The position numbers were made by a program, and so were the translations under genes. Of a DNA stretch of 64,000 bases, positions 1 to 64,000 are shown in pieces. The notes under the pieces are model-generated. The model was not told where the DNA came from, did not search any database, and saw only the letters and a list, made by a program, of their open reading frames with translations. Location of the stretch: assembly GCA_965649765.1 (NCBI GenBank), contig OZ287752.1, positions 47,182,001-47,246,000 of the forward strand. Direction: 5' to 3'. Within the stretch, counting starts at the first letter, position 1. Each line of letters begins with the position of its first letter. The DNA is from Bispira polyomma. Taxonomy: Eukaryota.

Positions 1-290
1 CAGGTGGTCTGTCTCTGTATCCTGTGCCCCACCCTCCTTTCCATCTCCTGGAATACGTCAGGGGGCATCTGGAGGAAGTTGCGGTACGACTGGATATCTT
101 GCCGTTCCTGAGCCATGGCCTTGCCCTTCCTCTTCTGGCCACCTTCGCCTGAGCCTGGGACATTTTAAGCTAGTTATGACTTTCTTTTTCAGATTACCAA
201 TTTTTAGGCCAATCTGACAAACCTTGGAAAGGTAATACCAAGGTCTCATTTACACGGATGGCCGCCACAAACATCACCATGAACGTCAGT
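1..290 (-). mobile_element. PIF/Harbinger transposase remnant (N-terminal part), truncated by the window edge
   Basis: The minus strand of about 1-110 reads QERQDIQSYRNFLQMPPDVFQEMERRVGHRIQRQTT, resembling the Harbinger N-terminal 'YRNFLRM..F..I...VGPRIQKQDT' region. The reverse complement of 1-33 matches 57400-57432 at 30/33 nt. The upper boundary is approximate. Confidence 0.8.
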
Positions 291-299
291 AACAATACA

Positions 300-422
300 T
301 TTGTTTCAGATTTGTCTACATTAGCAGAGCTCCAGAACTGTTTGTTAATATTGTTGATAGGTTTAAACTTTGTTTAAGATCTGTCTGCATTAGCAGAGCT
401 TCGGAACTGTTTGTTGATATTC
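300..422. repeat. Two-copy diverged direct repeat (period about 69 bp)
   Basis: tttgtttcagatttgtctacattagcagagctccagaactgtttgttaatatt recurs as tttgtttaagatctgtctgcattagcagagcttcggaactgtttgttgatatt. Confidence 0.75.
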
Positions 423-1774
423 GTGAGTATTAGTCACGCGATCGCAAATGTGTTGATTTCTAAGAATAAGTTCTAAGTATAAGAATTTTAGTATCCACTA
501 AAATCTTCTTCTCTATATTTGGAGATGAGAGTATTGTAAACAGTGGTCATATGATTATTATAAAACATGTGTGTCTACATTTCTATTCACAATTCTTAGC
601 TAAGAAAATTCTTATTCTATTAATTAATTCTTAATTAAGAATTGCTTTGTGAATACTATATTATTCTAAGAATGATAAAATTCTTAAAATAGAAGATGTT
701 CTTAGTTTAACAATAATTCTTATTCTAAGTATAACAATGTAAGTGTTACATTAAAGTACATGTTTTCAACAAGCCAGAGTGTTCACAGGAAATCTATAAG
801 AGACCCCTCGCTGGAGTCTTGTGGTGTTAATATATGTAACAGATCAGAGTGTCAGATGTCGCCCTAAAACCCTGTCAATACCACTAAGAACTAAAATAAG
901 CCAAGTGACAAGCAGGACAATCAATTCTACAACAGCTTTCTACCACCCCGTCATGGCACCTCCATTCAGCCTTCCCAATAAAAAGGATCAATTTCCTTAA
1001 GCAATGTCAAAAGACGGGTTTTGGCAGACATTTGCAGACAACATCCTCAGAAGTTGTTTTATTTATATATGTACTTCTGTTATTAGAACAGTTTTTAATC
1101 ACCAGTTAAATATTGTTGAAAGTTGTGAAGTTAATTATTATTAGTAATTTTTTTATTGAAACTAAAAAAGGTATTGCATAAACCCTTTTCTTAAAAATTC
1201 GTTTAAGTAAATAAGATGTCCCCAAAAATTCCCCAAAATAAATACCAATGGTGATAAATGATACTCACATATGCAGGTTATTGCTTTAAAGTTGTATGTT
1301 AATTTTTTTGCCAGTTGTACAGATTTACTTGAGAAAACTAGTACTGTGGATCTCCCTACTGTTTTATATCAATCAGCTACAGCATTTATATGTACTTGGG
1401 CAAGGATATTTGGCGTCCATCAGAAAACTTTAAAATTAAATAATGTACATGTAAATGTAATTTTAAAAGACATTGGACTGATCGGCCGATAATTGTAATG
1501 TAATTGTAATGTAAATTAGTCCCGGAACAAATTGACAAAGTTTCTAAAAGACAACTTTCATCTAAACATTTGAGAAAAAACACATTGCTACATTTGTACA
1601 CGTTCAAGTACATCTTGACACCAACTTTCAAAATTATATAGTGAATGGGAAGCTAATGTAGTTTTCAGCTTTTTAATATGTGACTTATTAACCCCAACAA
1701 AGGGGAATTGCAGTAATCAAGGCGATTACTTACAAGGGAATTAGCCACAGTTATAGCAGTATCTAGTGACAAGC

Positions 1775-2520
1775 TCTCTGGGTACTCCATATAGTATGTT
1801 ACAAGAGGATGAGAAGTGATCATCTAGTTTAATTTTAAGATTGAGATAGAATCTGATCCAATCAAGGACACTGCTATTTTGTCTGAACCATTGTTTGAGG
1901 GTGTCAAAAAGTAAACCATGGTATCAAAGGTTTCTGAGAGATCTCATAGGGTGAGAGGAACTGTTTTGTCATGATCAAAGGCAAGGTTAATATGGTTACT
2001 AATAGGGACAGTTTACAATGTCATGTGTGGCCTAGTAGTTAGAGATTTCTCGGTGAGTTTAGAGACAAAGCTAAGATTAGATACAGGTCTATAATTTTTT
2101 AACTCAGGATTTGATGTAAGAGGATTTTATGAGTTTGAGAACATCGTTCTCTGAAAATGTGTGGAAGGAGAACAGATAAAAAAATTTCTAAACTGGGCTT
2201 TGTGGGCAGAAATGAGACATTGTTGATAAACCATCCCGAAAGTTGCTTATTTTGTCAATGAAAAATTTATCAACTTTATCTGCTAATAATGTGAGGTAGT
2301 GATTAAAAGACCTAACTTTTTAAGTTGTACGATGAAGAATTTTTTTATTGAGCTCCATAACTTTTTAGTATTGTGTAGGTTATCACTGACAACGTAGCCA
2401 TAGTGCTCCTTTTTGGCTTTGTTACACTTATGTGCGTTATCAAATTGATTTCTGGTTGTTTGCTATGTAGGTCTTTATTGCGATCATTGTATGTTTCTTG
2501 TTTTTTTTCCTTGTGCAAAC
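1775..2520 (-). mobile_element. Degenerate L2/CR1-clade LINE ORF2 (reverse transcriptase) fragment
   Basis: Minus-strand translations with stops and frameshifts give KAKKEHYGYVVSDNLHNTKKLWSSIKK, FFIDKISNFR, KNYRPVSNLSFVSKLTEK (about 2046-2099), L*DLSETFDT, SVLDWIRFYL and LYGVP. These follow the order of the L2/CR1 motifs NYRPVSNL, DLSAAFDT and GVPQGS. Confidence 0.85.
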
Positions 2521-3016
2521 ATTGTGATCATTTGTTCAAACAATGCGCATAATTCTTCTATAATATAATATTTTGATAAGGACTTGGGTGCCCTCAGCCA
2601 AGAAGAATGTGCTGTCACTCAGAGGAGGTGGAAGAACGTGATAAGTGTGACGTATAGGAGAGGACACCCAAGTAGAGACTGGCGAGAGTGATCTCGAGAG
2701 AGGGCTGTCACTGGCAAGAGGAGCTTGGGTGATGCGGTTAAGGACAATATAGCTAAATTCATCAAGTCAGTTATCTTGAAAGAAAATTAGAAAAAATAAA
2801 TAGAAAAAAATAGAAAACGAAACAAAGAAGTAGTACAAAAAATCAAAATTCTGTGTACAAATGCCAAAGTGAGCAAGACACAGGAAGAAACAAATAAAAT
2901 ATTATAATATGAAAATATTTTGAAAGAAAAAAGAAAAATGAAATTTACCCCTAAAATAATCTACAAAGGTATCTTGACCAACATACTACTTTAAACAATT
3001 TCAAATTTGGTAATCA

Positions 3017-4280
3017 TAGACACACACATATACTGGTACACAGACACACATATACTGGTACATAGACCCAAATATACTGGTACACAGACACACATATACT
3101 ACACAGACACACACATACTGGTACATAGACACAAATACACTGGTACATAGACACACATATACTACACAGACACACACATATACTAGTACATAGACATACA
3201 TATACTGGTACACAGACACACATATACTGGTACACAGACACACATATACTACACAGACACACATATACTGGTACATAGACACACATATACTGGTACACAG
3301 ACACACACATACTGGTACACAGACACACACATACTGGTACACAGACACTCATATACTACACACACACATATACTGGTACATAGACACAAATACACTGGTA
3401 CACAGACACACATATACTGGTACACAGACACACATATACTGGTACATAAACATACACATACTGGTATATAGACCCAAATATACTGGTACACAGACACACA
3501 TATACTACACAGACACACATATACTGGTACATAGACACAAATACACTGATACACAGACACACATATACTGGTACACAGACACACATATACTGGTACACAG
3601 ACATACACATACTGGTACATAGACCCAAATACACTGGTACACAGACACACATATACTGGTATACAGACACACATATACTACACAGACACACACATACTGG
3701 TACACATACACTCATATACTACACAGACACACACATACTGGTACATAGACCTAAATATACTGGTACACAGACACACATATACTACACAGACACACATATA
3801 CTGGTACATAGACACACCTATACTGGTACATAGACACACATATACTGATACATAGACACACATATACTGGTACACAGACACACATATACTGGTACACAGA
3901 CACACATATACTGGTATATAGACACACATATACTGGTACATAGACACACATATACTGGTACAGGGACACACATATACTGGTACACAGACACACATATACT
4001 GGTACACAGACACACATATACTGGTACACAGACACACATATACTGGTACACAGACACAATATACTGGTACACAGACACACACACACTGGTACACAGACAC
4101 ACATATACTGGTATATAGACACACATATACTGGTATATAGACACACATATACTGGTACACAGACACACATATACTGGTATATAGACACACATATACTGGT
4201 ACACAGACACACATATACTGGTACACAGACACACACACACTGGTACACAGACACACATATACTGGTATATAGACACACAT
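3017..4280. repeat. Minisatellite, about 22-bp unit (tatactggtacacagacacaca) with shorter deletion variants, about 58-60 units
   Basis: Visible tandem periodicity. It explains the Cys/Val/Tyr-rich ORFs at 3001-4280. Confidence 0.95.
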
Positions 4281-5583
4281 GTATATGTGAACTGAATTAG
4301 TACCTTATTAAAAAAAACTAGGACATGAAATGTGTTTTGTTTTTATAGTAGTGGCCGTGCTGATTAGTTTACAGGTTTACACCCTGGTATCGCCCACCTC
4401 TAATCTCCTAACTCTATATGGTGTTACATCACATAGCAGTGGGGAAGAAGTTCTCTGGAAATGATGTCATTGTTTTTTTCTCTGGAGATTGTTTCTCCCT
4501 GCCCCAGTACATAGCTGATAATAGTGGGAGGGGCTAGGTTTGCAAGGCAGCTCCCTGCACTCAAACCCGTTAAAAAGGTTTATGGTTACAGGCCCCAGGC
4601 AAATCAAAGAGGTGCCTGGTTTTTACTGTTTCTAGAAATATATATACAGATATGCAAGTACATTGAACAGCAATACATATATAGTTGGACGTAAAGCCGG
4701 TTATAGTTTATCTAGTTTTTGTGTGACGTCATTATAATGGTCATTATTTTCAGAGCAAAGTCTGTAATGACCTATTGTTTTACTCTTAGTAGATTTGTAC
4801 AGCTGTTTGTGCCGTATCAGCAAGCTGTTTGTGTTTGTCCTCACGTCTGATCTGGTTCCGAACAAACAATGTAGTCATGTGATTATCATCGTCTCTCGTG
4901 TGCTATAAAGTCATATCAAGGCAGAACTATGTGATGTCAACATAAGATCTACTGATATTGTTGCCTACCTGCATGACTAGATGATACAATGTGGTGATGT
5001 AAAGCTGTGACACATGACAGGGGTAAGGATCCAGGTCTGATTAAACCAAGTTAAGATTCCTAGTGCTGGAAGTTAGTGGAAGTGGTGCAAAAAAAGTGGC
5101 AAAACATGTAAATGAAAATAATGTGGAATATAGTTTGGCCAGTTTATTTAGTACCTTTAAACACCTAACATAAATTGGTAATACTTTTTAGTAGAGTTGA
5201 AGACAACTATATTAAAATTTATTTTGCAATTATTTTAACTGTAGCAAAACACAGGGCTATCAATCACCACCCCGGCTGAAAATGAATGTGACTACTGGTG
5301 TCAAACTGTAGGACTGGTGTGTAGAATTCTATATAATGATTAAAAGGATGATCGAAACAATGTAACCTCTTTATCACAAAATCCCACATGTTGGGGTTAA
5401 TGTTATTATTTCTTAAATTAAGATAACATTGGTGGACAGTTTGTAATCTTACCAGACATTTGCAATAATTATTACCAGCACCAGTTTATTCGTAAAATAT
5501 TTGTAATAATCCGACTTTATCTACATTTAAATAAAATAAGCCAGGGTTTTGTTTTTGTGTCGCATACTCTTACAACAGCCACA

Positions 5584-7349
5584 CCTAACAGTACACAATA
5601 CAAGCCCCCCTAACAGTACACAATACAAACCCCCCTAACAATACACAATACAAACCCCCCTAACAATACACAATACAAACCCCCCTAACAGTACACAATA
5701 CAAACCCCCCTAACAGTACACAATACAAACCCCCCTAACAGTACACAATACAACCCCCTAACAGTACACAATACAAACCCCCCTAACAGTACACAATACA
5801 ACCCCCTAACAGTACACAATACAACCCCCTAACAGTACACAATACAACCCCCTAACAGTACACAATACAACCCCCTAACAGTACACAATACAAACACCTT
5901 AACAGTACACAATACAAACACCTTAACAGTACACAATACAAACACCTTAACAGTACACAATACAAACACCTTAACAGTACACAATACAACCCCCTAACAG
6001 TACACAATACAAACCCCCCTAACAGTACACAATACAACCCCCTAACAGTACACAATACAACCCCCTAACAGTACACAATACAAACACCTTAACAGTACAC
6101 AATACAAACACCTTAACAGTACACAATACAAACACCTTAACAGTACACAATACAAACACCTTAACAGTACATGATACAAACACCTTAACAGTACACAATA
6201 CAAACCCCCCTAACAGTACACAATACAAACCCCCCTAACAGCACACAATACAACCCCCTAACAGTACACAATACAAACCCCCCTAACAGTACACAATACA
6301 ACCCCCTAACAGTACACAATACAACCCCCTAACAGTATACAATACAACCCCCTAACAGTACACAATACAACCCCCTAACAGTACACAATACAAACACCTT
6401 AACAGTACACAATACAAACACCTTAACAGTACACAATACAAACACCTTAACAGTACACGATACAAACACCTTAACAGTACACGATACAAACACCATAACA
6501 GTACACGATACAAACACCTTAACAGTACACAATACAAACACCTTAACAGTACACAATACAAACACCTTAACAGTACACAATACAAACACCTTAACAGTAC
6601 ACGATACAAACACCTTAACAGTACACAATACAAACACCTTAACAGTACACAATACAAACACCTTAACAGTACACAATACAAACACCTTAACAGTACACAA
6701 TACAAACCCCCCTAACAGTACACAATACAACCCCCTAACAGTACACAATACAACCCCCTAACAGTACACAATACAACCCCCTAACAGTACACAATACAAC
6801 CCCCTAACAGTACACAATACAAACACCTTAACAGTACACAATACAAACACCTTAACAGTACACAATACAAACACCTTAACAGTACACAATACAAACACCT
6901 TAACAGTACATGATACAAACACCTTAACAGTACACAATACAAACCCCCCTAACAGTACACAATACAAACCCCCCTAACAGCACACAATACAACCCCCTAA
7001 CAGTACACAATACAAACCCCCCTAACAGTACACAATACAACCCCCTAACAGTACACAATACAAACACCTTAACAGTACACAATACAAACACCTTAACAGT
7101 ACACAATACAAACACCTTAACAGTACACAATACAACCCCCTAACAGTACACAATACAACCCCCTAACAGTACACAATACAAACCCCCCTAACAGTACACA
7201 ATACAACCCCCTAACAGTACACAATACAACCCCCTAACAGTACACAATACAAACACCTTAACAGTACACAATACAAACACCTTAACAGTACACAATACAA
7301 ACACCTTAACAGTACACAATACAAACACCTTAACAGTACATGATACAAC
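5584..7349. repeat. Minisatellite, 23-25-bp unit (taacagtacacaatacaa-acacct / -ccccc), about 74 units, with higher-order duplication
   Basis: Visible tandem periodicity with two or three unit variants. Rare variants recur 739 bp apart. Confidence 0.95.
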
Positions 7350-9640
7350 CCCCTCCCCCTCCCCCTTAACAATACCACCAGTGGAGTCTGATTAAAATAT
7401 GCTGCATGAAATTTTGTATTACAAGATATCTATTGTCTTTTGGGGTTGAATAATCCAATAAATAGTGTTATAATTGAAGTGTTGTATACCAGGTATGTTA
7501 ACAGTTTGTACATTGACCTGATTCCTGTTGGCTGTTTCTTATTGTAATACCACCCACAACACAAATTCTAAAACAAAACAACAATGTGGCCATGACATCC
7601 CAACTATTTTATTACACCACAATATCTAATCGTCAAACTTGTTTTTCCAGATCTTTTTGAACTCAGGATAACGTTGCCATTTCTCTCCAGGTTGAACATG
7701 GCGACAAGGGCTGTAAATATTTTCTGAAGCTCCTCCTGTCTGAATGGGATAGATATAAACAACAGTGAATACTAACAACAATTATCTATGACACTGCAGA
7801 TAAAGATATCATGGTGTAAAAAACTGTTTATAATGTATACTTTCTAACTGAATGTGGCAGAGCTAGATACACATTGCCGATAACTCTAGTTTTGTCAGTT
7901 TTATCAAAAATATACAATTCATTTGTCCACATTATTCACCGAAACCTTCATACACACTACTTGTTTCCTTAAAATTCAGTTTAAACAAAAATATTCAATT
8001 CAGTTATCTGTATTTTATACCAAACCTCCATGCGTTAAATGTATTCTTATTTTGTAAACTTGTAATCCCACGACTGATTCCAGTACAAAGAAGCCAGTTA
8101 CAAAGAGCTAATATCACCAAAAAATGCAGTTTGTTGCACAGTATTCATGTTTAGTATTTATATTACGTTCTAGTGAATGCAGAAATTCCTAAATAAAACG
8201 TTAACACGATAAATGCAATACTCCACTGGTGTGTTTCTGTCCTAATAGACGTGAACATTTGAGTTACATGGTGACATACCTTAAATGTTGTGATCTAGAG
8301 GAGTACATTGTAGTACTTCACTTGTCCCAATCTGTTAATCCATGCTGTTGTAGCTTTATTCCTCTGTAGTAGTTTCTAGAGTGTAAATCTCATGACTGTA
8401 ATATTCTAGTTATGGTTCAAGGTACAGGGGTATACTTGGACATATGATCCACACCTATCCAGGTATAGTAGGATAAGAAAATCTATTGCTTCAAAATGTA
8501 CATGTGTGGAGAATGTGCTATAAGAAGTGTGTGATAAGTTGTGGGCAGACAGAGGGTGTGCGAGTCACGTCCCTCAGAACTGTTCGAAGGTTTCAGTTAC
8601 CTGTGGCTGGTGTAGGAGTCTTTTACTGTTAACAAGTGAACATGGTGACTGTTTACAAGACCCTAGACACTTTGAACTATTACATGATATACCAGTTTTG
8701 TGGTAATGTGACTAGTCCCAGGCATTCCCTCAAACACCACCTGAAAATGTCAGCAAAAAATACTAAACAGAGTCAAACGCCTGGGTAAGTTCTATAAACT
8801 TACTTATTAAAGAAGCTGTTCTGTCTAGACTGTAGTCGTCAGTTTGTTGGGCACTTATTTTAGGTATAAGTCCCAAGCTAGAAAGTCTTGATCGTCCCTA
8901 TACAGCACAATTCTGACTGGCTGACCTAAAATGGTGTCAAACTTACACCATACACCACAGACTCCTTTAAATACTTCAACAACGTCACACGGTGGCCACC
9001 AATAAGAGTCTATAGAGTAAACATAAAAGGATGACGGCTGGCCAATCAGATCAGCTTTGACTCTAGTCAAAAGAGACCGCCAGTTAAAGTAGATCAGACA
9101 CAATTTCAAGTCAGTAAGGACTGTGTTAAAAGGTGTTGACAGTATTTTGATATATAACTAATGTTATTAACATGACCTTTAATGTGTGAATAAGTCTGGA
9201 TTAGTCATTATATGTGTAGGCTGATTAAAACAAGGAACAGTAGTTTAAACTTTATTTTTTAAAAAGTGAATAGGATATATCTGGTTAAAAGTTTCAAGTG
9301 AACTGCCACATATTAACTTTGGAATGTAATTGGATGTCATAAATAGTTTGTGTGTGAAAGGATTACTAAATCAGAGGATGAGACCTCCACAGACGTCTTA
9401 AGATACAAGCAGTGAGATGGGGAGTTGAAAAGGGTAACTTTACTGAGTTCTCATCGTGTGGGGTTCTCCCAATAAGCTCTAGCCCAGACATCGATATCTG
9501 TGTTGTAGAAGGTTTGTGTTTGATGGGATTTCCGACATGTGGTTAGTGTTTTAGTATACTCCCTATTTGTTTTGGAGTAGACTGCTGAACCCCCAGCAGT
9601 GGCTGTCCCCGGGTGTGAGGGCCCGGACTGTCACAGTGTG

Positions 9641-9670
9641 TGAGTCAGGGGATTAGTGAGTCAGGGATTA
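9641..9670 (+). promoter_or_regulatory. Tandem composite AP-1 + K50-homeodomain (Otx/Pitx/Gsc-type) sites about 0.9 kb upstream of the FGF start codon
   Basis: TGAGTCA (9641-9647), GGATTA (9650-9655), TGAGTCA (9657-9663), GGATTA (9665-9670). Function is inferred. Confidence 0.35.
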
Positions 9671-10534
9671 TGTTAATGAGGCGAGAACAGAGCTGTTAAA
9701 TAGTGGGTGTGCCTGGAGAGAAACTCCAGCTTACCTGGGAGAAGAAACTGGAGGCTCTCGGGGTGTGGAATATGTGACCTGTTCTACAAGTGGAGAATAT
9801 AGGCCAACTCGAAACCAGTGTGTTGATTAAATCACTTTGAAGGAATACCCAGATATATTACAGACTAGAAACAGAAAAAAACAGACGCTAAAAAATTTCA
9901 ATGAAAACACTCGCTGAGATTGTCTGTGCTTGGAGTTGAATCATTTTAGTGTAAGTGTAGATTTACAGAGAGTGTTTTTTGGTTTTGGGGAATTCTTGTT
10001 TACATGTCGCATTAGATATATTGTAAACAATCAGCCAGAGCGTATTTTTTTGGGTTACAATTTATGGCCTTATCATACAAAAGGGGGGTCGTATAAGAGA
10101 AGTAGTTCTCTCTGGTAGATAAATAGCAAACTGGTTTTTAATAGAGTAGTGTTTTAATCTAAAGTTAAATGATCACAAATCGGTGTGGTAATGGGATGTG
10201 AGTGGAAGGGAGATAGGGTTTCCAGTGGTAGACGTTTACTGTGGTAGTGAGAGCCGTGTATACTAGGGACTTGTCAGTTGTAGCGGCCACTTGACACAGG
10301 AGTCAATTTAACACACACTACTTCTACAGCCAGTCTATTGACTCTACACACACAGCTTTTATAGTTTGATGTTATCACTCTTTACAGGGATCAGTACATC
10401 CACAATTCAGGATTATCTCACTCACATACAGATCACCGTGTAGTTGGATATCCCTTTGGATCCAGACCTTTTAGGAATAATACACACATCCACGGGATAT
10501 CAAATTCAGAAAGCGGACTCAGCTGGGCCACTGC

Positions 10535-10552
10535 ATGGCGCTAGCTATGTAG
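10535..10552 (+). promoter_or_regulatory. Candidate uORF (MALAM*) in the FGF 5' leader
   Basis: ATG GCG CTA GCT ATG TAG ends 17 nt before the main ATG at 10570. It is only relevant if the transcript starts upstream of 10535. Confidence 0.4.
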
Positions 10553-10569
10553 TCCGGACGGAGAAGGGG

Positions 10570-10628
10570 ATGGGATGCCGCTCTGGATCTCAACTCTATC
10601 TCAGCTTCAGACTATCCAGAGGTGTTGT
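10570..10628 (+). CDS. FGF8/17/18: FGF8/17/18-like gene, coding exon 1 (MGCRSGSQLYLSFRLSRGV-V, signal peptide n-region)
   Basis: ATG at 10570 and a consensus donor GTAAGT at 10629 in phase 2, which joins exon 2 in frame. Vertebrate FGF8 likewise splits its signal peptide over exons 1A/1B. This is the least certain exon. Confidence 0.7.
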
Positions 10629-11756
10629 GTAAGTATTTCACTTGTCTGCTAGTAGAATGGGGAGCTTAAAGGTCAGGGAACTGGTAGCTAATGAAACACT
10701 GGCCTGCTTCTGTTTACTCTCTGGTTACCAATAGGTAACAGTCTAAATTTACAGATAATTGACACAGTCTCAGGGATTTAACGGGATGAAGTTATCAGAG
10801 AGTTCACAAAAGAGGGGTACTTGCGTAGAGGGCTCTATATTTTTGTTTAGGCCCTTGATTTGATGGGCTTTACAGTTGTCCCATATAAATAAACATGTTT
10901 GTGCGTATGTCGACTTTCTAGGAGACTTTTGGATTTTGTCGAAATGAGCATAGTTATAGAATCACACAATTGCATATACTTGTTATTTCTACAACCATAT
11001 TACGCAGATACGTCGCCTATGTGTGACAATATAATTACAATGTGACTCTAATAGATGAATCTGTTAGAATAATGCAGTAATGCAGTGAGATTGTAACTGT
11101 GGTGAAAATGCCAATGTGGATACATCAGGCATGTTAGACGTAAATCAGTCCATAGATACAACCTGTGGTTCCACATTGAACACACAATCAGGGTTTCCAT
11201 AGGTGGCCACGGTACAAATGTCTTCATGGTGTAACATGCAAAATCAGAGGCAACTATAATGACATGATTTCAATAATCATGCAAAACGTTTATATAGTTA
11301 GTATGTAGTTATCTTGTCAAAACAGAGTAGTTGTCTAGCATTAGGTGAAGGGTCTTGTATTACAAAGTGAAGGGAGGTATTCTACAAAGTTGGTTGTGGT
11401 GTAAGTCTAAAGGCTGTTGTGTAAGTTGTTATGACTTGTGTAGGCTCCCTATAATCTAGGGGTCAGAGTGGACCCCTTTCACAGATGACAACAAAGACTG
11501 TTGTGTATACTCGGGCCACACATTTAAAGTAACAACTAAAGTTTGTTCTAAACTGAAGGTTGTTACAGTGTTTATCCAGACCCTCTCCAAATGACTGTAT
11601 TAGGTGTACCTCTTGACCTTTCCCTTATATTAATTATTTGGAAACCTGGTTTGAATTCCTAATAAAGCTTATAGATGAAGTGTGTGGGTAAATACAGAAC
11701 AGTCCCGGCACCCCATCAATAGTGTACTGCAATGTGAGGACCATTAGACCCTCTAT

Positions 11757-11861
11757 ACCCAAACATGCCAGGGTTGTACTATAATATTAACACTACACTC
11801 AAACATGCCAGGGTTGTACTATAATATTAACACTACACCCAAACATGCCAGGGTTGTACTA
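11757..11861. repeat. 40-bp tandem repeat, about 2.6 copies
   Basis: acccaaacatgccagggttgtactataatattaacactac is repeated. Confidence 0.85.
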
Positions 11862-14571
11862 GTTGTAAAGTCAGTGTGTTAAGTCACACCCTCTACATGC
11901 TATCTTATGCTAGCTTACTGGTGCTGTGGATTTTAGCAATATCCGAATACTATGCCAATTAAAGTTTAGGCTAAGTTGTGCATTGTGTACAGTGTAGTGA
12001 TGTACTGAAAGATTCCCAATAGACTTGAATGTGTTGACACCAAATTCAGAAGATAGAGCAGAGCTTTACTTTCTCCTACCGCACGCTCACTGTTTGCACA
12101 CAGAGTCTTGTTGATTTGCTCACAGAGTCCATTAAATGGCTCTTTGCACGGACTTAATAGAATGCACACATCCCAGGCTGGTGGTTAGAAAGCCACCTCT
12201 AACAAGCCATTCACTTTGATGATTACTAAACCACCTTAAAGCTCCACGCAAAGCCAGCTGGATGTAATTCCATTCAACCCATTCTCGCTCAATTAAAACT
12301 TTACTGTCTATTTGTTATTAAAGACGCAAATCTATCTTTTAATCTGAACGTGCTCATAAGCCTAGTCACTGAGCCAAATTTGGCCACATCCCCGCCTGTG
12401 TGGTCGAGTCGCACTTTTTGTCAGTAATGGTGTCCTGTGATTAGTGTGTAGACTGTGCAGTGAACTGAGGATACTACCAGGTAGTCATATTGACAGACAG
12501 TTCAGGAGGCTTCTATTCTAGCTGACAACTGAATTTACAAAAATGTAAAAACAATGATTTGAGGCCACGATTTGAGTAAATTCCTATGTTGTGCTGTCTC
12601 ACTTTGAGGTTACCTGGTGTAGTTCTTCAAGTAAGGCTAAATATGAAGGTATATTTTTTAACTAAAGATTAATGTGAAGTTCTTAAACCTTAAGTTTTAG
12701 TGCTCTTTAATTAAAATTTTCTTTTAAGTCTTACGATTTACAACCATCAGAAACTTCAGTATAGCTGAACTCTCTTACTGTTTGAACAGCTACAGTCATG
12801 GAATACCAACGGGTTAAAACATGCCAAAGATCTGTTAAGTAGTAGGTAGTTTAGATGTCCTCTTAGATCACACCTGGTGTTCAATGATGTTTGTGCTGCA
12901 TTAAATAGCTCTCGCTATCTTCTCATAACCCAGTGGTCTCAATGTTTGATCAAGACCTTCAAGTACATAATGCGGCGTTAAATTCCTTTAAAGTCCCTGT
13001 TTATCATGTCATTATTGATTCTTACTAAATCTAGAAACCTCTTTTTCTAATCAAGGAAATAATGAGAAATGGAAGACACCTAACATAAGTTACTATTTTG
13101 TAAGCTTAATACAATACAATCTGGGTAGATGTTTGAATTTGTAATGAGAATGTGATCTCCCTATCAAAATCACCTCGGTGTTAGTGCATGACTTTGATTT
13201 ACTAACTTAAAGATACCACTAAAGATATCCCCTGCATTTCTAGAATGTTTTCAGCTTATCACTGCAACAATATTAAACCCTATATTTGTATTCACCAATC
13301 CCACACTTTGAGTATTGTTTATTAAGGGGATGGCTATTGTAGAGACCGACAAAGACATAGATCATTGACTGCACAAGGTAACAAGCAGACCATATGATAT
13401 CACTGGTTGGGGGACTAGAGGAGGGTTAGTAGTGACCTGGACAGACATCTTATTATGTATTCGGACCATATGAACCGAAAAGCCTTCTCATATCAAATCA
13501 GTACAAAGCTCATTGTAAATACATTTACACACTATCATATCATTAACTTGGTCTAATAATACAAATTGTGCAGCTTTCTAAACTCCTATTTGTAGATGGC
13601 AGGTAGCCTTCCCCATAAAACAGCCATTACACGTGTAAGTGTGAAGACGTCTTCTTTTATAGGAGGCATAGGATCTTTAAATAAGGAGAGACTAACTTTA
13701 CCTGACACATGCACCCTGATGCTATAAACTGACTAGACACGCATGCTGTAGCAAGTCTACTTTAAGGTGACCTTAAGTGTGGGGACGGACGTACTTTGCC
13801 GTAAAGTTGTCAGTGACATTCACAGAACAATGTGTTCCTTGTAAGTCGGCTTAAGAGAACCCTTTTAGCGCACCATTAGATGTCTAGGTAAAACTAATAT
13901 CACCCCCGAGATTGTCTCTCAAGTGTTCTTAGTACTTAGTAGTATTTTAATAAAACTAACTTTAAAAGATCCTGTCATTTCTAACAACCCTTGAATTTTG
14001 AACCCCATTTCAATGTAAAGAGATGGCTGAATAGCAGTGAGTTCTTTAAGAGATGACACTGTTATATGATTTGTGTTTTATGTGGCATCTATCTAAAGTA
14101 CAAGTCACACCTATACCATTCCCCTGGGCTGGTACAAAGAGGAAAACACTCGGTTATGGTCGTCAAATAGGATTAAAGGTGCCAAGTTAGGGTATAGCTC
14201 TGGACTGTTGGTTGTTTGGGGAAGGTTCCAGTAGAACAGTCTCACACTTCTGTCTGTACAGGCTCTACACTCGCCATTCCATTCACTCTCAACAACACAG
14301 AATTCGACCAAATGATAACTTGATCAATTGGTATGTGGGTCATGTAAACTATCTTTATATTACTTGGTAGGTTATATAAAATTGTAATTAGAGTGAATAC
14401 AATGTGAGGTACAGACAAATTCATCAAGCTGATATTTTAATGATTCATTCCAGACGTTGTTAGGTCGATACATATTTTTAAAATTGTTATTTCATTGATT
14501 CTAGACATTTGAAAGTAAAGACAGGTTAATGAAGGTGGTATTGTGACATGATATTGGTGTGTTTGTTTCAG

Positions 14572-14617
14572 ATACCTGGCTCTATTTCTGGTTACTCTAC
14601 TGTTTGGAATGGTCAAG
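14572..14617 (+). CDS. FGF8/17/18: FGF8/17/18-like gene, coding exon 2 (YLALFLVTLLFGMVK, signal peptide hydrophobic core)
   Basis: Acceptor gtttgtttcag and donor AAG|GTAAGC; 46 nt, phases 2/0; hydrophobic stretch. Confidence 0.8.
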
Positions 14618-16771
14618 GTAAGCTGGCTCTTTGTTCTCTATACAATACAAAACGTAGGTTACAGTACTCTACTACTGTTATAATGATATTAACCAAAATT
14701 CACGAACTATCTATTATACTATGTTAAAATAATACATGATTTTATAATACTTGTTACTATTTACTGTGGGATCATGCAGGTGGATTTGTATGTCTGCAAA
14801 GTTACATACCACAACCGAGTAATCGCAAAGAAATTATATCTTGGGACCAGTTACTTTGGTGGTAGTAGCAAATATTCAAACTCTTACATGTAATGGGTGT
14901 TGTATGTACATAAAGTAGAACATTGCAGTCCAATACAGAATAGGTAGTGTCGTTAAATGCAAGTTCTTCAGTTAGGTGCACAAATTCGCACATACAACAC
15001 AAAATGTATTTTAAAGTTAGCATTGAACAAAAGCTGAGGCATTTCTATAATAGGATTGACTTTCAATTGATGCTACAGTCTAACTAATATTTTCATTACA
15101 ATAATATTACACTGTTCAGTAAAGAAGTAGCTAAAACCAAACAGGAGAGAAAGGTTAACTGTAACTTTAAGATTTTTACATTTTCTTTTGAGGCACAAAT
15201 ATATTTTTAAAATTTAATATAAAATACGTACACCCCAGTTTCCACAAATATGATATTAACAAGATCCCACAGACTGATGTAAAAGGCTAAAGTTTCAAAG
15301 TGGCTTGAGAAAGTAGATATCATGGTGTCAATTGTTTTCATGCTGCCGTCAACCTGTTCATTAGTCATAATCAAATCTTCCAGTTTGTGTATCACAGAAT
15401 TGTGGTCGTTTGAGTGTAGTGTGTGTCCACAACTTTAATAAATGGTTACACAGGAACCTGGGACGCCTAATCAAATGGGCCAGTTATTTGTCACACTTTG
15501 ATACCAAGCTAGCAGAATAGGAATGTGACATGTTCTGATCCAAAGCCTTGTGGTGGCCTCAGTGTACTGATAGCCATAGTGAAGTGTCATGCACACACTC
15601 ATTGTGTATGCTTTAAATAAACTAGATTTTGGTTAAAAGTTTACTGGGCTCTTTTCAGATTCAGTCTTTGACTGTATGATAAACAATAAAAAAAACTGTA
15701 TAGTCCGAGTTGACTTAAGTAGGCCCTGCTATTTGTCTAGCATGGTTGTATCTGTACAATGTATACACATCCTCTATTTGAAAGTTACAGATGGACTGCT
15801 AACAAACTCTCCCCGAATTACATTTGGGATCGGAGTTATGTACATGGCCCAACAGCCACTACTACACTGTTGTAGCCTGTTACAAATATCTTGATTGCAA
15901 GGGCAAGGATTAGGACAAGTGATCAAATATCACTAGAAATGTGGTGGGGCTTTATAATAGACCATGATGTATGCTGGAGGAGTATAAAAAAACATAGTGG
16001 TTTAAGTAGGATTTTTAGGTTCTGAGGTGCATCATATACAGAACTACTGTGTATTACACATACCTAGATCCTTAGCTATGTCCCAACTGATGTTGTTTCA
16101 ATGGTATGTTCTGTGTATTCACTGGTTGCAGCCATGTATTCAATACCAACACCTTCTAAACTAAAGAGTTGACTCAGTTTGAAATTACACTAGTCAGGAA
16201 TGTGTGATGTTTACACTGTATCCTTAGGTTTGGCTGTTTTGGTGATTCAACTGATTGACAACATCTGAGTCTCATCTAAGGGGCACTCATTATCTCATGG
16301 TGTATACCAATTGGTTTACTTTCACGGGTTACAATTCACATTCTACACAGTGGTTTAATATATTTACAGATATAAACTTTAAGATATACTTGAACCAGTG
16401 AGACGAACCCCAAATCATACGCTTGGAACAAATCAATGCAGATGTTTGGCATAAACGAATGCCAGTACAACACAAAGACACAGACACACTATACAGATTT
16501 GGTTTTTGGTTTGACATTTTGTTTGGGTGGAAAACTAAAATGACATAGGAGCCGCGCAGATATCCTCTTCCAGTATGTTATCATTTGATCAGAAATACTT
16601 GATAGCTATAGCAGAACACCTTTAACCATGTCTCAAAAAGAGGCCTCACCAAGTAGTTACATTCAACTTTAGCAGGTCTGCTCTCACATTGCCCAGGGAA
16701 TGACTTCATCCAGTGCTTCTTGTCCTCATACTCAGCACTTTATGTACCCATACACCATACATTTATACCCT

Positions 16772-16793
16772 TATATATATATATATATATATA
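16772..16793. repeat. (TA)n microsatellite
   Basis: About 11 TA units. Confidence 0.9.
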
Positions 16794-18304
16794 AGTGGCC
16801 CACATTTTAATGTAAGTGACACATTATCTGAAGAAACCGTTTAGAGCATTTTAGAAATTCAACTATGAATATATATCACTTACTTCTCCCACCAATAAAT
16901 CAAATCTATGACACTCATCTTATTTAATCACTTCACAAATCAGAATTATAGTGAAACAGATTTCACTGTTATCATTATCACTGTAAAATATATCAATCTG
17001 TCTATGGCTTTTTAAAGAGAAACTTGTTTTTGTTTAAATATCCTCAATGCTATTTAAGAACTTTTATGTTATACTTGAAAACGCAACATGGTAGTTTGGG
17101 GTTTGGATCATTTATACCTTTTATAAAAAGGTTTGATTTGATAATATATCATACTTCTTGAATATCTTTTACCAGCAAGGCCATGGGGTTATGCGTCTCT
17201 TACTTTTCTTTCTGACACCTAACTAAGGCATAGGATTGCAGCCTCGTGTCAGTAGAGCCATGTATCATGAAGAAATGATTGAAGTGAAAGGAAATAAATA
17301 ACTGAGTCTCACATAGCTTATAGCTTCAGGTAGAAACATTTACTGATGTGAACATATTCAAATTAAATGTGAAAGTATCTCATTTTAAATTACACCTTGT
17401 ACTGTTGCCCTGTGATACTCGCTTGAAAGGCTATAATTTCCACAGAATCTAAGAAGAAAGAACGTCTCTACTTATTTAGTAAATGAGCATTCATATCTTA
17501 AAATTATAAAATATAGCTTTTTGGACTTGTGTGCAACATATAAGGCTAAATATAATGACAACATTAGATAATTATGGACTTGTGGCACAACTTTCATTCA
17601 ATAAAAACACATATATCCTGTAATTTTAGCTACAAAACTGTGTATCTTTACTTGTCAAGGTGAATTAATTGAAAAAATAAATACAAATTTTTTTCGTGTA
17701 AAATCTGTCCAGATGAATACAAATGTAGTGTAAATCAGGACGGTTTGCAATGTTATTGTATATGGACCACCTTTGGCACACGATCTTCTTAAACCAGAAG
17801 AGTAGCCAAGCCTTCCACAGAAACCCCTGCACACTCTGTAACAACTAATGTAAATCTAGAGCTATGTTAGCAGTTTGATAGGTTTGTCCAAAGATGGATT
17901 AAGACAAGTCTTTAAGACTTCGTGGTATTACCAAAACAGTCATGCCAAGGCTTTTAAATTTAACAATATCCCAAAAACATTAACAGGCAAAGTATAGCCC
18001 TCCTTGTGTGTATTTATGTGTTCATAACTAGGTAGAAAGGGTTCACATTGACTGTAAGTACGTGTATACAAATAATATAATACTTCGTTCAGACACTAGT
18101 GTTAACTAGACCTCAGTTGTGACATTGTCCAAATCCAGTCACTTTTAGCTACAAACCTCTTTTGTTCAAGTGTGGGCTATGCCAAAGTGTTTGTTATCTA
18201 CCACTCCTGATATCTCCTAAGTAGTAGCTATTTAACTGGTGGTTTATGTGTACCCCAATGCGTGTACACATAGGGATGTACTCTCTATACTGTTTTGTAC
18301 ACAG

Positions 18305-18512
18305 GGGGTGGATGGTGTGATGGGCACTGACTTGAGTTCTGATAACATGGACAACCTGCATTCTACCCAGCCCCATCATGTTCAAAGACGAAGTGTTGGT
18401 CTGGGCCGTACAGTGACACTGACCAATGAGTGTACACACAGAGAGGTGCAGGTCATTGGCAGACGGATCAATGCCCTGGGTAAAGTGAGGAGGCCTAGAA
18501 GAAACCTACAAG
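18305..18512 (+). CDS. FGF8/17/18: FGF8/17/18-like gene, coding exon 3 (GVDG...HHVQRRSVGLGRTVTLTNECTHREVQVIGRRINALGKVRRPRRNLQ)
   Basis: Acceptor tgttttgtacacag and donor AAG|GTAAAC; 208 nt, phases 0/1. EVQVIGRRINALG aligns with FGF8 HVQVLANKRINAMA. Confidence 0.88.
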
Positions 18513-18589
18513 GTAAACCATATGCAGTTTACTTATACACCAACAAATAGTGTTATTGAGGCTTCAGTCTGGCTACTGTTCTAACCCCA

Positions 18590-20640
18590 CGACACTAAAT
18601 TCTCATGTGTGACCCCCTTGTGTGTCAATGTGTACATCAGTCAATCCCTGACACTAAAGTCTCATGTGTGACCCCCTTGTGTGTCAATGTGTATATCAGT
18701 TAATCCCTGACACTAATGTTATATGTATGACCCCCTTGTGTGTTAATGTGTACATCAGTCAATCCCTGACACTAATGTTATATGTATAACCCCCTTGTGT
18801 GTCAATGAGTACATCAGTCAATCCCTGACACTAAAGTCTCATGTGTAACCCCCTCGTGTGTCAATGTGTACATCAGTCAATCCCTGACACTAATGTTATA
18901 TGTATGACCCCCTTGTGTGTCAATGAGTACATCAGTCAATCCCTGACACTAAAGTCTTATGTGTAACCCCCTCGTGTGTTAATGTGTACATCAGTCAATC
19001 CCTGACACTAATGTTATATGTATGACCCCCTTGTGTGTTAATGTGTACATCAGTCAATCCCTGACACTAAAGTCTTATGTGTAAACCCCTTGAGTGTTAA
19101 TGTGTACATCAGTCAATCCCTGACACTAAAGTCTCATGTGTGACCCCCTTGTGTGTCAATGTGTACATCAGTCAATCCCTGACACTAATGTTATATGTAT
19201 GACCCCCTTGTGTGTTAATGTGTACATCAGTCAATCCCTGACACTAATGTTATATGTATAACCCCCTTGTGTGTCAATGAGTACATCAGTCAATCCCTGA
19301 CACTAAAGTCTCATGTGTGACCCCCTCGTGTGTCAATGTGTACATCAGTCAATCCCTGACACTAATGTTATATGTATGACCCCCTTGTGTGTCAATGAGT
19401 ACATCAGTCAATCCCTGACACTAAAGTCTCATGTGTGACCCCCTTATGTGTTAATGTGTACATCAGTCAATCCCTGACACTAATGTTATATGTATGACCC
19501 CCTTGTGTGTTAATGTGTACATCAGTCAATCCCTGACACTAATGTTATATGTATGACCCCCTTGTGTGTCAATGAGTACATCAGTCAATCCCTGACACTA
19601 AAGTCTCATGTGTCACCCCCTTGTGTGATAATGTGTACATCAGTCAATCCCTGACACTAATGTTATATGTATGACCCCCTTGTGTGTTAATGTGTACATC
19701 AGTCAATCCCTGACACTAATGTTATATGTATGACCCCCTTGTGTGTTAATGTGTACATCAGTCAATCCCTGACACTAAAGTCTTATGTGTAAACCCCTTG
19801 AGTGTTAATGTGTACATCAGTCAATCCCTGACACTAAAGTCTCATGTGTGACCCCCTTGTGTGTCAATGTGTACATCAGTCAATCCCTGACACTAATGTT
19901 ATATGTATGACCCCCTTGTGTGTTAATGTGTACATCAGTCAATCCCTGACACTAAAGTCTCATGTGTGACCCCCTCGTGTGTCAATGTGTACATCAGTCA
20001 ATCCCTGACACTAATGTTATATGTATGACCCCCTTGTGTGTCAATGAGTACATCAGTCAATCCCTGACACTAAAGTCTCATGTGTGACCCCCTCGTGTGT
20101 CAATGTGTACATCAGTCAATCCCTGACACTAATGTTATATGTATGACCCCCTTGTGTGTCAATGTGTACATCAATCAATCCCTGACACTAAAGTCTCATG
20201 TGTGACCCCCTCGTGTGTCAATGTGTACATCAGTCAATCCCTGACACTAATGTTATATGTATGACCCCCTTGTGTGTTAATGTGTACATCAGTCAATCCC
20301 TGACACTAATGGTATATGTATGACCCCCTTGTGTGTCAATGAGTACATCAGTCAATCCCTGACACTAAAGTCTCATGTGTCACCCCCTTGTGTGTTAATG
20401 TGTACATCAGTCAATCCCTGACACTAATGTTATATGTATGACCCCCTTGTGTGTTAATGTGTACATCAGTCAATCCCTGACACTAATGTTATATGTATAA
20501 CCCCCTTGTGTGTTAATGTGTACATCAGTCAATCCCTGACACTAAAGTCTTATGTATGACCCCCTCGTGTGTCAATGTGTACATCAGTCAATCCCTGACA
20601 CTAAAGTCTTATGTATGACCCCTTCGTGTGTCAATGTGTA
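18590..20640. repeat. 59-bp tandem array, about 35 units, two interspersed subtypes
   Basis: Period 59 (gaccccc at 18611, 18670, 18729). The subtypes are ctaaagtctcatgtgtg and ctaatgttatatgtatg. Confidence 0.95.
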
Positions 20641-23600
20641 AAGCAATCAATCTGAAACTGACAGACTTTTTGTGGTGTCCATTCGATAAGATCTTGTTTT
20701 GGAGAAGGTAATGCATTGAAGTCCAGTGTGTCAGTATTTGCATTGTACGTACCCGGTGCCACGACCTCTAATCTCCTTCATACCACATTGATCAAGGTAC
20801 CTTGGTGCACTTCATCCACAAATAAAACTGACACAAATATTTAGAAGTAAAACGTGTGCCTGATTTATTGCATTCTTTACTTGAAATCAAACCAAGCACT
20901 TGAGAAATCTGAGTCTATAGACTGCAAGCGCTGATAGTTAACATTCAACAAAAGCTAGAAGACTGCCTACATTTGACAGAAGTACATGTAGGCCTAACAG
21001 ATTAACCTCTGGTACAAGAAGACAAAAAACAAATGTTTATACCACTAACTACCAGGTTATATGTTGAACAAACACGTACTTCCTCACTCTCTAGTCGCTT
21101 GATCCTTACTATACATGTATAAGCTGATTTACAATTCTTCAGCCCTAGTAATTCTCTCCTAGTCCTGGCTGTTTTGTCTTGGGTTGCCTGTATGAAATGT
21201 AAATAGATTACTTCCAAGCTGACCTGTGTAGGTACAACAGGTGACAGTTTGTTAGTCTTTGTCACTGTGATCTCTATATACCCACACATACACGGTCTAT
21301 AGCCATCTACCACTAGGACTTTCTATGTAAAGTGTCAAAACATCTCAACATGTAAACATATAGGCATGGTCTTGTGAATGAGATGTGATATTACACATTC
21401 ATATTTTGTATTATATAATTTTGTATGACCCGTAAGCCCTGTTCCATTTTTTCCCAGTCCAGGTATTTTTGGATTACCTGTATAGTAAATGTGATGGGTT
21501 GTTAGTTTTTATAGGGTGGGATTATGTACCCCATCCGTTAGGCTCGTACAAATATCACTAATTTTAATCTTTACAGAATACTATTGTGTACGTCACATGT
21601 GCTATCTTTCAATCAGAGGTGGTGCTGAGAGGTAAAGCCTGTCTCAGTAGGGGGTTACCTACTAAAAAACAATAAGGGTGTGTATGCAGTTAGAATAAGT
21701 GCTGACATAGATCCTTGTTAGTCTGTCCTCACACACTTCTGTATGTCTACACTCCAATATGGCTTTGTTTGCGGCTCTTGCTATTCTACCAGTGATCCAG
21801 ATCCACTTCTAAAGTGAAGCAATCTTAGTGTGGTCCTGGTTCCTCATTGTCTTACAGTATCTGTGTAAACCACAATTAACCTCAAATACATGTGATAACC
21901 CCTCTACCTTTACAAGTCCATTGTACACGTGGGTTGGTAAATTAACTAGATGTCTTACTGTAGTTAATGTCTCGTGTTGTAAGACTATATACATGAAAGG
22001 CCAGGGGTTTGAAGACTGTGACCAAGTTGTTGGGCAGTGAGCTATGAATGAGAGCAAGCTGGCCTTAATGTGGCAGTGAGAGGACTTACTGCTATGTTTG
22101 TACTGCTGACACCAACATGAAAGGAGCCAACACAAGCCTCGTATTGTTTGGAAAAGGATAACTAAGTACTTCACTGCTTGTTTTCACACCTTGAAAATCC
22201 CTCAAGTACATACCGTAACATGGCTAATAGACACTTCAGTCGTCATCCGAGTACCAACTGCTTCCTCAAGTGGCGTCTCTTCTTCTCCCACTTTCAATGA
22301 GTAGTTTTACCTTAAAGCTGGTAAATAATACAGCCCCTCTAGGGTACAGACTGTCAATGGTGGCTGGTTACACCACTACTTTAAGACTTCCGTACAGAGA
22401 TTTCTGGCCCTAATACCGCCTGGTTAGTACTGTTTATACAGATATGCTACATGTCTGGTCGTTCAGAGAATGTGTATTGTATAGCATTCTAGTGCTGTAG
22501 TTAACAACGATACTCCAAACTATACTATTGACCACATTCAGATAAGACTAGTCAAAGTTCCACTCTCACATATAAATCATCCATGCATATGTAGTTAATA
22601 TCAGCTGGCCAGTCTTATACACAATGTCACGTTGAAGTCTTCTACACTCAACCTTGTGGCACAAATGGAAATCGATCTACCTGTTAGCACATCGATTAAT
22701 GACTGAATTCAAACAACTGTTGGGTTTAGTTAAATAAGATGGGCGCACCGTACACACTAAACAACCACATCAATATTATCTTGTGAATTACATACATCAT
22801 ATTTTTTTGGGATTGAAACCCCCAGATTGTATGTTCACCGTTCAGAGATGATTATAGATATTGAAGTGAAAGCTTTTCAAGAAGACATTGACCATATTTC
22901 GATGTTTTTCTTCCTAAAGTGGAAAACATTAAACTCTTATATTGTTGACATAATTTATCAAGTGTCCTCATGCTGGTGAAGTAATAACAAGAACAGGATA
23001 AAAAGCCCCCATGGGTAGACATATACACATTATCTGCTGACCTAATAATAGGCTAAGTTCTTAAATAGCTCAAAACAAATGACACAACGCACAGGTAGAT
23101 GTTTTTTACTGGTATTAGATGTTTTGACTGATATAAAATCATTTTAGGAATGTCAGAAAGTAAATGTAAAATCTTTACCTACATAGCGCGCATGACAAGC
23201 ATATCATACATGACATCAACTCAAACCATCCTAATTCATTACTAACGCATTTTTGTGCCAGTTCTATCCTCCAAATAACAAACTTACTATAAGTTCAATT
23301 GTGAAGCTCTATATCTCATTATAAGACTAGAGATTCTTATTAGTTCAAATGGCCCCCTAAGAAGAAGGATTCCTAACTTTTTAAATTATCATAAACAAAT
23401 TTGTTTCTCAATATTTTGAAACATATAATTCACCCATACATTAAGTGTTAAAATAAATCAAATAAAGGGACAGATCAATGCCACTGCAAACAAGGGTTAG
23501 ATCTTTGGGCTAATCAATGAGGAGGGATGGGGCAAAAAACATCAATTCTCTGAGGAAAAAACTAAAAGATACTCACAAAAAGATCAGTTTGTGTCTGATA

Positions 23601-24100
23601 TAAATATATAAAATCAATTCAAATTATAATCCATATGTGAAAGTTAAATTCGAAGTATAAATGATGATCCAGTTTGCATTTTGTTTCTACTGTAGCTTCC
23701 ATTTCACTTTAAATCCATTCGGTCATTTGTGTCAAAATTTCCTCAGAGAAAATTCTGAATCTCTAATATAGAATATTTAGCACTGGTTATGTGAAAGAGA
23801 TTGTACTAGGTGTGGCAATGTATGTCACTGGTTGTATTCCAGAACAAAATATGACAGCATTCACATTGGGTTTGTTGTTTTATCTGACGTCATACCTCCC
23901 CAAGTTCCAACATTTAGGCCTTCATACAAACATACACGTTTTTTGACATTCCACAGAGTCCGGAGACCTAGCTTGATGCACCTGCAGTCTCTAAGTTGGT
24001 CTGTATGCTTAAAGATAAAAGTGATGGGCAGAAGTAGCTTATCTCTTGATTGACGTCTATTGTTATAAAGTTTAGGCAGAGCCATATGTATTAGACTGGT

Positions 24101-24532
24101 TGCCATTGTTAGCCTGTGTGAGGCGCTCTGTGTCATTGTTAGCCTTGTCAAGCGCTCTAAAAACATGCTCCGTCCACTGTATGCCATTGTTAGCCTGTGT
24201 GGGGCACTATAGAGAATGCTCTGTCCACTATATGCCATTGTTAGGCTGTGTGAGGCGCTCTAGGGAATGCTCTGTTCACTCTATGCCATTATTAGCCTGT
24301 GTCAAGAGCTCTAAAAACATGCTCCGTCCACTGTATGCCATTGTTAGCCTGTGTGAGGCGCTCTAGAGAATGCTCCGTCCACTGTATGCCATTGTTAGCC
24401 TGTGTGAGGCGCTCTAGAGAATGGTCTGTCCACTGTATGCCATTGTTAGCCTGTGTGAGGCGCTCTAGAGAATGGTCTGTCCACTATATGCCATTGTTAG
24501 CCTGTGTGAGGCGCTCTAGAGAATGCTCTGTC
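24101..24532. repeat. 51-bp tandem array, about 8 units
   Basis: atgccattgttagcctgtgtgaggcgctctagagaatgctccgtccactgt at 24335, 24386, 24437 and 24488. Confidence 0.92.
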
Positions 24533-26166
24533 GACAGCTGTGGTCAAGCTGTTGTTGAGTGGAGACCCAGTGACTACCAGATGCTGCCCTACTTCTGTAG
24601 CAGCTCTCACACCTCGTGTCTCCCACTACTCTGACACTACACACTAAGTGGGATTCTCTTTGATCCATTCATCTTCACTGTCTGCCATTTTGTCAGTTTT
24701 TGAGTAGCCATGGGGTGTACACATCATATTTAAGGTTTAGAGATAGTTATTTAACCTTACTTAATTTTTCCGAACACTCCATTTTGAATTCAGCTGGGCA
24801 TTAAAGCTACTAAAATGTTGACGTTTGTATTAAAATGTTGACATTTGATGTGGACACTGTTATGATTGCAACATTTTATAAGAAAATTTTTTAATTTTTC
24901 CAGACAAAAAATAAATTATATCTTAGCTTTTCGCATTTGTTGCATTCTGACTGCAATTCACGGCCCCTAATGGGATTTAGCTTTTGTTTTATTCTAAAAC
25001 AATCAAACATTGTCATGTGTTTTGATGTTTACATTCTCGATTAACCAGTACAATAAAACAGAAAGGATCGTAAACTATGCAGAAAACAGTGCTTTCCCAG
25101 ACAGAGGTCAAGAGCTGTCAAATGTCCCAGTAATTCAACACAGTAATAACCAAACAAAACCTAAGAGGCCAGACTGGAATTTTTTAAATGCGTTAAATAT
25201 TTCAGGCCAGCACAAAAATTGTAGCAGTTATGGAATAATCTTAATGCAGCATATCTTACTGTATTGAACCAAACTTAACGATGAATGACTCTACAATGAC
25301 TGCTGTTGTAATTAAGCAGCTTTTGAAATGTACAAGTTTCAGCATTACGTTGTGCAATCTATTACTATTCATATCATCGATTGTACCATTTATCATAAAT
25401 GCTCGAGTGGATAAAGTTTTATTATTTTTTGCCAATTCTCTTAAGCACACAATAAAAAGAGTCTTGTAAGTTGTATTACATCTAAAATGTCTAGTGGTTA
25501 ATGTCTGAACAAAGTTATTAATTTGATTGCTGTAAACACACATGATTCTTGACAGAATGTAGTTTTTTAGTGTGTATAGGATGGCTGTTTGGCTGTAAGG
25601 CATGTTCCCGTGGGTTTCAGGTGTCAGAGAGAGTGTTGTGTGAAGCCATACCAACTCGTTACCGCACATTGAAACCTGACTGCCATCAACACTTTTGGCC
25701 TCACCATATCATGCCATCTTCTTCTTATGAATTCATTCCTTCTAAGATGATTTGTTTGTTTACATATTCCCAATCTAATTTTTGCTGCCAAAAAATGTTC
25801 AGTTGATCTTCAGCATTTGATTTGTAACTTATAAATAACAATTATGATGGATAAAAACTAAATTCCATAACATAAAGACCTTATGTAGATAAGGCTACGA
25901 AATGTCAGTGAGTCACATGGACTCTCGGGTACAGTAAAATACTGTGTTAAGGAACTAGGTATGTAAAGTGGGTCTCGACATTTAGTGTAAGAGATCCATT
26001 ACTAAATGTCAAGAATACCCAACAAGGTGTATGGTGTCATTAGCAAAGAACGCTTCTTCTATATAAGACATGTCATGTCGATCCTTTGGTCATAAACCTA
26101 TACCATGATGGTTGAACACCCTTGTATTATTATTACTATAACCATGCTTTTTTATTGTAATTGCAG

Positions 26167-26273
26167 CTCAGCTTTTAATGACTTCACAGGGAGACTTTGG
26201 AAAAGTGACAATTCAAAGTGATCGCTCCAAAGAATATATCTGTTTCAGCTCCCAGGGAAAACTAACAACACGG
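26167..26273 (+). CDS. FGF8/17/18: FGF8/17/18-like gene, coding exon 4 (AQLLMTSQGDFGKVTIQSDRSKEYICFSSQGKLTTR)
   Basis: Acceptor ttgtaattgcag and donor CGG|GTAAGT; 107 nt, phases 1/0. It has the same length and phases as the FGF8 exon encoding [36 protein letters not shown]. It is absent from the ORF track. Confidence 0.93.
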
Positions 26274-27324
26274 GTAAGTCTACACAGAGTCTACCAATAA
26301 GTCTACACAGAGTCTTCTTGGTATGGTGTACAGACATGGAGTCTTAGTCTGGGATTCCTTCAATCGATCCTAACGTCGGCCGATTTATTAAAATTCTAGC
26401 CAAACTGACATCAGCTGATGTAGGGCTTCCTTACATCCGATATCTACGATGTACAATGGTGTGAGAATTTTTTGGTAATATTAAATAATGGCAGATAAAA
26501 ATATGGTGAAAGGAAGCCTAGGCTAAGGGTTTCCTCTTTTTTGACAACACTGGCCTTTGTAATACCCACATAGGTAAGAAGTAGCTAGATCTAGTGTTCA
26601 TGTATTTACAATACACAGTTCAACAAACCAGTACAGCTGGTACCTTCATGATGGTACCTATCTCAGCTAGCACTGCTGACGGTTCCAGGTCTGTCACCAT
26701 ACACTAACAATTTACTCTGCGATATCTAACACACAGAGAAACAAACCTTGCTTGTCTTTTCTTTGTAAAGTAGCCTAAAATTTCAGTTTGCAATGTAATG
26801 TGTCATCAAGAAAACTATGCAGTGTACTGTAATAGTGTGTGCACCTAATAACAAGTAATTTAGCTTCACACAAGCAACAAAAGAATGTGGTAATAGAACC
26901 AGTTAAGATCCAGTGAATGGCTCTGTCTGGTAGAGTAATAAAACACCATGCTAAATGACATACTTGACTGCAAAGGTTAAGTTACGGAAATGAATGTAAA
27001 ACGATAAACAATTAGAAAATACATGTGGTATATCAAAAGGGTTATTAGCTTTATTTCAATAAATTTATGAAATGCAATAGGTCAAAAGATTGAATTCCAT
27101 TTTTTCGTTTGATCAATAAACTAATCATTATTACGTAAATCTGTTGTTGAAAAAGAAGATTACATGTTGAGATAAAACCTAGATTTGAGATGGCAAGGTT
27201 CAATGGCAAGACCTAACATTGGTTGGTTAGTTTCATGCTTATCTTTTTATTGGCAATCGAAGTTAATGTGCTTTTTCTAAGTGTCTCTCTGTCCTTTAGC
27301 CTATCTGACAATAGTCTTCGCAAG

Positions 27325-27545
27325 CAACCAATGTCAGACCCCAGTAGGACAGCTATCTCTGATATTGCCACCAATAGCTGTGTGTCATACTGGGTTCTGA
27401 GAGTTCATTCCAGGAAACCAATGTTAGACCCCAGTAGGACAGCTATCACTGATATTGCCACCAGTAACTGAGAGTTCGTTCCAGGAAACCAATGTTTGAA
27501 CACAGTATGAGAACTATTTCTGATATTGCCACTATTAACTGAATT
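27325..27545. repeat. Three diverged direct repeats (ccaatgttagaccccagtaggacagctatc.ctgatattgccacc)
   Basis: Copies start near 27328, 27418 and 27489. Confidence 0.75.
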
Positions 27546-30500
27546 CTACCACCTGGTTAATCATTCTGTTGGTTTCCCCATTACAGTATCTGTAATGTGG
27601 AGCTGTTCCCCTTGACGGTGGTCACTTGAGGACCATTTCACAGCTTGTCTCAGCTTAAAGTGATCACAAAAATGAATCGATCATTCACATAACATTTTGT
27701 AATTGTAGAAAAACATGTTATAATGAAAAAAATGTTTGATCTTGCTATCAGCAATCTTTTGCAACAAAAATGTATTCTATTTGTCGAAAGTACAAGTACA
27801 TTGTAACTGTACTAACCTTTATCAAACTTTATCAAACTAATATATCACTTATAATAATGACAAATGCATTGCACTTCAACTTTAAATATATCGACGTATT
27901 TATTTTATTGATAATTATTCTTTTTTTCTGTATGAAACTATGCCTCTTATTTATAAACCCAAAAGTTTAAAGCACATAGCCATGTGTAAGTTTTATTCTA
28001 AGTAATCTATGTTAGACATGAATGTTAATCATATAGACAAGAAGACTTGCTGCTGTGTATGTGGACAATTGGAGCTAATGAGCCCAGTATTTGATAATAA
28101 ACAAGGCAGTGTTTGTTACCGGTCAATTAGCTTTACACAATGTAGCCATCTTAAGGGTTTGTGTGAAAGTATGGTGGGATTCTTATGAGAGGAGATCTCA
28201 ATACTTCCTGTCAGAAGAGAGGTACAGGGAGAGGAAGATGAGAATGGAGGCTTTTAGTTAGACTAGAAGGCTTCTACTGTTCCATACTGTAAGTGGGCGT
28301 CTTTATGGAGAGGAATGTGTCCAGGGTTTTATCAACTGAAGAATGCATACAATCTGACAGAAGGGTATAGAACTGGCTTTGTGTGTGTATATAGTTGTTG
28401 GCTCTGTGTAGTGATTAGGAATCGTGATTAGTGATTGAAAGACTGTAAGCAATAGCAATTCACAGCAAAACTGGAGTTAAATTGGCAATGCCTCTGCAAT
28501 TTTATATACACTCTGTTGAGGTAGCGAGCTAGTTGAGTGGTACTTTAACAAAACTACCCACCAAACAAGGTGTCTGGCTGGTAACTTTTCTTTCACAATC
28601 AGAGCAGTAATTGTTTGTCTAAGAAAGATATTAACACAAGACCCCTAGGCTATGACACCTCGAAGGTCAGAGCATACACTTGATGTGAACACTGTGGTCT
28701 GAATGGAATTTGTAATGCTTTGAGTTTAATTGTGAGGCCGGGTCACATAGCCTGGGAGGTAGTCTTGGTGCTGTTACTCTCTTCTAATGTCAGCTTAAAA
28801 CAAGAAAATAGAAACATCCTAATGACATCCTACTGCCATTATGTGAAATCTGTCATCATATTGTGAAATAGATACTTGCTATTTGATAGGTTTTAATCTA
28901 CTTATAAGGTCAGCACAGTGCTTTGTGCGGGTTTGGTGACAATTCAGCCACTGGCAAAATATCAGGCTTAAGGTCCTTGTAGAAATCATTGAGAAGTACT
29001 AGTCCAGCAGATTAACTCGACAGATTGGACGATTTAAGTGTGGTATTTTATGCAAATACATAGTACGTACATATGCATATAATAATCCACACAACAACAC
29101 AAAATTAAAAAGACTGTTTATGCATTGCAGCATATGTTTGAATAAATACATATTTTATAAAATAGTATTCTTTTAAGATCTATACAGACGTCTTCAATCC
29201 CTTCATTGGTTACCAATTTTAAAAAGGATAATTTCCAAAACCTTCTTTTTGTGCCTTGCACTGAAGGGAGACTCGCCTTAGTACCTAGTGGACCTAGTCC
29301 CTCCTCTCAAGACACCTTCTCATGTCACATGTTCCTATGTTTCACATCAGTTTATTGAAGCTAAAACATTTTTAAAAGTTAGAGAAAAAAGTGTTTAGCA
29401 TGCTGTACCTAATATTTGGAATAGGCTCCTATTCAGTTTCCGAAACATGGAATCCCTCAACAGTTTTAAAGCAGGACTAATGACCTTCTTGTTCACAGAC
29501 TCTCCTTATTTTTTTGGTTTATTTTATCTCTTTCTATTGTGACAGAGTTGTGATAAAAGAGATACATTCCATAATAAAAGGGCCATGTTTTAATATTGGT
29601 AGTACAGTGGTCAGAGGTGGTGACCTTCTAATACCCAGAGTTCGCTTGTTATCGGTAGTGTGTGTGCAAACTGTGCGCACAATACATTGAGCTTTAAATT
29701 AGACTATACTATGGATGGGTTTTTTAAATATATGGTTCTCAAAACCCTGTCTAGTGTACTTTAATCTACTTGTAAAACCAACTTAGCCTTTTTCTGGAGA
29801 ATTTCACTAATCTCTTTAGTAGATCATACATGCAGAAAGATGACACCAGTGTGAATTGTTCCACATTAATTACAAAGACGACAAACCCGATTATTCTGCC
29901 AATTTTACTCCAATCCTTACCTGAGGCCAAGTTTTCTGTTTGAAATACAATGCTCTGGTTTTGGTGAATTGGTATATCTAACTTAAGTACTTTGTGACAA
30001 CTATCAATAGTAGTCTTTATTTGGGGACACAGATCAACTGAAAAGAGGTGTTGCTGTAATGTTGGAGATGAAAGCTTGTTGTAGGTAAGAGTGTCCCCTC
30101 CTCCCCCTTTGGATAGGGGGGCAGACTACTGGCGCCCCTCCCAAACCAACACCTAACTTCCACTCTCTACACGGACCACTGCACCTGTTTGGAGAACACT
30201 TTATACATGCTAATTGAGCATTACACATCATCTCCACACAGGCTTTTGTGGGGTCTGAACCTTTGATGACTTCATTTAAAGCTCTAGAAGACTTAACTAA
30301 ATGTATTAAACATACAACTCTGACCTGCGTATTAAGAATGAATAGAAAACTAGTAGACACAGAAACACGACTCTATCTGTAGTGGCAATGCTCCAGCTCA
30401 CATCAAACCCAACAGGCTTTGTGTCACTGAAATAGGGATTAATTCACCATATTGTAATATCTATTTAACGACACCACTCTAATAGTGTCTCTGTGTGTCT

Positions 30501-31339
30501 AGGAGAAGTAACTTAAGTACAATGCTTACAAATTCAGAATCGGTAATTAGCGAGGGAACCCAGAAGTTATAACTTTAAAACTTTAACACTGTCTCACAAC
30601 TTCAATAGATTCTTTTGGCTAGGGTGGCTCAGGGTGACTCTGATTGAAGTAATATTCACCATTATTCCGTTCGAGTAGTTGGACCTCGAGTTGTCTGAAT
30701 TACCGCAGCTCATAGTAAATGATGACTGTGTTTTTGTATCTTGACATCATTTAGTACCTTGTCTAGCTGTCAGACTACTTCACACAGTGCTGACGTCATC
30801 CTCTATATGTATAAAACTGTGAGGAAATTACCAGCTCATGCTGTCGATTCCCTCCAGGGATCCATGCCTTCAGACACAATCTTCCACTACCACTCTTTTA
30901 TAGCCTATTATTTGTTAGGATTAGATGTGAAACAACAGTTACTGGATACAAGCTGAAAGCTACAGACAAGGGCTGATTTGAATGTAGTTTATTTCAAACC
31001 AGACGACAGTTTCACTGTTTTGGCGCCAAAATGGCACCACAAATTGCACAACAAATGACAGATCAAACGAAAGATATAGTTTTGTTTCTCTGGGGATTTG
31101 GCTAGCTACCTCCACATTACAGTTAGATGTACTTAAATCATATTGTTGAATACAACTCTGTTAAAATTCAGTTTTAAGAGATCAGTGCATTAGTGACGTA
31201 TAAATAGACCACATGTCCAGTATGGCACTCCCGTCATTTACTTTGTTATTTCATATTAAATTAACACTTTTAAAGAAAAGGTCACAAAAACAAAATAAGA
31301 TTTGCTTCTGCTACAATAAACACATAATGTGTCAGTGGT

Positions 31340-32380
31340 CGGTGATCTGTAAGGTCAGTGATATGTCAGATATATGAGGTCAGTAATATGTCAGATGTGT
31401 AAGGTCAGTGATATGTCAGATGGGTAAGGTCAGTGATATGTCAGATGTGTAAGGTCAGTGATTTGTCTGATGTGTCAGATCGGTGATATGTCAGATCAGT
31501 GATATGCCAGATGTGTCAAATCAGTGATATGCCAGATCAGTGATATGTCAGATAGGGGAGGTCGGATGTGTAAAGTCAGTGATATGTCAGATGTGTAAGG
31601 TCAGTGATATGTCTAATGTGTGAGATCAGTGATATGTCAGATCAGTGATATGCCAGATCAGTGATATGTCAGATAGGGGAGATCAGATGTGTAAAGTCAG
31701 TGATATGTCAGATGTGTAAGGTCAGTGATATGTCTAATGTGTGAGATCAGTGATATGTCAGATTGGGGAGGTCAGTGATATGTCAGATAGGGGAGGTCAG
31801 TGATATGTCAGATAGGTAAGGGCAGTGATATGTCAGATGGGTAAGGTCAATGATATGTCTAATGTGTGAGATCAGTCATATGTCAGGTGTGTGAGGTCAG
31901 TGATATGTCAGATGTGTAAGCTCAATGATATGTCCGATGTGTGAGGTCAGTGATATGTTAGATGGGTGAGGTCAGTAATATGTCAGATGGGTGAGGTCAG
32001 TGATATGTCAGGTGTGTGAGGTCAGTGAAATGTCAGATGGGTGAGGCGAATGATATGTTAGATGGGTGAAGTCAGTGATATGTTAGATGGGTGAGGTCAG
32101 TGATTTGTCAGATATCTGAGGGTAGTGATGAATGAAGTCAGTGATGAGTTAGCTCAGTGATGTGTCACGTGTTATTTCAGAAGTGTAAGATCAGTGATGT
32201 ATATTGATGCCAGTAATGTATCAGGTTAGTGGTATGTATTGATGTCAGTAATGTATCAAGTTACTAATGTGTATTCATGTCAGTAATGTATCAGGTTACT
32301 GGTGTGTATTGATGTCAGTAATATATCAGGTCAGTGATGTGCTGATGTCAGTAGTGTATCAGGTCAGTTATGTGTCAATG
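31340..32380. repeat. Degenerate minisatellite, about 25-bp unit (aaggtcagtgatatgtcagatgtgt), grading into an about 35-bp variant
   Basis: Period 25 at 31401 and 31426. The core gtcagtgatatgtcagat recurs throughout. Confidence 0.9.
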
Positions 32381-34724
32381 TAGTGTTGTCTTATGGTGAC
32401 AAAACAAGAAAGGCCTCACCTTTTACAAAATGATTTTAACCTTGTTTTTGCACTAGATATTGTCCAACTTTCTGTATTGTTTTATTAATTTGAGTTCTTT
32501 GGACTGTGAGAGGAGATAAGAAACTGTTTTGCAGACACTTTCTTTGATCTTTCTCTTTAAATAAAGCACAGTGATATTTGTAAAGTTGTTAATTTTAATA
32601 TCTTGATAGGATGAAGTAGTGTAAGTGATAGACTGGCCATGTGTTGACAGGAGAGCCATTTAACTGTCCAGAAAATTTACTTTTTGAGTAGGGAATCAAG
32701 TTTTTTGCAAATAACATCTATGATATATGATCAGTTAGTCATTTGGTAATATAAATGAACGTTTTTAAGGTTGTTGGATGTTGTTGACAAATTATGAAAA
32801 TAATTGTTAATGTAAACTACCTACTACACACTGTTTAATTGGAGTGAAATAGCAGTGTTTTTATTTGTGCTTGATGTTTTGATTAATATTATAGTGCATG
32901 TTTTACTTGAACTAATAACTGGCAATTAAACATGTGGCACTTACTTGCTGAAAGGAAGACGTTAATTACCTGCATGTGGTAAAGCTGACTAGTTAGGTCA
33001 GTTTGTATATGGGGAGAGTTTCATGCAGGGGTAGTTTAGGACAGACCAGCAGAGAGTCCCCCTCTAGTGTATGACAGTGTACTAATGAAGTGCTAACACA
33101 TACAAACACTCACAAAGGACACCAGCTTCTACTTAATACAGACCAGTGTGCAGTGTTTGCGTGTTGAGTGTGTTGATTTCAGAAGTCGGTGTTAATGATG
33201 TTTGAGCACAGTTGGACGGTGTCTCATTAGTGATGCTGTGCATGCAGACATAGAGTGCTGTGATGCGTGCCCTGAGATCGGGCTATGTCACACTGTCTGA
33301 CCCCATGTGGTCACTACACACATATATAGGTCTCTGGTCACTGAGGTCACGGCCTGACATCGACAACTCCACTACCTAATGACCATTTGTTGTGTGACTC
33401 ATTACCAATCTCACCAGATTGATGTCCTATTGATAAATAGTTCGTACAGCAGCATGCCTTAATAGGCTGTAGTGGCGAGACACCACCTTGCTGTATGCTA
33501 TACACGCCAAACACCGCCTGTATGACGTGTATCCCCCACAAACCCCCACACCTCACACACACCACTCACCAGGCCTATTTGGGGCATTATTGGACCCACA
33601 ACTTCCCCCTTCTAAAGAGGCAAAGTGCTACAATTGAACCTGGTGAGACAAAAAGTGTAAAGGCCATTTAGTGGGGAGTAAAGTGAACAGATGTATAGTC
33701 TGTTTAATCTCAACTCTGACTCACAATGCTAGCTTTGTCCAGAACACGGTGGGGGCGGGGGCTGACATAACACAGAGCTTAATTTAGATAGGACACCCCA
33801 CTCAGGCACCAGATTACACCTCAAACACACAGCCCACGCTGTACATAAGTTGTACATCTCCCAGTCAAAAAGCTGGATGAAATTAACCATCTCACCGAAT
33901 TACAATGTCATCTCAAAACGCCCCCAACACATCACTATTCATGATATTGTATAATAACTTGCGCCAATACATAAAGGGCCACAGAACCAGAGGATGCCAG
34001 CCACAGATAAGTGTGAACAATAACGGCCTTGTGATGGAAAACTGTGTGGGCATAAAACAGAAAACATCTCCCCCTGATTCTATGATTGGGGTTAAAGTGA
34101 CCAAACTAGCGTTTGAATTGATATAACTTCACCCCATGCAACAATGTCCAGCTTGTTGTACTCAGTCGTGGTTGACCTTGATCTAATGTCCTACAACCTG
34201 CAGTTGTAGAGGTCACATTGTGCTTGTGCAGCTGCGTTTTTGTTAGATATGTAGCCAGAAAAGGGGCCTTTGTTTTCAAGGCAGCTATAAGACACCATAG
34301 TTTAGAGTCTGTGACCACGTCACCATAAAGTCAGGACTAAAATTCATCAGATAATAATATGTAATTGCTTTATTTCAGCTTTACGATGCTTACCTCTCTT
34401 CTAAATTCTGTCCTCAAATCAGGCCTGACAGAGTGACATATAATCAGATCTCTGTCACGTGGGCAGCCTTTTTAGGTTTTCTAGCTGAGTAGTTTGGTAA
34501 ACAACTGATTACATAACTCTGTAAACTTGGTCTCGGTGCCTGATAGAGCCCAGTGGTAATATCCACACTGATTATGTCTATTTTAGTCCTTCCTTTGATG
34601 TCACGCTTATTTAACCATATTGAATAGTGCAGCATGCTCTACTTTGTTATACTAACTACAATGTGCATATATATTGTGTAGGGTGACTAGTCAGTGAGGC
34701 TGAGACCCAGTCACTCTTGATATT

Positions 34725-35855
34725 GTGTCCATGTCACACTGTCTCTCAAAGTCCTTATCTTATCCCATGTCACACTGTCCCTCAATGTCCCTATCTTATC
34801 CCGTCATACTGGTAACTCTGTCCGTCCATGTCCCTATCTTATCCCATGCCATACTTGTAACCCTCTCCCTTAATGTCCCTATCTTATCCCATGTCATACT
34901 GGTAACTCTGTTCCTAAATGTTCTTATCTTATCCCATGTCATACTGGTAATTCTGTCCCCCAATGTCCATATCTTATCCCGTCATACAGGTAACTCTGTC
35001 CCTCAATGTCCCTATCTTATCCCATGTCATACTGTCTCGCAATGTCCTTATCTTATCCCATGTCATACTGGTAACTTCTGTCCCTCAATGTCCCTATCTT
35101 ATCCCGTCATACTGGTAACTCTGTCCCTCAATGTCCCTATCTTATCCCATGTCATACTGGTAACTTCTGTCCCTCAATGTCCCTATCTTATCCCGTCATA
35201 CTGGTAACTCTGTCCCTCCATGTCCCTATCTTATCCCATGTCATACTGGTAACTTCTGTCCCTCAATGTCCCTATCTTATCCCGTCATACTGGTAACTCT
35301 GTCCCTCCATGTCCCTATCTTATCCCGTCATACTGGTAACTCTGTCCCTCCATGTCCCTATCTTATCCCATGTCATACTGGTAACTTCTGTCCCTCAATG
35401 TCCCTATCTTATCCCGTCATACTGGTAACTCTGTCCCTCCATGTCCCTATCTTATCCCATGTCATACTGGTAACTTCTGTCCCTCAATGTCCCTATCTTA
35501 TCCCATGTCATATTGGTACCTTCTGTCCCTCAATGTCCCTATCTTATCCCATGTCATACTGGTTACATTGTCCCTTAATATCCCTATCTTATCCCATGCC
35601 ATACTGGTAACCCTCTCCCCCAATGTCCCTATCTTATCCCATATCATACTGGTAACTCTGTTCCTCCATGTCCCTATCTTATCCCATGTCATACTGTCTC
35701 TCAATCTCCCTATCTTATCCCATGTCATACTGTCTCTCAATGTCCCTATCTTATCCCGTGTCATACTGTCTCTCAATGTCCCTATGTTATCCCATGTCAT
35801 ACTGTCTCTTAATGTCCCTATATTATCCCATGCCATACTGGTAACCCTCTCCCTC
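34725..35855. repeat. Minisatellite, 43-46-bp unit with 36-bp deletion variants
   Basis: Core gtccctcaatgtccctatcttatcccatgtcatactggtaactct. It explains the repetitive ORFs at 34725-35903. Confidence 0.93.
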
Positions 35856-38379
35856 ACATACACTCTCACACAGGCTGTGCGGAGGGTCTCTCAGTCCACT
35901 TAAAGCTCCAATAGATTGAGCTATCTAGCGATGATCTGAACAAATCTGTGCACACATTCTCATTTGCCAAGTGCGAAAGCCGACGGTGATATATGACCGC
36001 GTCTCTTTGATATGTTTTAAAACGCCTGGGGAGATCTAGGTTTGCTATAATCTTTACTCTTGGAACCTTGTTGTTGTAAAACACCGATTAGAAAAAGCTC
36101 CTTTCCAATTTTAAAAGAATCAAACGTGAGGATGTGGCCTCCAAAAGCGTGAGGAGCCTGGTTAGTGGTTTGAAGAGCCTGATGAGAATTAAGGTATTTA
36201 TTGGATAGAGATCTGGTATGATGTCTGACAATTAGGTGACATCCCCCCTGGGTAGGGTATAGCCATATAGCCACCAATAGCTACACCTACTGGAGAGAGA
36301 CTATTGAGATAGTCATTTACTATGTAAACTCATGGCTGACTACTTACTTCTCAACACAATGAGACTACATTAAATAGCTGTTGTGCTAAAAATCTGGCTT
36401 TTTGAACTCAATTAATGCAAAGATAATTTAATAAAGAACTTTAGATTGCACATTTTCATCAAATAGTCGTTCCTCAAATACACCATTTTATTGGCCAAAA
36501 TGATTGCACTGTTTGAGTGAAAGTTCATAAAAACACCCTCTGTGACAGGATACATACAAATGACTGGTGCATATTTAAAATACCTCAGAAGACATTCATT
36601 CCCAGTTTTTATATGCAGTCACTTTATAGAAGTGCAAAAGGTGACTTTAAATTTATTTTAAATAAAGTATTAAGGCCATAATTTAGAGTGACTCTGTAAC
36701 TTGTCACTCTGTGAACCGTGATGTGCATTTTAGAGCCCCATTATACAGAGGGGCTGCCTGCACTGGGTAGAAGGTAGAATGATGTGATGTCCTTTAGTGT
36801 GACAACCACTCGAAACATGGCACAGAATTTATCAGCTTGCTATTGTGTGGCAGTCCATATACTGGTGTAAGGTTGTCCGGCTCTAAATCTCCAGTGGGCC
36901 TTCACCTGTGTAAACTTTCAACTAGAAGCACTCAGCTGTTTACCACATGTTGTTAATTGTATGTCCAGAGTGCTAATCACTGACTAGTACCTCTACACAG
37001 CAAAATCCTCTGATAATTCAAATATTAAAACTATGGAATAAATTATACTGTAATATATATAAAATATATACATATAAATGGAGTTGTTTAGAAAGATAAG
37101 TTTCACTTTAGACGAAAAATAAATAAATAATAGGTTATATTTGGCCCATTTTATAGATATTATATTTGAATGATATTGGACCCAATTTACGTTTTCATAA
37201 CACAACTTAATGTAGTATAGATTTTGTACTATATTTTCCCTATGTTCCCTTTGTTGATGTTGGAGTACAAAAAGTATAAGTTTAAGAGGAACACAAATAT
37301 AGCCAACTTATCCTGAACTGCTGTCAAAGAACTTCAGGTAAGTGTGTAAAGTATTTCCTGGCAGTTTATCTGTGGAGTCTCAGTTTACCTTACAAGGAGT
37401 GCTTCCAGCCGGGATATACATACTAGGGCAAGACGGGGCCTTTGACAAGGTGTGCCAACTATCTGCGGCCACTGAGTCTAATTAAATGGTTTCTGTATTT
37501 ATATCAAGACTTTCAATGGTTATGTGTAACCCGATACCTGCTTCAATCTTGATTTGAATACTACTTCTGTTCAATACAACGGGTGCTTACAGATGATTGA
37601 TTGTAAGCTTGCAGTTTGTAGTCATTCCTGACTGACAGCCCAGTGAATGTAGTCTGTCTCAGATATTGAGAGATTCACAGTAACTGTGTTATTCAGGTAG
37701 AACAGCACCAATCCATGTATACAGGCAACCATGTATTCTCTCATTCAGTGAAATCCATAAAAAACCATTAAATGAGATCCTCTTCTAGAGAGGAATAATA
37801 CAGCATCTACATAAGTGACGGTCTTTGCAAGAAGCTTTTATTAATGTCTTTTTAGGCGATGAATTTTTCATTGTGATGCAACTTGATCTGTCCCATACAT
37901 CAAACAGTAGATAAGGTGCCCCTGACAGGGCCAGGATTTATGTGGGGAGATGTTTGTGCTGCTGTCCCCCTTGTCACCACTAGAGATGGGTTTTTTCTCT
38001 CTGTTAGCTGAGACCTGTGATAAACTGGTACTGACTTACTCCACCGCTTCTAGCGTGAACTGATCACTATCTTTTGTAGTACACTGGCCGCCACAACCTG
38101 TGCCCCACCTCGGGTGTAATACACAGCCCCACAACGTGTAGGGAACCTCTTCTTACGTGTATTAAGTGTATTATAAATTGCCCCTCAAGACAAGTGTCAA
38201 GAATACAAATTTCTCAGAATATTTGACACCATACACCACTAATAAATGTCAGTGGTTTATCAGGCTGGCATTGCAGAAAATATACTCTCAATAACGATTA
38301 AGCTTATTGTTTAGGTCATTAAATTATAAAATTACACGTCTTACATTTGGTAGCAAAACATGTCCACCTAAAGCAAGCC

Positions 38380-39425
38380 ATACATTCACCATGTATAAGG
38401 GCTGCCCATGTAATATGTGCATTCACCATGTCTACGGAATGTCAATGTAACATGTGCATTCACTAGTATACAGACTGTCAAAGTAACATGTGCATTCACC
38501 AAGTATACAGACTGTCAATGTAACATGTGCATTCACCATGTACACAGACTGTCAATGTAACATGTGCATTCACCATGTATACGGACTGCCAATGTATACA
38601 GACTGCTAATGTAACATGTGCATTCACCATGTATACAGACTTTAAAAGTAACTTGTGCATTCACCATGTATACAAACTGTCAATGTAACATGTGCATTCA
38701 CCATGTATACAGACTGTCAATGTAACATGTGCATTCACCATGTATACAGACTGCCGATGTAACATGTGCATTCACCATGTATACAGACTGTCAAAGTAAC
38801 ATGTGCATTCACCATGTATACGGACTGTCCATGTAACATGTGCATTCACCATGTATACAGACTGCCTGGATCAATATTGTTAAAGGTAGCACATGCATTC
38901 ACCATGTATATGAACTGCCTGGTTCTATACTGTTAAATGTAACACGTCCATTCACCATGTATAAGGACTGTCAATGTAACATGTGCATTCACCATGTATA
39001 ATGACTGCCTGTATCTATACGGTTAAATGTAACACATGCATTCACAATGTACACGGGCTGTCAATGTCACACATGTATTCAGCATTAATACGGACTGTCT
39101 GGATCTATACTGTTAATTGTAACACATGCATTCACCATGTATATGAACTGCCTGTATCTATAGGTTAAATGTAACACATGCATTCACAATGTACACGTGC
39201 TGTCAATGTCACACATGTATTCAGCATTAATACGGACTGCCTGGATCTATACTGTTAATTGTAACACATGCATTCACCATGTATACGGACTGCCTGGATC
39301 TATACTGTTAATTGTAACACATGCATTCACCATGTATATGGACTGCCTGGATCTATACTGTTAAATCTGGCACATGTATTTACCATGTATACAGGCTGCC
39401 TGAATCTACAATGTTAAATGTAACA
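38380..39425. repeat. Minisatellite, 37-bp unit (gtaacatgtgcattcaccatgtatacagactgtcaat) changing to a longer about 52-bp unit
   Basis: Visible tandem periodicity. The 3' units carry an extra gcctggatctatactgttaa segment. Confidence 0.92.
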
Positions 39426-40617
39426 AGCTACTAAGAAAATACTACGCCGTTCTAATGATAGGATGTGAAATCCCCAGTTGAGAAATTCAAGACCCCATTA
39501 GGTCACAAATATACTCTCCCCCAGCTATTCATAGGTAATTACAGGTAGGAATCCACTCTAAACTGGCTTCTATTCAGCCTTGTAAGTTCTGCCATTGGAT
39601 AGGTTATCATTGAATCAGTGACAAGAAAAAGGCAGAAACATTTTAAGTAGAATGTGTAACTGAAGAAGGCTTGAGTAGGAAATTAACTGGGAGGGGGTCC
39701 CATAAATAGACATTGTTGACTTTCTGAAAGGATTAACCCACAACAGTACACCCCTTGTGGCCATCTTTATAAGGGAACTCTTTTTGTACACCTCCTATAT
39801 CAATACGCTAAATGTTCTCATGTTATTGTACAGCAATTTGAGATGTTGATTCTTCCTCAATGTTTTAAATGTGTAAGTGGAACTTTAAAGTAGTTATTTT
39901 ATTTTATAAACACTCAGATAATAGCAGTTGGGGATATCACATATTTAGTTAAGCACTGTCTGGGGTTTTTTGAAGAGGCGATGTGAACTAACCCTGTGAC
40001 CTTTGCATTCAATAGTAGACGTGTTTGATGTTCTATATTAATATAGTGTAATTACTGTCACATATTTAATACCATGAAAAGAGGCTGACCCCAATGTTAA
40101 AATAATATGGCTAAACTTTAGAAATTTTGTAATAAAGTAGAATAATCTATGGCTGTGTGAGGTAGATAATAGGAACCTGCAGTTGTTACCTGACTCAGTG
40201 GTCATGACCTCAAGGGGTTGTCAACCTAAATCAGGAAGTGTGTAAACCACTTTTTACAGATATATAGACCTCCTACATTAAGTCTTTGAAATGGCTTTAA
40301 AATGTAAAGACTGTAACTCTACTCTGGCATTCTAGTATGAGATGTCCTAACCATGTATTTGCTGGAACTGAGTTCTACCAAAACATGATAGGTAGACATT
40401 GTGTATTGCTCTTAGATATCTCTATTCGAATTACATTACCTAAGTAAGGAGATTTCTCAGAACATGGAAAATGCATTATATCTTTTATTTTGGTATATGA
40501 GTGGAATCCCTGTAAAAAACTGAATTGAATTTCATATAACATTTCTTTATGATACCTTGAAAACAGATATTCCTTAATTAAAGTAATATTAATACGATAC
40601 TTTGCCTGTATTTTCAG

Positions 40618-41049
40618 ACCACCAAAACAGGAGGGGACTGCATATTTAAAGAAGTAGCTGAGCATGGAAAATACAAATACCAGTCTGTGTCACACCCTAG
40701 TTGGTACTTGGGTTTTAAACGCAGTGGGAAGAAACTCAAGGGTAACCTTTATATTAAGAAACCTCGACTAGGCACATGCTATTTCTTCACTAAACCACCT
40801 ATACGTGGTAGTAAGAGTGGGCGAGACCCCTACGCCCCAGATGTAGACTTTGACTTGTATGAACCACACAGCCGAGGTAGAGGGGGACATCATCGTCCCC
40901 GCGGTACCCCTCAACACCCCCACAGACACCCCCGATATGAGGGCTACTCACCAAACTCCAACAAGAAGTATGCACCCAATATAGACTTGAGCAAACTCAC
41001 CTTACCCAGACTACGACATGGACACTTAAGGAGAAGAGCGAAAAGTTGA
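40618..41049 (+). CDS. FGF8/17/18: FGF8/17/18-like gene, terminal coding exon 5 (TTKTGGDCIFKEVAEHGKYKYQSVSHPSWYLGFKRSGKKLKG...RRRAKS*)
   Basis: Acceptor cctgtattttcag, phase 0, in frame with ORF 40687-41049. DCIFKE and WYLGFKRSGKKLKG align with FGF8 DCVFTE and WYMAFTRKGRPRKG. TGA stop at 41047-41049. Confidence 0.93.
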   Translation, partial: TTKTGGDCIFKEVAEHGKYKYQSVSHPSWYLGFKRSGKKLKGNLYIKKPRLGTCYFFTKPPIRGSKSGRDPYAPDVDFDLYEPHSRGRGGHHRPRGTPQHPHRHPRYEGYSPNSNKKYAPNIDLSKLTLPRLRHGHLRRRAKS

Positions 41050-41259
41050 AAACTGAAGCCAGCTGAGATCAGCTTTCTACTCGACACTGCCGCTATATGA
41101 TCTATATCAGACACTTCCAGATATTGTCCCATAGCAGCACCTGTGAACCTGTACAGCAGACTAGTCACAGAGTCACGTGATATCAAAGAAGGCCAAGATC
41201 TGAGTTCTAATCCAGGGAGATGTTCAAAGTACAAACAACTCCTAAACTGCTGCCATGAC

Positions 41260-41372
41260 TGCAAATAGTGTACTGACTAATGAGTACTGACTCCCAAATA
41301 CTGGGCACTGCAAATAGTGTACTGACCCCCAAATACTGGGCACTGCAAGTAGTGTACTGACTAATGAGTATG
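41260..41372. repeat. Short modular direct repeats (ctgcaaatagtgtactgac x3)
   Basis: Three copies interleaved with cccaaatactgggca and taatgagta modules. Confidence 0.7.
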
Positions 41373-43307
41373 GATCACCAGATACTGGTCATTAAGTACA
41401 GACCCTTAAGTACCGGTCACTGGGCAATCTCCGCATAGGCTACACAAACTCACTACTAACATCATAAAATCCTAATTTATAATATTAAATTTGATCAAAA
41501 TCTGTTCAAACGTGATTGCCCATGAGCACATGAAGAAGTAGTGTTTTGACCTGATATAATAAGAACAATTATAGAGCTGCTGGTTTTTAAAATGCCACCT
41601 GCTCTGTTTTACAACTGATTGTTTGGTATACTAAGTAAAACGCCACGTTGTCATATAATGAATCTGTAATATATGTACAGACAGGTCCAACTGTTGTAGG
41701 CTAAGATAACACATAGTACTGGACAAATTGCAGTTGCTATTCAAAGCATTACATGTCAATGCTATAACTTTTGTAGTGTAATATGTAAATACTATACTAG
41801 TAATTTATTAATTGAACATATACAGCTGTTCCCTCAGTGCCTGACGTCACAGACATTTCTCTTCTTACCATCCTCCACACATCACTAAGTCATCAACCAA
41901 ACACCACCATCTCCATTGTAAATGTACAAATAGCTTTGTACTGAATACATCCTCACCTTGATATTATCACCTTCATTATTTAAGATACTTTGGGAATTTA
42001 CTTTAACCTCAATATTGACAATGCAAGGTACCAGGGTGGAAGTTAAAAGGTCCAAGCATATATCAGCCCCTAACACTTTAAAAGTAATATTTTTAAAGTA
42101 TGCTATTCAATTATTTATTGATTGATCCATGCATTAAAATTAAAGTGCTGTAGAAAGAATAGCAAAGATCCTATATTTCAGTCAGTCATGGCATGTGGAT
42201 CTTGATCGGATTTGTATGTGAGGAATGGGGGTGGTTTTTTGTGCAGGTTGCTGCTTTGGGGTACTTTATTTTCATACAACCTCCAAAGTGTACCTCAGTA
42301 AATCATTCACTTGAATAACAACTAAAATATCCTGCATAAAGCCAGAATGTAAGTAGTGTATGTATTGTGTACAGTATAAGTATGTAAATTATGAAGCAGT
42401 TATTTATATTTTGTATGTTTGTAGTACTACAGTAACGCTGGGATAAACACTGGTAATGTGTCATAGTGTTTACTTTACAGACAATAATCTAGATGTAGAA
42501 GATGTCAATACATTTTCCTTGTTTGTGTAGAATTGCATTTATTGTACCATAGTTTCTTAATTTTCGGTCATATTTGTAACATAAAAGTTTTTTGTACATA
42601 CTTAATGTATTGGGAAACCTTCTACCTATGTTATGGTAAGGCAAGGGTTTCTAAACAACTGCTATGACTACTTCAACAGATGTATCAGGTCTCATGACAC
42701 TTATCATAGAGTGTTGTATTACAATATGTGTCAAAGTTTAAAGTATTTCAAGATGTAAAAAATTAAGTATAAAGTACACATGTCATTCAATTAGATTTTA
42801 TTTTTCTTTAAATTGTCTTTTCTGCTAAGATCTTTAATCAATTGTTTAGGACAAGCCCTGGTTTTTACATTTTTCCTATTGCTACATATGGTTATTAGAT
42901 TCGTGATTGTTGAACTGGTGAACCTTAACAAAAGACAAATTGTGCTAATACTAATTGTCAATGTCCAAGTGTATCCAGTGTGCCCAATGGTATTTAGCTT
43001 ATGTCACTCATTGAAAGGAGGCTGTGTTCTAAGATTGGGGAGTTCTACAATTGAAGCAATAGATCTATATTTACAATATATGTCCACTAGTGGTGTCTAG
43101 GTCACTGCGGCTCTGACAATGTTTGGACCATTGTTTACCTTTTATCACTGATGAACTAACTTACATAGTAAGAGATCTCTATATCAATGTGTGAAGTGCA
43201 TGAAAACACACTCATACGCAAAGCAACAAACAGGAATATATAAAAGAAGAAATTGTGTTATAATCCTGAATTCTGAGTACAAAAGTTATAGTGTTGGTAT
43301 ATACTTC

Positions 43308-43404
43308 TTACCACCCCTAACTGTGTACTGGTAGGGAATCTAAGGCACTGAGTAGGAACATAACAAGTTACCACCCCTGACTGTGTACTGGTGGGGAATC
43401 TAAG
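43308..43404. repeat. Two-copy direct repeat, period 60
   Basis: ttaccacccctaactgtgtactggtagggaatctaag and ttaccacccctgactgtgtactggtggggaatctaag. Confidence 0.8.
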
Positions 43405-45020
43405 TCACAATTGTTTTGTCAACAAACACCTAAAAATAATTTAAAGCCGCCATTTCGCTCTACACCTAAAAATTTGAGAAATTCTAGTAATATTATATCT
43501 GTAATTTGTATTTCTCCTTTTGGCTTTGATGTTGTTACACAATCTGGAGTACACCAGTGTAGTGCAATGAGAAAGTTGATAGTCAAACCACAACAAGGTA
43601 CATGCTTAATGTTGTACCTTCAAGCATCAGTTGCGTGAAGTGTCTCAGTAACAACTTTTATACACCCACATAGGCTGACCTGAGGTGGGAATAAGTGAGC
43701 ATGAATGGTCTGTCTGAGGTCTAAGTGATATGACATACACGTACTCTGTCACCATCACCTTATCAATGTTGTGACTCACTACTACAGAGCGGATCACACT
43801 CGGTATGAGATATAACGAGGCCCAGTGCTAACTCAGCACCAAGGCTTACCTGATGTGTAGACACACTGTTTACCTACAGAGTCATACAACTGACTTAATA
43901 ACTGTCATGTATGAGAACTGTTGCAGTGTCACCATACATATGTCTATGGTTGTGGTGACCCATTACCCCACACAGACCGTTGTAAACCCACGGCAGACCT
44001 CCATTGACAAAGACAACCAAAACAACACCATAGCTCCAACTGACTTTGAAGTAGTTTACATGAAAGTTAGTGACATGTTTGGCCAGTTTGTATATTTCAA
44101 TACATCAAAGCACATATTCAGGGCGATCTCTAGCTATTCAGAGAATCTCCTCTCTACTTTGGAAATATTAATATGTGTCTTTTATGTAAGGGGATGAAAA
44201 CAGTATGTAACGCAAAAATAACAAAACTCTTATTGAAATGACTGTCCCCTCTTGTGTTGCCCAGATGGATGTGAACTTCATACGATCACAGATAGTGTTT
44301 ATTGTGTTCACTTTAATATCTCTTTTAGATTAGTGACCAAAGTGAAAATGTGGATAACAATGTTGTGATAACATTCAATTAAGTGGCTTTAAGTAGACAA
44401 AAGTCCCTTTTTGCGTCATTATTTGTATTTCCGCACTACACATTAATTTTACCCACTTCAAATGCTCTCTATATTTCCTCCATTCATATGTTAAACCCGA
44501 AGTCAGTTTGAACCACAGCAGTTTTGACTGAAACAACCCCTTTATCCAGAAGTGGGATGCGAATATATCCAGTCTATAATGTACTCCTTAAGACTCGAAA
44601 CTCACGATTTACTATGTAAGTAGTTTCCACTAAATAATCCTGAGAGTATCATTAAGACACCAACCATGCCTTGGTTATAACAATGTTCTGTGCTAAGTGT
44701 GCAAGCTATTAGGTTGTGATTATCAGAATGTTGGTATAAATCACGTTATTGTATTTATTTGTATGATCATTCTTGAGAAGATGTATATTTTATTGAAGTA
44801 TAGTTTACCACTTTACAATTGTAACAAATGTCTGTAACATTGCAATGATAGCTGTATCTCCGTACTGTAAACTGTAACAAAACAAATCGTATTGATGTGC
44901 AAATAAATGTGTGAGTTATTGAACTCCTGTAAATTATTGTTTATATTTGTCTTATTTATTAATAAAATACCGTTGTGACATACTGTTTATAAATGATATG
45001 CTTCATTTGAAATAAACCAC

Positions 45021-46055
45021 GTTCACACAGACTGGTTGTGAACTGGTAACCCCTCGGTTCAGAGTTGTCATATAACATTTACCAGGTCTACATTATCTGT
45101 ATAACTGCTGTTCACACAGACTGGTTGTGAACTGGTAACCCCTTGGTTCAGAGTTGTCATATAACATCTTCTAGGTCTACATTACCGGTATAACTGCTGT
45201 TTACACAGACTGGTTGTGAACTGGTAACCCCTTGGTTCAGAGTTGTCATATAACATCTTCTAGGTCTACATTACCGATATAACTGCTGTTCACACAGACT
45301 GGTTGTAAACTGGTAACCCCTTGGTTCAGAGTTGTCATATAACATCTTCTAGGTCTACATTACCGGTATAACTGCTGTTCACGCAGACTGGTTGTGAACT
45401 GGTAACCCCTTGGTTCAGAGTTGTCATATAACATCTTCAAGGTCTACATTACCGGTATAATTGCTGTTTACACAGACTGGTTGTGAATTGGTAACCCCTT
45501 GGTTCAGAGTTGTCATATAACATCTTCTAAGTCTACATTACCGGTATAACTGCTGTTCACACAGGCTGGTTGTGAACTGGTAACCCCTTGGTTCAGAGTT
45601 GTCATATAACATCTTCTAGGTCTACATTACCGGTATAACTGCTGTTCACACAGACTGTTTGTGTAGTAGATAGTAACCCCTTTATTCAGGGTTGTTATAT
45701 GACATCTACCAGGTCTACATTACCTGTATAATTGCTGTTCACACAGAGTGGTTGTGTACTGGTAACCCCTTGGTTTAGGGTTGTCATATAACATCTTCTA
45801 GGTCTACATTACCGGTATAATTGCTATTCACACAAACTGATGGTGTAGTAGTAACCCCTTGGTTCAGAGTTGTAATATAACATATTTTAGGTCTACATTA
45901 CCTGTGTAAATGTTGTTCACACAGACTGATGTAACATCTACCAGGTCTACATTACCTGTATAACTGTTGTTCACACAGACTGATATAACATCTACCGGGT
46001 CTACATTACCTGTATAACTGTTGTTCACACAGACTGATATAACATATACCAGGTT
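45021..46055. repeat. 89-bp tandem array (about 10 units) followed by about 3 internally deleted units of about 54 bp
   Basis: gttcacacagactggttgtgaactggtaacccc... at 45021, 45110 and onward. Confidence 0.95.
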
Positions 46056-46330
46056 AATACCTGTATTTAAATTAACATGGAAATAATATTGTTCTTAATA
46101 TCAAGACACATTTAATATCTTGTGAAATATTGTCATTCAGAAGATACTGCATTGACGAAAACACATACAATTATTAAGGTAAGACGTCAGCTAGGGATAA
46201 TTCTAGACCAAAATTATAACAATAAAAGGAGTTTTTTTTTAAATTACATGGCTCGCTAAAGCATATTGCATGATTTAAATTTTTTTTTTTAGAAAAAATA
46301 TCCGCTTTTTACAAAAAATATCCGTGCTAA

Positions 46331-46923
46331 TGGCCTGGTCACAACTACACGTGCTAACGCCCCCCAATGTACCTAAGCAATATACACTGAAAACGTGGCA
46401 GTTTTGTATTAAAGTGACGTCATTCCCATAAAGGTGCAGTCGATTGTGACGTTTCATGACATTCCGTGACAATGTTGGTACTTGTACACAGGAAGAGTAT
46501 GATAACACTACCTACTACTACGTAGAGCTAATGTACTACTACTTACGTCTGTGTTCTGCTGTCTTCTGCTACTTAGTGAAACGTTCTAGACTAACGGAGA
46601 CAATCTCACTACTTACTGGGACTTCCTCACTACCCACTACTACACATAGCTACTTACTGATATGTCTATGCTACTTTCGGAAACGTTCGGGGACAAACAA
46701 AGAAATGGGGAGAAGCGGAAGCTGTGACTGTTGTGTTTCAAACAGTTTGAAACACTACATGCCGAAAATGAAACCGAGACGTTTCCAGAATGATACCATC
46801 TGTTAATCAACGTCACGGAATGAACACGCCAGGGATCCTCACTTCCTACTATGTTTCAAAACGTTTCTAAAATTACCACGTGACACAAACGTAGCTCTAG
46901 AACGTGTGGGTGTGACCAGAACA
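46331..46923. mobile_element. PIF/Harbinger-type MITE (593 bp) with TAA target-site duplication
   Basis: TIR TGGCCTGGTCACAACTACACGT (46331-46352) matches the reverse complement of 46902-46923 (TGTTCTGGTCACACCCACACGT) at 18/22. TAA lies at 46328-46330 and 46924-46926. A related copy is at about 51270-51818. Confidence 0.8.
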
Positions 46924-47089
46924 TAATGTCAACTCTGTAACTTTTATCAGACGCTGCATAATCGTAGTATTACACTATATTATAGCTCTATGTTTGCACA
47001 GGGAACATGTAAACTTCATACTTTCTCATTTAACCAATATTTTAAGTTAAGATTTAATATTATGCCTATAAATATTAGATTTAATACCA

Positions 47090-47338
47090 TCCCAGCATTT
47101 GTTACTGTGATTCCTCTAACTGAAGAGATGCTTGGGGATGACTATTGATCAACGTCCCCAAATTAGGACCCAGTGACAGAGGATCGCCATTTTCAGTAGT
47201 CATCCAAACCACAAGGCAATGGTCTGTTTGCATCTTTCCGAAGAATGTTTTCCCACCAATGAATGTAGTGGCAGTTAGCAGGAGTCGAACCGGGGGCATT
47301 CAATCACCAACTCCCTAGCCACTAGACCAGGGGAGACC
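47090..47338 (-). mobile_element. tRNA-derived SINE
   Basis: The minus strand has an A-box TGGTCTAGTGG (47329-47319) and B-box GGTTCGACTCC (47291-47281), followed by an about 190-bp non-tRNA body. No cloverleaf is evident, and the 3' boundary is approximate. Confidence 0.7.
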
Positions 47339-47521
47339 ACCTAAAATTATAAACATGTCTGAAAAGACTGATAATGGTCCCTCGCCAGAAACTAATAAAG
47401 TATAGTTGCTAGTCAGTTTACTTTGCTCACAATTCTGTAAGTTTGTGAAGTTATTTCTTATTAGATTATGTCATACATATATAAACATACATGTATCCTA
47501 AAACTATAGCTGTGTGATATT

Positions 47522-47905
47522 GTGTTGATAGTTCCTGTTATTGCTGATCTCTATAGATACCTAAGTTCACCTGTTGTAGACCTGATATTTGTGTTGATGG
47601 TTCCTGTTATTGCTGGTCTCTATATATACCTAAGTTTACCTGTTGTAGACCTGATATTTGTGTTGATAGTTCCTGTTATTGCTGGTCTCTATAGATACCT
47701 AAGTTCACCTGTTGTAGACCTGATATTTGTGTTGATAGTTCCTGTTATTGCTGGTCTCTATAGATACCTAAGTTCACCTGTTGTAGACCTGATATTTGTG
47801 TTGATAGTTCCTGTTATTGCTGGTCTCTATAGATACCTAAGTTCACCTGTTGTAGACCTGATATTTGTGTTGATAGTTCCTGTTATTGCTGGTCTCTATA
47901 GATAT
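47522..47905. repeat. 69-bp tandem array, about 5.5 near-identical units
   Basis: tgtgttgatagttcctgttattgctggtctctatagatacctaagttcacctgttgtagacctgatatt. It produces the 23-aa repeat ORF 47522-47989. Confidence 0.95.
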
Positions 47906-47967
47906 CAAATATCATGTATTAAGTATTACATCTGTAAACTACAAAACTACCTGGGTACAATTATTAA

Positions 47968-47973
47968 TTTATT
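47968..47973 (-). terminator. Candidate polyadenylation signal of the GPCR gene
   Basis: AATAAA on the minus strand about 300 nt downstream of the stop codon, within AT-rich UTR-like sequence. Confidence 0.4.
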
Positions 47974-48274
47974 TTCTACGTACAAATAATGGCGGAACAT
48001 GAAATTACATACATGTTAAAAAATGCCGTCAAAAATAAATATAGCACGGACTAAATAATCCAATTAATATGCACAGCATACACTTTTTATATTTACAAAT
48101 ATCAATGGAATATTTACTTTTAGAGTCTAAATCATTTCATTATGGCCTTCATTGTACTTGTAATTTGAGTCATTGAGGTGAAGATTTTCTCTGAGAATAC
48201 GATTCCCAATAGATTTTAGGTTATATCATCATATATATTCATTGGTTACCATTAGACACTATCTTCATGCACCA

Positions 48275-49561
48275 CTAGTTTCTATGAGTGACACAGAAGT
48301 GTTCTGGAGTAGAACTAGCTGTTGTCAGTAAAGCATAGGTGGCCTGTACGGGGACACTAGCATGGCGTCCTTTTACATCTCTGGTTCCAGCTTTAAATAC
48401 AACTCTCCTGTTGACACTCTGATCAGACCTTGGCTTACAAAACATCCTCAGTAATATAATCCTAAACTTCCTACCAAGTAGACAGTAAACAACAAAGTTA
48501 GAACAGCTGTTGATGGTTAGACATAGATTACTGAAGACATTCACGTAGAGCAGAGATTCTTTGGGGTAGTGAATTGAACCCTTGAAGAATGTGTGCAGTG
48601 AGGTCCAGGCCCGCAGGAAGAAATCCGGCAACTCACACAGGATAAACACCAAAACCACAACGACAAGGGTGCGGGTGTGTTGCTGGCGATCTCGTCTCCC
48701 CGCACTACCTTGGGAGCCTTTACTAGAACAGCGATTATTTAACATACTCGATTCCTGGATGGCTTGCATCAACTTGGTGTTAAAGAAGGCCAAGAGAGAG
48801 AGGGGGATAAAAAACCTGAGGATGAAGAACAAGAATGTCTTGTAGACCACAAAGTAGATCTTATCCTCCCTCAGCTGGGTTTTCTCGACACAGGGCATGG
48901 TCATATTGGTGTATGGATCCTCCATCACCACTACCTTCCTTTCAAAAAATCTGGGTAGATTGTAGAGAAAGGAGACCAGATAGATGAGGCCCACCATCTT
49001 CCTCATACGGGACAGGGTGCTGTATTGCTGGGATTGCAGAGGTTTACAGATGGCAATATACCTGTCTGCAGTGAGGACCAGGACAAGCCATACAGTGCAG
49101 GTTTGGGCGGCGGATGCACATGGCCATACAAATGGCTCCATGTATGGCCAGTGGAGGCTGAGGGAGGGGATCCAGTCTGTACACTGCTCCATCGTGTTAA
49201 CAGTCTGAAAGAAGAGGCAGGTAGTTAAGTAGAGTGTATCAGCAATAGCCACCATCTGTAGAAGAAAGGCTGTTGTTCTCTTCATTGTTCTGTCTCTGCG
49301 GAGTACCAGGATAGAAAGTGTATTACCGAGTATCCCTGCCAAACACAGGCACAGAACCAGGTAGACTTCCACCAGCACCTTGTACACAGCAAACCCACCA
49401 TTCACTTTCTCACGCTTACAGCCTGTCCTAGAAGCGGTCATGTTTACCTGACTAGAATTCAGCAGTGAGGCGTTTGTGGCTTGTTCTAGACACATCTCTA
49501 TACTCATATTTAAAGATGACATAATGTCTGCTGATCTGATTTGTGGCTTTTCTGAGTGCAT
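48275..49561 (-). CDS. Rhodopsin-class peptide GPCR, FMRFamide-receptor-like (orphan), uninterrupted CDS, 428 aa
   Basis: Seven hydrophobic segments with GILGNTLS (TM1), AIADTLYL (TM2), AQTCTVWLVLVLTADRYIAICKPL (TM3), YNLPRFFE (TM4), FFIPL (TM5), CELP (TM6) and INSCSNFVVYC (TM7). NFxxY and NxPRFFE are typical of the FMRFaR-related group. The N-terminus has four N-glycosylation sequons. Confidence 0.93.
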   Translation of the reverse strand: MHSEKPQIRSADIMSSLNMSIEMCLEQATNASLLNSSQVNMTASRTGCKREKVNGGFAVYKVLVEVYLVLCLCLAGILGNTLSILVLRRDRTMKRTTAFLLQMVAIADTLYLTTCLFFQTVNTMEQCTDWIPSLSLHWPYMEPFVWPCASAAQTCTVWLVLVLTADRYIAICKPLQSQQYSTLSRMRKMVGLIYLVSFLYNLPRFFERKVVVMEDPYTNMTMPCVEKTQLREDKIYFVVYKTFLFFILRFFIPLSLLAFFNTKLMQAIQESSMLNNRCSSKGSQGSAGRRDRQQHTRTLVVVVLVFILCELPDFFLRAWTSLHTFFKGSIHYPKESLLYVNVFSNLCLTINSCSNFVVYCLLGRKFRIILLRMFCKPRSDQSVNRRVVFKAGTRDVKGRHASVPVQATYALLTTASSTPEHFCVTHRN

Positions 49562-49820
49562 TCAAGTTGATATTTTTTTATATAAGTGATGTTTGCTCAT
49601 TAACATAAACGTCTACACATTACATCTGTATTGTTGACTTGTATTAAAAGTTATTGGCGATAGTGCAGTATCCAGTGTGAAAGTACAAGGAGCAGCAGGA
49701 ATTATGCCAATAGTTTCTTCCAGTTGTTTTTTCTTTGCTAAAGTCACACATATACATTGATACTACATTTTTATGACATTCCAGGATAAGTGTTAACATA
49801 ACGTCCCCATGCAGAACATT
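49562..49820 (-). other. Putative 5' UTR portion of the GPCR coding exon
   Basis: The minus strand has an acceptor-like ttgttcttgtcgtttcag ending at 49821, implying at least one upstream non-coding exon that I could not locate. Confidence 0.5.
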
Positions 49821-51269
49821 CTGAAACGACAAGAACAATACATTAAAGTAAACATTTCCATAAAATGAGGTGTGTTCAGGATATTTGTACATATATGTTT
49901 GACATTCCGATAACAAACACCAGGTAAGAGTATTGTTAATGGTTGGACATTGACTTCAAGGACATTTCACCACACATAATATATTAATCTAATGGATTTA
50001 AAGAAATTATTTAACATTTGAGATTTAGTTTTGGTTTAACGTCACTTTAATCTTCTTCTTCTTCTTGTGTCATATGATGAAATCAGAGCAGGGTTGTTAT
50101 TAAGGGTTTCTTCTCTGCAAACAGCGACTTCCACAAATCTACTGCCCACTTTCCTATATGCACGCCAAGACTGCAGAGGTGAGAGGCGAGTATGTTACAA
50201 CTATCGAGGTCCCCTTTCAGAAGATATTTGGTACCCATATGTCTGTGGTATCTGAGAGGAATACCAAACATTTATTGTAAAAAATTTTACTGTGAACCAT
50301 AGAATATTCTGTACTTCCACTGTAGGTGATAATGTTAGCCATATATTGCAACGTATTTTTGTGCAATGTCCATATATTTGTTGACAGTTTGCTTTTTTTT
50401 CCTTATTTTAACATATGGACTACCATAAATTTATGGAATGTTGTTAAACAAAGTCATGGAGTTTCCACAAAAATATAAACATTCACAAGAATGGAGTGAA
50501 TTTAGAAATACCAACTACATATTTGAGTAAAAGTTTAAATCATAAATTAAATGTTACTGTTTTTACTTCTAAAGCGACACAATTAATGACAAGGCATCAT
50601 CTGTAGTGCCCATCCCAATCAATGTCCAAAAGAATAATCCAATATCAGGAACAGGTTCATGATCACAGTTCAGTCAAACCAGCGGATGAGTGTTCAGATG
50701 AAAAGGCATTGACACGAATGAGTTTTGAGCCTGGAGTGTTTCCAGTCTTAAAATAACGATATTAACTTTGAATTTTATAGGGAACTTAATTGAAAGCCAA
50801 TACGGTTTTTGAGATTTTTTGAATTCTTATTGCTTGTATATTTACCTAATCTAAATATGAATTATTCCATTGAAAAACAGGGTCAGATAAATCAAATCAA
50901 GAATTAAGACATTAATTGAGTATATTTTGATCCATTGCATCGAATGCAGTAGACAAGTCAATAAGGCTAGGGTAATGTGAACTTATACATAAGAACCCAT
51001 GAGGTTAAGGGTTAGGCCAACTCTACCATTTCTATTGATCTATGTTGATGCCACTGCTAGTTTTCAGTAGTACTGTTTCAATCAAATTGGATTTTTAAAA
51101 GATTGAATGGTGTGGGTTAACCATATGGTTGGTGGACAAGTGTTCATTTATTTGAAGTGAAACAGGTTTCTCAATTAATTAAGAAACAAAGCTCAGATAT
51201 GATACTGGTCTATAATTTTTAAGGTTATTTGGTTTTTTGACTAGAGTAAATTTACATAAATAATATAAC

Positions 51270-51818
51270 CTGTACCTCTAGAAGAAATGCAGCCACCATT
51301 TAAGACTTGTTTGTGTCAAAGTGACATCATTTTCATAAAGGGGGAGTCGATTATGACGTTCTGTGATGTTACTGTGACGTTTCATGGCGTTTCGTGATAA
51401 TGTTGGTACTTTTACACATGGAGCGGGGGCAAAAACGGAGCCTTTACTGGTAGGATATTACTACCTACTACTACGTAGAGCTACTGACTTCTCATTACCG
51501 GTGCATTCTGCTTCGTTCTGCTACTTTCTTGCTACCTACTACTATGTAGAGCTACTTACTGATACATCTATGCTACTTTCAGAAACGTTCAGGGACGAAC
51601 AGAGAAACGGGGATAAACGGGAGCTGTGACACAATTTTTTGAAACAGTTTGAAACAATCGTCACAGCAGACAAAACGGAGATGTTTCAGGGACAACGTCA
51701 AGTTCTGTCAAGAGTTCAGCTTCAGAGCTGTCCACCCACGGAACATTTGTTCAAGTTCTGACATGTTCTCAGAATGGGACAGAGCGGGACAGAGAACGTG
51801 GATAGTGCGAACCCCACA
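51270..51818. mobile_element. Second, diverged member of the Harbinger-type MITE family (left end eroded)
   Basis: It shares collinear blocks with 46331-46923 (aaagtgac.tcatt..cataaagg, gtgacgtttcatg, aatgttggtactt, ctacctactactacgtagagcta, tctatgctactttc.gaaacgttc, aaacagtttgaaaca). It ends in gaacgtg...aca|TAA. Confidence 0.78.
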
Positions 51819-54731
51819 TAACGTGGATTTCTCAAGTTTACACAATGTACTCATATATGTAAATAAGATCATATTTGCTAATGGCTTATGTTGTGGCTTA
51901 CGCATATTGGTTTTGGTCACACCAAATGTTGCTTGTGTGTTTGATGTATTTAGTATAGTTTATTTATGTTTTAATTTTACCACGTAAAATACCATTGACA
52001 TCTTGGTCTTTTTTTGGACCAGCCATAATAATACAGTTAAGTCAGATACATCAATATTATTATACAAACATCAAGATTACTATATTGTACATATATATGT
52101 AGACAATAAAACCTCATATTGCAAGATTGCACAAATACAACAATTTGAATCGAATATGACCAATGTGACTGGGTAATAGCCTAGATGAACTCTTTGTAAA
52201 ATGCTCAGTGTATGCCACACCACTTTACATAAACTTATAAGGTTTCTATTATAGTTTAAATCTTAATAATGCAAAATGCAACAATACAGAAATGTGTCAT
52301 GGTCAAATATCTATCCATGTAAATAAATATGTCTCGCTAGCAAATAAGTCAAGACGGCCAAAAATATTAAGGCCATAACTTCATAGTCAAACAAAAGTTA
52401 CCATTATCAAAATGCATTCCCCCAAAATAAGTGCTTAAGTAGTATAGCTTGTCCTAGTCTGGATTAAGTTAAATAGCTAGGACAGAAAAACTGCAATGTA
52501 CTAATTGTGATATATTGCACACTTGCAACTTATCACAGTAAAAAACATTTATGTGACAATCAGCCAAAACCGCAGAAGTTAAATTTTATCTTATATTTTT
52601 AATCTTTGCCTGTAACCCCCAACTATAGTAATAATAAAAAAATGGTCAATACATTTCTCCATTATTACTCATGCTTCAGCAAAGCCAGAAATCTTTTTAA
52701 ACCGATTGATATACCGCTATAGAAATGTATGTGAGTATGAGAGAAGTTTATGTCCACTGATACATCACCAGCCATTATAACCCTATAGCCATTCAATTGT
52801 CACTATCTAATACATAGATAGTACCTCATACACAATGCACTAAAAACAAATCCCCGTTAGACCTAACCTGGAGTTATATCAAAGTTTCAACAAAGAAAAG
52901 AATGGATAAAGGAATCAATTGTCCTAGAAAAGAAGAGGTGAATTTTCGGGTGATGAAGCAGGCAGCATGCTCGCAAATGTAAGGTTCACACTCCTGTCAT
53001 ATTGAACCACAGCTACTATTGTCAACTGACCACCAGTTTTATTGATTATAACTGCTTGGACGGTTATGTTTTCACCAATGTCTGTTGGTTGGTTGGTGTT
53101 CTTGAAAACATGATTACACACAAACTGTTAATACAATTTCCATGAAGTTTGGTGGAGAGATGGCCTAAGGAATGATCTAGTAAATTTAAAATTAGATCCA
53201 GGCTGTGTTTGATGTAGGGCATTTACACAATCTACTTAGTGAATGAAAATATTATGTGCATGATAAAACTGATGTATGTTATGAATGGTGTTCACAAATA
53301 TTTAATCATAATATAAATTTCCATTAAAAGTGTCTACTTACTATCGCTGAGTTGAACATTGATCTGTTGTAGTTGTTGAGACACATTACTCCAATGACTA
53401 CACAATGTACATAGCATGTCTATATGTCAGATGTTTACAAGCTAGGGTATTCATCCTTGACCTCGTTTTACTGGCCAATTGAAGCATGTAAATGTGTCAT
53501 GTGCTGAATTTACTAAACATGTTACCCTCCACCAGTTGCATGATATCAATCACAAATGAGCGGAGCAAATAAGTGACTGATATATGTCAGAGTAGTTCTA
53601 CCAGTGGCAATGTGATGTCATAATGTCAACGGTTCTATATCTATTCTATTTCTTCTTGTTCAGTAGATAAGGTGTGCATTCATTGTGACACGGTTGTATG
53701 GTATTGTAACATGACACAAGGACGACATTGTAATATGGTACATAAATATGGTACATAAAGAAGAATGAAACCCCACCTCTAGAAACCATTGAAAGACAAG
53801 CGATTAAACAGATCTTTGACCAAATAGCTACTTCTGAAGTACTAACAAACTATGTGAATACATTGAGTGTGGGCGCCCAGTCAGCATATTTTTGTATGAG
53901 TGATGTCAGTGTGGTGTTATCGGTTCCGGTCATGAGAGCCAGTGTTCACAGTGTAGTGTGTATTAATCCCAAAGTATTCACACAATTGTCCTGCTCTCCA
54001 CATGCCAGTCATAGAACAGTTTTAATCATTGCCGCTGGCCCCAGTTCATTTCCCCTCACTCCCTAACTCCTCAACCTTCCTAGGTTTCGTGACAACTAAC
54101 GGGCCACGTAAGGATTCTGTTTTGCCAAAACACTGGCTTTTTACCTACGAGTTCCTTTTTTTGTGATAACTTTTCCCTTGAACTCCACTGTCTAATTGTA
54201 AATCAGACTTGTTTTTAAACTGCCTAGTTTTGATGTAATGTTCACCACAAACTACTGCAAGAAATGCCCAAATTACAATAATGTTATTACACATTACTTG
54301 TGGTGATGTGATTGTATGTGAAACTCGACCATGTGCTGATGTAACCAAATGCCGGAGAAGAAATCTTTTTAAAAGCTTTCAATTTGTGAGCAGCCTACAC
54401 TAAGAACGTCTGCAGAGTTACAGTTGTCCTGCAGCACGGATTGTGTGTAGAAGTCTTAGACTACACACAAACAGAGTGGCCCAGCACAACCTAATAAAGC
54501 CCTGCATCTTAGAGCTCGCTAATGGCTTGAAATGCCCCACCACTGTACCATGCACAGCCCCATTCTTTATTACCCTTTGGTCTCAGAGCAGTGTTACAAA
54601 CACAAAACTTCTAATGGACTGGAAAATCTTTTCTACAAAACTTTTAAACAAAACACTTCCAGCTTTTAACCTTAAACCTTTTCTAAATGTGGGGCTATTG
54701 CTTATTCAATATATGTATATCTATTTTTATA

Positions 54732-56769
54732 ATAAACTAGACCTAGCGCATCGGAGAACCGATGCATATTTGTATTCACCAAAAACACAAAGCTCCCGCG
54801 GTAGCAAGCACTCTAGCTAGCACCCAAGTTACAAGCCTATGATTTCCTATAGTGCATTTATGCTAAAGCCTTAAATGGCACAAGTGGGTTTGACATTGCA
54901 AACCTGTGGGACCAATAATAAGTCTGTGATAGGAACTTTAAAGTTTGGCGTACCCATTTGACCTTGCACGAGGGATGCAAGGTTAAATGTGACCAAAAGA
55001 TCAGCAGCCTATGATTTCCTGTAGGTTGGTTTCACATCCCAAACCTCTACGACCATGATTTTCTTAGGTTGGTTTGACATTCCAAATCAAGCACTTTTAA
55101 AATTGGCTACACTTATTTGATCTTCTAGGAGGGGCCCAAGGTCAAACCTGACCACATCAAAAGACTCCTAGCCCATGATTTCATATAGGTTGGTTTCACA
55201 TCCCAAAACTGTAGAACCAATATTAAGCGAGTTATAAGCACTTGTAAGTTTGGCTACCTTCATCTAACCTTGAAGGAGGGGCCCAAGGTCAAATCTGACC
55301 ATATTAGAAGATTCCCAGCCCATGATTACCTATAAGTTGGTTTCAAACTGTGCACCCTTTATTTTGCATGCATACTGTTGTATATCCCATGATTACCTAT
55401 GAGTTGGTTTCAAACTGTGCATCCTTTATTTTGCATGCATAATGTTCTATATCCATTATGTAGTGTGTTTGTAAACAAACTCTGTACATACACACAAAAG
55501 CAACAATTGATGATGTCACAAACCCAATACTATGACATCACAAACGATAACTCACATTGACATCATTCAGTGCATGTGTTGTCTAGGGACTTGCAAAATG
55601 TTATTGCCTATCAACAAATGACATTCAAATCATTTGAGCACAGTCAGGCATACAGTGCAGATGTGTAGGGGAATAAGAACTGATACTTTGCCACATTTTA
55701 AATCATATTCACTATAAGGTGGTTTCACATTGCAAACCTGTAGGACCAATAATAAGCGAGTTATAAGCTCTTTTAAGTTTGGCTATCCTCGTTTGATCTT
55801 GAAGGAGGGGCCCAAGGTCAAACCTGACCACATCAAAAGACTCCTAGCCCATGATTTCCTATAGGTTGGTGTCACATCTCAAAACTGTAGGACTAATAAT
55901 AAGCGAGTTATAAGCACTTTTAAGTTTAACTACCCTCGTCTGACCTCAAAGGAGGGGCCCAAGGTCAAATCTGACCACATCAGAAGAGTCCTAGCCCATG
56001 ATTTTTTATAGGTTGGTTTCACATCTTAAAACTGTAGGACCAATAATAAGCAAGTTATAGGCACCTTTAAGTTTGGCTATCCTCGTTTGACCTTGAAGGA
56101 GGGGCCCAAGGTCAAACCTGACCACATCAGAAGACTCTCAGCCCATGATTTCCTATCGGTTGGTTTTACATCTCAAAACGGTAGGACCAATAATAAGTGA
56201 GTTCTAAGCACTTTTAAGTTTAACTACCCACGTCTGACCTTGATGGAGGGGCCCAAGGACAAACCTGACCACATCGGAAGATTCCCAGACCATGATTTCC
56301 TATAGGTTGACTTCATACACCAAATCTCTAAGACCAATAATAAGGGAGATATAGGCACTTTTAAAGTCTGCTATGTGGGTTACTTTGGCACCCCATGGAT
56401 GACCTTAAATGAACTCTGTGGATGACCTTGAATGAAGAGCTTCAAGGGCAAATGTCTGCATGCTTGTAGAGGACATATATATCTGTTATACATATCACCT
56501 ATGAAGAGATTTAATCTTTTAGTTACGAGAACCAGCCAGTAGAAAAAAAGTAGATAATTTTCAAAAAAATGCCCATGGCGGCCATCTTGTTTTTCAGAAT
56601 GAGGCTTATTTCAGTCGCAGAGATGCTTACCTCCCAATAAAGATATCCTGCAAATTTGGCCAAGCTAGCTAGTCTAGTTTTCCGCTGAGAGTGTTAACCG
56701 TAAAAATCTCGGCAGCGGCGGCATAGCGAACGCTAAACCAAAGTATCCAACTTGGTGGATACAATAAAA
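54732..56769 (-). mobile_element. Non-autonomous Helentron (HINE-like) with internal 147-bp tandem repeats
   Basis: Subterminal inverted repeats tgtattcaccaa (54771-54782) and ttggtggataca (56752-56763) match at 11/12. There is an adjacent inverted copy gtatccaa (56743-56750), a short GCC-type microsatellite (56710-56722), and a terminal stem-loop gcatcgg-agaa-ccgatgc (54748-54765) followed on the minus strand by CTAG and a T-run. The 147-bp period shows at 55811, 55958, 56105 and 56252. Confidence 0.82.
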
Positions 56770-57013
56770 GGCCAGTTGTGATCATGCAGACACAGTAGTT
56801 CTATGGTAAATAAGTAAAACTAGTGGATTAATATATCTAAAAGGGTTTTCAGTAAACCCAAGGAAAACACCTTTGTATAGCCAATCAATTGTTGTTGTCT
56901 GGATGAACATAACGATTTTGGGTGTACAATCATGATTCTGTGTAACAATTGTTCCCTTGCTATCTTGACTTTCCCCAGAGTGCTCAAGCCACTAAGCCAC
57001 TTGTAAACATAGT

Positions 57014-57187
57014 TGACTGACACCTACCTGACACATGACTGACACATAACTGACACATGACTGACACAGGACTGTCACTGGGATGAAACATGATTGACAC
57101 ATGGCTGACACATGATTGACAGAGGTCAGACACAGGGATGTCACTGGGATCACACATGACTGACAAAGGTTAGACAAAGGTCAGACA
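57014..57187. repeat. Degenerate short-unit repeat (tgacacatgac)
   Basis: Repeated 11-bp core with insertions. Confidence 0.75.
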
Positions 57188-57398
57188 TCGAGGTAATTCG
57201 TGGGAATTTTGCCCTGACATGTGTCGAAAAGTCCGCGAAAATATGCGTCACCTGATTATACCCGTGTTGGTTAACAACTGAAAAAAAATTTTTTACATTG
57301 CGATAAATCAGCCAGATTGGTCGCCAAAACCAAAGATGTCAGCCGATATGACCTAAAAAATAAGTCGTAGCCAGATCACAACCTATTTTTTGTACCCA

Positions 57399-58795
57399 AG
57401 GTGGGGCACAGGGTACAGAAACAAACCACCTGATTCAGGACACCACTGGCCCCTGGACTGAAGATAGATACCACTATAAGGCATTTGGCAACTGGGGAGT
57501 CATACCATCACTGCAGTACTCTTTGTAGGGGCAGGTCAAGCATCACCAAGTTCGTGCCATAGGTTTGCCAGGCCACCATAGATGGATTACTGTCCTGCCC
57601 CACTAGCCCAGAGGACTGGAATAATGTTGAGTTTGTCTTCAGGAACACATAGAATCTATGTGTTCCTGAGGGGGCCATAGATGGGAAACATATTACCATT
57701 TGATGTCCAAGAAAAGGGGGCAGTGAATATTTGGCCTTGGTCGAGGCAGAGTTTAGGTTCCTGTGGGTCGGCCTGGCATCTAGTGGGTCCTGCGTAGATT
57801 CCCAGATATTCAATAGGTCAGAACTGAAGGAGAAGATAGAAGAAGATAGATAGAAGATCAACCTCGCCCTCCTGAAGCCATAAGCCCTAGCCTGTGTCGT
57901 CATACACAATATTTTGAGAACCACTACTATAAACCAGGCAATACAGCACCAAAATCCAGAAGAGGACCCACCCATCCAACAAAAAGCACTTGTAGAAGAT
58001 AATCACCCACATCAAGGGGTTACCGCCAAGACATCTTAAATCCGTTTATCGTAGTTCGGAGATAATCACATTTTTGTTTCTGAAGATGTGAATTATTATT
58101 TTGAATTGCTTTATTTATTTTTATAGTATCGGAATCTGGGCAGCATCTTTGCAAATCAAAATGGTAAAATATGCTATAAAATAAGTTTTATATGGTATTT
58201 TATATTCAAGATGGTATGGCATATGAATATACAATATAAATTTGATGCCAAAATGTCCAAAAGGCAAATATGACATTTTGGCTTTAATATCGGAATTTAA
58301 AAAAGCATAATCTTTATGCCAAAGATATTATACGCAAAATACTACCTTTTGGTATTGACAAAAATAAATGTTGTAATACAAGTAAAGTCATACCAAAAGG
58401 TTGTATATGTAAATAAGACATTTTGGCATAAAAAACAATGAACTATATCCTAAATTTATATGGCTTAAAAGGCAGTATATATATTTACTGCCTTTTACTG
58501 CATTATAATTTTTCAGTTAAGTCCTTTTGACTTTAAAATTAGGCTCAATTTTTTCTTATGAGGTTTTAGTTCTAATTAATAAAATTAATTAGCATCAAGA
58601 TCGAGCAATATAATCTATATCAAAATTAATATACTCAGTAAAATAACAACAAAAAGTGACTTTCACAAAAAAACAGCACTTAAGATGTTTTGGTGATAAC
58701 CCCTTGAAATGGCAATAGGAATCCTAGCAGGACCGCCAAGGGACAGAGATATATACTCATGGGTTACTTCTAGAAATAGGGGGCAGTTCCTTAGA
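57399..58795 (+). pseudogene. PIF/Harbinger transposase pseudogene (DDE_Tnp_4/HARBI1-like), internally deleted and interrupted by a nested element
   Basis: The plus strand reads FRTPLAPGLK..TIRHLATGESY, GRSSITKFVP*VCQA, CPTSPEDW, GAIDGKHITI*CPRKGGSEY (from 57671), LALVEAEFRFLWV..SGSCVDSQIFNRSELKEKIE and ALACVVIHNILR. After the insertion it continues GNRNPSRTAKGQRYILMGYF*K*GAVP*. Non-coding element sequence probably extends over about 57190-59250. Confidence 0.9.
58016..58703. mobile_element. Non-autonomous TIR element (688 bp, Kolobok-like termini) nested in the Harbinger pseudogene
   Basis: TIR GGGGTTACCGCCAAGACATCTTAA matches the reverse complement of the right end (GGGGTTATCACCAAAACATCTTAA) at 21/24. 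It is flanked by TCAA and TTGA, each one mismatch from TTAA. Removing it plus one 4-mer restores the transposase frame. The superfamily call is inference. Confidence 0.8.
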
Positions 58796-61725
58796 AGAAT
58801 GACTGAGTATGAACCCTACCCCGAGCCTGCCTTGTACTCCCACAAATAACTTAACTCACATACACACAAAAATTAAAACTACTTGCCCCCTACCATGTTA
58901 TCCTTTCACTCGGGCCGTTGTAACAACCTATCTTTTGTCTCCCCCGAGTTATCTTTTCACCCGGAGCCTTTCTAATGTTATGACCCAAACCTATCGTTAC
59001 AGATAGGAAGATAAGCCAGGATGTGGATAGATGAATTTTCTAGTGATTTGGGTCTTGGAAGGGGAAAAAATAAGTCGTTGGATAGAAAAATAAGTCGTTG
59101 GAAGGTTACAAGTGACCCCGAGTGGCCATGACTTATCAGCTGATGATCACTCACTCGCAAAGGTTTGAAAACCTGGCCGAAGCACCTCTAGTGTCCTGAT
59201 ACCAAAGATCAGTCTTATGACCTCCCCGATTATGTCCCGGAGTATGGCCCCAATCATAATCATAATGGTTGGGGCCTTCAATCGGCATGGTGGAAAAGGG
59301 ATATAAAGAGCTGACACAGGACTGATATATGGCAGAGTCTGAGCTGACTTTGGGCTGTAAGAATCTCATCAGTCCAGTGATCACACAGAATAACTGTAGA
59401 GATAAGTAGTATTCAGTTCATCTTAACCAGATCTCTCAGATGATCTCAACCAAAGGCCTGTCATAATATTCACTTAAACTACAGTGTAGTCTTTATCCAT
59501 AAGTACGCTGGTCGTTGTGTGTTTGCTGCAGCTGGTAAAGCTAATTACCTCAAATAGCTGCACTGACTACAGATCTGGACAGGCTGACAAAATGGTACGT
59601 CCATAATAGTGGGAACACAAACATGCTCCTATCAAGTTTGAGATCTGTTTCGTGTGTACAGATCAGAAACAGACGAATAAAAAAATATGTTAGTATTTCT
59701 TAAAAAGCATTGCTGGCGTAGATTTGAAATAGAAGTTTGGCGCAAAGTCAAGTTATTGTCTGCTTGTGGGCCTGTTGGTTTCTTATGTATGTTTACAGTG
59801 TTAGATTATTTCCAACCAATGTAAACCGGTAATTGCTGACGTCACAGGGGTGGGCAGAAGACTATTTGTATGTGTCTCAATCTGGCCATTAGTCCACTGG
59901 TGAAGCAGATAGCAATATCTTGAGCTATTTAACGACTGGTTAGGGCTGTAATTCTCCTGCTCTAACCCTGGCTCACTCTTAGGACATAAATCTAATCTAA
60001 CCTGCCAAATGACTGCCATCACCAGTATTCTTAGAAAAGATAAGGGGCACAACAAACTGCTATGATGCGAATCTTAAACTAGCGTCATAGTTTACTTCTT
60101 AAAAGTTTAGGAAGAGATATACAAATTTATTATGAAAACGTGTTTTTTTAATAACCTACTTTTTTCAACCTTTGTGGTATGTGAAATATCAACAGCCCCA
60201 GGAATAACACTTGAACATCTCTGGACTGATGAGATTCTTATTGCTTCATATTCCTCTTTGCTTTCCCGTAAAAAGGAAAAGTCTCCCTTGCAAGAATGTC
60301 TGATACCAGTTCAATGACAGCAATTTAAACCCTTTCTACTTCAGTGTGTACAATATTGAATAGTTCCCTTCCCCCAACACTCCATCCTTCTGTTTGGTCA
60401 ACTCACGTGTAGTGTGTAGTTTTATCAAAGTTGAGTGTTAATGCAGAGGTCCTGGTTAATGAGTTCATTGTTGGTTTTCAGGGGTTTATCTTGAAGTTAT
60501 TGTCAAAGTGGGGACTGACCGTTCTCACTCACCAGCGCTGTGTTAGACTTGTAACCAGATAACACAGCCATGTTATAACACACCAGTGTACAGACATGTT
60601 ATAACTAGATAACACACCAGTGTGCAGACATGTTATAGCTAGATAACTCAAACTAAAATAGCTCATATGCACTTTCATAAATTTATAAAAGTCAAAATAT
60701 ATGAAGCTCAAAGTTTAAGAATGTAATATTCCCTATACAAATGACCGTAACATAACAAAATAAGCATGGAATGGAATCGATGAACTGCCATTTAAGGTTA
60801 TATAACAACGGTCACTTTTTTGTTCGGGGGAAACTGGTCCTATAAAAACCTGTATATTTGCATTGTGAACACTAACATACAGCAAGTATCTGGTATTGTT
60901 AGTTACACCAAGGAAGCAGTGGGATTCGAACCAGGGTGCTTTCCTCCACCAATAGATCTGGTCATCTTGATATGACCCAAGCTGTTGGAAGTAAAACCAA
61001 ATATATTTAAAATTTCAGATACATTTGTTTACACGGAAAAAATAGTTTAGGTTGTATCTTATTTCATAGAGAGAAATTGTTTTCAGAAGATGACTTTGTG
61101 TTTGATATCTTACTGTGAAAGAATAGAGATGTTGCACATGTTTGGATAGAATCAGATCAATACCATGATGTATTGATAGTCTGTGGTAAACCTGATGTTC
61201 AGTGGAAGACCTCTTACTGTTTTAATCAAAAACCCTCAATGAGATTTCCTGTGATATATGGACCAATCTATAAAAAAATGATTTGTGATATGTTACAATG
61301 TATGTTTAACCAAGGGAATTAAGGGTAATGAACAGTTCTGTTCCGTTTTTAAAATAAAGAAAAATAGCATATTGCAGCTAATTTAAAATGTTGCCATTTA
61401 ATTTGTACATTTGGCACAGATGTGCAGTTAAATGGGTTTTCCTGTGGATTTTTATATATTAAACTCCTCAACAAATACAGAGTTAAACTGATGACTTTCT
61501 TCAATCCCACATATGTTGATTTATTTTGACAGAATTAGGTGCAATAATATCGATTTAAAGTAATAAAAGTAAGTGATATCAGATTGACACAATGACTTCG
61601 AACTGTCACATGTGACCAGTGACTGTCTACACACATCTATCTCAACCATCCGACCATGTAATTGATTGGAAGTGAAACAAGAACAACAACAAAAACATGA
61701 CAGTTAAATTGTTAACTTACCGTGT

Positions 61726-61925
61726 GTGTTGTGGGTATTATCACCAGTCTGTGTTGTGGGTATTATCACCAGACTATGTTGTGGGTATTATCACCAATCT
61801 GTGTTGTGGGTATTATCACCAGACTATGTTGTGGGTATTATCACCAGTCTGTGTTGTGGGTATTATCACCAGACTATGTTGTGGGTATTATCACCAGTCT
61901 GTGCTGTGGGTATTATCACCAGACC
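61726..61925. repeat. 25-bp tandem array, 8 units, alternating as a 50-bp dimer
   Basis: gtgttgtgggtattatcaccagact alternates with atgttgtgggtattatcaccagtct. Confidence 0.93.
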
Positions 61926-62269
61926 TCCTTCCTATCATGTTAAGCAGTAGCTATTTTCGACAAATGCCTCTATGGTTTCAACAATGAGCCTGTGTAGATC
62001 AAGCAGACACAAGTAGAGGGTAATTGTGTTTTGTATTTGGTGGTGTTTGGCTGTTGTCCCTACACAGTTTACAAATAGGCCGATAGCCTGGCGTCCGCCT
62101 CTGCACCGACCAATGTGATTAGTGAGCAGACCTGCTCCATTAGAAAGAACAAAGACAACCCAGTTTGCACAAATTGTAGGACAATAAACTCCACCAGCTA
62201 GCTGTCTTAAATAGTAGTGGCAATGTAGTCATATAGAGGGTCTCAGTGGGAAGTCCAGTATTTTAGGTA

Positions 62270-63572
62270 AAAGTTAGTGCCACTCCACAGTGTTCACTTG
62301 ATAAAGTACATATATAAAAGAGTTAGTTCAACTGCACTGTGTTCACTTGATAAGGTATATGTATTAAAGAGTTAGTTCCACTCCACTGTGTACACTTGAC
62401 AAAGTACATGTATTAAAGAGTTAGTTCCACTCCACTGTGTTCACTTGACAAAGTACATGTATTAAAGAGTTAGTTCCACTGCACTGTGTTCACTTGATAA
62501 GGTATATGTATTAAAGAGTTAGTTTCACTCCACTGTGTACACTTGACAAAGTACATGTATTAAAGAGTTAGTTCCACTCCACTGTGTACACTTGACAAAG
62601 TACATGTATTAAAGAGTTAGTTCTACTGCACTGTGTTCACTTGATAAAGTACATATATAAAAGAGTTAGTTCAACTGCACTGTGTTCACTTGATAAGGTA
62701 CATGTATTAAAGAGTTAGTTCCACTCCACTGTGTACACTTGACAAAGTACATGTATTAAAGAGTTAGTTCCACTCCACTGTGTACACTTGATAAAGTACA
62801 TGTTTTAAAGAGTTAGTTCTATTGCACTGTGTTCACTTGATAAAGTACATGTATTAAAGAGTTAGTTCTACTGCACTGTGTTCACTTGATAAGGTACATG
62901 TATTAAAGAGTTAGTTTCACTCCACTGTGTACACTTGACAAAGTACATGTATTAAAAAGTTAGTTCCACTCCACTGTGTACACTTGACAAAGTACATGTA
63001 TTAAAGAGTTAGTTCCACTGCACTGTGTTCACTTGACAAAGTACATGTATTAAAGAGTTAGTTCCACTGCACTGTGTTCACTTGATAAGGTACATGTATT
63101 AAAGAGTTAGTTTCACTCCACTGTGTACACTTGACAAAGTACATGTATTAAAGAGTTAGTTCCACTCCACTGTGTACACTTGACAAAGTACATGTATTAA
63201 AGAGTTAGTTCTACTGCACTGTGTTCACTTGATAAAGTACATGTATTAAAGAGTTAGTTCTACTGCACTGTGTTCACTTGATAAAGTACATGTATTAAAG
63301 AGTTAGTTCTACTGCACTGTGTTCACTTGATAAGGTACATGTATTAAAGAGTTAGTTTCACTCCACTGTGTACACTTGACAAAGTACATGTATTAAAGAG
63401 TTAGTTCCACTCCACTGTGTACACTTGACAAAGTACATGTATTAAAGAGTTAGTTCCACTGCACTGTGTTCACTTGATAAAGTACATGTATTAAAGAGTT
63501 AGTTCCACTGCACTGTGTTCACTTGATAAAGTACATGTATTAAAGAGTTAGTTCCACCCACAATGTACACTT
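62270..63572. repeat. 49-bp tandem array, about 26 units
   Basis: aaagagttagttccactccactgtgtacacttgacaaagtacatgtatt, with the period seen at 62321, 62370 and 62419. Confidence 0.95.
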
Positions 63573-64000
63573 CAAACCATACTGTGATGTACTCCAACGT
63601 TTTGTCGAACTTAAAGCAATAATGCTGTATATTCTATAGTTTCCACAGTTTCACAGATCATTCCTGGTCCTGAGAGTTTCCTTCTTTAAAGCAATCCATT
63701 TCTAAATGAGCAGCATGTGGAGTAGCCACTTTACAGTGTCTGTAGCTGTAATCTGCTGTCAGTCAGTCTATTTATTTAACAGGTAGCTGTCAATGCCACA
63801 GATATCATCTTATTCTATTCTCACCTATTAATTCCCACTTCTCACCTATCTTTATGTCCAATCCTGCCAAGTATTTGTTATTTTCTCCCACTAAGATAGG
63901 TGATCTTCAGGATAACACTAATTTGTGCCGAGAGAAGAGAAATTCCCTTTGCATACCACACCTAATAGGCAGTGTATAAGAAGATGAGCCCTGTCTACAG

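What the first reader, a model, noticed from the sequence alone, without database searches (positions are those of the whole stretch)
10570..41049. Hidden 30-kb FGF8/17/18 gene with vertebrate-like exon architecture but a divergent core
Seen: five GT-AG exons (59, 46, 208, 107, 432 nt; phases 2,0,1,0) splice into one open 283-aa protein. Established: vertebrate FGF8 has a signal peptide split over two small exons and a 107-nt phase 1/0 core exon. Finding the same layout in an invertebrate implies deep conservation of these introns. The core is divergent (LTNECTHREVQV for LYSRTSGKHVQV), so it may be a lineage-specific paralogue that is easily mis-annotated.
Basis: partly seen in the sequence, partly recalled or inferred. 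Interest (0 to 1): 0.7.

Follow-up and report, generated by a model that had tools for sequence, protein, structure and literature searches.

The report
Ordinary spiralian FGF8/17/18 growth-factor gene
Five predicted exons spread over 30 kb read as one intact gene that is most likely this invertebrate's single, ordinary copy of the FGF8-type growth factor; its intron layout appears shared with vertebrates and with other molluscs and worms, so it is a new member of a well-known family, not a new kind of gene.

Summary
No RNA run was available, so the splices are predicted. The host is a spiralian animal. The protein groups with mollusc and nemertean FGF8/17/18 (99/97), scores 124 bits on their profile against under 5 for the genome's two other FGFs, and lies on the chromosome with Tlx, Msx, DPCD, O-GlcNAcase and nucleoplasmin, as vertebrate FGF8 does. 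It is the only FGF8-like gene found, so 'lineage-specific paralogue' is not supported. The two core introns are pan-FGF and already published as ancestral. The split signal peptide is the informative part, and annotated Lineus and Gigantopelta isoforms already imply its first junction. The 'divergent' motif is largely the spiralian norm: its Cys, and a second Cys near the core's end, occur in 5 of 5 full-length invertebrate relatives and 0 of 118 vertebrate rows, a likely extra disulfide. Ordinary gene, modest comparative value.

The parts
10570..10628 (+). Coding exon 1 (59 nt): start codon and basic n-region of the predicted signal peptide; phase-2 donor GTAAGT
   Evidence: one of 8 candidate first exons, so the least certain exon
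14572..14617 (+). Exon 2 (46 nt, phase 2/0): hydrophobic core of the predicted signal peptide
   Evidence: only hydrophobic candidate of 5 upstream of exon 3
18305..18512 (+). Exon 3 (208 nt, phase 0/1): N-terminal linker with a dibasic site, then strands 1-3 of the FGF core with Cys78 and a short basic insertion
   Evidence: no Pfam or PDB hit on its own, aligned to relatives
18371..18512 (+). Possible shorter form of exon 3 from an in-frame internal CAG acceptor (would drop 22 residues); untested
   Evidence: AG before 18371 with 10 of 13 pyrimidines against 8 of 13 for the main acceptor
26167..26273 (+). Exon 4 (107 nt, phase 1/0): middle of the FGF core with Cys130
   Evidence: Pfam PF00167 E 1.4e-4; found by the Lineus protein at 43% identity
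40618..41049 (+). Exon 5 (432 nt with stop): rest of the core (Cys148, Cys194) and an 85-residue basic, His/Pro-rich tail
   Evidence: Pfam E 2.1e-5; best PDB hit FGF8b 2fdb; 83% identical relative P0001, tail included in the alignment
10535..10552 (+). Five-codon upstream ORF just before the start codon (function unknown)

Best explanation
This is most likely the genome's single FGF8/17/18 orthologue, a predicted five-exon gene for a likely secreted paracrine growth factor. Shown: the open frame, the FGF core, the hydrophobic N-terminal stretch, the basic charge (51 Lys+Arg against 19 Asp+Glu) and the grouping with spiralian FGF8s. Inferred from the family: the signal peptide of exons 1-2 sends it into the secretory path; residues 71-199 fold as a beta-trefoil; the basic surface and tail bind heparan sulfate; the ligand dimerises an FGF receptor and drives MAPK signalling in embryonic mesoderm and ectoderm, as for other spiralian FGF8/17/18 genes. 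Inferred here: Cys78 and Cys194 form an extra disulfide that ties the first and last strands, a feature shared by invertebrate FGF8s and missing in vertebrates. The five-exon layout is inherited, not a local invention.
For: Tree of 18 core sequences: window + 5 invertebrate FGF8s 99/97 starred; these + 10 vertebrate FGF8/18/24 against the two other own FGFs 98/97. Profile scores: 124.1 bits (invertebrate FGF8 profile) and 59.0 (vertebrate profile) against 4.7/2.9 and 34.3/31.3 for own genes A/B. Named nearest full-length relatives are annotated FGF8/17/18-like in Aplysia, Gigantopelta, Lineus. The Lineus protein searched against the genome finds only exons 5 and 4 of this gene; Pfam finds only this gene and two three-exon genes on C1. 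C5 (8.5% of the genome) holds the only nucleoplasmin match, all 4 DPCD matches, all 7 O-GlcNAcase-family matches, Tlx and Msx, the company of vertebrate Fgf8 in PMC2446394. Isoform N-termini diverge just before the hydrophobic stretch in Lineus and Gigantopelta and in vertebrates. A model of the Lineus relative matches FGF18 and FGF8b best, with its two extra Cys at the end of the first and start of the last core strand.
Against: No splice junction was observed in RNA. The window has the longest branch of the tree (3.07), long branches meet, the outgroup is only two own-genome FGFs, and the AU test does not reject grouping it with them (p 0.064). Core identity to vertebrate FGF8s (25-27%) is no higher than that of own genes A and B (24-32%). 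Exons 3 and 4 alone hit nothing in PDB. Own-genome searches score only the best candidates (11, 2 and 5), so a very divergent second copy could be missed. Synteny is chromosome-scale only (nearest marker 4.9 Mb away); both Sprouty matches lie elsewhere; the nucleoplasmin match is weak (E 0.006). The disulfide distance could not be measured.
Confidence: 0.85

Rival explanations
1. It is a fast-evolving lineage-specific duplicate of FGF8/17/18, with a more conserved sister copy elsewhere in the genome.
For: Longest branch among the six invertebrate rows; lowest identity to vertebrates among them (25-27% against 26-37%); own-genome searches are lower bounds.
Against: No second copy in three searches, including one with a distant orthologue that would favour a conserved copy; ancestral chromosome and full ancestral exon layout; lophophorates and annelids studied carry one FGF8/17/18 (PMC8180254, PMC8224027).
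Confidence: 0.07
2. The FGF core exons are right but the 5' end is different or variable: another first exon, several alternative first exons, or the internal acceptor at 18371 is used.
For: 8 candidate first exons at 5 donor sites; Lineus and Gigantopelta each have three annotated 5' ends at this junction; in-frame acceptor at 18371.
Against: The 10570 start has a purine at -3 and G at +4 and a GTAAGT donor and gives a basic n-region like the Lineus and vertebrate N-termini. This rival is compatible with the best explanation as to gene identity.
Confidence: 0.25
3. It is a divergent FGF of another subfamily drawn to the invertebrate FGF8 group by long-branch attraction.
For: AU p 0.064; PDB margin for exon 5 is small (20.7 bits FGF8b, 17.5 FGF2); only two outgroup rows.
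Against: 120-bit gap on the invertebrate FGF8 profile; shared Cys pair; five-exon layout, described as particular to this subfamily in cyclostomes (PMC13591910); chromosome-scale synteny.
Confidence: 0.05
4. It is a silent or decaying gene.
For: None positive.
Against: Intact frame and splice sites over five exons; a relative keeps 83% identity in the exon-5 core and a similar tail.
Confidence: 0.02

Closest known systems
Spiralian FGF8/17/18: Lineus longissimus XP_064631508.1 (P0028), Aplysia californica XP_005093476.2 (P0005), Gigantopelta aegis XP_041368625.1 (P0024), Arion vulgaris A0A0B6ZME6 (P0023)
   Same: 29-35% core identity, same clade (99/97), four core cysteines, hydrophobic N-terminal stretch, isoform break just before it.
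   Different: Longer branch, 3-residue basic insertion at the end of exon 3, 1-2 fewer residues in the exon-4 stretch, longer His/Pro-rich tail.
Vertebrate FGF8/17/18/24 (PDB 2fdb FGF8b, 4cjm FGF18)
   Same: Five coding exons (PMC13591910 for cyclostomes), signal peptide split at a phase-2 junction and closed at a phase-0 junction (inferred), 35 full codons in the middle core exon, linkage to Tlx, Dpcd, Mgea5, Npm (PMC2446394).
   Different: 25-27% core identity; two extra Cys absent from 118 of 118 vertebrate rows; exon 2 has 15 full codons against 12; no N-glycosylation sequon; no tight gene-order conservation.
The genome's two other FGF genes (C1:53,384,847 and C1:53,414,108, minus strand)
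   Same: Same two core introns, phases 1 and 0.
   Different: Three exons, unsplit signal peptide, middle exons of 104 and 152 nt, 18-22% core identity to the window protein, no extra Cys pair.

Membership tests
FGF family (Pfam PF00167) | FGF core domain by profile | tested here: met
   Exon 5 25 bits over the 24-bit cut-off, exon 4 22.3 bits; Atlas first hit FGF 0.95
FGF family (Pfam PF00167) | Complete beta-trefoil fold | tested here: inconclusive
   Core aligns end to end without a large deletion; only the Lineus relative was folded, not this protein
FGF family (Pfam PF00167) | Two conserved core introns, phases 1 and 0 | tested here: met
   Introns 3 and 4, at the places of those in own genes A and B; ancestral per PMC11733497; predicted from DNA only
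FGF8/17/18 subfamily | Phylogenetic placement with FGF8/17/18 | tested here: inconclusive
   99/97 with invertebrate FGF8s, 98/97 against two own FGFs; AU p 0.064; other subfamilies not sampled
FGF8/17/18 subfamily | Profile score well above other FGFs | tested here: met
   124.1 against 4.7 and 2.9 bits; 59.0 against 34.3 and 31.3 bits
FGF8/17/18 subfamily | First coding exon subdivided (five or more exons) | tested here: met
   feature from PMC13591910 and PMC10146080; predicted, no RNA
FGF8/17/18 subfamily | Linkage with Tlx/Lbx, Npm, Dpcd, Mgea5 | tested here: met
   All on C5 at chromosome scale; Lbx named from a recalled signature (PDB search found nothing at 1e-20)
FGF8/17/18 subfamily | Cleavable N-terminal signal peptide | tested here: inconclusive
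   Hydropathy peak 3.0 at residues 19-27; no signal-peptide predictor on hand
FGF8/17/18 subfamily | Binds heparan sulfate and activates an FGF receptor | not testable with these tools
   Inferred from family and charge

The most novel reading that the evidence does not exclude
The five-exon layout, with a signal peptide cut by a phase-2 intron and closed by a phase-0 intron, is a marker of FGF8/17/18 that dates to the last common ancestor of protostomes and deuterostomes and can place FGFs whose sequence is too divergent for trees; and invertebrate FGF8s carry a disulfide between the first and last core strands (Cys78-Cys194 here), near the heparan-sulfate surface, that vertebrates lack. An in-frame second acceptor in exon 3 may even give short and long forms like vertebrate FGF8a and FGF8b. 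I found none of this stated in 8 paper searches.
Probability: 0.45. Interest if true: 0.4.

Novelty: new member of a known kind. Interest (0 to 1): 0.22.

Why it matters
FGF8/17/18 is already known from cnidarians, annelids, molluscs and lophophorates, so one more orthologue changes little. The use is practical: a correct gene model where single-exon searches barely reach significance, and two cheap diagnostic marks (split signal-peptide exons, extra Cys pair) for assigning divergent invertebrate FGFs, a task that PMC3420111 and PMC8224027 call unresolved by trees alone.

Tried and rejected
RNA support: no RNA holder listed; the three listed runs, laid, cover introns evenly and show no joints, so they behave as DNA and say nothing on expression. 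Word-indexed protein search with the whole exon 5: 0 of 252 candidates at E 0.01; with its first 66 residues 1 of 10. PDB searches with exon 4 and the core part of exon 3: no match at E 10. In one search, 41 hits passed E 0.001; I read 20 of them plus P0001 and set aside the multi-stretch repeat-like ones (P0002 read and rejected as a repeat; the others not read). My first small-exon scan used a pyrimidine filter that dropped the real exon 2; repeated with looser filters. The alternative start at 10575 was rejected: it gives phase 0 and no hydrophobic stretch. Sprouty linkage, reported for Nematostella in PMC2754479: 0 of 2 matches on C5. The 60 kb on each side of the window show only transposon-like long ORFs, by eye. 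Rfam: no match in the window. A review on Fgf8 isoforms that I recalled is not held, so I saw nothing of it and it may already discuss invertebrate exon structure. The PDB ranking with alignment A2 is not counted as evidence, since A2 holds a vertebrate row and not the window protein. No fold of the spliced window protein and no subfamily check of own gene A against PDB were obtained. Supplements of the papers were not opened; the gene-structure figures of PMC11733497 may show amphioxus 5' exons.

Full report
Observation. The quoted motif occurs once, in the frame at 18.4 kb. A scan for AG-GT exons of the stated lengths gave 14572-14617, 18305-18512 and 26167-26273 as the coherent set. With 10570-10628 and 40618-41049 they give 852 nt, 283 residues and a stop, with phases 2, 0, 1, 0 and introns of 3943, 3687, 7654 and 14344 nt, all GT-AG. 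Pfam FGF matches exon 4 (E 1.4e-4) and exon 5 (E 2.1e-5) in profile order; exon 3 alone matches nothing. Exon 2 is the only hydrophobic one among 5 phase-compatible small exons upstream of exon 3. Exon 1 is one of 8 candidates at 5 donor sites and is the weakest link. Contigs of public runs match the exons with no listed difference, which argues against an assembly artefact, though they may be the source data. No RNA holder was listed, so every splice is a prediction.

Host. The window is G000:C5:47182001-47246000 in a 1,035-Mb assembly of 75 contigs. A Hox cluster on C13 includes homeodomains that I read as Post2 and Lox-type (names from recalled signatures), which makes the host a spiralian. 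I did not try to narrow it further.

What it is. A search of 1.84 billion representatives with the first 66 residues of exon 5 gave 41 hits at E 0.001. Of 10 looked up by name, those with names are FGF8/17/18-like from Aplysia, Gigantopelta, Lineus and sturgeon, plus an uncharacterised Arion protein. The closest, P0001, is unnamed and 83% identical and keeps a similar tail. In the core, the window protein is 29-35% identical to five full-length invertebrate relatives (four named spiralians, one unnamed), 25-27% to ten vertebrate FGF8/18/24 rows picked from the 118, and 18-22% to the genome's other two FGFs. It scores 124.1 bits on a profile of the five invertebrate proteins, against 4.7 and 2.9 for the other two genes, and 59.0 against 34.3 and 31.3 on a vertebrate profile. 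The tree puts it with the five invertebrates (99/97) and these with the vertebrates (98/97). Against this, its branch is the longest (3.07), the outgroup is only two rows, and holding it with the two other genes is not rejected (p-AU 0.064).

Is it a paralogue? Pfam FGF over the genome gave 4 matches from 11 candidates: this gene and two genes on C1. Exon 5 found only itself. The Lineus protein found only exons 5 and 4 of this gene. The C1 genes have three exons, with unsplit signal peptides and middle exons of 104 and 152 nt. So this is the only FGF8-like gene found, within the limits of candidate-based searches. Three lophophorates have one copy each (PMC8180254, passages), as do the annelids and Lottia examined in PMC8224027 (passages).

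Synteny. Vertebrate Fgf8 lies with Lbx1, Tlx1, Dpcd, Npm3 and Mgea5 (PMC2446394, passages). Here the single nucleoplasmin match (E 0.006, 34.7 Mb), 4 of 4 DPCD matches (52.1 Mb) and 7 of 7 O-GlcNAcase-family matches (64.7 and 85.2 Mb) are on C5. Of 106 homeodomain matches, 19 are on C5; two were confirmed by PDB as Tlx-like and Msx-like; Lbx, Hmx, Emx, NK1 and others are named from recalled signatures (the Lbx check returned nothing at E 1e-20). These markers travel together, so the fair chance level is that of one gene falling on C5, 8.5% by length. Gene order is not kept: the nearest marker is 4.9 Mb away. Sprouty, linked in Nematostella (PMC2754479, passages), is on C1 and C2.

Intron layout. 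The two core introns are not special: PMC11733497 (passages) states that all amphioxus Fgf genes keep them and infers they are ancestral, and both C1 genes have them. The 107-nt length equals the vertebrate count of 35 full codons (vertebrate exon edges partly recalled), but four named spiralian relatives have 1-2 more residues in this stretch (counted by hand), so the length is not a stable mark. The 5' split is the informative part. Cyclostome genes of this subfamily have five exons, more than other subfamilies (PMC13591910, passages), and mammalian Fgf8 exon 1 is subdivided (PMC10146080, passage). Among 44 vertebrate N-termini printed, alternative models diverge just before the hydrophobic stretch, 9 of them with Arg at the junction as a phase-2 cut would give, and again after the Gln that ends it. 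Annotated isoforms of Lineus (4) and Gigantopelta (3) diverge at the same place, with Arg in 4 of 6 distinct 5' ends. So junction 1 appears shared by vertebrates, a nemertean, a gastropod and this animal; this is inferred from protein models, not read from their DNA. Junction 2 could not be tested in other invertebrates. Eight paper searches turned up no statement on the 5' introns of invertebrate FGF8/17/18; most subscription papers are not held, one relevant review was unavailable, and no supplements were opened.

The divergent core. That Cys (78) is present in 5 of 5 full-length invertebrate relatives. A second Cys (194), before the last strand, is present in 18 of 18 single-stretch invertebrate-like hits, which were found with a query holding that Cys, and in 0 of 118 vertebrate rows; the first is also absent from all 118. 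In a model of the Lineus protein (mean pLDDT 71.7; best matches FGF18 and FGF8b) the matching residues 66 and 187 lie just after the first core strand (58-64) and just before the last (190-194). These two strands pair in the beta-trefoil and flank the heparin site (recalled), so an extra disulfide is likely, but no distance was measured.

How it most likely works. Shown: an open frame with a basic start, a hydropathy peak of 3.0 at residues 19-27, a dibasic site at 63-65, a full FGF core, 51 basic against 19 acidic residues, no N-glycosylation sequon. Inferred from the family: secretion, heparan-sulfate binding, receptor dimerisation, MAPK signalling in embryonic patterning and regeneration (expression of orthologues in PMC8180254 and PMC8224027, passages). 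The basic tail may limit spread, by analogy with the inhibitory tail of Drosophila Thisbe (PMC2923630, passages); untested. An in-frame acceptor at 18371 could remove 22 residues, loosely like the FGF8a/FGF8b choice (vertebrate forms visible); untested. PMC3420111 (passages) gives the family background.

Verdict. Real, well spotted, and ordinary: a new member of a known subfamily. The deep conservation of the 5' introns is plausible and partly supported; the paralogue idea is not. The scan's own index held no finding on this. Interest 0.22.

Noticed in passing
window 48275-49561, minus strand: Intronless 428-aa rhodopsin-family GPCR, 7 kb downstream and facing the FGF gene; Pfam 7tm_1 E 1.7e-29, best solved relatives are peptide receptors.
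   Followed up: partly
G000:C1:53,372,000-53,414,108, minus strand (L005, L006, L009): Two tandem three-exon FGF genes about 29 kb apart, both with signal-peptide-like starts and long basic tails; one has a 152-nt middle exon with a 16-residue insertion. They group together (98/97); one resembles FGF9/16/20 by eye (recalled, untested).
   Followed up: partly
G000:C5, 61.7-74.9 Mb (L029-L047): A loose NK-class homeobox region with apparent tandem pairs of Msx, Emx and NK1 (names mostly from recalled signatures).
   Followed up: partly
G000:C13, 17.0-17.9 Mb (L050-L058): Hox cluster of nine sampled homeoboxes in order on one strand within 0.9 Mb, with an Evx-like gene at 18.8 Mb.
   Followed up: partly
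window 18591-20652, 24134-24532, 31344-32113, 34775-35856, 38383-39425: Minisatellite arrays (periods 25-59 nt) fill parts of introns 3 and 4; a 59-nt array of 35 copies starts 79 nt after exon 3.
   Followed up: no
L014-L024 (60 kb on each side of the window): Long ORFs look like Harbinger-type transposases and LINE reverse transcriptases, by eye; no host gene recognised.
   Followed up: no
proteins P0053, P0096, P0148: Public vertebrate gene models that fuse an FGF domain with a nucleoplasmin domain, probably mis-joined neighbours.
   Followed up: no
window 10360-10395: A weak TATA-like stretch about 33 nt before an initiator-like word, 180-210 nt upstream of the start codon; may mark the transcription start.
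   Followed up: no

Follow-up and report, generated by a model that had tools for sequence, protein, structure and literature searches.

What a duplicated motif does at the C-terminal end of a secreted growth factor is the question raised by a locus in the Bispira polyomma genome. We analysed a stretch of 64,000 nt (GenBank assembly GCA_965649765.1, contig OZ287752.1, positions 47,182,001 to 47,246,000 of the forward strand), which we call the window and number from its first letter. An open frame at 40582-41049 contains a match to the Pfam FGF family above its cut-off, and its translation ends in a tail of 84 amino acids (40795-41046) followed by a TGA stop codon. An initial annotation, made from the letters alone, called this region an FGF C-terminal tail with a duplicated motif, and proposed that the tail might act in tethering, range control or the release of small peptides.

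The assignment to an FGF tail is upheld by the Pfam match, by a ranking of PDB sequences and by a match to a Lineus longissimus protein, which together specify an FGF8/17/18 tail. The last coding exon begins at a phase-0 acceptor, and its first part (40618..40794, + strand) encodes the end of the FGF beta-trefoil core (PF00167, E = 5.6e-6, over the cut-off). A profile built from relatives of this exon placed FGF18 (PDB 4cjm, E = 5.4e-10) and FGF8b (PDB 2fdb, E = 1.4e-9) at the top of 114 PDB sequences, matching in the core only, with the next PDB match at 7e-6. The named clusters among the ten that we looked up were all FGF8/17/18-like or uncharacterised, and the named relatives comprise one nemertean and three gastropods. 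In the ESM Atlas, the last exon retrieved FGF clusters only, and the tail retrieved nothing above 0.75. By its PDB ranking and named relatives, the gene is classed as an FGF8/17/18 ligand. Its core resembles those of 4cjm, 2fdb and Aplysia FGF8 (XP_005093476); it differs from the subfamily in its 84-aa two-copy tail, since the PDB matches end at the core. The Lineus FGF17/18-like protein (XP_064631508) has one motif copy versus two in the window.

Two further coding exons lie upstream, in a splice model drawn from sequence and homology with inferred exon boundaries. The start of the core is encoded at 18305..18512 (+), where both boundaries are inferred and alternative donors follow 18479 and 18484. 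This exon matches the Lineus FGF18-like protein in BLASTP (11/35 identical, E = 9e-05), has no Pfam match, and opens with a VDG word like the one that follows the hydrophobic leader of two relatives. The middle exon (26167..26273, +, 107 nt), whose acceptor was placed by homology and has an alternative at 26190, matches the Lineus protein at 43% and Pfam FGF at E = 1.4e-4, with 22.3 bits against a cut-off of 24. Splicing the three exons together preserves the frame and introduces no stop. Among four loose upstream candidates, none was convincing as a signal-peptide exon. Three read runs over 18000-26500 behave as DNA and contain no splice joints, and are therefore uninformative on splicing. 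A single candidate for another copy of the tail in this genome was scored and did not prove to be one.

Several other features of this and other loci can be recorded. Minisatellite arrays with periods of 22-59 and larger (3022-7354, 18591-20652, 31344-32113, 34775-35856, 38383-39425 and 62268-63572) sit in the introns and flanks of the FGF gene. A single-exon rhodopsin-type GPCR (48275-49561, - strand; 7tm_1 E = 1.7e-29, Srw E = 1.4e-14) lies about 7 kb downstream of the gene and is convergent with it. A second FGF gene, L002 (G000:C1:53410303-53413545, - strand), has a 163-aa basic tail without the motif studied here; a DPL word like the Klotho-binding motif occurs in it, and in 217 of 20000 shuffled versions. 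At a distance of 30 kb, L001 contains a middle exon of FGF type that possibly belongs to another FGF gene.

Within the tail, copy 1 (DPYAPDVDF, 40825..40851, +) sits where most single-copy relatives have their one copy. It is followed by a His/Arg/Pro-rich linker that is predicted to be disordered (40852..40947, +; 6 His in 32 residues) and that keeps its length and histidine content among relatives but not its sequence. Copy 2 and the block upstream of it (SPNSNKKYAPNIDLSKL, 40948..40998, +) give the best match to the single-copy consensus and are predicted to form a capped short helix. After it come an [IL]RH word, the basic end RRRAKS and the stop codon (41011..41049, +). The words that drew attention to the tail, YAPDVDF at 40831-40851 and YAPNIDL at 40969-40989, are both in place, with the two copies 138 nt (46 codons) apart, and YEPH, RGRGG, the His/Pro/Arg run, YSPN and LRRRAKS are likewise all found. 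The conserved blocks are wider than first drawn, reading DP[YH]APx[V][DN][FL] and [SA]PNxNx[KQ][YW]APx[IL], and YSPN is part of the second.

The two copies begin with three synonymous codon pairs (TAC/TAT, GCC/GCA, CCA/CCC) and continue with D/N, V/I, D/D and F/L. The initial annotation took the synonymous differences as a sign of constraint on the protein. This argument fails as circular, because the repeat was picked for its amino-acid identity, and the repeat also holds three replacements; the differences show that the copies are old and nothing more. The copies have no DNA similarity beyond about 30 nt, and none of 50 Tandem Repeats Finder rows overlaps the tail. The best BLOSUM62 self-match of the tail is the His/Pro/Arg run and not the motif (914 of 5000 shuffles reach its score); a composition-adjusted score selects the motif pair, with 44 of 2000 shuffles reaching it. 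A regular-expression shuffle test of the window tail (2/20000) was post hoc and is left out of the evidence. Judged within the window, the repeat is weak to marginal, and its real support comes from comparison with relatives.

We searched 1.84 billion representative sequences with phmmer and obtained 20 matches; the query contained the tail and so favoured motif carriers, and the counts are not family frequencies. Two copies are kept in five of the 20 matches (P0002, P0003, P0007, P0020 and P0021) and one copy in six (P0004, P0005, which is the Lineus protein, P0009, P0010, P0011 and P0013), with partial or no motif matches in the remaining nine. Two profile searches, in which 10 of 3113 and 4 of 3080 candidates passed, added five new proteins, and a word-index search, made with the last exon to find longer relatives, passed none of 252 candidates. 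P0037 and P0038, from one of these profile searches, are further single-copy relatives and bring their number to eight. Protein-level conservation of the motif, as the initial annotation had supposed, is thus seen among relatives, with two copies in five and one copy in eight. In the counts that follow, P0031 replaces P0021, which belongs to the same 90% cluster, and the window's own tail makes the sixth two-copy tail. The two-copy relatives are known only as last-exon fragments, two of which (P0007 and P0020) have no Pfam FGF match.

The two-copy relatives fall on three separate branches and have copy-to-copy spacings of 46, 36, 44, 44 and 46, versus 46 in the window. Copy 1 is identical to the window's at 9, 7, 7, 7 and 9 of 10 positions. 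The closest relative matches the window at 49/59 positions in the core, 9/10 in copy 1, 18/33 in the linker and 8/10 in copy 2; the corresponding values in the four distant relatives are 19-28/59 (one core being partial), 7-9/10, 5-8/33 and 2-5/10. The window's linker aligns only with that of the closest relative (the distant ones score 14-28 against it), and histidine content across the two-copy tails is 3-6 per 22-32 linker residues. [YW]AP is present in both copies in all six tails, [SA]PNxN precedes copy 2 in five of six, and copy 1 begins 12-15 residues past the core in every case. Copy 1 is without the S-K-L half of the motif, and copy 2 is without the D-L-S-K half in P0003, P0007 and P0031. 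Toward the end of the tail, the [IL]RH word and an RR close to the terminus each occur in five of six. The net charge of the whole tail ranges from -6 to +15, and a plain polycation is therefore not what is conserved.

To relate the two copies to the single one, we built a test profile from the eight single-copy tails only. This profile ranks both window copies first and second (0/1000 shuffles each), and places both copies as the top two segments in P0002, P0003 and P0020 as well (0-1/1000 shuffles). It is weaker in P0007 (31 and 13 of 1000 shuffles), and in P0031 the second-best segment is not copy 2. Because copy 2 is half lost in P0003, P0007 and P0031, and the profile misses it in P0031 and is weak in P0007, the copies are by sequence not equivalent sites everywhere. 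Copy 2 of the window outscores copy 1 against the single-copy consensus, and copy 1 holds the usual position of the single copy. The core-to-motif distance in single-copy tails is 15-17 in five and 20 and 30 in two, a variation expected of a linear motif.

Of the other tails, nine scored no better than shuffles at their top segment, and a further two did not have the length for scoring. The motif is missing in many FGF8-type matches, including Aplysia, Gigantopelta, P0008, P0016, P0017, P0040 and the one vertebrate-type FGF8 tail tested (489 of 1000 shuffles). In a tree of the core (57 columns), one side of a branch consists of the six rows with two copies, with support of 61/86 across all 25 rows, or 77/76 with two long rows left out. 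This tree allows a single duplication behind the two-copy tails, and the comparison as a whole suggests that the motif was present in the tail of an ancestral spiralian ligand and was later duplicated, probably once.

Some tails have words of their own. P0039, P0041 and P0050 contain GPxGV[DN]FC, then IRH and basic residues at the end. These words may represent a diverged version of the motif from some other group of animals, but the tails fail against the ungapped single-copy profile, with P0039 and P0041 reached by 546 and 932 of 1000 shuffles. This does not support homology, and we do not count these tails or the FEF-like words of vertebrates as homologues of the motif. In the tails of P0008 and P0016, a run rich in His, the word YSP and a K-W word follow one another as in the block before copy 2, without AP-x-V-D-F. 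Two weak Pfam matches, to UPF0561 (E = 0.049, P0007) and DUF7145 (E = 0.19, P0020), were treated as chance.

AlphaFold models suggest how the motif might be built. The model of the full-length Lineus FGF18-like protein (mean pLDDT 75.7) is confident in the core and has a single helix in the tail (211-218), which starts right after V-D and has a pLDDT of 69, versus 55 and 54 in the flanking segments. The last exon of the window modelled on its own is of low confidence (mean pLDDT 53), with small rises at the two copies (63 and 69) and three helical residues at copy 2. We infer that the Asp after V caps the helix. The tail is predicted to be disordered, with aromatic-[AG]-P-x-[VI]-[DN]-[FL]-x-K-[LI] forming a turn and an Asp/Asn-capped short helix. 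The models would fit motifs that fold on binding, and none shows confident packing on the core.

Whether the tail works as part of the ligand or as a source of peptides can be judged from its processing sites. On the peptide-release reading of the initial annotation, convertases would cut at R, G-R, KK and RRR to give amidated or Tyr-sulfated peptides. An Arg does lie within two residues before DP in four of the six two-copy tails (as RR in two of the four), R-G-R is common to the window and its closest relative, and two window tyrosines have three acidic neighbours within five residues. Against this, KK precedes copy 2 in one tail of six, the linker has a G[KR] amidation signal in two, and the DLYE tyrosine occurs in one. 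The copy-2 aromatic is Trp instead of Tyr in four tails, the copy-1 aromatic is His in one, and the copy-2 Tyr of the window has a single acidic neighbour. No tail has RxxR between the core and copy 1, and there is no conserved furin site; nor are there conserved neuropeptide-type dibasic sites flanking the repeats (KK 1/6, RR before copy 1 2/6). It is the ends of the predicted peptides that lack conservation. Because the interior of the motif is kept with any aromatic, and the cut sites and tyrosine are not, this pattern argues against amidated or sulfated peptides, whose release we consider very improbable.

The parallel drawn with Drosophila Pyramus and Thisbe holds loosely. These FGF8-type ligands undergo cleavage, and the tail of Thisbe can restrict activity, according to passages of one study (PMC2923630). 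At 748 and 766 aa, however, they have tails several times longer that are glycosylated or membrane-like and contain multibasic sites, whereas the window has no conserved furin site after the core.

We conclude that the motif is very probably conserved and functional, and that the tail probably acts while attached to the growth factor. Our preferred reading, to which we give a probability of roughly 45%, is that the attached, disordered tail is a two-site tether that docks on a partner protein. One old duplication of about 45 codons would have given rise to the two copies. The motif would dock on an extracellular protein, be it the ectodomain of an FGFR, a co-receptor or a component of the matrix, and having it twice would raise avidity or link two partners. 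The histidine-rich linker and the basic end might bind heparan sulfate in a pH- or metal-sensitive manner. The ligand would then be held close to its source or on the receptor complex, limiting or shaping the range of its signal. In favour of this reading, copy 1 is kept at 7-9 of 10 positions versus 5-8 of 33 in the linker, and the spacing is kept at 36-46.

There are three further explanations. The capped helix could instead pack on its own or a second FGF core and mask the receptor or heparan-sulfate face, much as N- and C-terminal segments mask faces in FGF9/20 dimers. That copy 1 follows the core by 12-15 residues in each of the six two-copy tails, and that a predicted amphipathic helix has raised pLDDT, would suit such a latch, but the Lineus helix reaches a pLDDT of only 69 versus 83-95 across most of the core, three of five models fall below 60 overall, the motif distance ranges over 15-30, and one intramolecular site needs no second copy 46 residues away; we consider it unlikely. 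A signal read in the secretory pathway, where a cargo receptor or chaperone would bind the motif and route or retain the ligand before release, is quite unlikely: it leaves the kept spacing and histidine content unexplained, and the tail matches no Pfam family at E <= 5, even though a short aromatic-Pro-acidic-hydrophobic motif in a disordered tail has the right character and processing and tails affect the handling of Drosophila FGFs in parts of two reports (PMC2923630; PMC6504889). Finally, the second copy of one functional motif might simply be decaying, with no two-site function. The loss of the C-terminal half of copy 2 in three of six tails, and of the S-K-L half of copy 1, is what erosion would produce, yet [YW]AP persists in both copies in 6/6 and [SA]PNxN before copy 2 in 5/6, albeit with distant linkers that score only 14-28 against the window's, and we find this account improbable.

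For the two-site tether, the closest analogy is FGF23, whose tail likewise has a pair of related short motifs: its repeats R1 (180-205) and R2 (212-239) each bind Klotho and contain DPL motifs, as set out in sections of PMC11696049. Copy 1 of the window also opens with D-P-aromatic, as does FGF19 at D198-P199-F200 (described in part of PMC6056499). The Klotho sites of FGF19/21/23 differ in belonging to another subfamily, and the window keeps a basic core. The Klotho motif D-P-[LF]-x-[L] is absent from both copies, as copy 1 (DPYAP) has no Leu two places on and copy 2 has no DP; DP is also missing from most single-copy forms. Klotho-type GH1 partners lack the catalytic glutamates. In this genome, NEP is present in six of six GH1 acid/base exons and TENG in five of six nucleophile exons, with one unmatched, and no catalytically dead GH1 was seen among the domains examined (48 candidates scored; a divergent gene could escape). 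Nematode Klotho homologues act genetically with EGL-17, according to PMC2984606. It would be a long shot that the spiralian FGF8/17/18 tail motif binds a dedicated protein co-receptor, in the manner of endocrine FGFs with Klotho, and that its doubling in one lineage made the ligand bivalent, so that a paracrine FGF subfamily converged on the arrangement seen in FGF23. Two tandem GH1 pairs with intact catalytic motifs lie on G000:C8 at about 35.37-35.40 Mb and 66.79-66.83 Mb (L018-L032), and the L032 frame closes with hydrophobic residues, a possible membrane anchor.

The linker has an analogy of its own in histidine-rich glycoprotein, whose His/Pro-rich segment has Zn- or pH-dependent charge and binds heparan sulfate; more generally, His-rich regions alter ligand binding with Zn or pH (both in portions of PMC5372734). 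The window linker differs in having no GHHPH tandem array, its histidines being enriched but unarrayed, and the analogy implies no homology.

The suggestion that this tail module was uncharacterised agrees with our literature search, which found no report of the motif in a corpus that leaves out most subscription journals. The term "C-terminal" occurs 0 times in the main texts of PMC8224027, PMC3420111, PMC8180254 and PMC13591910, whose supplementary alignments could show the motif, and the available passages of PMC4826393 contain nothing on it. A conserved tail motif that is doubled in one FGF8/17/18 group is thus apparently undescribed. FGF8/17/18 ligands are tied to spiralian mesoderm development and annelid regeneration in sections of published work (PMC8180254; PMC8224027), whose main texts, like that of a review of the family, are silent on the C-terminus. 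A conserved ten-residue motif with natural one- and two-copy versions offers a direct handle on ligand range and co-receptor use. If the motif only adds matrix affinity, it would be a modest lineage-specific refinement; if its partner is a protein co-receptor, this would be unexpected for a paracrine FGF.
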